Virus record (IMG/VR): IMGVR_UViG_3300027818_000001
Span: 1-39,214 of that record
DNA length: 39,214 nt
DNA from: a virus
Taxonomy: Duplodnaviria > Caudoviricetes
Strand: one strand, 5' to 3'
Of the stretch, positions 1 through 39,214 are shown one piece after another. A program made the position numbers and the translations under genes. Numbering within the stretch: the stretch's first letter is position 1; the number at the start of each line of letters is the position of its first letter. The notes under the pieces were generated by a model, which had not been told where the DNA came from, searched no databases, and worked only from the letters and a program-made list of their open reading frames with translations.

Positions 1-127
1 AAGAAGTATGTCGGCTTTCATCTTTTCGAGTTCATCTCGTTTTATGGCGTCTGCCTGTACAATACCCCCAGCCGGCTCTTTTTCTTTAGCCAGCTTTTCA
101 AGTAACCCATGCAAGTCAGTTACTTGT
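1..127. repeat. Exact 127-bp terminal direct repeat, left copy (circular assembly overlap)
   Basis: Identical to 39088-39214; the capsid ORF reads through the junction in frame. Confidence 0.95.
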
Positions 128-156
128 TTCTGTAATTCTTCTAATTTAACGTCCAT
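1..156 (-). CDS. 5' end of the major capsid protein gene (continues across the circular junction to 38077)
   Basis: ATG at 156 after a G-rich RBS; MDVKLEELQKQVTD joins LHGLLEKLAKE of the 38077-39201 ORF, giving about 388 aa. Confidence 0.88.
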   Translation of the reverse strand, partial: MDVKLEELQKQVTDLHGLLEKLAKEKEPAGGIVQADAIKRDELEKMKADILL

Positions 157-165
157 CAGTCCCCC

Positions 166-1077
166 CTATTTTTTCACCAAGCCGGTAATTCCGGCATGGA
201 GTTCTTTTATTTTTTTCTGTAATTCATTGATTGCTTTATCGTTTTCAATCTCTAATTCAAGTCCTTTAATCTGTTCGTCAATCTCTGATTCAACCCGCCG
301 CAATTCTTTCGCGCGCTGCAGTTCGTCAAGCCGTCCATATTTTTCTTTTAACTCACTGCTGAAATCATAATCCGCCTGCCCAGGCCCTGGTCTTTCAGCC
401 CTTCTCATCTGCCCGCCACATTCAGGACATTTTAAATCTTTGCAATGAGATTCTGATTCCATTTTATGCCCGCAATCAATACACTCGCATTGATAAGTCG
501 TTTTCTGGACAATAAATCCGGGAAATAACTTTGCGTATGAAATAACATAACTTTTCTGCACAAGGTCAAGCATATCCGGCGATTTTAACGCTTCGGCATT
601 TGCCGGTATGTTCACCGCTGATATTTCAAGCAATTCCATAGACTTGTATTCAATCCCGCGCCGCACAACCGTTGTTGTATCGCTTTTACCTGTATCCTCT
701 GGATTTTGTTCTGGTTCAATTTCTTTCCATTCGATAGGGTCAAACCGCACAGAAAATGCCCGTAAAAACCCGCCCTTGAACATCCTGAATACCTGCTCCG
801 CGAATGGATTCTCTTCCGCCGTCGCAAACTGCGGTCGGAATATCATCTTGCCTTCGGTTATATTTATTTCTTTTGCCTTCGCTATCGGCAACGCAAATGC
901 GTCGTGTCCCCATAATACTACGGGATTCTTACGGTAATTCTTTAATTTCCAGCCATTTGCCCGCAGTATATCCCCGTCCCTATCCTTGCTTTCTGTTGAA
1001 GCAACCGCCGTGAATGCCCGCTCTTTTTCAGAAAAATCTTTTAACTCGCAATCGTATAGTTTATGTACCGCTTGCAT
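166..1077 (-). CDS. HK97-family prohead protease with Zn-ribbon insert and C-terminal coiled coil
   Basis: Motifs DRDGD, NPVVLWGH, AFSVRF, ELLEISAVNIPAN; between portal and capsid genes; RBS AGGGAGGGAG favours ATG 1077 over 1167. Confidence 0.9.
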   Translation of the reverse strand: MQAVHKLYDCELKDFSEKERAFTAVASTESKDRDGDILRANGWKLKNYRKNPVVLWGHDAFALPIAKAKEINITEGKMIFRPQFATAEENPFAEQVFRMFKGGFLRAFSVRFDPIEWKEIEPEQNPEDTGKSDTTTVVRRGIEYKSMELLEISAVNIPANAEALKSPDMLDLVQKSYVISYAKLFPGFIVQKTTYQCECIDCGHKMESESHCKDLKCPECGGQMRRAERPGPGQADYDFSSELKEKYGRLDELQRAKELRRVESEIDEQIKGLELEIENDKAINELQKKIKELHAGITGLVKK

Positions 1078-1088
1078 TTTGTTCTCCC

Positions 1089-1157
1089 TCCCTGTTGATA
1101 AATTTATTTCCCTGTTTCCGTCTGGCAATAATATCTGCGCCCAATTTTCATCCCTGT
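1089..1157 (-). promoter_or_regulatory. Three ACAGGGA repeats in the protease leader, the last overlapping the RBS
   Basis: tccctgt on + strand at 1089-1095, 1109-1115 and 1151-1157. Confidence 0.4.
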
Positions 1158-1167
1158 ATGTATTCAT

Positions 1168-1222
1168 AAAATAAAAAAACCCCAGCGCGTAAATGCCGAT
1201 GAAAGCGTTTACGCATCTGGGG
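1168..1222 (-). terminator. Long hairpin plus U-tract upstream of the protease/capsid genes
   Basis: Minus strand CCCCAG-A-TGCGTAAA...TTTACGCG-CTGGGG followed by TTTTTTTATTTT. Confidence 0.7.
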
Positions 1223-1246
1223 CTAAAGTTCTTTTATACCCGTTAT

Positions 1247-1402
1247 TTAGCTGTTTAAATGCTCAATTTTCAAACTTTTCTCCTCGATAATATGCACAAC
1301 CTGCCCTTCATTAAACACAATTATTACTTTCCCGAAATACTGCGCGTCAAGTTTTTTCATTAGGTACATAACCAGCGCGCGTTTCATTTCGTCAAGTGTC
1401 AT
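1247..1402 (-). CDS. 51-aa DUF2292/YezD-like small protein (not in the ORF track)
   Basis: Hand translation MTLDEMKRALVMYLMKKLDAQYFGKVIIVFNEGQVVHIIEEKSLKIEHLNS; ATGA overlap with the upstream gene. Confidence 0.7.
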   Translation of the reverse strand: MTLDEMKRALVMYLMKKLDAQYFGKVIIVFNEGQVVHIIEEKSLKIEHLNS

Positions 1403-1611
1403 GTCTCATCAACCGTTTTCCCGGGGATATGTATTACTATTCCGGGTTTTTTCTCAATATTAAAATTCATATCCAGCATAATACAATTTTTCTGGTCGCT
1501 TCTATGGTCGGGATATTCCCATCGTTTGTCAGAATATACAAAAAATGGATTATTTACTATTATGTCAATCAATGTCATTACCTGTTCTTTAGTGTATAAT
1601 TTTTCGTGCAT
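1399..1611 (-). CDS. Hypothetical protein
   Basis: TAATG-coupled to the portal stop; GGAGGTG RBS. Confidence 0.65.
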   Translation of the reverse strand: MHEKLYTKEQVMTLIDIIVNNPFFVYSDKRWEYPDHRSDQKNCIMLDMNFNIEKKPGIVIHIPGKTVDET

Positions 1612-3737
1612 TATTCACCTCCGCCCTCGTCGACTACCGCTATAATCGAACATCTGCAATTCACAACCTGTGCGGGGTCTGAACCACCGCCAGGGGCAAG
1701 CATACTGTCCCCGCCAACAATAAACATCTCATCAAGTCCGATAGCGTGCTTTTCATCATATTCGTTGCCCGCCTGTAAATGCTCATCCCGCACCCTGTCA
1801 TCATGCGTAGCAAGCCACGCCTTCTTTTCAGCGCCAACCTGCCTGTATGCTTCAAGCGCGCCCCTGTTGCACGTGCCGATGACTTCTGTGCGTGCAATAC
1901 GCTCCGCTTTGTACCCTGCATCTGTATACGGCTGAAATGTTTCCTTCACCCGTTTTGTTAATTCAGGGATACCTTCGCCTGCATTAATGCCCTCAATAAG
2001 CGTATTCTTAACAGCTTCCCGCGCGCTCCCGATAACCTCTTTTGATTTTTCAAGTCCGTATTTTGCAAGGTATTCCTGTACTCGCGGATTCTGTAAATCA
2101 AATGCTATGCCCATGCCGAGATTGCTCAATTCCCTATCCCCGTTCGCTTTCATTGCGTATTCATGCACCCGCCGCGATTGTTTTAGCCACCGCTCAATCT
2201 CTTCATCCTCGTCGAAAATAAATGTTTCAACTCTTATATCTTTATCAATGGATTTCGGCGAATTCATCCGCCTTAATATCCCCAACTCTAACCCAAGAAA
2301 ATACGTGCTTATTATTTGCATATACCGCCGCTCAATCATCGCCGCCAGCCGGTCAAACTGTTTCCATAGCTCTTTTTTAATCTCTTTCGTATAAATTATG
2401 GATTTCAGTTTTTTCATTTTCCCTTCTTCTTCTTCCTCGTCCTCGTTTGACTGCACTTCCGGCGATTCTGGCGTTATACTGTTCTCGGCAACCATATCCA
2501 CCGGCTGCAAACTGAATGGCAGGTAACCAATGTCCCCGCCTTCTATTTCAGGGAATCCGAGATTCAACCGCTGATTCACAATATTAAACGGTATCCCCAT
2601 GTTAAAATATATCTGTGCTGTCTGCGCCTTTTGTGTCTCGTTTTCCTTCAATGCTTCTTCATTTGATACATCAAATTCAAAGTACATATTTTTGTCATAT
2701 AATTGCGCCAATGACGTGATATACGCATTGATACGTTGTAATTTCGGGATGATATTAAAAAAGAAAAATACTTTTAACGCCGTCTCATAATTGCTGTAGC
2801 TTGAATTATCAAGTATGCCTACCAGCACCGGCGGGACACCATGCACGGCGCATATATCTTCACGGCTTAATTTTATCCCGTTGATATACTCCAAGTCCTG
2901 CATATTCCCCGCAATGAGATGATATTTTAACCCTTTCTCAAGTATCGGCGTGGTATGCGCATTATCAGCACCCGCGTACCGCTGATTAAATTGTTTTTTT
3001 ACCCGCTCAAAAACCCGCTCGCTTAATTCCTGCTCACTCTCAAGATATGCGTCAATTTTCGCACCGTTCTTGAACATATTCAGATTTGTTTTCTGCGCTT
3101 CTTTTATCACGTCAATCGAATATAATGCAGGATTCAATGAGGATGCGCCGTAAAAATAATTGTCTGGCGACATATATTGAAAATGAAGTATCTCTTCTGG
3201 CGTGTATTCAATATCCTTGCCGCTGCCTGCCCGAAATTTATACCCGCTTACCATGCCAGCGCTCTCGCCGGGGATAACACGCATTTGCGCGGTCATTAGA
3301 TTCATTAATCCGCGCGGACGTTTCGGAGTTCCATATAATTCATCTTTTAACCAATACGCATTGCCCAGCAATTCAAGATTAGCGCACGTCCATTCCATCA
3401 GATTATAAAACGTAGAAACCTGCGCGTCTCTATTCGGTTTCTCAATCAATGTTTCAAAATCGTTATTTGTAACAACCTCTTTTTCTTGTTTACCCTTTTT
3501 AATTTTCCATTTGAACAGCCGCCACGGTAACCCAGCAATCGTATTCGATATGAGATACACGCACGCATATATCCAAACTTCATTTGCATACGCCGTAACA
3601 TTTTTTGAGTAATTTTCCGGAGTAGATGCGCCATAGGTAGGAATAAATATTTTATTAGCTATCGCCTGCGCCAGCTCTACCATGCGTGATGATTTCTCAT
3701 ATCCTGCAAACTTCATTATTTTGTCAATTATTTTCAT
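1611..3737 (-). CDS. HK97-family portal protein fused to a Mu gpF/SPP1 gp7 head morphogenesis domain
   Basis: Portal motifs (IYACVYLISNTIAGLP, LLGNAYW, EILHF, GVPPVLVG, SYSN), acidic linker, then RIARTE, WLATHDDRVRDEH and NCRC of the F/gp7 family. Confidence 0.92.
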   Translation of the reverse strand: MKIIDKIMKFAGYEKSSRMVELAQAIANKIFIPTYGASTPENYSKNVTAYANEVWIYACVYLISNTIAGLPWRLFKWKIKKGKQEKEVVTNNDFETLIEKPNRDAQVSTFYNLMEWTCANLELLGNAYWLKDELYGTPKRPRGLMNLMTAQMRVIPGESAGMVSGYKFRAGSGKDIEYTPEEILHFQYMSPDNYFYGASSLNPALYSIDVIKEAQKTNLNMFKNGAKIDAYLESEQELSERVFERVKKQFNQRYAGADNAHTTPILEKGLKYHLIAGNMQDLEYINGIKLSREDICAVHGVPPVLVGILDNSSYSNYETALKVFFFFNIIPKLQRINAYITSLAQLYDKNMYFEFDVSNEEALKENETQKAQTAQIYFNMGIPFNIVNQRLNLGFPEIEGGDIGYLPFSLQPVDMVAENSITPESPEVQSNEDEEEEEGKMKKLKSIIYTKEIKKELWKQFDRLAAMIERRYMQIISTYFLGLELGILRRMNSPKSIDKDIRVETFIFDEDEEIERWLKQSRRVHEYAMKANGDRELSNLGMGIAFDLQNPRVQEYLAKYGLEKSKEVIGSAREAVKNTLIEGINAGEGIPELTKRVKETFQPYTDAGYKAERIARTEVIGTCNRGALEAYRQVGAEKKAWLATHDDRVRDEHLQAGNEYDEKHAIGLDEMFIVGGDSMLAPGGGSDPAQVVNCRCSIIAVVDEGGGE

Positions 3738-3747
3738 GTATTATCCC

Positions 3748-4953
3748 CTACACAAACCTAATTTCGATTTCTCCCTGCCCCAGCGAGTGCGTATAGACTG
3801 CATACCGTATCGCGTCCATAGCGTGATCGTTAAATTTAACAGGGGTATCGAGCACAACACCGTTTTTGTTTTCTTTCCATTTGTAACATTGACGCTCTTT
3901 GTTAACATTGATATTTTCCGCTCTCGTATGGAATACTTTTCTTTTGCAATAATCAATCCCGTCATTCACCGATTTGTCAGATGGTGCGATATTAAACCCC
4001 GCGCCGCTTATCTCTTCAATCCTTGCTGGCTCTGCTGTATCCCCGTATATATTCCGGTCCCTGTGCTTTTCAGGGATTATATCTTTCATTAACTCAATTA
4101 ACTGCTGATTCGTTAAATGTGTTTGATATATTTTTTCTGTCAACCATATTTCCTGATCCTTGTAGGCAATTTCTATCAACGCCGTCGGATTATTAAAGCC
4201 AAAATCAAGCCCGTATATTACTTCATCAAACTCTTTCGGATATTCTGTATCAACAATATACGGCTGGTAAATAATGTTCTGTAATGAACCCCATAATCCA
4301 AGCCCGTATATCCGCCAGTAATTCGGGTCTTCTGCTTCCAGCCCTTCAAGGATATTAACATATTCTTTGTCAAGGAACGGATTGTCTTTATACGATGAAT
4401 ATATAACCGTTAAACTCTTTGCTTCCGCGTATCTTTGATTTAAAATTATTTTTTGGTTTATCCACGTCAATTCATCGTTCGGGTTTAAACTAAAAAATAT
4501 CTGATTCGGCTGCCCTTTAATCGTTTTTCCCGATAACCTTGTTTCAAGTATGATAAACTCATTCCAGTTAAATTCGTTCGATTCTTCAAGCCAGATATAA
4601 TTCCATTCGGATGATTTTATCTTTTCAGGGTCGTCTATGCTAATAAATAACATAAAATTTCCCTGATACTTGATTGTGTTCTCTGATTTGTTATGCTCAA
4701 CCTTGTTATATATCCCGTACTCTTTCAACAAATCAATAATCAGTTTATACGCTGTCAGTCGTAAAGAAGGCATTGTTTTCCGAGTAATAAGAAACTTTTT
4801 GCCTCGTTCGTTGACTAACTTTTCAATGAGCAGTTGCGCTATACTATGGCTTTTTGAGCTTCTCGCCCCGCCGACGTTAATAACATACCGGCTTTTACTT
4901 TCCCGTGTCTTCCGGTATATTTCTGTTGTTTCTATTTGTCTTATGCGAGACAT
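3748..4953 (-). CDS. terL: Terminase large subunit (PBSX-like)
   Basis: Walker A GGARSSKS, Walker B WLEE, SLNP, nuclease motifs GLDFGF and DHAMDAIRY. Confidence 0.95.
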   Translation of the reverse strand: MSRIRQIETTEIYRKTRESKSRYVINVGGARSSKSHSIAQLLIEKLVNERGKKFLITRKTMPSLRLTAYKLIIDLLKEYGIYNKVEHNKSENTIKYQGNFMLFISIDDPEKIKSSEWNYIWLEESNEFNWNEFIILETRLSGKTIKGQPNQIFFSLNPNDELTWINQKIILNQRYAEAKSLTVIYSSYKDNPFLDKEYVNILEGLEAEDPNYWRIYGLGLWGSLQNIIYQPYIVDTEYPKEFDEVIYGLDFGFNNPTALIEIAYKDQEIWLTEKIYQTHLTNQQLIELMKDIIPEKHRDRNIYGDTAEPARIEEISGAGFNIAPSDKSVNDGIDYCKRKVFHTRAENINVNKERQCYKWKENKNGVVLDTPVKFNDHAMDAIRYAVYTHSLGQGEIEIRFV

Positions 4954-5287
4954 ATTCAATTCTTAACGGTTCATCCATTGAATGCTCAATGCTTACTTTT
5001 GGTTTGCCAAAAATATATTCTATGTACGGCTGGATATATGAAAAATTGCCTGATTTTAACCATTCAAGTATTGCCTTTGCTATGCCTAAATCTTTAATAC
5101 AAGTTTGCGGATTCTGTATTAATTCTTGCAACTGCGGTTTTATCATTCGCAACATTTTCGAAAATTCAAGAGTTAATTCGGTGCGCTCAATCTCTCTTAT
5201 TTGTTTTATTATCGGGTCAAGTTTGGGCGCACCCCTTCTATTTATTCTTTTATCGCCTTTTTTAAAATCACCTTTTGTATTGCTCAT
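4895..5287 (-). CDS. terS: Terminase small subunit (putative)
   Basis: N-terminal FKKG...N..G.PK motif; directly upstream of and overlapping terL. Confidence 0.72.
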   Translation of the reverse strand: MSNTKGDFKKGDKRINRRGAPKLDPIIKQIREIERTELTLEFSKMLRMIKPQLQELIQNPQTCIKDLGIAKAILEWLKSGNFSYIQPYIEYIFGKPKVSIEHSMDEPLRIEYVSHKTNRNNRNIPEDTGK

Positions 5288-5305
5288 AATGCTGTTATTC
5301 TGCTG

Positions 5306-5521
5306 TTATTTCGATTTTGAAAATCCCGAATAATCTTTACAATCTAAAAGCTCAAGCCCTTTCCTGCTTACCCAGAGCGCAACCTGCCCCAGCCGATTCC
5401 GTTTGATTTCGCCATTGCCAATACGTTTCAATTCTTTTTCAAGCCAAACCTTAAACCAGACTGCGCCGTATTCGGTGTTAATAGTTCTACGGGGATTTTC
5501 AAAAAGTGTGCATTGGATCAT
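5306..5521 (-). CDS. Hypothetical protein
   Basis: ATG just after the TAG of the upstream gene; fits the gene tiling. Confidence 0.6.
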   Translation of the reverse strand: MIQCTLFENPRRTINTEYGAVWFKVWLEKELKRIGNGEIKRNRLGQVALWVSRKGLELLDCKDYSGFSKSK

Positions 5522-5522
5522 A

Positions 5523-5705
5523 CTACTTGCCTTCTTTTTCAATAGTAATATTTAGGTTGCACTTTTGATATTCATCAAGTCCAAGTCTGATTAATTTAAG
5601 ATATTCAGGATTCGAAAATTGAAAAGTAATTTTTCCGCCGCCGTCAACCTGCGGGAATTTTCCGAGAATGGGATTCTGCGCTATGAAGCGTATTGTATCA
5701 GCCAT
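5523..5705 (-). CDS. Hypothetical protein, possibly leaderless
   Basis: 60-aa ORF whose ATG lies 8 nt downstream of a candidate -10 box; no SD. Confidence 0.6.
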   Translation of the reverse strand: MADTIRFIAQNPILGKFPQVDGGGKITFQFSNPEYLKLIRLGLDEYQKCNLNITIEKEGK

Positions 5706-5712
5706 TAATCAA

Positions 5713-5741
5713 CATATACAATACTTTCTTTTAAATGTCAA
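5713..5741 (-). promoter_or_regulatory. sigma70-type promoter upstream of the packaging/late genes
   Basis: TTGACA (5741-5736), 17 nt, TATATG; T-rich upstream tract; intergenic. Confidence 0.55.
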
Positions 5742-5757
5742 GAAAAAAATCACTCAA

Positions 5758-5958
5758 TCAGATTTTTTCAATAATAACATTTTCAAACTTACATTTCGGG
5801 CAGCCCTTATAACGTGAACCCAGCCGCCACATACTGTAAATTAATCCCGGGACTAAAAAGCAGCACCATAGCGCAAGCTCAACAAGCGTTGACCCCTTCG
5901 TGTAAGTCTTTGTTTCTGCGCCTTCGTAATGACATAACGGACACGTTACTTTTCTCAT
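5758..5958 (-). CDS. Small membrane-anchored Zn-ribbon protein (LITAF-like layout)
   Basis: CPLC, hydrophobic segment VELALWCCFLVPGLIYSMW, then CPKC. Confidence 0.7.
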   Translation of the reverse strand: MRKVTCPLCHYEGAETKTYTKGSTLVELALWCCFLVPGLIYSMWRLGSRYKGCPKCKFENVIIEKI

Positions 5959-6179
5959 ACAACCCCCTTTATTTTTTTCTTTTTCCTTAATTCCGCGAAC
6001 TGTGGTTCGCTTTCCTTTTCGATGTATTCAAGTTCAAGATATTCTAAAATCAATTTAATAACATTGTTTATCTTATCTATTCTTTCAGAATACAATACTT
6101 TTGTTGAGAACAGACCGCCGTGATAAGGTATTTCATAAGAATCGCATTCTAAATATTTTCTCAATTCCTTGTCTTTCAT
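5955..6179 (-). CDS. Hypothetical protein
   Basis: GGGGG RBS before ATG 6179; ATGA overlap with the next gene. Confidence 0.6.
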   Translation of the reverse strand: MKDKELRKYLECDSYEIPYHGGLFSTKVLYSERIDKINNVIKLILEYLELEYIEKESEPQFAELRKKKKIKGVV

Positions 6180-6249
6180 GGTTTCCCCCATCCTTTCTCG
6201 TTTTAAATTCATGAGTAGTTTTTAATACTCCAACGGTTATCCTGTAATG

Positions 6250-6420
6250 TCAAGTTTTTTCTTGGAATATTTTATAGAATTCATCCAATGACATTGCTTT
6301 TTGTGTTATTGGTTCATCTATTGATTTATTTAATTTTTTAAGACTTCTGCCATCAATATGCACTCTTGTTTTATTGCCATTTGGGAATACAAAACATAAC
6401 GGATATTTTTTATCTTTCAT
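6250..6420 (-). CDS. 56-aa hypothetical protein (not in the ORF track)
   Basis: GGAGGTG RBS; MKDKKYPLCFVFPNG...IFQEKT. Confidence 0.55.
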   Translation of the reverse strand: MKDKKYPLCFVFPNGNKTRVHIDGRSLKKLNKSIDEPITQKAMSLDEFYKIFQEKT

Positions 6421-6838
6421 TTTTCACCTCCCCTGATAACGTCGGCATTCCAGCACCCTTTATCCCGTTTCGAATCATATCAGATTCTCTCTGTTTCGGT
6501 GTATATTCTTTTGCTCTTTTTTCTAATGATTTTAATTTTTCCTCTTCTGTTTGCGGCGATTCCTTTTTTGCTTTCTTTGATTTTTCCTGCTCCGCCGCCT
6601 GTTGCTGCGCATACTGAATCAATGCTTCCAACTGCAACAACCGGTATTTATTATTTAAGATGACCTGCTCGTATTGGTTCAACCGCTCAATGATTTCATC
6701 TTTCTCTTTTTGGAATTGCGCCAGGTCAGCTTTGAAATCGCCTGCACGAATATGTATCCGAAAAGCAATCAAAGCCAAAATACCTAAAATCATTACAAAC
6801 ATTAACAGCTGAAATAACGTCATTCCTTCTTTGTTCAT
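6410..6838 (-). CDS. Membrane-anchored coiled-coil protein with prepilin-like N-terminus
   Basis: MNKEG|MTLFQLLMFVMILGILALIAF resembles the class III signal G|FTLIELL. Confidence 0.6.
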   Translation of the reverse strand: MNKEGMTLFQLLMFVMILGILALIAFRIHIRAGDFKADLAQFQKEKDEIIERLNQYEQVILNNKYRLLQLEALIQYAQQQAAEQEKSKKAKKESPQTEEEKLKSLEKRAKEYTPKQRESDMIRNGIKGAGMPTLSGEVKNER

Positions 6839-7044
6839 ACATCCCCCCTCTGATAATTTATTTTTCTGCTTTTCCTCGCAATCCGATTTCTGATATTCCG
6901 TTTGTTCCTTAACTTCGCTTTGTAATACTCAAACCGCAACTCTACGGGGTCACGCTTGACGGGCAAAGGTTTCGGTAGTTCAATAGTCTTCTGTATCGGA
7001 CTTGCTTTATCGGGCTTAAAAAACTTTTTTATGAAATCAAACAT
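6835..7044 (-). CDS. Basic hypothetical protein
   Basis: Coupled start/stop overlaps on both sides. Confidence 0.6.
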   Translation of the reverse strand: MFDFIKKFFKPDKASPIQKTIELPKPLPVKRDPVELRFEYYKAKLRNKRNIRNRIARKSRKINYQRGDV

Positions 7045-7226
7045 TATTTCATTCCTTTTTCTATTCTCATTTTCATCAGCTGGTTTATGATGTGCATTTC
7101 CCCGTTAGCAAAATCAAGCTGCCGCTGTGCCGAATTTTCAATATTTCTTACTTTCACTCCCCATACATTCATGAACAAAAATGCAAGAGCAGCACCAAAT
7201 AACATCCCGACAAATAAATCTTTCAT
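7044..7226 (-). CDS. Small protein with N-terminal transmembrane segment
   Basis: LFVGMLFGAALAFLFM; coupled overlaps. Confidence 0.6.
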   Translation of the reverse strand: MKDLFVGMLFGAALAFLFMNVWGVKVRNIENSAQRQLDFANGEMHIINQLMKMRIEKGMK

Positions 7227-7444
7227 TTCCCGTTCACCACCCTTTCATAAACAATTAATTTCACAATATCAATATTCTTGCTCAACCGCTCGCCTGCGAT
7301 TTCCGTCATATACCCCCGCCGGATAAAGTCTGCACGCTTTAAGATTAAATCATCTAAAGACTCGGGAAGCGGATTGATAATCCTGATACAATCAACAACT
7401 TTTTTATCCGGTTTTTCTTCTAACAAATCTTGGTTTATTGACAT
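7223..7444 (-). CDS. Hypothetical protein
   Basis: Tiles between neighbours with overlaps. Confidence 0.55.
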   Translation of the reverse strand: MSINQDLLEEKPDKKVVDCIRIINPLPESLDDLILKRADFIRRGYMTEIAGERLSKNIDIVKLIVYERVVNGK

Positions 7445-7797
7445 GAATTAAGAGACTCCAATTCTTTAAGTCTTTCCTGCATTTCTTCAATTGACCATTT
7501 TTTGTGTTTATTTGATTTTAGAATCAATGCCGCAAATCGTTCATCACCCAGCGTCTTTTGCACCCAGCTCGCAAATTCAAGCGGATTTCGGTGCGCCCAG
7601 AAGAAGTGGCATCCTACGCACATACAAAAGGCATTATCATCATACCACCGTATAGACATTTTTGCACGAGAATAAGCATGAGCGCAATTAAGATGTTCTG
7701 CTTTTCCGCAACGCTGGCAGACTCCCGCGCGCTTGATATGTTTTGCGAAAGCTATATCAAGTTTTTTAATCAAATAACTTTTTGTCGGTTTTTTCAT
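7435..7797 (-). CDS. NinG/Rap-like HNH-type recombination endonuclease
   Basis: KKLD..F, CQRC, CAH..SR, IRW...NA...C..CH pattern. Confidence 0.75.
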   Translation of the reverse strand: MKKPTKSYLIKKLDIAFAKHIKRAGVCQRCGKAEHLNCAHAYSRAKMSIRWYDDNAFCMCVGCHFFWAHRNPLEFASWVQKTLGDERFAALILKSNKHKKWSIEEMQERLKELESLNSCQ

Positions 7798-7807
7798 ACC
7801 CACCCCC

Positions 7808-8164
7808 TCATTTTTTGTCTATTCGTTTATACTCATATAATAAATTCGGCTTAGGAAGACAACCCTCATAAAGTATTTCTGGTTTTATATTTTTTGATTT
7901 CATAATTTCATACAATTTATCAGCCGCTTTTTTTAAATTATCTAAGTAATCATCAGCATCGACTTGAAAATATATTGCCCTTCTTTTAATTCTATTGTAT
8001 TTACTTTTTAACCCGATAGTTGACATAGTCGCCTTTGTGTTACCTGATAGATTTTCAAGCATATTATTATAATCGCGTAATTTAATAAACCACAAATAAC
8101 AATGATATTTTTTATTCACATACGCATAAAGCTTTTTAGTATTTTTCTCAATTCTATCATCCAT
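7808..8164 (-). CDS. Hypothetical protein
   Basis: GAGGGG RBS; about 118 aa. Confidence 0.6.
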   Translation of the reverse strand: MDDRIEKNTKKLYAYVNKKYHCYLWFIKLRDYNNMLENLSGNTKATMSTIGLKSKYNRIKRRAIYFQVDADDYLDNLKKAADKLYEIMKSKNIKPEILYEGCLPKPNLLYEYKRIDKK

Positions 8165-8172
8165 GCTTCCCC

Positions 8173-8583
8173 TCACAATTTCTCGACTGCCTGTTTTAAA
8201 ACTTCACGATAATATTCTAAAGAATATACTCTGCCACTCTTTGGGGTTTCATCAATCGTCTTGATGAAAAGGGATCTGAAATCCATTTTTAATTGATCCA
8301 TAGCATATTGTCGTTCATTACCGCCGATAGCACATCCAAAATATGTTTCATTATAATTTTTAATAACTGTATCAAGCCTCGACTCTTTCCCTGGTTCTGG
8401 CTTTAGTTCTTCTGCCTGTTTAACCCATTGTTCAATCGTCTTTACCATTACCTGCCCACCAACTTCCATGCGAACCACATGACCGTCAAGAACCTCTAAC
8501 TTCGGTGAATAATAATCATGACCGAAACGGAATAAAACTGTTTTTCCTGTTTTAGCTTCTGTACCCTCATTTTCAATTTTCAT
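8173..8583 (-). CDS. Hypothetical protein
   Basis: GGGAGGGAG RBS; ATGA overlap. Confidence 0.65.
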   Translation of the reverse strand: MKIENEGTEAKTGKTVLFRFGHDYYSPKLEVLDGHVVRMEVGGQVMVKTIEQWVKQAEELKPEPGKESRLDTVIKNYNETYFGCAIGGNERQYAMDQLKMDFRSLFIKTIDETPKSGRVYSLEYYREVLKQAVEKL

Positions 8584-8804
8584 TCTCCCTCCCTCAATAA
8601 TTTCATATATTGCTTTTTACTCCCTTTTAGTTTAACAGCGTTTTGTTCTAAAATCGTTGTTTTTCTCCCGTTGAGTTGAATTATTTTAAAGCTCTTTGAG
8701 TCTTTCCATTTACCAAAACCATAAACGATACCAGTACACGGGATACCGGACACACGGTCACCTTTGGTTGTTGTGATAACATCATGTAGTTTTATTTCTT
8801 TCAT
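8580..8804 (-). CDS. Hypothetical basic protein
   Basis: ATGA overlap with the upstream gene; GGAG/GGGAG RBS. Confidence 0.6.
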   Translation of the reverse strand: MKEIKLHDVITTTKGDRVSGIPCTGIVYGFGKWKDSKSFKIIQLNGRKTTILEQNAVKLKGSKKQYMKLLREGE

Positions 8805-8977
8805 TCTCCCGCTCCTTTCTCCATCCATTCGTGTTTATGACAAAATAAACATTCTCTTTGGACGGCACCACAATATTTTAATTTTGGGTCATGAATGTAT
8901 ATTGTGTCTGTTAGCCGTTTATATCCCCATAAATGCAACCCCAAAAAACATAGTATTCTGCTTAATAACATATTCAT
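8801..8977 (-). CDS. Small Cys/His protein (DUF1660-like)
   Basis: RILCFLGLHLW...RECLFC. Confidence 0.55.
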   Translation of the reverse strand: MNMLLSRILCFLGLHLWGYKRLTDTIYIHDPKLKYCGAVQRECLFCHKHEWMEKGAGE

Positions 8978-9031
8978 CTTTCTTTCCCCCACCCCTCTAT
9001 TTTTGCGTTAAGTTCGTCTATAACAGAATTT

Positions 9032-9217
9032 CTACCATTTAGGATAGATTAAAATAAACGTCTGATTAACAAAACCATTAGGTATTACAACTACCTTAGA
9101 TAAACGTGCAGAATTAAAATTCAGATTAGTCATATAAATACAAAGTTCATCTATTGTTGGAAACGATTTCGCTAACCAAACTATCAAAATAGTCAAAAAT
9201 ACTCTAAATATTTTCAT
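9032..9217 (-). CDS. Hypothetical protein with hydrophobic N-terminus
   Basis: AGGGAG RBS before MKIFRVFLTILIVWLAK. Confidence 0.45.
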   Translation of the reverse strand: MKIFRVFLTILIVWLAKSFPTIDELCIYMTNLNFNSARLSKVVVIPNGFVNQTFILIYPKW

Positions 9218-9416
9218 AATAGTTCTCCCTAAAATACGCCTCGCAGAGGAATATGATAAAACGAGCCACATCCCTTAAATCTTTATCTGCTTTATTATTT
9301 ATTGTTCTGGATATTGTTATTTATAAATTCCCCCTACCGTTCTGTGTGTTATTTGGGGTCATGTAAATTTACCTCCTCTGAATGGCGATGGGTTAATACC
9401 CACCCCCTTTTTATTT

Positions 9417-10214
9417 TCACGCCTTCATCAAACATTTATACGCCGCCGGTCTTGCCCATGTTCTTTGGAAATCCCGCCATTCTTTTGAATATTGTTTTTT
9501 AGATTCATCTTTATAAAGCATGGCGAATGGCAACAATCCTAATTCATAAACTAATCTTAATCGATATTCTTCTTGCTGTTTATCCTTTCCGATCAAAACA
9601 TAACATCGCATTTTGTTTCTATTAAAATATTTCCCTAATTTTTGCATAGCTTTTTTAAGCGGAATAATAGCGCTTCCCGTATCGCACGCAAGCCAGATGT
9701 CTTTTATGCTCGGCAATGACCGCAACCGCTCAACGAATTTATCTGTTATCCGTCGGGCTTCAAGCCCTTGATTAAAAGACACTTGTTTTTGTTTTTTAAG
9801 CATCTCAAACACTTTGTCAAGATGCGATTCGGAGCAAGCCGTCAAATTATTATCAAGCACAATGTTTCCTTCCTTCACTTCTAATTCTCTCAGTTTCCCT
9901 TCACGCTTCGGCACGAAACAAAACCAGCAGTTATTCGGGCATCCCCTTGATGTTATCGTAACACCTTTCTTGACATACATTCCGGGGATAAACTCGCCGC
10001 CGGGATCGCCATACGCACAACCGCCGAGCTTAACTTTGCCTTTATGCTCCCATTGAAACGCCAACTCTTCGGCTTTCTGCTTATCCCACGTAAACACGGT
10101 CGATATGTGTATCTCATCATAATCCGGCGTAAACATATCCGGCGTATCGTAATAGGCATCAGCGTCTATCGGCGTCATGCTTGTTCTGCTTGGAAATACT
10201 CTTGCTATTCTCAC
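9417..10214 (-). CDS. Radical SAM superfamily protein
   Basis: TSRGCPNNCWFC (CxxxCxxC), LDNN, FNQGLEAR, CYVLIG. Confidence 0.85.
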   Translation of the reverse strand: MRIARVFPSRTSMTPIDADAYYDTPDMFTPDYDEIHISTVFTWDKQKAEELAFQWEHKGKVKLGGCAYGDPGGEFIPGMYVKKGVTITSRGCPNNCWFCFVPKREGKLRELEVKEGNIVLDNNLTACSESHLDKVFEMLKKQKQVSFNQGLEARRITDKFVERLRSLPSIKDIWLACDTGSAIIPLKKAMQKLGKYFNRNKMRCYVLIGKDKQQEEYRLRLVYELGLLPFAMLYKDESKKQYSKEWRDFQRTWARPAAYKCLMKA

Positions 10215-10360
10215 GCCTTCATCCTCGCATATTGTTTCCCGATAGACATAAACAATTCTTCTGTCCCCTTCTTTACTTCTTCACTTTCATCTTTAAATGC
10301 GTCTTTTCTTAATGCGTAGAGTAATAGTCCGACTTCACTATACGGAATTTCGATTTGCAT
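10211..10360 (-). CDS. 49-aa hypothetical protein (not in the ORF track)
   Basis: GAGGAGG RBS; MQIEIPYSEVGLLLYALRK...; stop overlaps the GTG of the radical SAM gene. Confidence 0.55.
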   Translation of the reverse strand: MQIEIPYSEVGLLLYALRKDAFKDESEEVKKGTEELFMSIGKQYARMKA

Positions 10361-11256
10361 TGTTTTTCCTCCTCTTCTTTTTTCTTGCGTTCCGATATTT
10401 CATTAAACGTCATTTCTCTAAGCATATTGTTTTCAAGTATTAACTCAATATGGTCAAGATTCCCCGTTCTTCTATTAGCGAGTAAATAAATCCCCGCTGT
10501 ATTGTCAAATTCAACAATACCCTCAGCTATTATACCGTGTCGTTTAATCATCATTACTGCGTCAGCTTCCTGCGCAATAAACGAACTGTCGCGTAGATCA
10601 GCCAGGTCAGGCACGTTTTCAATCCGTATTTTCTGCGTATGTGCCAGTAGAAATATAACAATTTTCCTGTCAATAGCGATGGTCTTTAACTCTCTCATAA
10701 TAGCTCCGATAAGCAATGACGTATTAATCGACTGCCCCAAGCTAATAAGATAATGCAAATGGTCTATAAATACTATCCTTGTACCGTACTTAACTTGAGA
10801 TTCAATAATCCGCTCTTCAATCCAATCAATTCCATGATTCTTTACCCTGCGCGGAATATGGAAATGCGGCAACTTAGGAAACTTTTTAAGAAAATTATGC
10901 GTTGATACTTCAAAAGAAAACCATAGCGGGAAATTGCCGTTACCGCACATATTCTGCGTAAATGATTGCGCCAATGTAGTCTTGCCGTTCTTTTGAGCGC
11001 CGGATATAACTATCAGCTCACCTTCCTCAAAATTTTCCATTAAAGCGTCAATCTTCGGGAATCCGCACCTATACGTAAAAACTGTATCTCCCTTTTCTTT
11101 AATCTCATTAATTGCGTCCTCAGTAGAAATAACCCTGTCTTCGCCAGCATATTCTTTAAACTTTAAATCCTCAATAAAATCTTTATTTTGCTCATTCTCT
11201 TTTTCAATAACCCTTTCCACTTCTGCCGCTAAATCGGTGACTGTCTCATCTGGCAT
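10309..11256 (-). CDS. DnaB-like (SF4) replicative helicase, short N-terminus
   Basis: GAQKNGKT, FSFE, IVFIDHLH, LRDSSFIAQEAD, NRRTG. Confidence 0.88.
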   Translation of the reverse strand: MPDETVTDLAAEVERVIEKENEQNKDFIEDLKFKEYAGEDRVISTEDAINEIKEKGDTVFTYRCGFPKIDALMENFEEGELIVISGAQKNGKTTLAQSFTQNMCGNGNFPLWFSFEVSTHNFLKKFPKLPHFHIPRRVKNHGIDWIEERIIESQVKYGTRIVFIDHLHYLISLGQSINTSLLIGAIMRELKTIAIDRKIVIFLLAHTQKIRIENVPDLADLRDSSFIAQEADAVMMIKRHGIIAEGIVEFDNTAGIYLLANRRTGNLDHIELILENNMLREMTFNEISERKKKEEEEKQCKSKFRIVKSDYYSTH

Positions 11257-11438
11257 AATGCCTCCAATAATTTATCAATCCGATCATTGCACGCTTTTTC
11301 GTATCTATCAATCACATTCTTTGTAATAACAAAATCAGAATACGCCCGATTCCATTCCTGTTCGTTTAGAATAGGTTTGATATTATTTTTTGCGCAATTC
11401 GATAAATAACGCTTAAAACTTAAATGATTTTGGTTCAT
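11229..11438 (-). CDS. Hypothetical protein between initiator and helicase
   Basis: 69-aa ORF overlapping both neighbours. Confidence 0.5.
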   Translation of the reverse strand: MNQNHLSFKRYLSNCAKNNIKPILNEQEWNRAYSDFVITKNVIDRYEKACNDRIDKLLEALCQMRQSPI

Positions 11439-12108
11439 TTGTATAATTCACCCAATCCCGCCAATTATTAAACCACGTTGCACCATTTTGTATCATACCT
11501 TTTTTTACTTCTTCGCTTGCTTTATATTTTTCAAGAGCTTTATTTATATCAATCCAATCCTGCTCTGTTTTAACAGAAGCAATAAAATGACGTAATGCGG
11601 CTTTCTTTCCAATAGGTCTTGGATACTTTGCCCAGATTTCTTCAAAAGCGTCTCCCCCCTTAACAATCCCCAAGACTTTATCCTTATCCTTATCCTTATC
11701 CTTATCCTTATCCTTGAGACCTGATTCAGGTCTCTTTGAGACCTCTTTCAGACCTCTTTTATGGATGAAAGAAATATGGCTCTCTAATTTGTATTGAATT
11801 AGCAGGTTGATTACAGAGCGGTGTGCATCAAGGTGTTTTGATAAGCCGCGCGGATACTGAAAACAAATAAACTTCGGAATGAACCATTTTTCATCATCTA
11901 TCCTTATTATCCTCCCATTGAACTCTGTTTCTACTTTTTGCCAATCTATTACGCCGATATGATACTCTACAAGTTTTTTATTAACCTTCCATATTCCCGC
12001 ATGATTGCAGTTATCGCAAAGGAATAGCCAGAATAATTTTAATTCATTCGGAAGGTTATCAAACCAGCTGTCATTCCATTTTTCAGAGTCAGTGAATCGT
12101 TTCGCCAT
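11413..12108 (-). CDS. Phage replication initiator / replisome organiser
   Basis: MAKRFTD..KW.D.WF N-terminus, DKDK linker, C-terminal FEEIWAKYP...K..A and NGATWFN; upstream of the helicase. Confidence 0.8.
   Translation of the reverse strand: MAKRFTDSEKWNDSWFDNLPNELKLFWLFLCDNCNHAGIWKVNKKLVEYHIGVIDWQKVETEFNGRIIRIDDEKWFIPKFICFQYPRGLSKHLDAHRSVINLLIQYKLESHISFIHKRGLKEVSKRPESGLKDKDKDKDKDKDKVLGIVKGGDAFEEIWAKYPRPIGKKAALRHFIASVKTEQDWIDINKALEKYKASEEVKKGMIQNGATWFNNWRDWVNYTNEPKSFKF
11678..11713. repeat. (TTATCC)x6 tandem repeat encoding the DKDK linker
   Basis: Read directly from the sequence. Confidence 0.9.
11714..11757. repeat. Four 11-bp iteron-like repeats; candidate replication origin
   Basis: TTGAGACCTGA, TTCAGGTCTCT, TTGAGACCTCT, TTCAGACCTCT in tandem inside the initiator gene. 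Confidence 0.65.
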
Positions 12109-12209
12109 AAATTAAAAGCCCCCTCGGTCTCTGTAGGGATTGGCTACAGAAACTCTGGGGGTTTATTATTTTCTCTTAAAATAAAAAACGCCCTGCCAAT
12201 CCCAAGACG
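12109..12209 (-). promoter_or_regulatory. Structured 5' leader: two hairpins with complementary 7-nt loops
   Basis: CGTCTTG-GGATTGG-CAGGGCG and GTTTCTGTAG-CCAATCC-CTACAGAGAC; the SD-like GAGGGGG lies in the second stem. Confidence 0.65.
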
Positions 12210-12241
12210 ATATTAAATTCCTTTTTTCCTTCTCAAGATAA

Positions 12242-12271
12242 AGCATATCATAATTCCTGTAACCTTGTCAA
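12242..12271 (-). promoter_or_regulatory. sigma70-type promoter of the replication operon
   Basis: TTGACA, 18 nt, extended -10 TGn-TATGCT; T-tract upstream. Confidence 0.7.
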
Positions 12272-12287
12272 GAAAAAAAATATACCA

Positions 12288-14480
12288 TTAAACAACCAAA
12301 TCAAACAAGTCTTTTTTATTAGCACAAGCAACGTCAAGATTCTTAATTGCCGTATTATAATATTCTTGTTTCAATTCAATCCCTATAAATTTACGATCAA
12401 GATTAATAGCTTCATAACCTTCGCTTCCAATACCCATAAACGGGGAAAATACAACCTCTTTTTTATTGCTCCAAAGCCGGATACATCGATTAATAACGTC
12501 CAACTGAAGCGGACACATATGCTTTTCGTCTTTATCTGTCCTCGCTTCTCGAAAATTAAGAGTATTTGTTTCCCGAATATCAGTCCATATCGGATGAGCA
12601 AGTTTTATCCATTCTTCATTGTTTAAGTCAGTATTGATTCTAACTTCGTTATCACCACGTTTGCGGAATACACAAATATAATCGGGGATTCCTTGCCTTG
12701 AATCACTACTGTCTTTATGTAATTGCTTAAACATCAAACCCTTTGCATGAGTTCTGATAGCTGCCGCTTGTGGGTTTTTCTGTATGCAGATTTCCGAATG
12801 ATATATAAAACCTTCCTTCTGAAATGCTCGTATAATATCACCTCTAAAATCTAATAACCCGATATAACCATGATTAACAAGTTTTGTCGGTAGATTCATA
12901 CAGTGAACAGCAATCAATCTGCCTTGTTTTATAACTCTCAATAATTCTTTAATGATGTATTTAAAATGCTCAAAGAACTCATCATTGTTTTGGCAGTTTC
13001 CTAAGTCGCGTTCAGACGGTGAATAAGTATATAGCGATGCAAACGGCGGCGAGAACACACTAAAATCAATAGAGTTTTCTTTCAAGTCTTTCATTACTTC
13101 GCATGAGTCGCCCAGATAAACTTCATAGTTTAGCGTTTTTGCTTTTTCCATTTTGTAAATCTCCTTTACGTGTGATGTAGGATTCAATTCATCTTTTTCA
13201 AAATCTTTTACATACTTAATGACATTATTAAAAGTATCCTGTGATGTTTTTTCTTTTCTCTTTACATTATCAAGTATTGCTGATTCCTCGCCTGCAAGCC
13301 ATATTTTTACATTAACAGGGTTTTTTTGACCGAATCTATAACAGCGCCGGATACATTGATAATAAGATTCATAACTATCCGACATTCCGAAAAAGTGCAT
13401 ATTATGGCAATTCTGAAAATTTAATCCGAACCCTGCTATTTTGCTTTTGGTTAATAAGACTCTTATTTTCCCTCTTTTAAATTCTTTTATCTTTCGTATC
13501 TTTTCTTCTTCGGTATCACTGCCTTGCAGGTTTTCTGAATCAGGTATGAGTTTATGCAATACCGTTGATTCTTCGTTTAATCCGCACCATACTATTGCCT
13601 GTTCATTGCTTTGGTTTATCTCATTTGCAATACGTTCTATTTTTGTTGATATGCTTTGCTTTCGTATGTTTAACCTATCCGTTATACCTTTTAATCCAGA
13701 ACTAAAAAGCTCATCATCTTTCTTATACTCAAAATCAAAATATTCTCCGGTAATATTTAATTCGGGGAGAATAAACCCATCATCTTTAAAACCTAAATCA
13801 GATGGATACTTTATAAACATAGCCCACGTTGACATCCACTTATAAAATGCTGTTATCGCATGACCTTTGATTTCCCAGCCAGTGCCTTTATTCTCACGAT
13901 TAACAAAATACTTTGATAGCATTTCTTCACGTTTCATGATTCCTAAAAACTCTGTATGATTGGCTATTTCTGATATGTCATTAGGTGCCGGCGTTGCGGT
14001 GCAGGCAAGCTTAAATTTTAAACCTTGCGATAATTCAATTAATTTTTTTCTTGTTTTACCGCTTACTGACTTGAGTATACTTGACTCATCGAGGACAATC
14101 CCGACATAATCATTGAAGTTAATATTATCAAGATTCTCATAATTACAGATTTTAATCTTAACATCGTCGTCAATGTCGTATCTGGATACTTTAATATCAA
14201 TCTTTTTTCCTTCGTCTATCGTCTGTTCATTTACCGATAATGGAGCGAAGATAATAATCTTCCCTTTGATTTCATTCACTATATTATTAGCCCATACAAG
14301 CTGTAAAAATGTTTTTCCCAAACCCGTATCAGCAAATATCGCACACCGTCCTTTTTTGCAAGCCCATCTGGTTATTGCTTTTTGAAAGTCAAATAGTTTG
14401 TCGGGAATAGTAATATTTTCAATTCCAACTGATGACCCATAATTTAATTTTGTGCTTAAAAAATCCTTGTAATTTCTCAT
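12288..14480 (-). CDS. SF2 (SNF2-like) helicase fused to a beta-class N4-C/N6-A DNA methyltransferase
   Basis: ADTGLGKT, LDESS, TATP, QCIRRCYRFGQ, then GDSCE, FSPPF, HMCP and SPFMGIGSEG. Confidence 0.88.
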   Translation of the reverse strand: MRNYKDFLSTKLNYGSSVGIENITIPDKLFDFQKAITRWACKKGRCAIFADTGLGKTFLQLVWANNIVNEIKGKIIIFAPLSVNEQTIDEGKKIDIKVSRYDIDDDVKIKICNYENLDNINFNDYVGIVLDESSILKSVSGKTRKKLIELSQGLKFKLACTATPAPNDISEIANHTEFLGIMKREEMLSKYFVNRENKGTGWEIKGHAITAFYKWMSTWAMFIKYPSDLGFKDDGFILPELNITGEYFDFEYKKDDELFSSGLKGITDRLNIRKQSISTKIERIANEINQSNEQAIVWCGLNEESTVLHKLIPDSENLQGSDTEEEKIRKIKEFKRGKIRVLLTKSKIAGFGLNFQNCHNMHFFGMSDSYESYYQCIRRCYRFGQKNPVNVKIWLAGEESAILDNVKRKEKTSQDTFNNVIKYVKDFEKDELNPTSHVKEIYKMEKAKTLNYEVYLGDSCEVMKDLKENSIDFSVFSPPFASLYTYSPSERDLGNCQNNDEFFEHFKYIIKELLRVIKQGRLIAVHCMNLPTKLVNHGYIGLLDFRGDIIRAFQKEGFIYHSEICIQKNPQAAAIRTHAKGLMFKQLHKDSSDSRQGIPDYICVFRKRGDNEVRINTDLNNEEWIKLAHPIWTDIRETNTLNFREARTDKDEKHMCPLQLDVINRCIRLWSNKKEVVFSPFMGIGSEGYEAINLDRKFIGIELKQEYYNTAIKNLDVACANKKDLFDLVV

Positions 14481-14493
14481 AAAATCCTCATTT

Positions 14494-14634
14494 TTAATGA
14501 ATAAATAAAGTAGAAAAAGTTATAAATCCTGCTGACAACCAATATCCCGCCCTCGCATAATCTCGCTGCCAAAAATAAACAACGCTGGCGCTGAGATCCA
14601 AAATAATCAAGATGACAGGAAATACGTGTTTCAT
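14494..14634 (-). CDS. Small two-helix membrane protein
   Basis: MKHVFPVILIILDLSASVVYF...YWLSAGFITFSTLF. Confidence 0.6.
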   Translation of the reverse strand: MKHVFPVILIILDLSASVVYFWQRDYARAGYWLSAGFITFSTLFIH

Positions 14635-14849
14635 AACATCACCATCTGATCGCCTTCCCACTTCTGCAATTTCCACCGCTTAAACCGCTTACCTTCCGGG
14701 AAGAAACTCACGAGCTTCCCTTCCCGCTCAAGGTCATTCATCCGGGTTGCTATATTGTTCTGGCTATACCCTTCAATACAAATCTCATGCACTGCCGAAC
14801 CCTGCGGCATCCAGCGGAGTTTCTCGAGTATCAGCTCTTTGCAGGTCAT
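14631..14849 (-). CDS. Putative winged-helix DNA-binding protein
   Basis: ILEKL...SQNNIATRMNDLEREGKL followed by a beta hairpin. Confidence 0.55.
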   Translation of the reverse strand: MTCKELILEKLRWMPQGSAVHEICIEGYSQNNIATRMNDLEREGKLVSFFPEGKRFKRWKLQKWEGDQMVML

Positions 14850-14859
14850 AACATCCCCC

Positions 14860-15033
14860 TCATAAACACATATACTTACCCATTGCTACCACCCAATAGA
14901 TAATAACCCCGATAAGAAATAATATCATCGTAAACGCCAGACAAACAGCTAATACTAATAAAGTAACGTATGCTGAGGCGATGTAACGATCAATGTATGC
15001 GATATACTTATTTTCGTTTAAATCAGCGCTCAT
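14860..15033 (-). CDS. 57-aa membrane protein (not in the ORF track)
   Basis: GGGG RBS; long hydrophobic run YVTLLVLAVCLAFTMILFLIGVIIYWVVAM. Confidence 0.55.
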   Translation of the reverse strand: MSADLNENKYIAYIDRYIASAYVTLLVLAVCLAFTMILFLIGVIIYWVVAMGKYMCL

Positions 15034-15128
15034 ACTTTTTCCCCATGAAACCCCTGAAAACGCAACCTAAGCCCTGTTTAACGCCTTCCCGTTGATTTTA
15101 ACGGGAGTGCCAGAACCCAGAACCATTA

Positions 15129-15782
15129 TTAAACCTCAACACAATAAAATCGTATGCCGGGAATGGGAATACTATCATGCGTCGCTGTCGCCTGCTTGCG
15201 CAATTTCTCATCACTCGGCATAAGATACGCGCGCGGAATAAGCGATTCATCCAAGATTTCATACTTCCATAGCGTGCGGGATACAAACCCTTTCGGACGC
15301 TCAAAGGTCGGCGCAACTACAGGGACCGGCACGTTTTCTGCCTTTGCCTCGTATTTTTCAGCTATATTCTCTTTACCGGCAGCGCGTGCCTCTTCCGCCT
15401 TCCGCATTGCTTCAATCCTTTTCTTTTCCGCTTCTGCCTGCAATTTTGCTTCTGCTTCCCTGCGCTTCCGTTCCTGCTCATTCTCGTATTGCAATAACAA
15501 TACCCGCGCTTTCTTGTATGCGCTTTCGTAGTTTTCAAGCGCAGGTCGGAATAAATTCATCACGTTTTTTTTTGCTTCATCAATCGGCATGGTTATCTTT
15601 TTTCTTTCAATATCAATTTCTTTGTATCGTTCCTTCGCCATTTTTTCAAACTGTATAACCTGCTCATAATCAGATTGATTCCTGATAATAATAGCGTTTG
15701 CTCTGGTCAATATTAATGCCGAATCATGTCCTTCCTTCTCTGCTGATGTTACGTCAATATCATTAATTTTTATTTTTGTCAT
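15129..15782 (-). CDS. Coiled-coil protein of the recombination module
   Basis: ERKKIT.P.DEAKK, E/A/K-rich coil, C-terminal IPRAYL.P...IPG motif seen in phage recombination loci. Confidence 0.65.
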   Translation of the reverse strand: MTKIKINDIDVTSAEKEGHDSALILTRANAIIIRNQSDYEQVIQFEKMAKERYKEIDIERKKITMPIDEAKKNVMNLFRPALENYESAYKKARVLLLQYENEQERKRREAEAKLQAEAEKKRIEAMRKAEEARAAGKENIAEKYEAKAENVPVPVVAPTFERPKGFVSRTLWKYEILDESLIPRAYLMPSDEKLRKQATATHDSIPIPGIRFYCVEV

Positions 15783-16392
15783 AAACAATCCCCCTTTTTT
15801 TTAACAAACGATAAAACTGAATTATACAAATACAATCATTTTTTATCTCGGCAAACCTCCTTTTTTCTACCGCAACTACCTTATAATTATCAGGCAGAAG
15901 ATGCACGGTCATCATGCCGTTGATTTTTAGTTCAGGATGATTTTCTTCCCAGAGCATTTTATAAAACATTAATTTCAAATCGTCGTTCTTTGCCGGCGAT
16001 ATGTTCGTCTTGATGTCTATTAGCCAACGTACCGGCATAAATTTTCTGGTTGATTCGCCTATTCTATCATGCCTGCCGGCAAAACCGTATCTTTTGGAAT
16101 ATTCTTTCCCTTCTATCGATATAAACTTAATATCAAATTCATTTATGAATTTTATCCAGCCCCGAAGATAACCTTGTGTTAATTCGTCGATTGATTTAAT
16201 TTCAAGCGTACCCTTGTCATGATATTCGCAAGTTTTATGCACCACATCCCCAAAATGAAAAGCGGATTCCCGACGGTCTTCGGGGATACCGGAAAAATCA
16301 TTTATCCCGACGGCTGATAACATTTCATTAACGCCGGGTATCCGCTTATCATTCCAAAAATATTGATGTCCTTCGTCAATATAGGTTAACAT
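15763..16392 (-). CDS. PD-(D/E)XK nuclease (exonuclease-like)
   Basis: H.Y...PGV..L, G..VH, FAGRHD, IDIKT. Confidence 0.75.
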   Translation of the reverse strand: MLTYIDEGHQYFWNDKRIPGVNEMLSAVGINDFSGIPEDRRESAFHFGDVVHKTCEYHDKGTLEIKSIDELTQGYLRGWIKFINEFDIKFISIEGKEYSKRYGFAGRHDRIGESTRKFMPVRWLIDIKTNISPAKNDDLKLMFYKMLWEENHPELKINGMMTVHLLPDNYKVVAVEKRRFAEIKNDCICIIQFYRLLKKRGIVYDKNKN

Positions 16393-17276
16393 TACTTTTG
16401 CGCGTTCCCTTCCCACATTGCATCGGTCTCAACGATAACTTCCCTTTTATGCTCTTTTTCTTGCGGCATTGATACGTCAGATTTCGCCGACAAACCAAAT
16501 GCTTCTTTTATGGTCGTATCACCGTCCTTGATAGCGGTATAAACACCGATAAGCAATTCAACGTCCGTCAAATCAATATCCTCAACGGAAGGTTTCTTGA
16601 CAAGCTTCAAAACCATCTCTTCGGTAACCTTCATATCCCCGAACTTCGCCATCATCGAGAATACCCGCTCTTTTAGGGTCTTGAGCGTGCCCACCGCTGC
16701 TTTCTTTGCCTGTTCATAGATTATCTGGGTATACACTTTCGGCACAACCTTAAAAATAGCATTTCGTAAAGCAATAGAACACGCGGCATTCTTTGTAACC
16801 TGAATCATATCATCGCTGAACTTGAGTCCGTTCTTATTCGTTATCCGCCGGCTTACCTCAATCGTCGTTGATACGTTCTTTTCAAGGTCATGTGTTACGC
16901 CCTGCGCAACGACTTCTTTTTCGTTCTCGGAAACAATCCGCGCCCCGAATCTTACGTTACCCCACGCGCTCGCTATGATTTCAGCCAGCCGCACACTGGG
17001 ACCCTCAATCCGCTTATCAGCTCTCGGCAGCACATAGAAACATTGCCCTGCAATCGTCTTGTCAGCAGTTGCCATTGTCAACGCTTCCTGCCGGAATCGC
17101 TTGATACTTCTTGGATACTTTTTTGCGGTTGCCACAGCACAATCAATTTCTGCTCTGGTTATCTCTTCAAGCGCGGTAGGTTCTTGTATGGCAGGCAACA
17201 TCGGTTCATCAGAATGAATCGAATCAACTAACCCCTTCTCTGATTCCTCAACATATTCTTTTTTGCGTCTTCCCAT
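16392..17276 (-). CDS. Putative recombination / single-strand annealing protein
   Basis: TAKKYPR, IEGPSVRLAE, WGN, SIALRNAI; TAATG-coupled to the nuclease. Function inferred from position. Confidence 0.55.
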   Translation of the reverse strand: MGRRKKEYVEESEKGLVDSIHSDEPMLPAIQEPTALEEITRAEIDCAVATAKKYPRSIKRFRQEALTMATADKTIAGQCFYVLPRADKRIEGPSVRLAEIIASAWGNVRFGARIVSENEKEVVAQGVTHDLEKNVSTTIEVSRRITNKNGLKFSDDMIQVTKNAACSIALRNAIFKVVPKVYTQIIYEQAKKAAVGTLKTLKERVFSMMAKFGDMKVTEEMVLKLVKKPSVEDIDLTDVELLIGVYTAIKDGDTTIKEAFGLSAKSDVSMPQEKEHKREVIVETDAMWEGNAQK

Positions 17277-17310
17277 TTTATTCACCTCATCCTATTAGAT
17301 TTTTTCTATT

Positions 17311-17484
17311 TCAGATTTTCCCTCTATCCTTCAAAAACACCTCCAGCATATCCCGCATGATGATACTGTAGGGACACGCTCTCTCTCGTGCAGCTTCTCT
17401 CAATTTTTCCCGCCATATTCTCGGACAGTAAAAATTGAGCATTACTCGCTTGTCGGTTTTTCCTATTACCTGCGCCTCTTTCAT
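17311..17484 (-). CDS. Ribbon-helix-helix-like transcriptional regulator
   Basis: Strand VMLNFY followed by helices WREKLREAARER and YSIIMRDMLEVFL; strong GGGAGGTG RBS. Confidence 0.55.
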   Translation of the reverse strand: MKEAQVIGKTDKRVMLNFYCPRIWREKLREAARERACPYSIIMRDMLEVFLKDRGKI

Positions 17485-17513
17485 TTTTATCACCTCCCCT
17501 CTTCAATAGGAAT

Positions 17514-17543
17514 ACTATATATAAATTATAATTACTTTGTCAA
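17514..17543 (-). promoter_or_regulatory. sigma70-type promoter
   Basis: TTGACA, 18 nt, TATAGT; intergenic. Confidence 0.7.
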
Positions 17544-17553
17544 GAAATATTCT

Positions 17554-17730
17554 TTATTCTTTTTCTTCCCATTCGCCTTCACCATTACAATCAGGGCATA
17601 TATCATTTTCAAACCATTCATCCCGTGCATAAGAGATTATGCCCGTCCCGTCGCAATTCTCACATTTAACCATTTCATATCGTATCGGATACGCCTGCGC
17701 TGATTGCAAATCTGTTGTTTTTATTATCAT
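17554..17730 (-). CDS. 58-aa DnaJ-type Zn-finger mini-protein (not in the ORF track)
   Basis: CENCDGTG and CPDCNGEG (two CxxCxGxG); AAAGGA RBS. Confidence 0.7.
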   Translation of the reverse strand: MIIKTTDLQSAQAYPIRYEMVKCENCDGTGIISYARDEWFENDICPDCNGEGEWEEKE

Positions 17731-17742
17731 ATATTCCTTTCT

Positions 17743-17970
17743 TTAAAGATGCGCAAAATAAAAATCGTTTTCATCTTCAATATCCGGCTTCTGCTTGCAT
17801 TTCTCGATGAACGATACACGGTCAAAAATCGTCGGATATTTTTCATCAAGACTATCTGCCATCAGTTCAATCGTGTCATCATCTACATCAGCGGAATTTT
17901 GAAACATCTCAATTAGTTTCTGCTCTTTACGCGCAAGTTCAGCTTCTATGCCCCACAAAGGTTTCGCCAT
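17743..17970 (-). CDS. Acidic hypothetical early protein
   Basis: GAGGTG RBS; D/E rich. Confidence 0.65.
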   Translation of the reverse strand: MAKPLWGIEAELARKEQKLIEMFQNSADVDDDTIELMADSLDEKYPTIFDRVSFIEKCKQKPDIEDENDFYFAHL

Positions 17971-17980
17971 TTTAATCACC

Positions 17981-18049
17981 TCATTTCATAAAGAATAACG
18001 CCGTTAAAATCCCGATTGCAACAATAACATCAAAAACGCTTAATTTCAT
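17981..18049 (-). CDS. 22-aa hydrophobic peptide, first gene of the early operon
   Basis: AAGGAGG RBS; MKLSVFDVIVAIGILTALFFMK; stop overlaps the next RBS. Confidence 0.55.
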   Translation of the reverse strand: MKLSVFDVIVAIGILTALFFMK

Positions 18050-18070
18050 GCCGCCTCCTTTCTTACTACA

Positions 18071-18099
18071 ATTATACCATACCTTATTTACAATGTCAA
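18071..18099 (-). promoter_or_regulatory. Consensus sigma70 promoter (probable major early promoter)
   Basis: TTGACA, 17 nt, TATAAT, with TG extended -10 and AT-rich upstream sequence. Confidence 0.88.
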
Positions 18100-18150
18100 G
18101 AGATATTATTTAATTATTTTATTTTTATTTTACCCCCATTTACCGTCGAT

Positions 18151-18186
18151 AAATAAAAAAAGCGTGAAATTATTATTTTCACGCTT
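18151..18186 (-). terminator. Intrinsic terminator ending the late transcript
   Basis: AAGCGTGAAA/TTTCACGCTT stem followed by a T-run on the minus strand. Confidence 0.8.
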
Positions 18187-18238
18187 CCTTATTTATGCAG
18201 ATTTCATTAATTCAAAATAATTTATCTGCAAGCAATTA

Positions 18239-19249
18239 TTAATTATATTTAAGAATATTTATTTTTATGTGTTCTGCGATTGCTTGCATAAATTTTGGCA
18301 TTACTGAATTTCCTATTCTTGCCCACTGCTCTTCAAAGTTCCCTTTTAATTTAAAATTATCAGGATAAGAACTTAATCTTTTAATTTCCGTAATTGTTAA
18401 TTTTCTATTTTCAGAATAATGTATTAATCCATCTGAACTCGAACAATGATTAATTGTTTTTGTTATTGTCCATGAAGGTCTTAAATTATTTATTCTTCTT
18501 AAAGTAAATCCTGATCCATGCGGACTATATTTATCATAACATTCATCTTTTTTCATTTTACATATTCTCGGATAAATTACAGAATCTTTAATATGATTCA
18601 CCCATTTTAATTCCCAATCTTGATTCTTAATATTTTTTAATGCTTTTCCTGATGTAATTAAATTCTTATTCGGTATAGGAAATGAAGGTATAATATTTAA
18701 ATCTTTTCTTACTCCAATAAATATTAATCTTTGACGTGATTGAGGGACATTATAATATTTCGCATTCATTAATTTACATTTTACATTATAATTAATACTT
18801 TTTAATTTTATTAAAATTTCATTAAATTTTCCCTTATATGTTCCTTTTATCATTCCTGACACATTTTCCATAACAAATACTTTCGGTTTTAATTCGTTAA
18901 TTAATCGGACAAATTCCATAAATAAATCATTTCTTGAATCATTAAGATTTCTTTTTCCCGCTGTTGAAAATCCTTGACATGGCGGACTACCATCAAGTAA
19001 ATCAAGTTTATTTTCTTTTATATTACAAAAGTTCATTATTTCTTTCCCCGTTATTTTTATTATGTCTTTCTGCCAGCAAGGAATATCAGGAAAATTTAAT
19101 TTAAAAGTTTCAACTGCATTTTCATCAAAATCAATAGCAAGTAATTCTTTATATCCTGCCCATTTATACCCTAATGAACTACCGCCGCAACCGCAGAATA
19201 AAGATATTATTGTGGGGTTACCATTTATATCCGCATTTCGGACATTCAT
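18239..19249 (-). CDS. DNA (cytosine-5) methyltransferase
   Basis: SLFCGCGG, GSPPCQGFS, ENV, PQSRQR, IGNSV; start position uncertain. Confidence 0.93.
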   Translation of the reverse strand: MNVRNADINGNPTIISLFCGCGGSSLGYKWAGYKELLAIDFDENAVETFKLNFPDIPCWQKDIIKITGKEIMNFCNIKENKLDLLDGSPPCQGFSTAGKRNLNDSRNDLFMEFVRLINELKPKVFVMENVSGMIKGTYKGKFNEILIKLKSINYNVKCKLMNAKYYNVPQSRQRLIFIGVRKDLNIIPSFPIPNKNLITSGKALKNIKNQDWELKWVNHIKDSVIYPRICKMKKDECYDKYSPHGSGFTLRRINNLRPSWTITKTINHCSSSDGLIHYSENRKLTITEIKRLSSYPDNFKLKGNFEEQWARIGNSVMPKFMQAIAEHIKINILKYN

Positions 19250-19691
19250 TTTTTGTTTCAAGTAAATCAATTTCTTTTTCATTCGGTTCTTCAATTCCTG
19301 TTATTATAGTCATTTCTGATAAATCAAACCCAATATCTTTCAATAAATCCTCGTCGATATTCGCCAGCATATTAAAATCAAACTCGCCAGAATTTTTATT
19401 TAATCTGATGTTTAACTCCTGCTCTTTTTTAATATCAGGAATATTAACATAGACAACAGGCAATTCTTTCAATCCTAATTCAGAAGCAACCTTATGCCTC
19501 ATGTGTCCGCCGATGATAATATTTTTTCTTTTTGATGCTGAATTTACGATGATAGGGTCGGGAAATCCGAATCTCTTGATAGATTCTTTTAAATCGTCGA
19601 GTTGTTTTTGAGATGCTTTGCGGGGATTGTAGTCGCTTGGAATTAATTTCTCTATCGGCACATATACAATTTTATGGATTTTATCAATCAT
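19218..19691 (-). CDS. ParB/Sulfiredoxin-N domain protein with C-terminal CPKC
   Basis: YNPR, SIKRFGF.DPIIVN, IIGGH.R, LNIRLN. Confidence 0.85.
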   Translation of the reverse strand: MIDKIHKIVYVPIEKLIPSDYNPRKASQKQLDDLKESIKRFGFPDPIIVNSASKRKNIIIGGHMRHKVASELGLKELPVVYVNIPDIKKEQELNIRLNKNSGEFDFNMLANIDEDLLKDIGFDLSEMTIITGIEEPNEKEIDLLETKNECPKCGYKW

Positions 19692-20168
19692 CTAATTATA
19701 CGTTAAACCTATAAAGAATGACGGAAAAGAATAGTAACTATCGTAACTATCGAAACGTGCGCCGAACCGCAAATATATCAACCGCACCCCGTCATACCCT
19801 CGCGCAAGCTCTTCTGTTGTCGCTTCCTTGTACTTCCATAACTTTATGGTCATGTGAAATCCCAGCGGATATGAAATGTGAAAACTGATTCGCCAGGTCC
19901 CCTGTATCTTCTGGATAGCGTTGGGACCGTAAACGTGCCCCATGACCGGCTTTTTCCAGAATATCCAGCCCTTCCCGCAGGCGTATTCCCAGATATTCCA
20001 ATCGCCGCGCTCTGCCGTATCCCAGCGCATTACGTTGTATCCTATCAAGCACCGGGGCGGCATTGACCATTTAAACGCTGTCCAGCCCCTCGGAATAAAA
20101 CAGAAAGGGAAAATCCAATCATCATGATACTTGTCTCTTAAATGTTCTGGTAAAGCACTTTCCGGCAT
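19692..20168 (-). CDS. Aromatic-rich hypothetical protein
   Basis: Long W/F/Y-rich ORF directly after the holin; start is 20168 or 20183. Confidence 0.65.
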   Translation of the reverse strand: MPESALPEHLRDKYHDDWIFPFCFIPRGWTAFKWSMPPRCLIGYNVMRWDTAERGDWNIWEYACGKGWIFWKKPVMGHVYGPNAIQKIQGTWRISFHISYPLGFHMTIKLWKYKEATTEELARGYDGVRLIYLRFGARFDSYDSYYSFPSFFIGLTYN

Positions 20169-20169
20169 A

Positions 20170-20430
20170 TTATTTTTTTGCAACTTTCGCTATTGCTGCC
20201 CGTCCAGTTATCAATGCCAATGCTTCAAGTATTTTCTGGATTAAAGCGGCATTATCATTATCGCCAGCCCATTGAATAAGCGCACCGATTATCATGCCTA
20301 TTGCAACCAGATAAAGCTTTTTCCCAGATAAAAACAATCTTATTTTTTCAAACATAGGTTTCCCTCCTTTCCAATAATCAAATATATAAGTCAAAACAAT
20401 TTTAATCAAAATCTTTTTAATCCATTTCAT
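20170..20430 (-). CDS. Putative holin with two possible starts
   Basis: LSGKKLYLVAIGMIIGALI...LALITGRAAIAK; internal AGGAGG RBS before ATG 20355. Confidence 0.7.
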   Translation of the reverse strand: MKWIKKILIKIVLTYIFDYWKGGKPMFEKIRLFLSGKKLYLVAIGMIIGALIQWAGDNDNAALIQKILEALALITGRAAIAKVAKK

Positions 20431-20945
20431 TTTATTATATCCCAGATTTCAAACCAACCGCCTAAATCATCAGTCCCTTTTACAATACTGTTTGTTTCAG
20501 CCCGTCTATTTTCTGCCCATGCTTCTTCGTTGTAATCCAGCAGTAAGGGACGGCATTCGCCATAAGAAATAGTCTTAATTCTTGATGAGGAAATGCCGCA
20601 CGATTCAAAAACTTCTTTAACCGCCTGCGCTCTTTTTTCACCAAGTATCTGATTATATTCTTCCGTTCCCCGTTCGTCGCAATGCCCTTCAATCCTGATG
20701 TTAAGCTGCGGATATTTTTTGAGCAGATAAACATTGTGCTCAATAGCTTGCTGCATATCAGGACGGATTTCATAGCGGTCAAAATCAAAGTTAACGGTAA
20801 GAAATCCAAAAATTTCCTTATCCGTATCAATCTCTTTGATTACAACTGGTTCAATCGGGATATGTTTTTCCGGCACGATGACCGCCCGTTTTGCACATCC
20901 TGCAAATAATGCCGCAAGAAATAAAACAAATAAAATCTTTTTCAT
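20427..20945 (-). CDS. pal: Pal-like peptidoglycan-associated lipoprotein (OmpA C-terminal domain)
   Basis: Lipobox FAG|C; FDFDR, IEGHCDERGTEEYN..LGEKRA, ISYGE.RP, NRRA. Confidence 0.88.
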   Translation of the reverse strand: MKKILFVLFLAALFAGCAKRAVIVPEKHIPIEPVVIKEIDTDKEIFGFLTVNFDFDRYEIRPDMQQAIEHNVYLLKKYPQLNIRIEGHCDERGTEEYNQILGEKRAQAVKEVFESCGISSSRIKTISYGECRPLLLDYNEEAWAENRRAETNSIVKGTDDLGGWFEIWDIIK

Positions 20946-20953
20946 CTTCTCTG

Positions 20954-20974
20954 CCCCCCCCCCCTCTTTTTTTT
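20954..20974. repeat. C11 and T8 homopolymer tracts (A8-GA-G11 on the coding strand) at the Pal RBS
   Basis: Read directly: C at 20954-20964, T at 20967-20974. Confidence 0.85.
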
Positions 20975-20978
20975 ATTA

Positions 20979-21317
20979 TCATCCTTCAAAATGTCCATAA
21001 TCTTTAGTTCCGTCTGCAAATATAATCAATGCTTTCCCGCCAAGCTGCTGCCACCGTTCATGCCATTTGATTGATTTTTGTTCATTCCAAACAAACTGTA
21101 TTGTACCGTTGATGTCACTCAAATAAATATCAACCGCACATCCTGATTGATGTTTTGATAATTTATTAATTCCGTCGCATTGTGTTTTTTTTCTCAAGTA
21201 TAAATAAACCTGATCCATTGTTCCGCGCAATGCGTAATCAATAACAGGATTCTCGCCAGCTGTAATCATTTCAGAAAGTAACTGCGTTATGTTTTTAGTA
21301 AACTCTTGTCGTGTCAT
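20979..21317 (-). CDS. Endolysin, peptidase M15 / L-Ala-D-Glu peptidase-like
   Basis: R...Q..LY, SKHQSGCAVD, D.GHFE zinc-peptidase pattern. Confidence 0.8.
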   Translation of the reverse strand: MTRQEFTKNITQLLSEMITAGENPVIDYALRGTMDQVYLYLRKKTQCDGINKLSKHQSGCAVDIYLSDINGTIQFVWNEQKSIKWHERWQQLGGKALIIFADGTKDYGHFEG

Positions 21318-21468
21318 TTATTTTTTCTTTTTCCTTTTTATCGGGAATGCAATGCGAACAGATATGCGCCACCGCCTGCCCGTGAAAGTACACCAATCCA
21401 CAATCTTTTTCAAGATTTTCGTAATCAAACCAATATCCGCAAAGTTTACACTGCTTCCATTCGGGCAT
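21295..21468 (-). CDS. 57-aa Zn-finger protein (not in the ORF track)
   Basis: MPEWKQCKLC...ICSHC; GAGGGTGG RBS. Confidence 0.55.
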   Translation of the reverse strand: MPEWKQCKLCGYWFDYENLEKDCGLVYFHGQAVAHICSHCIPDKKEKEKINDTTRVY

Positions 21469-21480
21469 TAACCACCCTCG

Positions 21481-21864
21481 TTACTGTGCCCCGACTTTCT
21501 GCCAGCTTCTAAAATCAACCGCCGCCGTTGCTGTATGTACCACATATTGAGCGGTACGCCCCCACAATCCCGCGCGGGATGGTGTTGTTCCTGTATCAAC
21601 GTATGGCACAAGGAAATCGCCGGTTACAAATAGATTGACCGCTTCAACTGTTCCTGTTGAATATATCCGCACGAATGAAGTGCAATCAGCGATTAGCGGA
21701 TCAGTGGATGTGCTGTTATAAACAAAGAACATATTACCCCGATAATTCCACTGTACTTTATGGGTTGTTGTGTCTGCGTCGACAGAATACCACTGAACAC
21801 TATAAAAATCAGCATGAGCAAATGATGCAAGAAATAACAATAACGGCAATAATAATTTTTTCAT
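21481..21864 (-). CDS. Exported beta-rich protein
   Basis: Signal peptide MKKLLLPLLLFLASFAHA|D; GAGG RBS. Confidence 0.7.
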   Translation of the reverse strand: MKKLLLPLLLFLASFAHADFYSVQWYSVDADTTTHKVQWNYRGNMFFVYNSTSTDPLIADCTSFVRIYSTGTVEAVNLFVTGDFLVPYVDTGTTPSRAGLWGRTAQYVVHTATAAVDFRSWQKVGAQ

Positions 21865-22046
21865 GTTTCCTCTTTTTTCGGTTCTTCTTCCTTTAATAAT
21901 TTTTCAAGAACTTCAATAGCTCCAATCGTCGCATTGATTGTCGCAATACACTGCTCCCGTGCTTGTGTCAACTGCTGTAGGTTCTTTTCGTGCTTCTCTT
22001 TGTTTGCTTTCAACTCTTCCAACTCTTTCAAGATTTTTTCTTTCAT
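21861..22046 (-). CDS. Small coiled-coil protein after the tail fibre
   Basis: MKEKILKELEEL...GAIEVLEKLL; ATGA overlaps; AAGGAG RBS. Confidence 0.6.
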   Translation of the reverse strand: MKEKILKELEELKANKEKHEKNLQQLTQAREQCIATINATIGAIEVLEKLLKEEEPKKEET

Positions 22047-23065
22047 GCAGGTAGTCTCCTTTCGAGTTCTGATATTCTTGCTTCCGCTTCTTCCGCCCAG
22101 TGAGCAACACCGATTGATATTTTGCATATATCTTTGCCGTAAATTTCCTCTTCCTCTTTAGTTCCTCTGATACCTTGATAAGGTTTCAAAGGTTTCTTTG
22201 CATCTTTTAATGCCCATTTAAGGAAATCATTCCCGTTTATTTTTTCTTTGTCTTTAAAGTCATTGTCTTTTTTTATATCGGGGGAGAATGTACTCCATGC
22301 TTGATCGGCATATGCAGTACCATTTTTATTAAAATAATAACGAAGAGTTGCATTGTAATATAACTGTAAAGATGTCCCAGATGTTTCAGGTATTATTGTC
22401 CAAGCATATCCGGCATCGTAACTATGAGTTAAAATTAAACCCTTTGGAGTAGCGCCGACATAATTAATATTTACATCACCATAAAAAGTAGCTTTTTGAG
22501 ATGCGTCCAATCGCATGGCAATCGTCCCGCCGGTATAAAAATCCATTACATCTCCTGATGATTCGACTATAAAAGTATTACCGGAATCATCAAGATATAT
22601 TTTCTTTGTTGGATATGTAGAAAATCCTAACGGCGCACCTAATCCCTGCGTTGCTGAAACCCATGCCGCCACACTGCCGCCCGCATACCATTCACAATAA
22701 TTCGCACTCGCTTCTCTTATGTATGTATCATCTCCGCCATCAAGATATAACTTTTTTGTTGTTTCAATTATCACATTAACAGCAGGGTTAAAATATGTAT
22801 TGTGCATTTGGCATACAAGCGTGTCGCCGCAAACAACATATATTTGATTAGCATCGTTTTCTTTTATATAGGTATCTCCGCCACCGTCAAGATATAATAA
22901 TTTTGTCGTCGCAATCTTCAACCCTTCACTGAGTACCGGAGCTGATGAAAAAGTTTTTATTCCAGCAATCGTTACGTCGCCTGTTAATAAATCGGTGCGT
23001 AGATTGTTGTATTGCGATGCGAGAGCAGTCGTACCTGCACTAACATCTGAACTTAAAATTGCCAT
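22043..23065 (-). CDS. Tail fibre / receptor-binding protein
   Basis: TIAGIKTFSS fibre motif, three K(K/L)xYLDggxxTYI repeats, C-terminal coiled coil. Confidence 0.75.
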   Translation of the reverse strand: MAILSSDVSAGTTALASQYNNLRTDLLTGDVTIAGIKTFSSAPVLSEGLKIATTKLLYLDGGGDTYIKENDANQIYVVCGDTLVCQMHNTYFNPAVNVIIETTKKLYLDGGDDTYIREASANYCEWYAGGSVAAWVSATQGLGAPLGFSTYPTKKIYLDDSGNTFIVESSGDVMDFYTGGTIAMRLDASQKATFYGDVNINYVGATPKGLILTHSYDAGYAWTIIPETSGTSLQLYYNATLRYYFNKNGTAYADQAWSTFSPDIKKDNDFKDKEKINGNDFLKWALKDAKKPLKPYQGIRGTKEEEEIYGKDICKISIGVAHWAEEAEARISELERRLPA

Positions 23066-23085
23066 GATAATTCACCTCTTTAAAA

Positions 23086-23559
23086 TTATATTTCCTCAAT
23101 AGATATTTCCGAATCAATCGTCATTTCTTCGCTTGCTGTTTTTGTGTACGTCCCGTCAAAATTAAGATATGCAAACATCGTGCCGGTATCAGCAACCCCC
23201 GTTGCCTCTTCTCCGAATAACGCATACTGTGTCAATGCGTCGTTAGCTTCTGCGTCAGTAAAATATGATGTTATCGATAATACGTTGTCCGTGCGGGAAA
23301 ACGTAGAAATTGCTTTTCTGAATACCTCGTCATTCATAATCGTATCACCAGCAACCGGCGTTGATGCACCTATTCCTACCGCTCCGTAAGTTATAATACC
23401 TTCGTCTGTATGCACCTGTTCATCTGCCAGCCGGTCAAGGATAGCGTATATCCCTACGTTCGGGATTATGTTTTTAATCCATTTCGAGCGTCGTTTTATC
23501 CGCCCTGTTTTTTTATCCGTTAATGTTATTCTGTGTCTGCCGACAATACTAATGTTCAT
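23086..23559 (-). CDS. Tail tip / fibre-attachment protein
   Basis: KNII.N.G, AVG.G, LF...A, K...E..TI pattern; position after the hub protein. Confidence 0.6.
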   Translation of the reverse strand: MNISIVGRHRITLTDKKTGRIKRRSKWIKNIIPNVGIYAILDRLADEQVHTDEGIITYGAVGIGASTPVAGDTIMNDEVFRKAISTFSRTDNVLSITSYFTDAEANDALTQYALFGEEATGVADTGTMFAYLNFDGTYTKTASEEMTIDSEISIEEI

Positions 23560-23562
23560 ATT

Positions 23563-25176
23563 TTATCCCCATTTAAAAAGATTCCAGCGTCCCCGATTCG
23601 GCGTTGTCTCTTCGTCATTACTCCATACTGCCGCCGCTCCCGTATCCATCCACACATTTGTTATTTCTGCGGTCATTCCCAGCGCTGGACGGTATACCTT
23701 GAACACATTCAATATTTCATCTTCCCGTTCGATAATCTTCCGCCCGCTGTCGTATAATAATTTTAAGAAATCGTTCAATCCTTTTAATAACGTCGCGAAT
23801 GTTATCTCATACTCAAACCTGCCGCTTCCCAGCGATGTCATGGACACTTCTTGAATCAAATATTGAGCATTAACCCCGCGCGAAGGAATATTCACCGTCA
23901 ATAACTGCCCGCTTCTATACCCGTGCTGATTCGTCATGAATGAACCTTCAACAAGCGGATTTGAGTATTGGTCTAATTCACCTTGCGCCCGCGCGCGCGC
24001 CTGTGCTTTCGTTGCTATTGTTTCATCAACTATTAACGGCGATTCGTATATGCCGTTGCCGCCCTCATACAGTTTCATCATATCAATACTGTCTTGGTCA
24101 TCAACCTGTGATATTATCGGGACCCTGTATTTATACGTTATCTTGATTTTATGCCCTGCTGTCAATACCGCATGGTCAAGATTCTTGATAAGTTTTTCTG
24201 ATACATTAACAACAAAATCTTTGCCTGTAGTATCAATATTATCTATGCCAAGAGTCTTTTCTGCATATCCCCCGCCAGAGTCAACGTAAATCTTTATCGT
24301 GTCATACGGCGTATAATCGCATTGAAACGAATCCTGTGTCCCGTCCGCCGATCTTACCTGTGTATATAATTCAGATAACGCATACCCGCCCCGCACCGTT
24401 ACCCTATTTTTTAATTCTGATTTGTCAACGGAAATCTCAAGTCCGCTATATAACCCGCTTCCTGCGCTTTCTGTCAATTCATACGGCGCGGTATTCGTTC
24501 CCGGCGGGAAAAAATGGATGTTCTTATCATAGTCAACGTACCAATCATAACCAATCAGTCCCGCCAGCTCTTCAATACATTCAAACGGGTATTTGTAATT
24601 GAATGAAATATAATCTACTGTTGCGCCGTCCTCAACGTATGCACACCCTAATTCAGGACACCAATTTTCAACAATATCTTTTATAATCGCGCCCGCCGTA
24701 TCATCCTCGTAGGTCTCTGTAACCATTCGTTTATTAAGGCATTGCGTGTAATCGGAGCAGGCAACCTCGTATTGATATTTGCCTTGTGCGTATTGTATCT
24801 GCGGAGTCTCATCAATCTTGCCGCCGAATATTAATGATGGCGTTGCGCCGGCTGATGTTTTCATAAATACTAATACTTCCTGCCCCACAACCGGCTTATT
24901 ACTACCGCTGTCATCGTTTATAATGAATCCGCACGAATCAACCTCTTTGGTTAATATATTTGTTATCGACAATGACCCTAATTCTATCAAATCTGTTTTA
25001 TCAACCCCGTTTATCAGTATTGTTATTAATCCATAATCAATCGCTGTTCCCACACTTGCCAACGGAAGCCATGAATTACCAAGTCGTATATATGCACTCC
25101 CGTTACTCGGTTTTATCCATAAGCGCCCTGTAAATATATTCGTCGGCTCTGTTTCGCTGTATAATCTCCAATCCAT
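23563..25176 (-). CDS. Baseplate hub / tail tip protein
   Basis: IFGGKI, WYVDYDKNIHF, NRVTVRGG, SGQLLTV hub-like pattern; downstream of the tape measure. Confidence 0.7.
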   Translation of the reverse strand: MDWRLYSETEPTNIFTGRLWIKPSNGSAYIRLGNSWLPLASVGTAIDYGLITILINGVDKTDLIELGSLSITNILTKEVDSCGFIINDDSGSNKPVVGQEVLVFMKTSAGATPSLIFGGKIDETPQIQYAQGKYQYEVACSDYTQCLNKRMVTETYEDDTAGAIIKDIVENWCPELGCAYVEDGATVDYISFNYKYPFECIEELAGLIGYDWYVDYDKNIHFFPPGTNTAPYELTESAGSGLYSGLEISVDKSELKNRVTVRGGYALSELYTQVRSADGTQDSFQCDYTPYDTIKIYVDSGGGYAEKTLGIDNIDTTGKDFVVNVSEKLIKNLDHAVLTAGHKIKITYKYRVPIISQVDDQDSIDMMKLYEGGNGIYESPLIVDETIATKAQARARAQGELDQYSNPLVEGSFMTNQHGYRSGQLLTVNIPSRGVNAQYLIQEVSMTSLGSGRFEYEITFATLLKGLNDFLKLLYDSGRKIIEREDEILNVFKVYRPALGMTAEITNVWMDTGAAAVWSNDEETTPNRGRWNLFKWG

Positions 25177-25179
25177 GCC

Positions 25180-25491
25180 CTATGCCCCTGCAATAAGTAT
25201 GTACTGCCCGAATAAGTATAAATACGCCTGTTTAACGCTTTCCTTGCACCATATCCAGCCGGTTTGTATAGCATCGTCTGGCAGTTCTTCCTGCACAATA
25301 ACATTAAGATAATGCTTATCCGGCGTTGTCTCCGCCACATATACCCCGCCGCCAACTAATACAACCCACTCATCAAGCCAAATATATGCGATGTATTCAC
25401 TTGTCCCTATCGGATTAATCCATATCTCGCCATACCCTTGCTCAGTCGGCTCTGTTATGCTCACGGTAATTTCTCGATAATATATCGCCAT
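25180..25491 (-). CDS. Small tail protein with two EP..G.IW..P/AYI repeats
   Basis: TAATG-coupled to the tape measure; internal duplication. Confidence 0.6.
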   Translation of the reverse strand: MAIYYREITVSITEPTEQGYGEIWINPIGTSEYIAYIWLDEWVVLVGGGVYVAETTPDKHYLNVIVQEELPDDAIQTGWIWCKESVKQAYLYLFGQYILIAGA

Positions 25492-27128
25492 TACAGTTTT
25501 CTGCCCCGCTTAAATTCCCTGTATATCTCATTCCCGATAATTTCCGCCTGCGCGTGCGCCTCCCTGCGGGAATGCACCTGATTGACGTTGATAATAATGC
25601 TTGACGCGATATTATTCGGCGGGATAATCGTCTCCCCGCCGTGTACTATTGCAAGCTGTGGCTGTCCTAATAACCCTGGTACAATCCCGCCTTTATCAAA
25701 ATTCATTAATGATTTTAACCCTATCATCGCCGCTGTTGATGCCGCTATAACAGTGCCTATTTGATACGCCGCCGCTCCCCAAGTAACTGTACTATTCATA
25801 ATTGCAATAGCAACAGATTTTATTTTTTCAGCCGCTAACTGCTGTATCAAATAACTAATCATGTTTTTAATAGCTTGCCCGTATGCCGCAGCAACTGATC
25901 TCCATGTCGTAGTTTCGGCGTTTAGAATAATACCCAGCGCATCAGACACAACCATTGCAAACTTATTCGCCCACATTTCACGATTCCGCGCAAGGTCTTC
26001 TTCCCGTTTTGATTTTGATTCAAGTAATTCTGCAAGTAATTCTTCGACTTCTATTTCTCTTTTTTTATCAGCTTCACTTTCTATATTTTTAATCTCCGTC
26101 CGTGCTTCTGAATTGACCCGCATTATCTCTGTCAATGCTGTTTCTGTCTCGGCTGTTTTTTCAACTTTTAGATTTTCTAACTCGGTGAATTGTTTGCCGT
26201 ATTCTGATATTTTATTCCCCATTTTCTTGAATCCGGCAACCGATTCTTTTATTAAATCCTTATTAAGAGTTATTATACCAACTATAATGCCGGCATAATT
26301 AGCTAATGCGTCAGTCATTAAATCAATCGCTGACTTTACGCCCAAACCTATTTTTATAAACCATGTAAAAACATTCCCCAGCGTCTCCGTGATTTTCGCC
26401 TGATTCTTTGTGTCACTAAAAAATTTCTCCATAACCGGCAAGATAGCACTATTAACTAAATTAAAAAAATCGTTTAATACCGGCAATAATGCCATACCTA
26501 CGGTCTCATACAAATCACCAATGCGATTCGTTAGCGCTTCTGTTTGCCCGATAAACGTGCCGCGCTCCGCTTTTGCCATTTCAAACCCTTTAGCCATTGC
26601 GTCATTAGCGATAGCGGCTTTTTCTGTCTCGGTCTTTGCTGTTCTTAATGCGGGGATATATCGTCCCAGCATACTGTATTCGCCTTCCGTAGCCAGCGCG
26701 ACAAGTTTCATACTGGTATTCAAATCAACACCGAACGCCTTGCTCAACCCTATTGCTGACATCGTAGAGTTTTCTATCTGGTCACCTGCTATTCCCATTT
26801 GCAGCCCTAACTGCATCAAATTCATAGTCGCTTCATCACCAACGGTAGTAACTTTTTGAATGTTTGTCGCAAATAATGATAACTTATCTATTGATGTTTT
26901 TGTTTCATTGCCGGTTAATTTTATGGCATTAGAAAGCAACATCTGCGCTTTTTCCTGTTCACCAGCCGCCATAATGATTTTCTTGCCCCAATCAACGACG
27001 GTCTTTGCCGCATTAACAACATCGCCAAGCGTAACAACAAAACCCTTGAACATCGAATCAGCTTTTTTTATGCCGCTATCATCAAATTGTATACCAAGTT
27101 TTACAAAAAAATCAGCGATTTCACTCAT
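25491..27128 (-). CDS. Tape measure protein
   Basis: Helical A/G-rich; C-terminal FDKGGIVPG...AIVHGGETIIP; follows the chaperone pair. Confidence 0.85.
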   Translation of the reverse strand: MSEIADFFVKLGIQFDDSGIKKADSMFKGFVVTLGDVVNAAKTVVDWGKKIIMAAGEQEKAQMLLSNAIKLTGNETKTSIDKLSLFATNIQKVTTVGDEATMNLMQLGLQMGIAGDQIENSTMSAIGLSKAFGVDLNTSMKLVALATEGEYSMLGRYIPALRTAKTETEKAAIANDAMAKGFEMAKAERGTFIGQTEALTNRIGDLYETVGMALLPVLNDFFNLVNSAILPVMEKFFSDTKNQAKITETLGNVFTWFIKIGLGVKSAIDLMTDALANYAGIIVGIITLNKDLIKESVAGFKKMGNKISEYGKQFTELENLKVEKTAETETALTEIMRVNSEARTEIKNIESEADKKREIEVEELLAELLESKSKREEDLARNREMWANKFAMVVSDALGIILNAETTTWRSVAAAYGQAIKNMISYLIQQLAAEKIKSVAIAIMNSTVTWGAAAYQIGTVIAASTAAMIGLKSLMNFDKGGIVPGLLGQPQLAIVHGGETIIPPNNIASSIIINVNQVHSRREAHAQAEIIGNEIYREFKRGRKL

Positions 27129-27487
27129 TATCGCACCACCCTCGTTTTATTCGTTTTATTTTTCCGCCGTATATGCCCGCCTAAATGCCGTAATATAGCC
27201 AGCTCATTTTTCTCTATACGCTTTTTCTCATCATCGGTCATACGATGCGCTTCGAATTTATTCCGCAACTTCTCAATATCTTCTTTACTTACTCCATGTA
27301 ATGACAACTGAAACATATTATTTTCAAACTCAATTTTGCTTACTTCTTCTGCCATAATCTTAATCCACGAAAGAGGATGATCCAGCACTTCTTCTATCTT
27401 GTAGTTTAAATAATGCGCGATAATAATACATATTTGTATCAGCTCTTTTTCACTGCCGGATTGATTGCGCCCATTATCCGGCTGATG
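27128..27487 (-). CDS. C-terminal (gpT-like) part of the tail assembly chaperone, reached by -1 frameshift
   Basis: The -1 frame is open from the A9C site through IIAHYLNYKIEEVLDHPLSWI to the stop at 27128. Confidence 0.72.
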   Translation of the reverse strand, partial: HQPDNGRNQSGSEKELIQICIIIAHYLNYKIEEVLDHPLSWIKIMAEEVSKIEFENNMFQLSLHGVSKEDIEKLRNKFEAHRMTDDEKKRIEKNELAILRHLGGHIRRKNKTNKTRVVR

Positions 27488-27867
27488 TTTTTTTTTAGAA
27501 TATCAATGTCATTATGTTCGCATAATAATGCAATGATATTTGTCGTCTGAATTATCCCGCAATTCTTTTCAAGAAAATCAAAATCATCCTCGTTTAATAT
27601 GCAGCCGATAAACCGGTATAAATCCTTATCATCAAGCAATTCAAGCATGGTTATAATATCCGCCGTGTTTGTTTCATTTCCTGCGCTGCGTTCTTTTAAT
27701 TCTTTGAGTTTTTTTTGACTTGATATGATTGTCCGGGCAAGCAGTTTGCCTATTATTAAGAATTGTTTTAACGATAATTCACCGATATAATATTTCCTAT
27801 CGGCAATAATAACCTGTTCTTTTTCCTGTATCAGTATTTCTTTCCCTGCGTTTTCTACGTTTTCCAT
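27439..27867 (-). CDS. Tail assembly chaperone (gpG-like)
   Basis: Between tail tube and tape measure genes; GAAAGGA RBS; slippery CTA AAA AAA AAC near the 3' end. Confidence 0.78.
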   Translation of the reverse strand: MENVENAGKEILIQEKEQVIIADRKYYIGELSLKQFLIIGKLLARTIISSQKKLKELKERSAGNETNTADIITMLELLDDKDLYRFIGCILNEDDFDFLEKNCGIIQTTNIIALLCEHNDIDILKKNISRIMGAINPAVKKS

Positions 27868-27962
27868 AGGATTATTTCCTTTCATAAGAAGGCTGGGGGA
27901 GTTTGGGGAGAACCGCAATTCATCATTACGGTTAACTCCCCCATGTCCTTAGTCCCCTGATA

Positions 27963-28838
27963 TTAAGCCGTTACGCTGAACTGCTCGATTTTCACTGCCG
28001 CTAAATTATTACCGGCAATATCCTGTAATCCCGTAGTAATAATTGCCTGCAACGAATCGCTTGCTGTCCAGTTATCCGTCGGCGTAAATACTATTGTTTT
28101 TGCCGCCTTATTGTAAACAATAGTGCCTGCCACAAGCGTCGCTGTCGCCGGTACAGTGATATTCATTATCAATACCGTCTCGCCGTAAACAACCGAATTC
28201 TCGTCTATCTCTCCTGCTTCCGTGATTGTCCACGTTACCGTGCCCTTTGTAGCTTTTGTTACCGTCCCGCCGTCAACAGGCGTCGAAAGCGCAACAACCG
28301 GCGCGGTCGTATCAACCCCGCTGTCAGTAACCTCAAACATCTGTTCGTTTGCCGCCAGCGACGTGTCCTGCAATATCAAAAATTCAAACTCTATCAAGGT
28401 TTTATCATTTTTCTTGTACGCATGACCTGCGCCGCTGATATTGATAACCTTATAAAATTCGTATTTTCTGGTATTGCCGCCGACACTGTTGCAGTTAATA
28501 AACAACGTCAATTCTGTTGCTGTCGGATTGCCGCCAACAGTTAATACCGACGCAACAAGCGCCCCCGCAGGATAATCCATAGCCAGCCGCAAATTATCCA
28601 GCGTCGCTTCCGCAACAGAGAACTTTACGGTCGGACGTTCTTTGATTTTATCAACGCCAAGAATCCCGATATATTGGTCTGCCGTGCGCTCATAATACTC
28701 GCGGGGATTGGTTATTTCAATACCCCCCTCCGTCAATCCTAACTCTGTGCAAGCTCCTTCTGCCGTCCCGTAAACCCCTACTTTTACCGTGTTATTGGTC
28801 TGTAAACCTACCACGATATTGTCTGCTGTCGGTCCCAT
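27963..28838 (-). CDS. Major tail (tube) protein with C-terminal Ig-like domain
   Basis: LGLTEGG, AEATLDNL; C-terminal DTTAPVV...FTP...GLQDIAGNNL (Big_5-like). Confidence 0.85.
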   Translation of the reverse strand: MGPTADNIVVGLQTNNTVKVGVYGTAEGACTELGLTEGGIEITNPREYYERTADQYIGILGVDKIKERPTVKFSVAEATLDNLRLAMDYPAGALVASVLTVGGNPTATELTLFINCNSVGGNTRKYEFYKVINISGAGHAYKKNDKTLIEFEFLILQDTSLAANEQMFEVTDSGVDTTAPVVALSTPVDGGTVTKATKGTVTWTITEAGEIDENSVVYGETVLIMNITVPATATLVAGTIVYNKAAKTIVFTPTDNWTASDSLQAIITTGLQDIAGNNLAAVKIEQFSVTA

Positions 28839-28840
28839 GG

Positions 28841-29053
28841 TTAATTACCCCCTTTTATATTTTCTTTTTTTACGTCTATGATTATCCCCTGCTCAATCAA
28901 TGATTCTTTTATATTTGTAATTGCATGAGATTCACCGTTAATGAACCCATTAGTAAACCCCCTGCGATATTCGAATCTGCCGCCTATCATATAAAACCCA
29001 AACATCCCGATTATAAACACGATTGTAATTATTATCACTTCTTTTAATTTCAT
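28841..29053 (-). CDS. Small membrane protein
   Basis: N-terminal TM segment, then YRRGFTNGFING. Confidence 0.6.
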   Translation of the reverse strand: MKLKEVIIITIVFIIGMFGFYMIGGRFEYRRGFTNGFINGESHAITNIKESLIEQGIIIDVKKENIKGGN

Positions 29054-29055
29054 TA

Positions 29056-29409
29056 TTATTTATTCCCTGTTTTTAAAAATACTATTATGGTTATAATCCC
29101 GCCGACAATAGCTATCAAATGAGGCAGCGTCGCTAACAATGAAATGTAAACGGTATTCCTAAATGACGATTGACGGATAGTGTCCATTTCATCACGGTTC
29201 GCTTTTGATTCAAGCAGGATACGGTTTTCCATAGTGTCTTTTGAATGAGCTTCACATTTCATGTCAATACCTTTCCGCCATTCGTTCATGGTAATTCTTA
29301 ATTCAGCGACATCATTCCGAATACCGTCCATTTTATCCATGACAAACGACATCTGCACGTCTTGCAGTCTGTGCGCAGGTGTTTTTTCTAATTGATCTTG
29401 TGTGCTCAT
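29056..29409 (-). CDS. Coiled-coil protein with C-terminal transmembrane segment
   Basis: Heptad-like middle; hydrophobic ISLLATLPHLIAIVGGIITIIVFL. Confidence 0.6.
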   Translation of the reverse strand: MSTQDQLEKTPAHRLQDVQMSFVMDKMDGIRNDVAELRITMNEWRKGIDMKCEAHSKDTMENRILLESKANRDEMDTIRQSSFRNTVYISLLATLPHLIAIVGGIITIIVFLKTGNK

Positions 29410-29419
29410 AAATATCCTT

Positions 29420-30466
29420 TTACTCAAGAATTAATATTTGTGACGCGCCTTTTGATGCGGCTGGCGGCGCTGCCGCCGCATATTCATCTGCGCTTATATC
29501 CCAAGTCGCTCCCTCTGCATCTCCATCAATATCTACATCGTACGGGCTTCCCGCATCTGTTCCATGATCAATACAATCCGCTCCAACTTTTAAATGAAAA
29601 TTTTCACTGCCTCCGGTTAAACTTGTAAATTGACTTGAAGATGTTTTTTCAACTTGGTTGTTGCTTCCCGGAGCAGCTGCGCTGTCTGTCGCGTTATACC
29701 CCGAACCAGCACCCCATGATTCAGTATCGCTGCCGAAATTGTATGGACAATCGAATACTGCATTATTAATCACACGCGATTCACTTCCCGTACCGCTTCT
29801 GTCTCTAATCCCGTATGAGTAATCTGCGCCATAACCGACAATAGTATTGTTTACAATATAAGTATTAGCATCCCCGCTGAACATAAGAATCCCGCCAGCC
29901 CAATCCCTCGCGCAATGCCATATTATATTTCGGTAAATCAATTCACCCGAACTAACACGGGATATGCCGCAGGTATATGCGCTTCCATGCCCGTCAATCA
30001 GATTGTACCGATATGTATTATGGTCGCTTGAGTTTGAGTGCCCAATCCCGTTACTCTCGGCAGATGTTCCTTTCGGGTATATTTGCAAATACTCTATAAC
30101 CGTGTAATGGTCATCAACCGTAATCACTGTCCCGTCTGAAGTAGGCACAATCCGTGATTTTGAATCACTCCATACACCCGCGTGCCGGTCAGATGCCGGC
30201 ACGGTGATTTTCATGTATTTATCGGATGCTGTCGTTGAACCGTCAATCACAACCCGGTCATCAAGCGCGCCGTCCTCGACATACAATTCAGCGGTTTCTA
30301 CCTCTCCTAATACGCCGTCTTTGGCATCTTCCCATAGAGTTAGAGTATTATAATTCTCTCCTGTTTTATTCACCGTTGAAACAGCGGCAAATATCGCATT
30401 ATTTATCAGTATAAAAACTGATAGGAGAATCAGTAATCTTGTCCTTAATATCCTCTGCAATCTCAT
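29420..30466 (-). CDS. Exported right-handed beta-helix (pectin-lyase-fold) protein
   Basis: Signal LLILLSVFILINNAIFA|A; YRYNLI, IYRNII, IVNNTI, VINNAV rungs; FHL...CID.G...DIDG...WDI.ADEY tail. Confidence 0.72.
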   Translation of the reverse strand: MRLQRILRTRLLILLSVFILINNAIFAAVSTVNKTGENYNTLTLWEDAKDGVLGEVETAELYVEDGALDDRVVIDGSTTASDKYMKITVPASDRHAGVWSDSKSRIVPTSDGTVITVDDHYTVIEYLQIYPKGTSAESNGIGHSNSSDHNTYRYNLIDGHGSAYTCGISRVSSGELIYRNIIWHCARDWAGGILMFSGDANTYIVNNTIVGYGADYSYGIRDRSGTGSESRVINNAVFDCPYNFGSDTESWGAGSGYNATDSAAAPGSNNQVEKTSSSQFTSLTGGSENFHLKVGADCIDHGTDAGSPYDVDIDGDAEGATWDISADEYAAAAPPAASKGASQILILE

Positions 30467-30857
30467 CTTTAGTAAACTCTCCTTTTTTAGATTCTTCTTT
30501 TAATGCGTCTTTTTCGTCTATGCTTATTAAGTCAATACCGTGTCTTCTGTATTTCAGTATGGGCTGCTTGCCATAAATATTTACTTCGCCTCTTATTGTG
30601 TCTTTTAACTGCAGTCTGTCGAGTTCACTCATCCCGCTGATTTTTATAATCTTGTACAGTTTTTTTTCATCTTTAGTCGGCACATATTGCGGGGTGCAAG
30701 GCACGATTTCTACTATATCACCCGTATCAGACATCCCCGCGACTTGCTCTGCGTTTTTATAATCCTTGATTTTAGTTTCTTTCCGGATATAAACCCAGTA
30801 ATCCTGCGCTGATAATGAACTGCTAAATAACAAAATAAGAAATAATAATTTTTTCAT
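30399..30857 (-). CDS. Exported hypothetical protein
   Basis: Signal peptide MKKLLFLILLFSSSLSA|Q. Confidence 0.7.
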   Translation of the reverse strand: MKKLLFLILLFSSSLSAQDYWVYIRKETKIKDYKNAEQVAGMSDTGDIVEIVPCTPQYVPTKDEKKLYKIIKISGMSELDRLQLKDTIRGEVNIYGKQPILKYRRHGIDLISIDEKDALKEESKKGEFTKDEIAEDIKDKITDSPISFYTDK

Positions 30858-31168
30858 TTTCTTTTTTCCTTGTTTAAATCGAAATAAGGTCTAAGAATTT
30901 TTCTTATATCAATTTTTAATAAATCAACAATATCATTTATTAATTCATCGTCAATTTTCTTACTTGTTTCTTTTGCTATTCCTTCAAATCTATTATTTTC
31001 TAATCTTTTTATTTTTTCCTTTATAATCGCCATTTCGTATCGGTTGCATTTTATATCAGCATTCATCAAATTGTGTTCAATATCATTCATAGCATTATAA
31101 TGAGCAATTCGTTGTCTTGTCGAAACACACGCAGGTAATAAAAATATACATAGTAATAGTTTTTTCAA
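30854..31168 (-). CDS. Putative lipoprotein
   Basis: MKKLLLCIFLLPA|C lipobox; helical, K-rich body. Confidence 0.6.
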   Translation of the reverse strand: MKKLLLCIFLLPACVSTRQRIAHYNAMNDIEHNLMNADIKCNRYEMAIIKEKIKRLENNRFEGIAKETSKKIDDELINDIVDLLKIDIRKILRPYFDLNKEKRK

Positions 31169-31491
31169 TCTACTGCCTCAATTTTGTACCCGACTGTCTT
31201 TTCATCGATAATTTCTTTAGTAACTTTTTTTGTTATTGGTATTACCTCATACTCCTGCAATTTACTAGTTTTAAAATCGTAACTGTAAATTTTGTCAGGA
31301 TTAGAAAATTCCCATTGCTTACCCATCGTTAAATCTATTTTCTTATTGATAAATTTTGTTAATTCTTTTTCTGAATTAAAAATCTCAATATGTTCAACAA
31401 CCCCTTTAGGATTAAAATTATTTATATTAGTATCAAAAGTCATTATTGGTAAATAACCCGAAACCCAAATACAAATAAAAATTATTTTCAT
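31165..31491 (-). CDS. Hypothetical protein with hydrophobic N-terminus
   Basis: TAATG coupling to the fibre stop supports the start at 31491 (MKIIFICIWV). Confidence 0.55.
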   Translation of the reverse strand: MKIIFICIWVSGYLPIMTFDTNINNFNPKGVVEHIEIFNSEKELTKFINKKIDLTMGKQWEFSNPDKIYSYDFKTSKLQEYEVIPITKKVTKEIIDEKTVGYKIEAVD

Positions 31492-34400
31492 TAATCCCTC
31501 GTATAACTCCCATAAATCATCAATGATGTAATATTTCCCGTCCATGACGTTGGCACTAAAAATAATCCATAATTTGCGGGTACTGTTGCATCTGCGAAAG
31601 TACCGCCGCGCCATTCTGTTGCGGGAACAGTAATGTCACCGCTCCAAATATCTGTACCAGCGGCATTGGGAGATGCTTTTGCTCGTTGCTCGAGCATACA
31701 TACAAATGTCGTGCCGTCATTGCATATCGCAGTCATTGTCGTCCAGGTCACGGCATACGATAAAAATTTTGATATTTGATACCCTTCACCAGCAGTTAAA
31801 TGGTTCGGCGATGAAATACAAACGCCGAAATCTTCTACACCAAGTGCATCATAAATATCATCTTTTTCTGGCACACCGGTATCACTATTCCAGCCCGAAC
31901 CAAAAGTCTCATTTACTCCAACCAATATTTTGTTTGATAAATTATCGTAGTTAGTTAGATAACCCGATGTCGCCGCCGCTAAGTCTGCGAGAGCAATCGT
32001 TCCATCAGTAATCTCGCCTGTAACAACTGCTTTATTACTTATATTCGCCCAATTTGTGAACCAGCCTGTTGTTGCGGCAGTCATATCCCCCGCAACTATT
32101 GTCCCGTCTTTTATGTCAGCGCTTACAATCACTGAATCAGCAAGACTGCCTTCTGTTACCTTCGGCTCGTATGAAGGCACTTCTGTCAAATTAGCCCATG
32201 CTGTAAGCCACCCTGTCGTTGCCGCTGCTAAGTCAGCCAGCGCGATAGTTGCGTCTTTAATATCTGCACTCACGATAACAGAATCAGCAAGTGAACCTTC
32301 CGTAACAGTCGCTTGTTTCCCGTTAATCTGGTCTTGAGCATTACTCGATAATGTCGCGATATATTTTAATTCTGCATCTGATACAGAAGCGTTAGAAGCA
32401 TAAGTCGCCCCAGCAACATTCCCTGTTGCGCTAAAATTGCCTGCACTATAAAATTTGAAAGTCTCTACATCTGCAGTACCTAAAGTAAACAGAGTGCCAG
32501 ACGACTTTAACATCCAATACTCTTCCGTATCATCATAATCCTCTGAATTATAAAGTTTTATTGTCGGGCAACCTTTCGCATTATCACCGTATAAAGTTAA
32601 TCCTCCATCCGTTGTATCGTCAACACCTAATGACATTGTTAACATCCCGCTCGTTGCAAAATCATATACTTGGTCGCAGTTCGGGATATGCGTTACATCC
32701 CCGTTTGTCGGTGTCGCTGTTGAAATACAAATTAACGCTGTGCCTTCTGGACTCTCTTCACCATTAAAACCATTTCTTAAATTAATACTAACGGTCGGAC
32801 TTGTTATCTCAACGCCGTCAATAGCAACCTGTAAGGTCGATGCTCCGCCGCCGCCTACCCCTTCATTATCTATTCCGTCGGCAAATCCTGCTGGGACATT
32901 AGCAAAATTCGCCCAATTAACAAACCAACCAGTCGTAGCCGCTGTCATATCTGCGGTCGTTATCGTAGCGTCTTTAATGTCGGCACTTATAATCGTAGAA
33001 TCAGCGAGTTTGCCTTCTGCGATATTTAAGTCTTGAGCGCCTAAATACAAAGGCACATTAACTGTCATGGATGATGGTGTAATTTCAGCTTGTCTTGTTC
33101 CGTAAGTTCCCGCTGCTGAGAAAACTGTATTGTAACTTTTGAGTGTTAAAATGGCGGTCGGGGCACCTAAATTTACAAAAAGTTGGTCTTGGTCACTATC
33201 AAATACATTCAAACCCCCGGCTAAGATTCTAACGTAATCAGTTGCTGGAAAAGTATATCCGGTGTTTGTGTCATCTCCATTACTATTGTAATAATTTAAA
33301 GCATTTACAGCACCACCAAATTTTGCTGTACTTAGTACCTCCAACTCACCTTCTACTCCCAAATCTCCTACGCCGTCAAGTGTTGCAAATCCTGCTGTTG
33401 ACGCACCTACGACAACACCAGAACCATCAGTAACTATAAACTCTCCTGTGCTTGTTAAACCAGAAGAAAGAGTCATAGGCACATTAACCGTCATGGATGA
33501 ACCTGTACTCTCAAACACTTTCGTATTGTTTGAATACCATCTACTTGTTATACCTTCACCTGTGATGTAGTTGTTAGTGCCTGGAATATACAAATTTCCA
33601 TCTATTTCAGCATCACCAGCCACATACAAATCCCCTGAACCTGTTACATAGGTTGGCGTTCCAGAACCTACATAAACAGCATTGTTTGCCATAACTCTTA
33701 ACCCCGACCGAGAATTTAACGAACTATTAATATTATAAATGGCTATATCGCCATCAGCAACATAATTCTTTATATTCAAAGATTGATTTTTATCATTAAC
33801 TCCTACGTTATATAGAGAATTTGTCTGAGCTATTACACCCGAAGTAACACCATTTTCTTGAAAAACAATAGAATTATACTCATTAGTGGGAGTTGCATTC
33901 AGGACAAGATATGTAGAAGAATGATCTGAAACTATATCTAAACGCTTTGTAATATAAGATTGATCTCCATGAACTTCTAACATATCTCCAACAAACAAAT
34001 CACCACTACCATTTATATAAGTTGGCGTTCCTGTTCCTAAATGCAAAGGCACACTAATAATCGCGGATGATTCTGAAATCTCTGCTTGTATATCCCCGTC
34101 ATTCGCAGGGTCGAAACGGATAAATGTACCGTTTGTGTCTATGTAATCTGAACTAACATAAGTAGTAGCCCCTGCTGATAATTCATTTAAAAAATATGTG
34201 CTATCAATACCGTCGAATAAATCCGAGTCAGCCGCCTTGCCTGCAATCCCCAAATATGTAGTGGATAGTGCGCTAATTTCGTTTATTGTGAGGGTCAGAG
34301 GGGTATAACTGCTTAATCCAGCAGAAGTCGCAAAATAGGCGGCATTATGCCCCTGTAGCGCGCCTGCATTGGTCGCATAGGTAGCTGTTGATGTCACGGA

Positions 34401-34751
34401 TGTCGCCGATATGTTTCCAGCTCCCGTTATATCAAACCCGCCCATTATTAATGTCGTTGTCGCTATGTGATTGCCGAGATTGTCAGCTCCCCCTGCCGCC
34501 GCCGCTGTTAAATCATAAATAGTGCCATCACTATTAATGAATTTGATTTTTTTATCAGTATCAAGATAAGTATATCCTTTGCCTGCCGCCGGAATACCAG
34601 GCGGACTCATTGTTGAATAAATAACGCTATACTTAAATGACGGGCTTGATACATTCGTTATATAATCATCTTCATTGATGTTATAAACTATAGCCCATGA
34701 AGTTTGAGTTAATAAGATAAGCAGTAATGCTTTACTGATAATGTATCGCAA
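31491..34751 (-). CDS. Large fibre-like repeat protein with signal peptide (about 1,086 aa)
   Basis: GGAAGGGGG RBS before TTG 34751; MRYIISKALLLILLTQTSWA|I; DNLGNHIAT, AADSDLFDGIDS, ADSxIxSADIKDxTI repeats, LSSNAQDQINGKQ. Confidence 0.75.
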   Translation of the reverse strand: MRYIISKALLLILLTQTSWAIVYNINEDDYITNVSSPSFKYSVIYSTMSPPGIPAAGKGYTYLDTDKKIKFINSDGTIYDLTAAAAGGADNLGNHIATTTLIMGGFDITGAGNISATSVTSTATYATNAGALQGHNAAYFATSAGLSSYTPLTLTINEISALSTTYLGIAGKAADSDLFDGIDSTYFLNELSAGATTYVSSDYIDTNGTFIRFDPANDGDIQAEISESSAIISVPLHLGTGTPTYINGSGDLFVGDMLEVHGDQSYITKRLDIVSDHSSTYLVLNATPTNEYNSIVFQENGVTSGVIAQTNSLYNVGVNDKNQSLNIKNYVADGDIAIYNINSSLNSRSGLRVMANNAVYVGSGTPTYVTGSGDLYVAGDAEIDGNLYIPGTNNYITGEGITSRWYSNNTKVFESTGSSMTVNVPMTLSSGLTSTGEFIVTDGSGVVVGASTAGFATLDGVGDLGVEGELEVLSTAKFGGAVNALNYYNSNGDDTNTGYTFPATDYVRILAGGLNVFDSDQDQLFVNLGAPTAILTLKSYNTVFSAAGTYGTRQAEITPSSMTVNVPLYLGAQDLNIAEGKLADSTIISADIKDATITTADMTAATTGWFVNWANFANVPAGFADGIDNEGVGGGGASTLQVAIDGVEITSPTVSINLRNGFNGEESPEGTALICISTATPTNGDVTHIPNCDQVYDFATSGMLTMSLGVDDTTDGGLTLYGDNAKGCPTIKLYNSEDYDDTEEYWMLKSSGTLFTLGTADVETFKFYSAGNFSATGNVAGATYASNASVSDAELKYIATLSSNAQDQINGKQATVTEGSLADSVIVSADIKDATIALADLAAATTGWLTAWANLTEVPSYEPKVTEGSLADSVIVSADIKDGTIVAGDMTAATTGWFTNWANISNKAVVTGEITDGTIALADLAAATSGYLTNYDNLSNKILVGVNETFGSGWNSDTGVPEKDDIYDALGVEDFGVCISSPNHLTAGEGYQISKFLSYAVTWTTMTAICNDGTTFVCMLEQRAKASPNAAGTDIWSGDITVPATEWRGGTFADATVPANYGLFLVPTSWTGNITSLMIYGSYTRD

Positions 34752-35484
34752 CTGTACCCCCTTCCCCTGCTTCAACGCTTCCCACGGATTTTATTATTAT
34801 CCCAAAATTCTCAGTCGCCGTATAAATTATATCGGTTATATCTGTAACCTGATTACGCTGTCCAGCAATAAGCGTCGCAACCCGTGATTGTTCAACATTA
34901 TCTTTCAGTAAATCAATGGTTATGTTCGCGCCTGTCGGTGCGGTATCAAGATGTAACCCTATCTTTTTAATTGTTATCGCCGCAGGGAAATAAAATCCGT
35001 TGAATATGATTTTTTCATCAATAAATGTCCCGAATGCCGGTATAGTCAAAACTTTATTTAACACGTCAATATACCCCCTTGATACTTCGATATATTTAAA
35101 ATCTATTATCGCCACATGATGAAAAACATTGAGAGCAGGGTCTTTGAAACAACTGCCGCCAACACATTTTGACGTTAATACGCGGTAATCTGTTGATGTA
35201 ATTAAATTCTGCGCTTCATCCTGCCTGTCTAATAAATAAGAAATCCGGTCCCGTATCGTTTTCGATAAACTTACGCTGTCATCAATACAATTAAAAGCTA
35301 TTGATATTTCGCTGATATTCTCTTCATTCGACCCGAAAGCATTGGTATTAAATATAATGTACGGTGTTACCGCTCCATGCGGCGACTGCTCTGGGTATAT
35401 CTTGCTATTCGTCGGCACGGCATTAAGCAACGCGGAAAGCGTATCATCATTTTTAAGGTATGCAATCACGTCCGTTTCAATCAT
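34732..35484 (-). CDS. Tail terminator (DUF3168-like) with extra C-terminal beta-sandwich domain
   Basis: IE..V.AYL..D..L..L, KIYP...P...PYI; follows the gp10-like gene; about 115-aa extension. Confidence 0.72.
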   Translation of the reverse strand: MIETDVIAYLKNDDTLSALLNAVPTNSKIYPEQSPHGAVTPYIIFNTNAFGSNEENISEISIAFNCIDDSVSLSKTIRDRISYLLDRQDEAQNLITSTDYRVLTSKCVGGSCFKDPALNVFHHVAIIDFKYIEVSRGYIDVLNKVLTIPAFGTFIDEKIIFNGFYFPAAITIKKIGLHLDTAPTGANITIDLLKDNVEQSRVATLIAGQRNQVTDITDIIYTATENFGIIIKSVGSVEAGEGGTVAIHYQ

Positions 35485-35834
35485 GGTTTAATCTTTTTTA
35501 TCTCGCTTTTGAGTTTTTTAATCATCAAATCTGTCCCTGCTTTTAATCCAGGATATAGATACGGTTTCCCGTGCGCGCCAAATTCCTGATACGGCGCATA
35601 GTGTACATTCGTTCCCACAATCCCCGAATGTTCGTTTTTATTATCAATAAATTCATGCGTTATAGAGCTTCTTAATCTTCCCGTATCAACATTGACTTCT
35701 TTTTTTGCCGTACCTTCCGCTTTCAATGTCGCATCTCTTACAATATTTTTTACCGTTTCGTCGCATTTCTGCATGAGAGATAACAGTTTTTTCAATACTT
35801 CTTTGTCGCCGACAACCTGCGTATAAATTTGCAT
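35481..35834 (-). CDS. HK97 gp10-like neck protein
   Basis: VDTGRLRSSI, VGTNVHYAPYQEFG, PYLYP. Confidence 0.88.
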   Translation of the reverse strand: MQIYTQVVGDKEVLKKLLSLMQKCDETVKNIVRDATLKAEGTAKKEVNVDTGRLRSSITHEFIDNKNEHSGIVGTNVHYAPYQEFGAHGKPYLYPGLKAGTDLMIKKLKSEIKKIKP

Positions 35835-36172
35835 TATGCTATTTTCTCCGTTATTACTTCCAAATGATGCACGCCTATCGAATCGTATATTTCATCAACC
35901 AGCAATATTGCATAGGTATCACTGCCGACAATCAACCTGTGATCTTTGCTATTTAATGTTACCCCCGCTTGTACCTTCATAAAAAATATATGTGTCGCTC
36001 TCTCGTAAACCTCACGCGGTGTGCCTACCAATCCACCGCCCGCACCATCAATCCTGCATGACACATCAGTAACTGCATCCGCCCAGCTCTCTATCATTTG
36101 CCCATAACTATCCTGTGTCTCCGTTTTTAATTGTATCGTGCAGGTAGATATACTTAAACTATCAAATGACAT
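35834..36172 (-). CDS. Head closure / head-tail joining protein (SPP1 gp16-like)
   Basis: TIQ...TQDSYG...W, Y.I..V, HHLEV. Confidence 0.8.
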   Translation of the reverse strand: MSFDSLSISTCTIQLKTETQDSYGQMIESWADAVTDVSCRIDGAGGGLVGTPREVYERATHIFFMKVQAGVTLNSKDHRLIVGSDTYAILLVDEIYDSIGVHHLEVITEKIA

Positions 36173-36756
36173 TAGATATTTCTCCGCCGATGATACGTTA
36201 ATATTCCCGATATATCAGCAGGTAATGGTATCCCGTTTACTAAAATATCGCTTTTCCCATACGTTACAGAATATTTACCCATGCTTTCAGAGTTAATACC
36301 TGCCTTACCTTTTTGTGAATATACAATCCCGCATATCTGCGCGCACGCGTATTTTATATCAGCAGGGATTGCCGCAATAAGATAACCTGCTGTATAGGTT
36401 ATCCGGTAATTTCTTTTGCCTATAGCAGTTTTCCCGCGCATATAAACATATCCCTCATCAAGATACGGTATGTAATCAGTGTCTACCGTAAATGATTGTA
36501 ATTGCACATTGTTATAGGTATCCCAGCTTTCAACCAGCGTCAATACGGTAACCGGATAATTTTTCAGCCAGATATGTCTTTCCCCGTCCCCGTCATACGC
36601 TTCTTTGGTATATGCTTGAGACAAGAATTTCCTGTTTGTAAATGTCTCGATTATATCCGAAGCTATGGCAATAAGCGTGGTTTTAAGTGCGGCATCCGCT
36701 ATGGTTATCTGTAGAATTTGCTCCAATTCAGCCGACGTTATTAATGCGTCCGACAT
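36172..36756 (-). CDS. Head-tail connector (adaptor) protein
   Basis: AS..IE.FTNRKF, YPV, ITYTAGY..IPADIK.A, SESMG.YSVTY. Confidence 0.85.
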   Translation of the reverse strand: MSDALITSAELEQILQITIADAALKTTLIAIASDIIETFTNRKFLSQAYTKEAYDGDGERHIWLKNYPVTVLTLVESWDTYNNVQLQSFTVDTDYIPYLDEGYVYMRGKTAIGKRNYRITYTAGYLIAAIPADIKYACAQICGIVYSQKGKAGINSESMGKYSVTYGKSDILVNGIPLPADISGILTYHRRRNI

Positions 36757-36768
36757 ATAGTTAACCTC

Positions 36769-37365
36769 TTACGGTTGTAATTGTTCGTAAAAATCCGCGT
36801 ATATCCCTATATCCGCCGCTGTTTGAGCTGTAACATTACGGACAGCGATGAGATACAAAGATTCTGCGCCGACATATTCAGCGCCGTCTTTGAATGCCTT
36901 GTCAGAATTAAAACTTTGAGCATTAGCGGGTATGAAGATTGTCGGCGATATTTGTGTCCCAACCGTCGTTACCGTCGGTGTATGGTACATTATCGCTGTT
37001 GCAGTATCAGCTATTTTTTGATTGAGATTATACGAAGGAACTACTGTCCCGCTTGATGTAATAACAGGGGTCCGGTAGATATTCATAACAACCGGCTGGT
37101 CTGATACTATCGTCAATGTCGCATGGATTTCGTCCGCCGTAAATGCCGTTGTTGCTACATCAACCATAAAATACGCTGTTGCACCAGCCTCGACATTATC
37201 ATATAAATGCCCTGTGCGAAAAATTTGCCCGAGATGCACTTTTGTATGAGCATCCGTTATCATGCCTATTGACCGTGCAGGTTTTGCCGGTACTTGCCCG
37301 CCGAATGAATTTACTGCTGATAATCCCGTAATAAAAACAGCTAATACTAAAAACTTTCTGAACAT
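36769..37365 (-). CDS. Beta-rich protein with signal peptide in the head-neck region
   Basis: MFRKFLVLAVFITGLSAVNSFG|G; H..VH.G..F motif; GAGGGGG RBS. Confidence 0.7.
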   Translation of the reverse strand: MFRKFLVLAVFITGLSAVNSFGGQVPAKPARSIGMITDAHTKVHLGQIFRTGHLYDNVEAGATAYFMVDVATTAFTADEIHATLTIVSDQPVVMNIYRTPVITSSGTVVPSYNLNQKIADTATAIMYHTPTVTTVGTQISPTIFIPANAQSFNSDKAFKDGAEYVGAESLYLIAVRNVTAQTAADIGIYADFYEQLQP

Positions 37366-37385
37366 AAATGCACCCCCTCACATTT

Positions 37386-37437
37386 AAAAAAGCGGGCTAT
37401 CTGCAAGCTATAAGATAACCATACAAATAACCCGCTT
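37386..37437 (-). terminator. Long G-U-rich hairpin terminator after the capsid block
   Basis: AGCGGGTTATTTGTA...TGCAGATAGCCCGCT followed by TTTTT; mismatches resolve as G-U pairs only on the minus strand. Confidence 0.78.
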
Positions 37438-37467
37438 CCTATCTCACACTTTTGCGATCTGCGATCG

Positions 37468-37860
37468 TTATCGGTAAAATATCGTTACTCTTACCGTACT
37501 GCCTGTTGACGATTTCCGCACACACAAATCTTCAAGCTTCAAATAATCCGAGTGTATCGGAAATTGTATCTGCACAATCCCCGGCGAATACGTTAACGTT
37601 GAAACATCTACCGCAAATGCTGTCGTAATCGTGGTCGTTGAATCAGCATTCTCGTAAAACGTAACTGTCTGCAATACTTCTGGCAGACTGTTCGAGATAA
37701 TGATTTTCTCAATCCTCGCCACACCTGATATTTGCGCGCTTGTCGCGCCTACTTCCGTAACTGCGTAAGTCGTCGCCGCCACATAGTACGGTATTACACC
37801 ATCAGCAAACCCTAACATCGGCAATAAAATTATTGCCATAATACTTATTAATTTACGCAT
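37468..37860 (-). CDS. 130-aa beta-sandwich-like protein with signal peptide, at the decoration-protein position
   Basis: AAGGGAGGAG RBS before ATG 37860; MRKLISIMAIILLPMLGFA|D. Confidence 0.72.
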   Translation of the reverse strand: MRKLISIMAIILLPMLGFADGVIPYYVAATTYAVTEVGATSAQISGVARIEKIIISNSLPEVLQTVTFYENADSTTTITTAFAVDVSTLTYSPGIVQIQFPIHSDYLKLEDLCVRKSSTGSTVRVTIFYR

Positions 37861-38077
37861 ACTTTCTCCTCCCTTTTTTGTATTGTTTATTCGGACTCCT
37901 ATCAGTAGAATTAACTTCTTTGCTCTCGATAGTCTCGATAGTCTCGATAGTCTCGATAGTCTTAATAGGTTCAATTAAGTGAGCATATCGCCGAGCTTCG
38001 GCATCAGTAAATTCCCTGATTTCACCCTTTGCGAAAGTAAGATAGCCGCCGAAAGCTTTTTTAATTTCGCACTTCAT
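37853..38077 (-). CDS. Small capsid-adjacent protein
   Basis: TAATG-coupled to the capsid stop; F.KGEI.E....A..Y motif; IET repeats. Confidence 0.7.
   Translation of the reverse strand: MKCEIKKAFGGYLTFAKGEIREFTDAEARRYAHLIEPIKTIETIETIETIESKEVNSTDRSPNKQYKKGRRKYA
37924..37968. repeat. 9-bp tandem repeat (TCTCGATAG)x4 plus one degenerate copy
   Basis: Read directly; encodes IKT-IET-IET-IET-IES. Confidence 0.9.
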
Positions 38078-39214
38078 TAAGCAACCCCTGTCAACCGGAC
38101 AAAGTTCTCAGGATTAACAACAATCACTGAACGCCGCATTACGAAACGGTATCCTGTCTGGTCAGTCAGCCAGTAGTTTGCACCCGCTCCGTCAACCGCG
38201 CTATTTGATATTTCAACCTGTATCCCAGCGCCTGCGCCAGCCGCTTTATATCCTAACAGCACGTTTTTAAAATTGCCGTATACAATATGTGTTGCCACAC
38301 ATTGACTCGACAAATTAATGGGTATCCCCAGCACAGTATTCTGCATTGCGCCGTTGATGCTGTTCAAATTCCACAACGGTCTGCCATTACCGTCAACCAA
38401 ACCCATAATCAGATTAAGCACTGCGCGCCGCATATACATCTCTGCGCCAGCTCTCGCTTGCTCCAGCATTCCCGCGTTGTTGATAATCGCAAGTAAATCT
38501 GCATAAACAAGATTCAACCCTGTTTGAGCAACAGCATTAACGCCAACCGCATAACTTACGCCGATGAAAGGATCGGTATTCCCCGCAAGGATTGACCGCT
38601 CTAATTCAACCGCCATATTCTCGCCCACTAACTCCGAAACCCTGTCTGTCAGGTTAGAAGTATTGTCGGCAAGCAGTTCGTCGGTAAACGTAACTATTGC
38701 CGCCATTTTATGCAGTATGGATTGTTTCTGTTGTAGAGTAGGTTTCGTATACAGCTTGCTTCCCTCTTCATCAACCCACGTTACAGTCAGGTCAGTTAAC
38801 CATTTCGGGATATTTTTAGTAAACCCGTCCATAGCTCCATGCGGATACGGAGTACATTTCGGCACGATAGTCGTTATGTCGTTTAGTTTGCCATAAATGA
38901 CCGTATCATGCCCCGTAGGTACGGTATACCCGCCTTGCGCTGGCGTACCTTCCGTCATTGACGCTTTCAGCACCTCATGGTCATGGTTCTTAACCGCAAG
39001 CAACCATTTCCCTAATGATATGCGCTCCTTTGTCTGCGGTTCAGCATTTCCCGGCGATTTCCTTGTCGCCAGAAGCCTCTCCATTTCAAGAAGTATGTCG
39101 GCTTTCATCTTTTCGAGTTCATCTCGTTTTATGGCGTCTGCCTGTACAATACCCCCAGCCGGCTCTTTTTCTTTAGCCAGCTTTTCAAGTAACCCATGCA
39201 AGTCAGTTACTTGT
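38077..39214 (-). CDS. HK97-fold major capsid protein (start at 156 across the junction)
   Basis: GGYTVP, WVDE, KMAAIVTFTDELLAD, DGNGRPLW, LGIPI, YGNF. Confidence 0.93.
   Translation of the reverse strand, partial: QVTDLHGLLEKLAKEKEPAGGIVQADAIKRDELEKMKADILLEMERLLATRKSPGNAEPQTKERISLGKWLLAVKNHDHEVLKASMTEGTPAQGGYTVPTGHDTVIYGKLNDITTIVPKCTPYPHGAMDGFTKNIPKWLTDLTVTWVDEEGSKLYTKPTLQQKQSILHKMAAIVTFTDELLADNTSNLTDRVSELVGENMAVELERSILAGNTDPFIGVSYAVGVNAVAQTGLNLVYADLLAIINNAGMLEQARAGAEMYMRRAVLNLIMGLVDGNGRPLWNLNSINGAMQNTVLGIPINLSSQCVATHIVYGNFKNVLLGYKAAGAGAGIQVEISNSAVDGAGANYWLTDQTGYRFVMRRSVIVVNPENFVRLTGVA
39088..39214. repeat. Exact 127-bp terminal direct repeat, right copy
   Basis: Identical to 1-127. Confidence 0.95.

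What the first reader, a model, noticed from the sequence alone, without database searches (positions are those of the whole stretch)
20427..20945. Phage-encoded Pal lipoprotein between endolysin and holin
Seen: lipobox plus intact Pal motifs (EGHCDERGT.EYN..LGE.RA) and an added amphipathic tail (GTDDLGGWFEIWDIIK); its stop overlaps the holin start. I see no Rz/Rz1 spanin pair in the cassette. Established: Pal tethers the outer membrane to peptidoglycan and binds TolB, and phages of diderm hosts need an outer-membrane disruption step. Inference: this copy may be a Tol-Pal decoy or spanin substitute, or may hold the envelope together to delay lysis. It also indicates a diderm host.
Basis: partly seen in the sequence, partly recalled or inferred. 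Interest (0 to 1): 0.75.

Follow-up and report, generated by a model that had tools for sequence, protein, structure and literature searches.

The report
Captured Pal inside phage lysis genes
A complete uncultured phage carries an intact copy of the bacterial outer-membrane anchor Pal between its endolysin and a likely holin; the related phages checked lack it and other phages carry Pal in other places, so it is likely a captured, late-acting envelope reinforcer and not a replacement for spanins.

Summary
Observation confirmed. 20427-20945 (-) is a 172-aa Pal lipoprotein (TIGR02802 124.6 bits, cut-off 125.35; 29 of 32 invariant Pal columns kept). It lies between an L-Ala-D-Glu peptidase endolysin and a two-TM holin-like gene in a complete 39-kb tailed phage. 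The 17-aa tail is real and ends on the holin ATG.

Pal is not a fixed part of this cassette: 0 of 43 related phage records encode an OmpA domain, and one relative has a RusA gene in the same slot. Pal was captured by phages at least three times; 31 IMG/VR stretches hold the strict motif, beside packaging, tail, replication or small unknown genes, and 0 of 37 records checked have tolB. No holin or spanin family was found beside 51 viral OmpA/Pal genes (weak test).

Spanin substitution is unlikely: the tail is acidic with no TM segment. Most likely it is a late envelope moron adding outer-membrane-to-wall tethers until the endolysin cuts them (inferred). Two new leads: the genome's only long G run lies in pal's ribosome site, and the tail may couple pal to a long holin form. 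This scan noted OmpA lipoproteins in two other lysis cassettes. Interest 0.42.

The parts
20427..20945 (-). Pal lipoprotein, 172 aa: signal peptide 1-16, Cys17, Pro-rich linker, OmpA_C domain about 51-151, unique tail about 156-172
20427..20477 (-). 17-codon C-terminal extension whose TGA overlaps the first ATG of the holin-like gene (ATGA)
   Evidence: motif found only in the window's own copies among 262 loci
20954..20964 (-). G11 homopolymer in the ribosome-binding region of pal; the only G/C run of 7 or more in the genome
20979..21317 (-). M15-type endolysin (predicted L-alanyl-D-glutamate peptidase), 112 aa, no signal peptide; ends in three tandem stops in frame with pal
   Evidence: PF13539 E 2.4e-4; invariant R31, Q36, H56, D63, D106, H109 in 54 relatives; family profile hits 2VO9 at E 7.7e-11
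20170..20430 (-). Holin-like gene, two predicted TM segments, two possible starts: 86 aa (ATG at 20430, no clear SD, cationic 25-aa extension) and 61 aa (ATG at 20355, SD AAGGAGG)
   Evidence: similar proteins beside the same endolysin family in L260 and L262 (45% and 37%); nearest ESM Atlas clusters are small phage proteins, score 0.90
21295..21468 (-). 57-aa Cys-rich small gene overlapping the endolysin start
   Evidence: a similar Cys-rich gene precedes the endolysin in L152
21481..21864 (-). 127-aa protein with a signal-peptide-like N-terminus, beta-rich, no family
18156..18190 (-). Terminator-like hairpin that likely ends the late transcription unit holding the cassette; a 12/12 sigma-70 promoter-like site follows at 18099
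   Evidence: consensus scan only
30854..31168 (-). Second candidate lipoprotein (104 aa, LPAC, Cys14), a possible o-spanin-like gene outside the cassette
   Evidence: no family

Best explanation
The gene encodes an intact Pal lipoprotein taken from a bacterium and inserted between the endolysin and a likely holin, where it is predicted to be made late in infection and likely adds outer-membrane-to-cell-wall tethers that keep the infected cell's envelope intact until the endolysin cuts the wall. Shown: identity, intact motifs, position, absence from the relatives checked, repeated capture of pal without tolB by unrelated phages. Inferred: (1) late expression, from its place in the tail-lysis transcription unit; (2) lipidation at Cys17 and outer-membrane sorting (Ala at +2; the Asp rule is recalled); (3) binding of the mDAP stem peptide through D90/R92; (4) release at lysis, because an L-Ala-D-Glu peptidase cuts the mDAP-bearing peptide off the glycan and so frees every Pal tether; (5) the tail is a run-on to the holin's upstream ATG that gives translational coupling, not a membrane-fusion element.
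For: Intact core: 29 of 32 columns conserved in at least 90% of 179 cellular Pals are kept, although the best cellular match is only 57% identical over the core. Not a fixed cassette part: 0 Pal hits in 30 loci of the same endolysin family and in 42 loci sharing the tail protein; 0 of 43 of those whole records have PF00691, 10 of them at least 90% complete. L151 has a RusA-like gene between the homologous endolysin and a holin with the same KWIK..I.KI start. Pal is a mobile phage accessory: 31 IMG/VR stretches, 25 distinct cores, next to terminase, portal/protease, neck, DNA polymerase, MazG or kdsA/kdsB-like genes; 0 of 37 records have tolB; two starred viral clades nest in different Pseudomonadota groups and the window's copy is in neither. 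Extra Pal rescues lpp mutants and Pal binds mDAP via Asp71/Arg73 (PMC7391070 passages). The endolysin family matches L-alanyl-D-glutamate peptidase 2VO9. In L151 both holin starts have an SD; here the upstream start has none and sits on pal's stop.
Against: No functional or expression data. The gene does sit inside a lysis cassette, and this scan noted OmpA-type lipoproteins in two other cassettes (e1-3466339, e1-5343981, unchecked), so a lysis-specific role may recur. Some relatives of the endolysin carry another lipoprotein after the holin (L236/L245, L249, L247), so Pal may fill a lipoprotein slot. Cell-wall hydrolase domains lie within two genes of 3 of 51 viral OmpA/Pal genes. The neighbour test is weak for holins, since the window's own holin has no family hit. 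A100I occurs in 0 of 179 cellular Pals. A tether working against lysis looks odd in a lysis operon. Most comparison records are fragments.
Confidence: 0.45

Rival explanations
1. Tol-Pal decoy: late overproduction titrates host TolB, stalls Tol-Pal and weakens the outer membrane before lysis, or blocks Tol-dependent entry.
For: The SYGE region and core loops are intact. TolB is present at about 10% of Pal levels, so it could be titrated (PMC7391070 passage). Phages take pal without tolB.
Against: Extra Pal stabilises lpp mutants. The host's Pal already exceeds TolB. Nothing here shows loss of wall binding, which a pure decoy might favour: D90, R92 and R105 are intact.
Confidence: 0.15
2. Lysis helper: Pal holds wall fragments on the outer membrane or presents stem peptides to the small endolysin, which lacks its own wall-binding domain.
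For: The endolysin is a bare 112-aa catalytic domain acting on the peptide that Pal binds. Stand-alone wall-binding SH3 genes occur in T1-like lysis cassettes (PMC13164509 abstract). Two other cassettes with OmpA lipoproteins were noted by this scan.
Against: 30 loci with the same bare endolysin family have no Pal nearby. Other viral Pals lie far from recognisable lysis genes; 0 of 16 Pal/OmpA-bearing records checked have this endolysin family.
Confidence: 0.13
3. Receptor masking or superinfection exclusion by an outer-membrane lipoprotein, as for Cor or T5 Llp (recalled).
For: Phage lipoproteins and OMPs act this way; it is proposed for phage OmpA-type OMPs (bioRxiv 10.64898/2026.10.24.761521, Discussion). 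The unique Trp-rich tail could be a binding motif, and the G11 tract could vary expression.
Against: No integrase was found in the 55 ORFs scanned, so lysogenic exclusion is unlikely. The domain keeps wall-binding residues. The tail is not shared by any other Pal examined.
Confidence: 0.1
4. Neutral passenger: pal landed in a tolerant slot and is drifting.
For: Singleton; long terminal branch of 0.59-0.71; the slot holds an unrelated RusA gene in L151; another viral pal (L313) appears split into two ORFs.
Against: Open frame, lipobox and 29 of 32 invariant residues are kept despite divergence. GC3 of 0.35 lies within the range of the phage's genes. Repeated independent captures suggest a benefit.
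Confidence: 0.1
5. Spanin substitute: the lipid anchor holds the outer membrane and the tail inserts into the inner membrane, fusing the two like a u-spanin.
For: Only strict-scan lipoprotein on the coding strand, placed between endolysin and holin. Lone lipoproteins without an i-spanin occur in 31 genomes (PMC6139136 section 15). Relatives have lipoproteins in the cassette.
Against: No C-terminal TM segment, and the tail is acidic; u-spanins need a C-terminal TMD and are beta-rich; the fold is a compact alpha/beta OmpA_C domain. Other candidates exist: lipoprotein 30854-31168 with nearby membrane genes, and the cationic holin extension.
Confidence: 0.07

Closest known systems
Pal of Tol-Pal (TIGR02802; E. 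coli 1OAP/2HQS; H. influenzae P6 2AIZ)
   Same: Lipobox, linker, OmpA_C domain and wall-binding residues; 38-61% identity to cellular Pals.
   Different: Phage-encoded, no tolB or cpoB beside it, 17-aa tail, A100I, 0.75 bits under the equivalog cut-off.
Phage-encoded OmpA-domain proteins (PHROG 7897; Cellulophaga phi17:2 R9ZWT8; Lak phage OmpA)
   Same: OmpA_C domain on a phage gene; envelope-directed accessory genes (bioRxiv 10.64898/2026.10.24.761521).
   Different: Those hits are 327-483 aa or beta-barrel OMPs. The preprint's main text has 0 whole-word uses of Pal, lipoprotein or spanin; its supplements were not seen.
u-spanin T1 gp11 and two-component spanins Rz/Rz1
   Same: Outer-membrane lipoprotein gene in a lysis cassette.
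   Different: No C-terminal TMD, no adjacent i-spanin, globular wall-binding fold.
Stand-alone SH3 gene in Drexlerviridae lysis cassettes (PMC13164509)
   Same: Non-universal wall-binding accessory gene in a lysis module.
   Different: Different fold; here lipid-anchored and absent from all relatives checked.
Disruptin gp28 of phiKT (bioRxiv 10.1101/515445)
   Same: Spanin-free cassette with an amphipathic peptide element.
   Different: gp28 is a 56-aa cationic peptide; the Pal tail is acidic. The holin's 25-aa extension (+4) is closer in character.

Membership tests
Pal (TIGR02802) | Signal peptide II with lipobox Cys | tested here: met
   LFAGC, Cys17, TM-like 6-24; LPAM_1 18.2 bits, cut-off 20
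Pal (TIGR02802) | OmpA_C domain and fold | tested here: met
   PF00691 E 1.3e-18; 1OAP E 2.1e-24; AF2 core blocks pLDDT 81-97
Pal (TIGR02802) | mDAP-binding Asp and Arg | tested here: met
   D90 and R92 by motif position against Asp71/Arg73; binding itself not measured
Pal (TIGR02802) | Score above the curated cut-off | tested here: inconclusive
   124.6 against 125.35 bits; best of 40 families by 10 orders of magnitude
Pal (TIGR02802) | tolB-pal-cpoB operon context | tested here: not met
   No Tol gene among 55 ORFs scanned
Pal (TIGR02802) | Binds TolB and peptidoglycan | not tested
   No complex prediction was run; needs a bench assay
u-spanin | N-terminal lipobox | tested here: met
u-spanin | C-terminal transmembrane domain | tested here: not met
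   Only hydrophobic segment is 6-24; tail charge -2
u-spanin | Complements lambda RzRz1 | not testable with these tools
   bench test
o-spanin (two-component) | Adjacent, overlapping or embedding i-spanin (N-terminal TM plus coiled coil) | tested here: not met
   None in 19.7-22.1 kb; type II candidates only at 28841-29053 and 6410-6838
Disruptin | Small cationic amphipathic peptide | tested here: not met
   Tail is acidic and fused to a 155-aa lipoprotein
M15 L-Ala-D-Glu peptidase endolysin (upstream gene) | SxH, AxD, DxxH zinc and catalytic motif | tested here: met
Holin (downstream gene) | Small multi-TM protein linked to an endolysin | tested here: met
Holin (downstream gene) | Match to a named holin family | tested here: inconclusive
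   No Pfam or PHROG hit; Atlas holin clusters score only 0.81-0.82

The most novel reading that the evidence does not exclude
A switchable lysis brake: phage Pal clamps the outer membrane to the wall and, through the ATGA overlap made by its tail, drives the long cationic (antiholin-like) form of the holin; the L-Ala-D-Glu endolysin then releases all clamps at once. Slippage of the G11 tract tunes pal translation, and so lysis timing, between phage lineages. Pal would be a recurrent, undescribed class of envelope-stabilising phage late gene.
Probability: 0.12. Interest if true: 0.75.

Novelty: new variant of a known kind. Interest (0 to 1): 0.42.

Why it matters
Lysis is usually described as breaking three envelope layers. 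A host envelope tether captured repeatedly by phages, here placed inside a lysis cassette, suggests that phages also reinforce the envelope or time its release. About 13% of phages in one survey have no recognisable spanin (PMC6139136), so a cheap test in E. coli (lambda RzRz1 and pal/lpp complementation) would show whether Pal belongs among lysis accessories. As it stands the cassette arrangement is a singleton and the function is inferred.

Tried and rejected
Single-protein scans of viral contigs with Pal, endolysin and holin found no true relatives; the holin has no homolog in the protein search. The 54-sequence endolysin alignment could not be used for a locus scan, so a DNA motif was used. 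INPHARED phages: 8 of 50,697 records hit; 4 are annotated pal or yfiB on contigs that look like host DNA and 4 are unannotated. The major capsid protein has no close cultured relative (about 25%). Donor lineage: the quick tree grouped the protein with Latescibacterota-like Pals (SH-aLRT 91), the careful tree loosely with Zixiibacteriota-like Pals (81/71); unresolved. The GTDB sample covered only 2 of 64 parts. Cluster look-ups gave no host name for endolysin relatives. No RNA holder listed. G11 length variation could not be tested: only contigs were laid, and no other run covers the tract. RNA folds at the two junctions were not striking (z -1.84 and -0.79). ESM Atlas gave no usable hit for the 127-aa protein. 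No Pal-TolB complex was predicted, because a pass would follow from solved structures. Endolysin-Pal read-through was rejected: three tandem stops. Assembly artefact was rejected for the tail/holin junction. Literature: 10 searches found no paper describing a phage-encoded Pal or Pal in a lysis cassette; the library lacks most subscription papers. PMC12698836 and PMC8705779 mention only host Pal or OmpA-like proteins (passages). Conservation of D90/R105 among viral Pals is not used as evidence, because the search motif required those residues.

Full report
Setting. The window is a whole virus record with direct terminal repeats, rated 100% complete (127-bp repeat). The main genes all lie on the minus strand. 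Pfam and PHROG scans of 55 ORFs give terminase, portal, protease, capsid, neck and tail genes, replication genes and two DNA methylases, and no integrase. After the tail genes come a 127-aa protein with a signal-peptide-like start, a 57-aa Cys-rich gene, the endolysin, pal, the holin-like gene, a 163-aa unknown, a ParB-domain gene and a C5 methylase. A terminator-like hairpin follows at 18156-18190 and a 12/12 promoter-like site at 18099. Late expression of pal is inferred from this layout.

The protein. 20427-20945 is 172 aa with a lipobox at Cys17 and an OmpA_C domain. TIGR02802 Pal scores 124.6 bits against a cut-off of 125.35. The 120 best listed hits are Pal-type proteins at 38-61% identity, those with names being cellular Pals, and the protein is a singleton cluster. 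It keeps 29 of 32 columns conserved in at least 90% of 179 cellular Pals; the differences are L68I, A100I and L113F, and A100I is in none of the 179. D90 and R92 correspond by motif to the mDAP-binding Asp71/Arg73 of H. influenzae Pal (PMC7391070, passages). AlphaFold gives a confident Pal core and an unreliable tail (last two blocks pLDDT 50 and 39).

The tail. 24 residues follow NRR, against a median of 7 in 78 cellular and at most 14 in 38 viral sequences; one cellular sequence has 26. It is acidic, weakly amphipathic and not a TM segment. Its motif occurs only in the window's own copies among 262 fetched loci. Contigs of three other runs cross the tail/holin junction without differences, so it is not an assembly error.

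The neighbours. The endolysin is only a weak Pfam M15_4 hit, but 54 aligned relatives keep R31, Q36, H56, D63, D106 and H109, and their profile hits the L-alanyl-D-glutamate peptidase 2VO9 at E 7.7e-11. The downstream gene has two TM segments and no family hit. Similar proteins (37-45%) lie beside the same endolysin family in L260 and L262. It has two starts: the ATG on pal's stop, without a clear SD, and an ATG 25 codons on with AAGGAGG. The holin of relative L151 has the same KWIK..I.KI extension and an SD before each start. I infer that the tail arose as a run-on to the upstream start and couples its translation; an antiholin role for the long form is by analogy with lambda S107 (recalled).

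Is Pal part of this cassette in relatives? No, as far as tested. A motif scan gave 30 viral loci of the endolysin family, with no Pal hit within 3.5 kb. 42 loci sharing the 537-aa tail protein have none either, though only 18 extend more than 3 kb downstream. Whole-record search of all 30 endolysin records and 13 of the 42 tail records found PF00691 in 0 of 43, 10 of them at least 90% complete. Two metagenome relatives lack it: L151 has a RusA-like gene between endolysin and holin, and in L152 a tail gene follows. Against my reading, L236/L245, L249 and L247 carry a different small lipoprotein after the endolysin or holin, so Pal could be filling a lipoprotein slot.

Pal in other phages. The strict Pal motif occurs in 31 IMG/VR stretches, 25 distinct cores; a looser OmpA_C motif in about 340, estimated from 23 of 64 parts. 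A few are host flanks (L015 with a CpoB-type gene, L011 with HU/IHF). None of 37 records checked has tolB. For 51 distinct small OmpA/Pal genes from loci L003-L109, 173 same-strand neighbours within two genes gave no holin or spanin family and a wall-hydrolase domain in 3 loci; most small genes had no hit, so this is a weak test for holins. Other neighbours are terminase subunits, portal and protease, neck, DNA polymerase and MazG genes. In a careful tree of 59 cores, two starred viral clades nest in different Pseudomonadota groups and the window's copy is in neither; its own place is unresolved (quick tree). That gives at least three captures. BFVD holds only longer OmpA-domain phage proteins at E under 0.001 (5 hits).

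Spanins. A six-frame lipobox scan of 1,164 starts gave Pal as the only coding-strand hit. A relaxed scan adds 30854-31168 (LPAC, with an SD), about 2 kb from a 70-aa N-terminal-TM gene and a 123-aa C-terminal-TM gene. Pal fails the u-spanin and o-spanin definitions (PMC6139136, passages and section 15) and its tail fails the disruptin profile (10.1101/515445, passages).

An unexpected feature. The only G/C run of 7 or more in the genome is G11 at 20954-20964, in the 33-nt gap before pal. An ATG overlapping the endolysin stop lies 37 nt upstream of pal's ATG and opens a 43-aa out-of-frame ORF, so the run length sets whether that coupled start is in frame with pal. Variation was not observed; only contigs were available.

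Mechanism. Pal binds mDAP or TolB, and extra Pal rescues lpp mutants (PMC7391070). The simplest reading is a late envelope moron that adds tethers while virions assemble, in line with the envelope-maintenance role proposed for other phage accessory genes (10.64898/2026.10.24.761521, abstract, passages and Discussion; supplements not seen). The endolysin's cut between L-Ala and D-Glu would detach the peptide that Pal holds, so the tether need not block lysis. I give this 0.45; decoy 0.15, lysis helper 0.13, exclusion 0.10, passenger 0.10, spanin substitute 0.07.

Novelty. Phage OmpA-domain proteins are known. Ten searches found no paper on phage Pal or Pal in a lysis cassette. This scan has unchecked notes of OmpA lipoproteins in two other cassettes and of a lipid-free phage Pal. 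Verdict: real, a new variant of a known kind, function inferred; interest 0.42.

Noticed in passing
window 20946-20982: G11 run, unique in the genome, in pal's ribosome site, with an out-of-frame ATG on the endolysin stop 37 nt upstream of pal; possible slippage switch.
   Followed up: partly
window 20356-20430; L151 5830-5900: Cationic amphipathic 25-aa extension (KWIK..I.KI) ahead of a second, strong start in two holins with different bodies; a possible antiholin or disruptin-like module.
   Followed up: partly
window 28841-31168: Cluster in the neck/tail region: 104-aa candidate lipoprotein, 152-aa and 348-aa proteins with signal-like starts, 123-aa C-terminal-TM protein, 70-aa N-terminal-TM protein; possible separated spanin-like genes. 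No family hits.
   Followed up: partly
window 37468-37974, 36769-37365, 31491-34775, 30399-30857, 29420-30466, 21481-21864: At least six genes in the head-tail operon begin with signal-peptide-like sequences, unusual for virion genes.
   Followed up: no
window 6410-6838: 142-aa type II membrane protein whose start resembles a prepilin N-terminus (recalled motif), followed by a likely coiled coil.
   Followed up: no
L236/L245 and L249, after the holin: Pair of a 114-129-aa helical lipoprotein and a 54-57-aa hydrophobic protein after the holin in relatives of the endolysin; no family hits; candidate unrecognised spanin-like pair.
   Followed up: partly
L328, L324, L332, L072, L316, L058: Pal or OmpA lipoprotein genes inside packaging, head or tail regions of small phages (between portal and protease, in the neck/tail block, beside terminase, after a long putative tail gene).
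   Followed up: partly
L030, L037, L044, L049 and about 20 more loci: A common phage family of about 600 aa with an N-terminal hydrophobic segment and a C-terminal OmpA_C domain, many on large contigs.
   Followed up: no
L050, L067, L087, L089, L092, L100: Porin gene next to a secreted OmpA_C gene in viral contigs; L100 also has CsgF and CsgG.
   Followed up: no
L003, L007, L008, L012, L025, L312: Phage Pal clade with a signal peptide but no lipobox Cys; kdsA/kdsB-like or Hydrolase_2 neighbours.
   Followed up: partly
L313 2853-3369: A viral pal that appears split into a lipoprotein N-terminal ORF and a separate OmpA_C ORF.
   Followed up: no
window 18239-19691: Low-GC (27%) C5 methylase and a ParB-domain gene at the end of the late operon; a helicase-methylase fusion lies at 12288-14480.
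   Followed up: no

Follow-up and report, generated by a model that had tools for sequence, protein, structure and literature searches.

Secretion-type leaders and a Ser/Thr motif on decoration-like and fibre-like proteins of an uncultured tailed phage

The core of a tailed phage is established to assemble in the cytoplasm, and textbooks place the assembly of the whole particle there. We asked why virion-like late proteins of an uncultured phage should nevertheless begin with what appear to be signal peptides. The window analyzed here is a complete virus record of 39,214 bp that bears direct terminal repeats; its minus strand carries all recognized genes. Profile searches identified a capsid of HK97 fold together with neck and tail genes of siphophage type, and the phage is an uncultured, lytic-type HK97-fold tailed phage. 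Contigs of two other runs align over parts of the region with 99%+ identity and show no indels there. In this phage and its relatives, leaders and an excess of the motif S-[S/T]-x-T lie on decoration-like and fibre-like proteins and not on core parts, so it is likely, judging from sequence, that the outer parts mature outside the cytoplasm, possibly with the addition of sugar.

Leaders were called with a home-made rule rather than SignalP, with thresholds fixed before the scan: a basic n-region, an uncharged 9-residue stretch with mean hydropathy >=1.9, and either small residues at -3/-1 or a lipobox. The rule was positive for 10/29 late genes compared with 1/35 early or packaging genes. It was negative for the capsid, adaptor, head closure, neck, terminator, tube, tape measure, hub and 340-aa fibre, which agrees, by this rule and for the window genes, with the claim of an initial annotation that core virion proteins lack leaders. 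Two of these proteins recur below as follows.

38077..39214, minus strand: HK97-fold major capsid protein, without leader; the reading frame crosses the record end
22043..23065, minus strand: 340-aa tail fibre, a control with neither leader nor S-[S/T]-x-T motif

The same annotation had listed six leaders and a lipobox-like site, and all were recovered at the starts given there, the leaders beginning at 37860, 37365, 34751, 30857, 30466 and 21864. Start 37860 is an ATG with GGAGG upstream, and 34751 is a TTG, the start type also found in relatives; ribosome-binding sites and homologue starts ruled out the ORF-finder start TTG 37974 for SP130 and an upstream start at 34775 for SP1086. The lipobox-like site assigned to 30854-31168 reads LPA|C downstream of the TTG at 31168, and Pro at -2 makes it non-canonical. 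The Pal/OmpA-family lipoprotein at 20427-20945, in which a lipobox Cys comes after the hydrophobic core, was an addition to the earlier list. Weaker calls were added at 31165-31491 and 28841-29053, the hydrophobic N-terminus of the latter being more likely a membrane anchor than a leader. The six leader-bearing proteins (SP130, SP198, SP1086, SP348, SP152 and SP127) have the form expected for Sec and signal peptidase I under the home-made rule, with a basic n-region, a hydrophobic core and small -3/-1 residues, and by the same rule none has a post-leader membrane segment or a lipobox. Across homologues the form of the leader is kept while its sequence turns over: leader identity was 33% compared with 64% for the mature part (10/10 pairs) and 43% compared with 70% in a second set (15/15), so that the leader diverged faster in 25/25 pairs. 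Because secretion-type leaders occur on decoration-like and fibre-like late proteins and are missing from core virion proteins, it is very likely that the leader-bearing late proteins are exported by host Sec and cut by signal peptidase I.

General O-glycosylation in Bacteroidota uses a short Ser/Thr motif, D-[S/T]-[AILVMT], that is enriched only in exported proteins. That motif showed no excess here (72 observed, 82 expected), nor did the N-glycosylation sequon N-x-[S/T] (140 observed, 150 expected), and no STT3 gene was found in the phage. The motif of the window is instead S-[S/T]-x-T, which is undescribed and new in this analysis, and its modification is putative. It occurs 11 times against 3.7 expected in nine exported window proteins and twice against 1.9 in 16 leaderless ones; across the clade the counts are 119 against 33 in 40 exported proteins and 8 against 9 in 69 leaderless ones. 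Exported proteins thus hold three to four times the chance number and leaderless proteins no excess, and in a ranking of all XY.Z patterns SSxT comes top with STxT next, in counts made on the very sequences from which the motif was first chosen by eye. Five of the nine exported window proteins lack it, and the held-out test in the relative G005 had little power, with one exported protein, of the SP130 family. Since the excess marks only leader-bearing proteins, it supports export independently. Whether the host O-glycosylates S-[S/T]-x-T, and whether this is why the proteins are exported, we regard, from sequence, as evenly balanced.

The SP130 gene lies in the capsid transcription unit.

37853..38077, minus strand: g74, a 74-aa post-capsid gene without leader, DUF7210-like in relatives (sequence)
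37468..37860, minus strand: SP130, a 19-aa leader and a 111-aa single jelly roll with a conserved S-T-T-T loop; candidate high-copy capsid decoration
37386..37440, minus strand: long RNA hairpin followed by six U, ending the capsid-g74-SP130 unit (z -4.3)
27893..27943, minus strand: second strong hairpin, 3' of the tail-tube gene (z -4.0)

SP130 is the second gene after the capsid gene in 15/15 loci with capsid identity of 32-75% and downstream sequence present, a set that includes two near-identical pairs; L014 stops inside the leader. Its place in the capsid unit holds in these close loci and in L067/L068. In the provirus G005, an SP130-family gene, the only leader-bearing virion-region gene found there, sits directly 3' of the capsid gene despite a different head and tail module. 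Of the aligned family members, 127/129 carry the leader and the remaining two are N-terminally cut gene calls, in a profile search that favours leader-bearing hits because leader columns were part of it. In several relatives the g74 counterpart and the SP130 leader share one continuous reading frame, which places about 50 residues of cytoplasmic-type domain ahead of the hydrophobic stretch with no internal start. The hairpin, inferred to be a terminator or an mRNA-stabilizing stem, follows SP130 with z <= -2.2 in 10/11 gaps tested, G005 having no gap after SP130 that could take one; within the window, the other strong hairpin follows the tail tube, the other high-copy gene. A terminator scan returned 19 sites against 15.6 expected, and the two long hairpins were not among them.

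The structure model of SP130 (pLDDT 91) is a predicted jelly roll whose best viral fold matches are mostly tailed-phage proteins of ~90-150 aa (TM up to 0.69), with look-alikes in the Atlas among viral proteins of 100-108 aa (score 0.93-0.94); a sequence search of the PDB gave no match. Cys53 and Cys94 co-occur in the family (17 with both, 13 and 15 with one, 85 with neither; p 1e-5, uncorrected for kinship). Disulfide maturation was not adopted as the reason for export, because the SP130 of the window has one Cys and SP198 none.

36769..37365, minus strand: SP198, a leader and a phrog_5335 jelly roll (profile and predicted fold)

SP198 amounts to a natural experiment in which one fold is found with and without leader and motif. 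The leader is present in 16/16 aligned sequences, as judged by eye, and SP198 matches the phrog_5335 profile (E 1.4e-13) and the fold of LIMEzero gp57 (E 3.5e-13, TM 0.74). The phrog_5335 members of the cultured phages LIMEzero (gp57), HATV-2 (gp10), RDJL6 and vB_PsaM_M1 all lack the leader, and S-[S/T]-x-T is missing from 4/4 of them. Literature searches yielded no paper on either LIMEzero gp57 or Bcep gp01. Among solved structures, SP198 matched XepA best (Z 9.2, rmsd 2.6, 107 aligned), and both SP198 (Z 8.8, rmsd 4.0, 113 aligned) and SP130 (Z 6.4, rmsd 2.5, 82 aligned) matched the HFTV1 turret chain, 8qpg chain TD, which we assume to be the base protein because it is 114 aa long. SP130 and SP198 are therefore predicted to be jelly rolls of the XepA and turret-base type. 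The fold search planned in the initial annotation returned a small jelly roll with phage matches, but all Z-scores are middling (6-9), and jelly rolls of cellular origin, among them nucleoplasmin, GOLD and spore appendages, reach similar values.

The remaining proteins with a leader call lie further along the late genes, most leader-bearing genes overlapping a late neighbour.

31491..34751, minus strand: SP1086, fibre-like, with a leader, a conserved ~70-aa N-module, a mosaic shaft (three ADSxIxSADIKD repeats) and a swappable C-terminal domain
31165..31491, minus strand: 108-aa protein with a weak hydrophobic N-terminus (leader rule)
30854..31168, minus strand: 104-aa predicted lipoprotein with a non-canonical lipobox; homologue in L003
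30399..30857, minus strand: SP152, a leader and a domain of no assigned family; homologue in L005/L058
29420..30466, minus strand: SP348, a 27-aa leader, probable beta-helix, Pro/Ala linker and C-terminal QILILE strand (homologue)
21481..21864, minus strand: SP127, a leader and a domain with weak similarity to the N-terminal part of an exported 479-aa fibre of G002

Among relatives the N-module of SP1086 is constant and the distal part is exchanged. SP1086 matched nothing in Pfam, PHROG or the PDB, its relatives match the unnamed phrog_13518 and LamG, and SP1086, SP348 and SP130 had no sequence match to cultured phages or solved structures. The beta-helix earlier assigned to 29420-30466 comes from a homologue (24% identity, E 5e-7) whose own Pfam Beta_helix score is below the curated cut-off. 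In L005/L058 the SP152 homologue also has a leader and also precedes a beta-helix-like gene, and the L003 homologue of the lipoprotein reads LLPC|C at the lipobox; a role in the envelope or in lysis is probable for the small helical lipoprotein and for the membrane genes. All that five unrelated exported payloads share is a linker and a short C-terminal strand, QILILE in SP348, and we identified no leaderless protein dedicated to anchoring them. SP127 gave Atlas scores <0.8 and no lead. A proposed homology between an extra C-domain of the terminator and the fibre C-domain, a single 26-residue out-of-register match, was not accepted.

The lysis cassette and the relatives bear on the host.

20979..21317, minus strand: M15-type peptidase, probable endolysin, without leader
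20427..20945, minus strand: Pal/OmpA-family lipoprotein in the lysis cassette (PF00691, E 1e-18)

The Pal/OmpA-family protein, whose match to the lipoprotein profile LPAM_1 (E 0.003) is below cut-off, suggests a diderm host. It was uninformative for host assignment: at 38-61% identity, the few homologues bearing an organism name (3/85 rows) were Desulfobacterota-type and not Elusimicrobiota. A tail-tube scan of viral contigs and a prophage search of species genomes, with either alignment, found no relative. Both family members that bear an organism name, among 28 proteins looked up, come from Elusimicrobiota genome bins, and the host of the phage and its relatives is quite probably a member of this phylum. 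The motif offers a directly testable route to a putative, undescribed system of protein modification in this phylum, few of whose members are in culture, and could help to recognize the hosts of orphan phages.

The account we favour, and consider moderately probable as a whole, combines Sec export, possible periplasmic modification and docking at lysis. The core particle and its leaderless 340-aa fibre would assemble in the cytoplasm as usual, while decoration-like and fibre-like late proteins would pass through the host Sec machinery to the periplasm, where they may be modified at S-[S/T]-x-T. Once the inner membrane breaks at lysis, the mature parts would dock on finished particles: SP130 would bind the capsid in capsid-like amounts, SP198 would be a lower-copy head or neck part, SP1086 would attach through its N-module, and payloads such as SP348 through the C-terminal strand. 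The initial annotation had proposed periplasmic maturation followed either by joining the particle or by remodelling of the envelope; export is well supported, and joining is favoured over remodelling because of where the genes lie, the hairpin that closes the capsid unit, folds confined to phages and the build of the fibre. That at least some exported proteins join the particle at lysis is, from the sequences, somewhat better than an even prospect, although particles would have to gather periplasmic parts during a brief lysis. We found no tailed phage with Sec-exported virion parts in the literature searched, and the accessible portions of PMC12014285 (marine phage modifications), PMC13288928 (Cellulophaga phage methylation) and 10.1101/2023.11.21.568195 (giant genes) describe no exported virion proteins. 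We hold more tentatively, at rather less than even confidence, that Elusimicrobiota phages build a two-compartment particle, with decoration and fibres secreted, O-glycosylated at S-[S/T]-x-T by an undescribed host system and bound to the capsid at lysis; in some, the fused decoration/post-capsid chain would tether head assembly to the export site. If so, glycans of the host would cover the particles. Maturation of outer parts in the periplasm would extend the textbook pathway by a step and open host glycosylation and oxidative folding to phages, for host recognition or camouflage, and annotation rules that equate a signal peptide with "not structural" would mislabel such genes.

In filamentous phages, coat proteins are known to pass through host Sec and to be cut by host signal peptidase; these phages are non-lytic, have ssDNA and leave by extrusion across the envelope, and their coats are membrane proteins, unlike the soluble exported parts proposed here. 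Lambda gpD and T4 Soc and Hoc are capsid decoration or cement proteins that bind finished heads, and known proteins of this type, T5 pb10 included, are cytoplasmic and leaderless. They are small, made with the capsid and bind tightly to capsids that are already mature, so that docking at a late stage is feasible; the KHP40 cement protein (7dou) was likewise compared, and T5 pb10 binds finished heads according to the available text of PMC10766600. A small XepA-type jelly roll on a tailed-virus capsid is found in the HFTV1 turret base protein gp30 (PDB 8qpg; 10.1101/2024.12.09.627619, as far as its accessible text goes), whose fold SP130 and SP198 match at the middling Z-scores above. HFTV1 differs in being archaeal, and "signal peptide" is absent from the main text of that paper as available. 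XepA of PBSX and YomS of SPbeta (PDB 6i56, 6i5o) are lysis-cassette genes of a monoderm host, and the accessible part of PMC6834076 describes XepA as exported and not in mature particles and names no signal peptide for it; the SP130 and SP198 genes, unlike these, follow the capsid gene and bear leaders.

The main rival is accordingly that the proteins are exported and never bound to the particle, as published for XepA: recycled virion folds would act on the cell envelope as XepA-like lysis helpers, superinfection receptor masks or adhesins. Fold searches place XepA and YomS near the top, XepA being the best solved match of SP198 and, in the available account, cytotoxic and missing from mature PBSX particles; the cluster also encodes lipoproteins and small membrane proteins, and the phage retains a conventional leaderless fibre. 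We nonetheless consider this unlikely, as SP130 keeps its position right after the capsid gene even where the head module differs, lies within a hairpin-closed unit and fuses with the post-capsid gene, the six leader-bearing proteins lack membrane segments and lipoboxes by our rule, and SP1086 varies in the manner of a receptor-binding fibre.

Release of the exported proteins as free helpers, soluble fibres or lectins which after lysis would connect particles with cells or matrix and bind just loosely or transiently, would fit payloads that share just a linker and strand and have no identified anchor, but the conserved capsid linkage of SP130 better fits a fixed capsid site, and we judge such release improbable. 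Slightly less probable again is that the leaders do not serve export and are uncleaved membrane tethers or hydrophobic assembly arms on proteins that join particles in the cytoplasm. The extended N-termini of the fused relatives, and signal calls made solely by a home-made rule, speak for that reading; however, n-region, core and small -3/-1 residues are kept while sequence turns over, confinement of the motif to leader-bearing proteins points to a different compartment, and N-in/C-out insertion is still possible with an extended N-terminus. As to a lysogeny accessory of Lom or Bor type, most of the genes overlap late neighbours, a promoter scan was at chance level and a profile search found no integrase among the window proteins scanned, while the relative G002 has an integrase and G005 is a provirus. 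The SP130 and SP198 genes, placed behind the capsid gene, are 15 kb away from the lysis cassette, whereas the XepA gene lies inside that of its own phage.

Six Sec-type leaders and one lipobox-like site, which the initial annotation had assigned to virion-like proteins, were found at the starts it gave.

37468-37860, minus: SP130, 130 aa including a 19-aa leader
36769-37365, minus: SP198
31491-34751, minus: SP1086, fibre-like
30854-31168, minus: protein with the lipobox-like site
30399-30857, minus: SP152
29420-30466, minus: SP348, probable beta-helix
21481-21864, minus: SP127
37853-38077, minus: 74-aa leaderless gene between the capsid gene and SP130
34732-35484, minus: tail terminator

Leaders were called with a home-made rule rather than a trained predictor, and the rule was positive for 10 of 29 late genes versus 1 of 35 early or packaging genes in the window; two of the ten late calls (31165-31491 and 28841-29053) are weak or membrane-anchor-like. 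All core virion proteins were negative by the same rule, in agreement with the initial annotation. A 130-aa family set was assembled from 128 profile-search representatives, minus four fragments and one repeat-protein false match, plus six closer relatives. A hydrophobic leader was present in 127 of these 129 proteins, a count biased towards leader-bearing matches because the profile included the leader, and the two leaderless members are gene calls starting within the mature domain. The leaders change faster than the mature parts yet retain their form, with identities of 33% versus 64% in the 130-aa family (same direction in 10/10 pairs) and 43% versus 70% in the 198-aa family (15/15 pairs). 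We conclude that the leader feature on virion-like proteins is real.

We compared gene order in related viral loci. The leader-bearing relative of SP130 is the second gene after the capsid gene in 15/15 close loci with downstream sequence present (capsid identity 32-75%), a set that includes the near-identical pairs L005/L006 and L022/L023 and in which L014 stops within the leader. Of 30 more distant loci (capsid identity 21-37%), 11 were compared, eight of them in full, and none of these eight had a convincing leader two genes after the capsid gene; a 291-aa gene at this slot in L032 was called by our rule and was not convincing. In the provirus G005 the head and tail module differ and the fibres are leaderless, and an exported jelly roll is still encoded directly after the capsid gene. 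Locus L017 carries the exported 130-aa gene in two tandem copies (7758-8579).

In most close relatives the terminator gene is followed by a gene for a mosaic fibre (626-1379 aa) that bears a leader and a common N-module of ~70 aa, and then by exchangeable leader-bearing payloads. Five payloads, for the most part unrelated, share a C-terminal Pro/Ala/Thr linker followed by a short QILILE-like hydrophobic strand, likely a docking tag. The tail terminator has an extra C-terminal domain of ~115 aa, also present in L003, L005, L009, L015 and L019; in L018, two copies of the terminator plus a distinct leaderless gene take its place. This domain is a candidate anchor for the exported fibres. In genome G002 the exported cassette instead comes after the leaderless fibre, and a 479-aa protein there combines an SP127-like N-terminal part (E 3e-4) with the SP1086 C-domain (E 1e-20). 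The SP348 leader is encoded within the last 68 bases of SP152, and L005 and L058 have a similar overlap.

Ser/Thr-rich runs, first spotted by eye, were assessed by comparison with sequences shuffled within 30-residue blocks. The motif S-[S/T]-x-T occurred 119 times versus 33 expected in 40 leader-bearing proteins (by group, 16 versus 4.4, 9 versus 1.7, 65 versus 19 and 29 versus 8.3), and 8 times versus 9 expected in 69 leaderless late proteins, which include SP348 called from a wrong start and contributing no motif. In 17 roughly non-redundant proteins the count was 54 versus 15.7, or 20 versus 7.6 with the two richest removed, and SSxT and STxT head the list of all XY.Z patterns occurring at least 6 times. 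In the window alone, the nine exported proteins, five of which lack the motif, gave 11 versus 3.7 expected (equalled by 0/500 shuffles), and the 16 leaderless proteins gave 2 versus 1.9. One SP130 loop carries the motif almost invariantly (S 109, S/T 128 and T 91 of 130 rows), and it is absent from four leaderless cultured-phage homologues of SP198, themselves found at weak tblastn E-values (0.005-0.2). Bacteroidota and N-linked sequons, counted alongside, were not enriched, and no STT3 gene was found in the phage. S-[S/T]-x-T looks like a sequon and is confined to exported proteins, from which we infer that it may be a host O-glycosylation site.

Mature SP130 was predicted to fold as a seven-strand jelly roll (pLDDT 91). 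Most of its best viral fold matches were tailed-phage proteins of about 90-150 aa that are uncharacterised, its Atlas look-alikes were viral proteins of 100-108 aa, approximately the mature length, and its matches to solved structures were middling (nucleoplasmin Z 7.6, spore appendage 6.9, YomS 6.6, HFTV1 turret 6.4, XepA 6.3). SP198 (phrog_5335; model pLDDT 83) matched LIMEzero gp57 (E 3.5e-13) and, among solved chains, XepA (Z 9.2) and an HFTV1 turret chain (Z 8.8), tied with GOLD domains. The turret base of HFTV1 is located on capsid hexamers (bioRxiv 10.1101/2024.12.09.627619), so that these matches suit a particle part; they also suit a helper that is exported and remains off the particle, for which XepA, described as exported yet not in mature particles (PMC6834076), is a published precedent. 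We consider such helpers the less likely explanation overall.

The initial annotation had proposed that these proteins may mature in the periplasm and join the particle at lysis, or may remodel the infected cell envelope. Export is very likely, binding to the particle is probable, and the predicted virion role is likely. Under the first proposal the core particle would assemble in the cytoplasm, while accessory proteins made from the same late transcripts would be exported by Sec, released into the periplasm by signal peptidase I, and folded and possibly glycosylated there; upon inner membrane failure at lysis, particles would meet the periplasmic pool and bind them. Late docking is feasible since decoration proteins are known to join finished heads with very high affinity, as reported for T5 pb10 (PMC10766600). 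In the mostly open-access literature searched, we found neither a tailed phage with Sec-exported virion parts nor a description of an S-[S/T]-x-T-type motif.

A long hairpin with a U-run lies 3′ of the 130-aa gene in the window (z -4.3), and z was <= -2.2 in 10 of 11 such gaps tested and <= -3 in 8 of 11. One further strong hairpin occurs in the window, behind the tail tube gene (z -4.0), and there is none in the gap that follows SP127 (z 0.1). This distribution suggests that SP130 likely groups with the capsid as a high-copy product. In G005 the gap after the exported jelly-roll gene is 5 bases, without a hairpin.

Several 130-aa family members begin with ~50 residues that resemble the small post-capsid protein, followed by a hydrophobic stretch and a predicted cleavage site. 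Three (P0066, P0129, P0056) match the window's 74-aa gene at E 2e-5 to 1e-3 in an 8-sequence set, P0124 matches it only by profile, and the P0070 match was not significant. At two loci the leader of the exported jelly roll is truly fused to the small post-capsid domain, in both cases with a ribosome-binding site ahead of the fused start.

L067, 10001-10516: fusion, with a possible internal GTG start
L068, about 2975-3487: fusion, without that start

In L009 and L015 the 74-aa-type and 130-aa genes share a reading frame that contains an internal ATG.

The 39,214-bp record has direct terminal repeats and is complete, and its minus strand carries all recognised genes: replication genes, methylases, terminase, portal, protease and HK97-fold capsid; adaptor, head closure, neck, terminator, Ig-bearing tube, tape measure, hub and 340-aa fibre; and a lysis cassette encoding an M15 peptidase along with a Pal/OmpA lipoprotein. 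Positions 1-130 and 39090-39214 repeat each other, which places the true capsid start near position 155 and means that the listed 374-aa ORF lacks part of its N-terminus. None of the window proteins scanned was an integrase; the relative G002 encodes one, and G005 is itself a provirus. A diderm host is suggested by Pal, whose few named homologues are Desulfobacterota-type. An organism name was attached to 2 of 28 proteins looked up, both from Elusimicrobiota genome bins (NLO90846.1, MDD2772757.1); these are distant family members, and the bins may contain stray viral contigs. Sequencing runs containing the window DNA came from freshwater sediment and soil.

Other features of the window were as follows.

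6410-6838, minus: 142-aa early gene, N-terminus MNKEG/MTLFQLLMFVMILG, coiled-coil body
9417-10214: radical SAM gene
12288-14480: helicase-methylase fusion
18239-19294, minus: C5 DNA methylase, 26% GC versus ~39% for the genome
20427-20945, minus: Pal/OmpA lipoprotein, between a probable endolysin and a holin-like gene

The C5 methylase is likely a recent insertion. The start of the 142-aa protein resembles the leader of a type IV prepilin, except that Gln replaces the usual Glu at +5, and the protein had no match to Pfam N_methyl. A short Trp-rich module is common to a 103-aa gene (25180-25491, minus) and the hub N-terminus (start of 23563-25176, minus), and the hub of the related genome G001 lacks this N-terminus. 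G001 also lacks the Pal/OmpA lipoprotein at the corresponding place; in the window this protein could be a spanin replacement or an outer-membrane tether.
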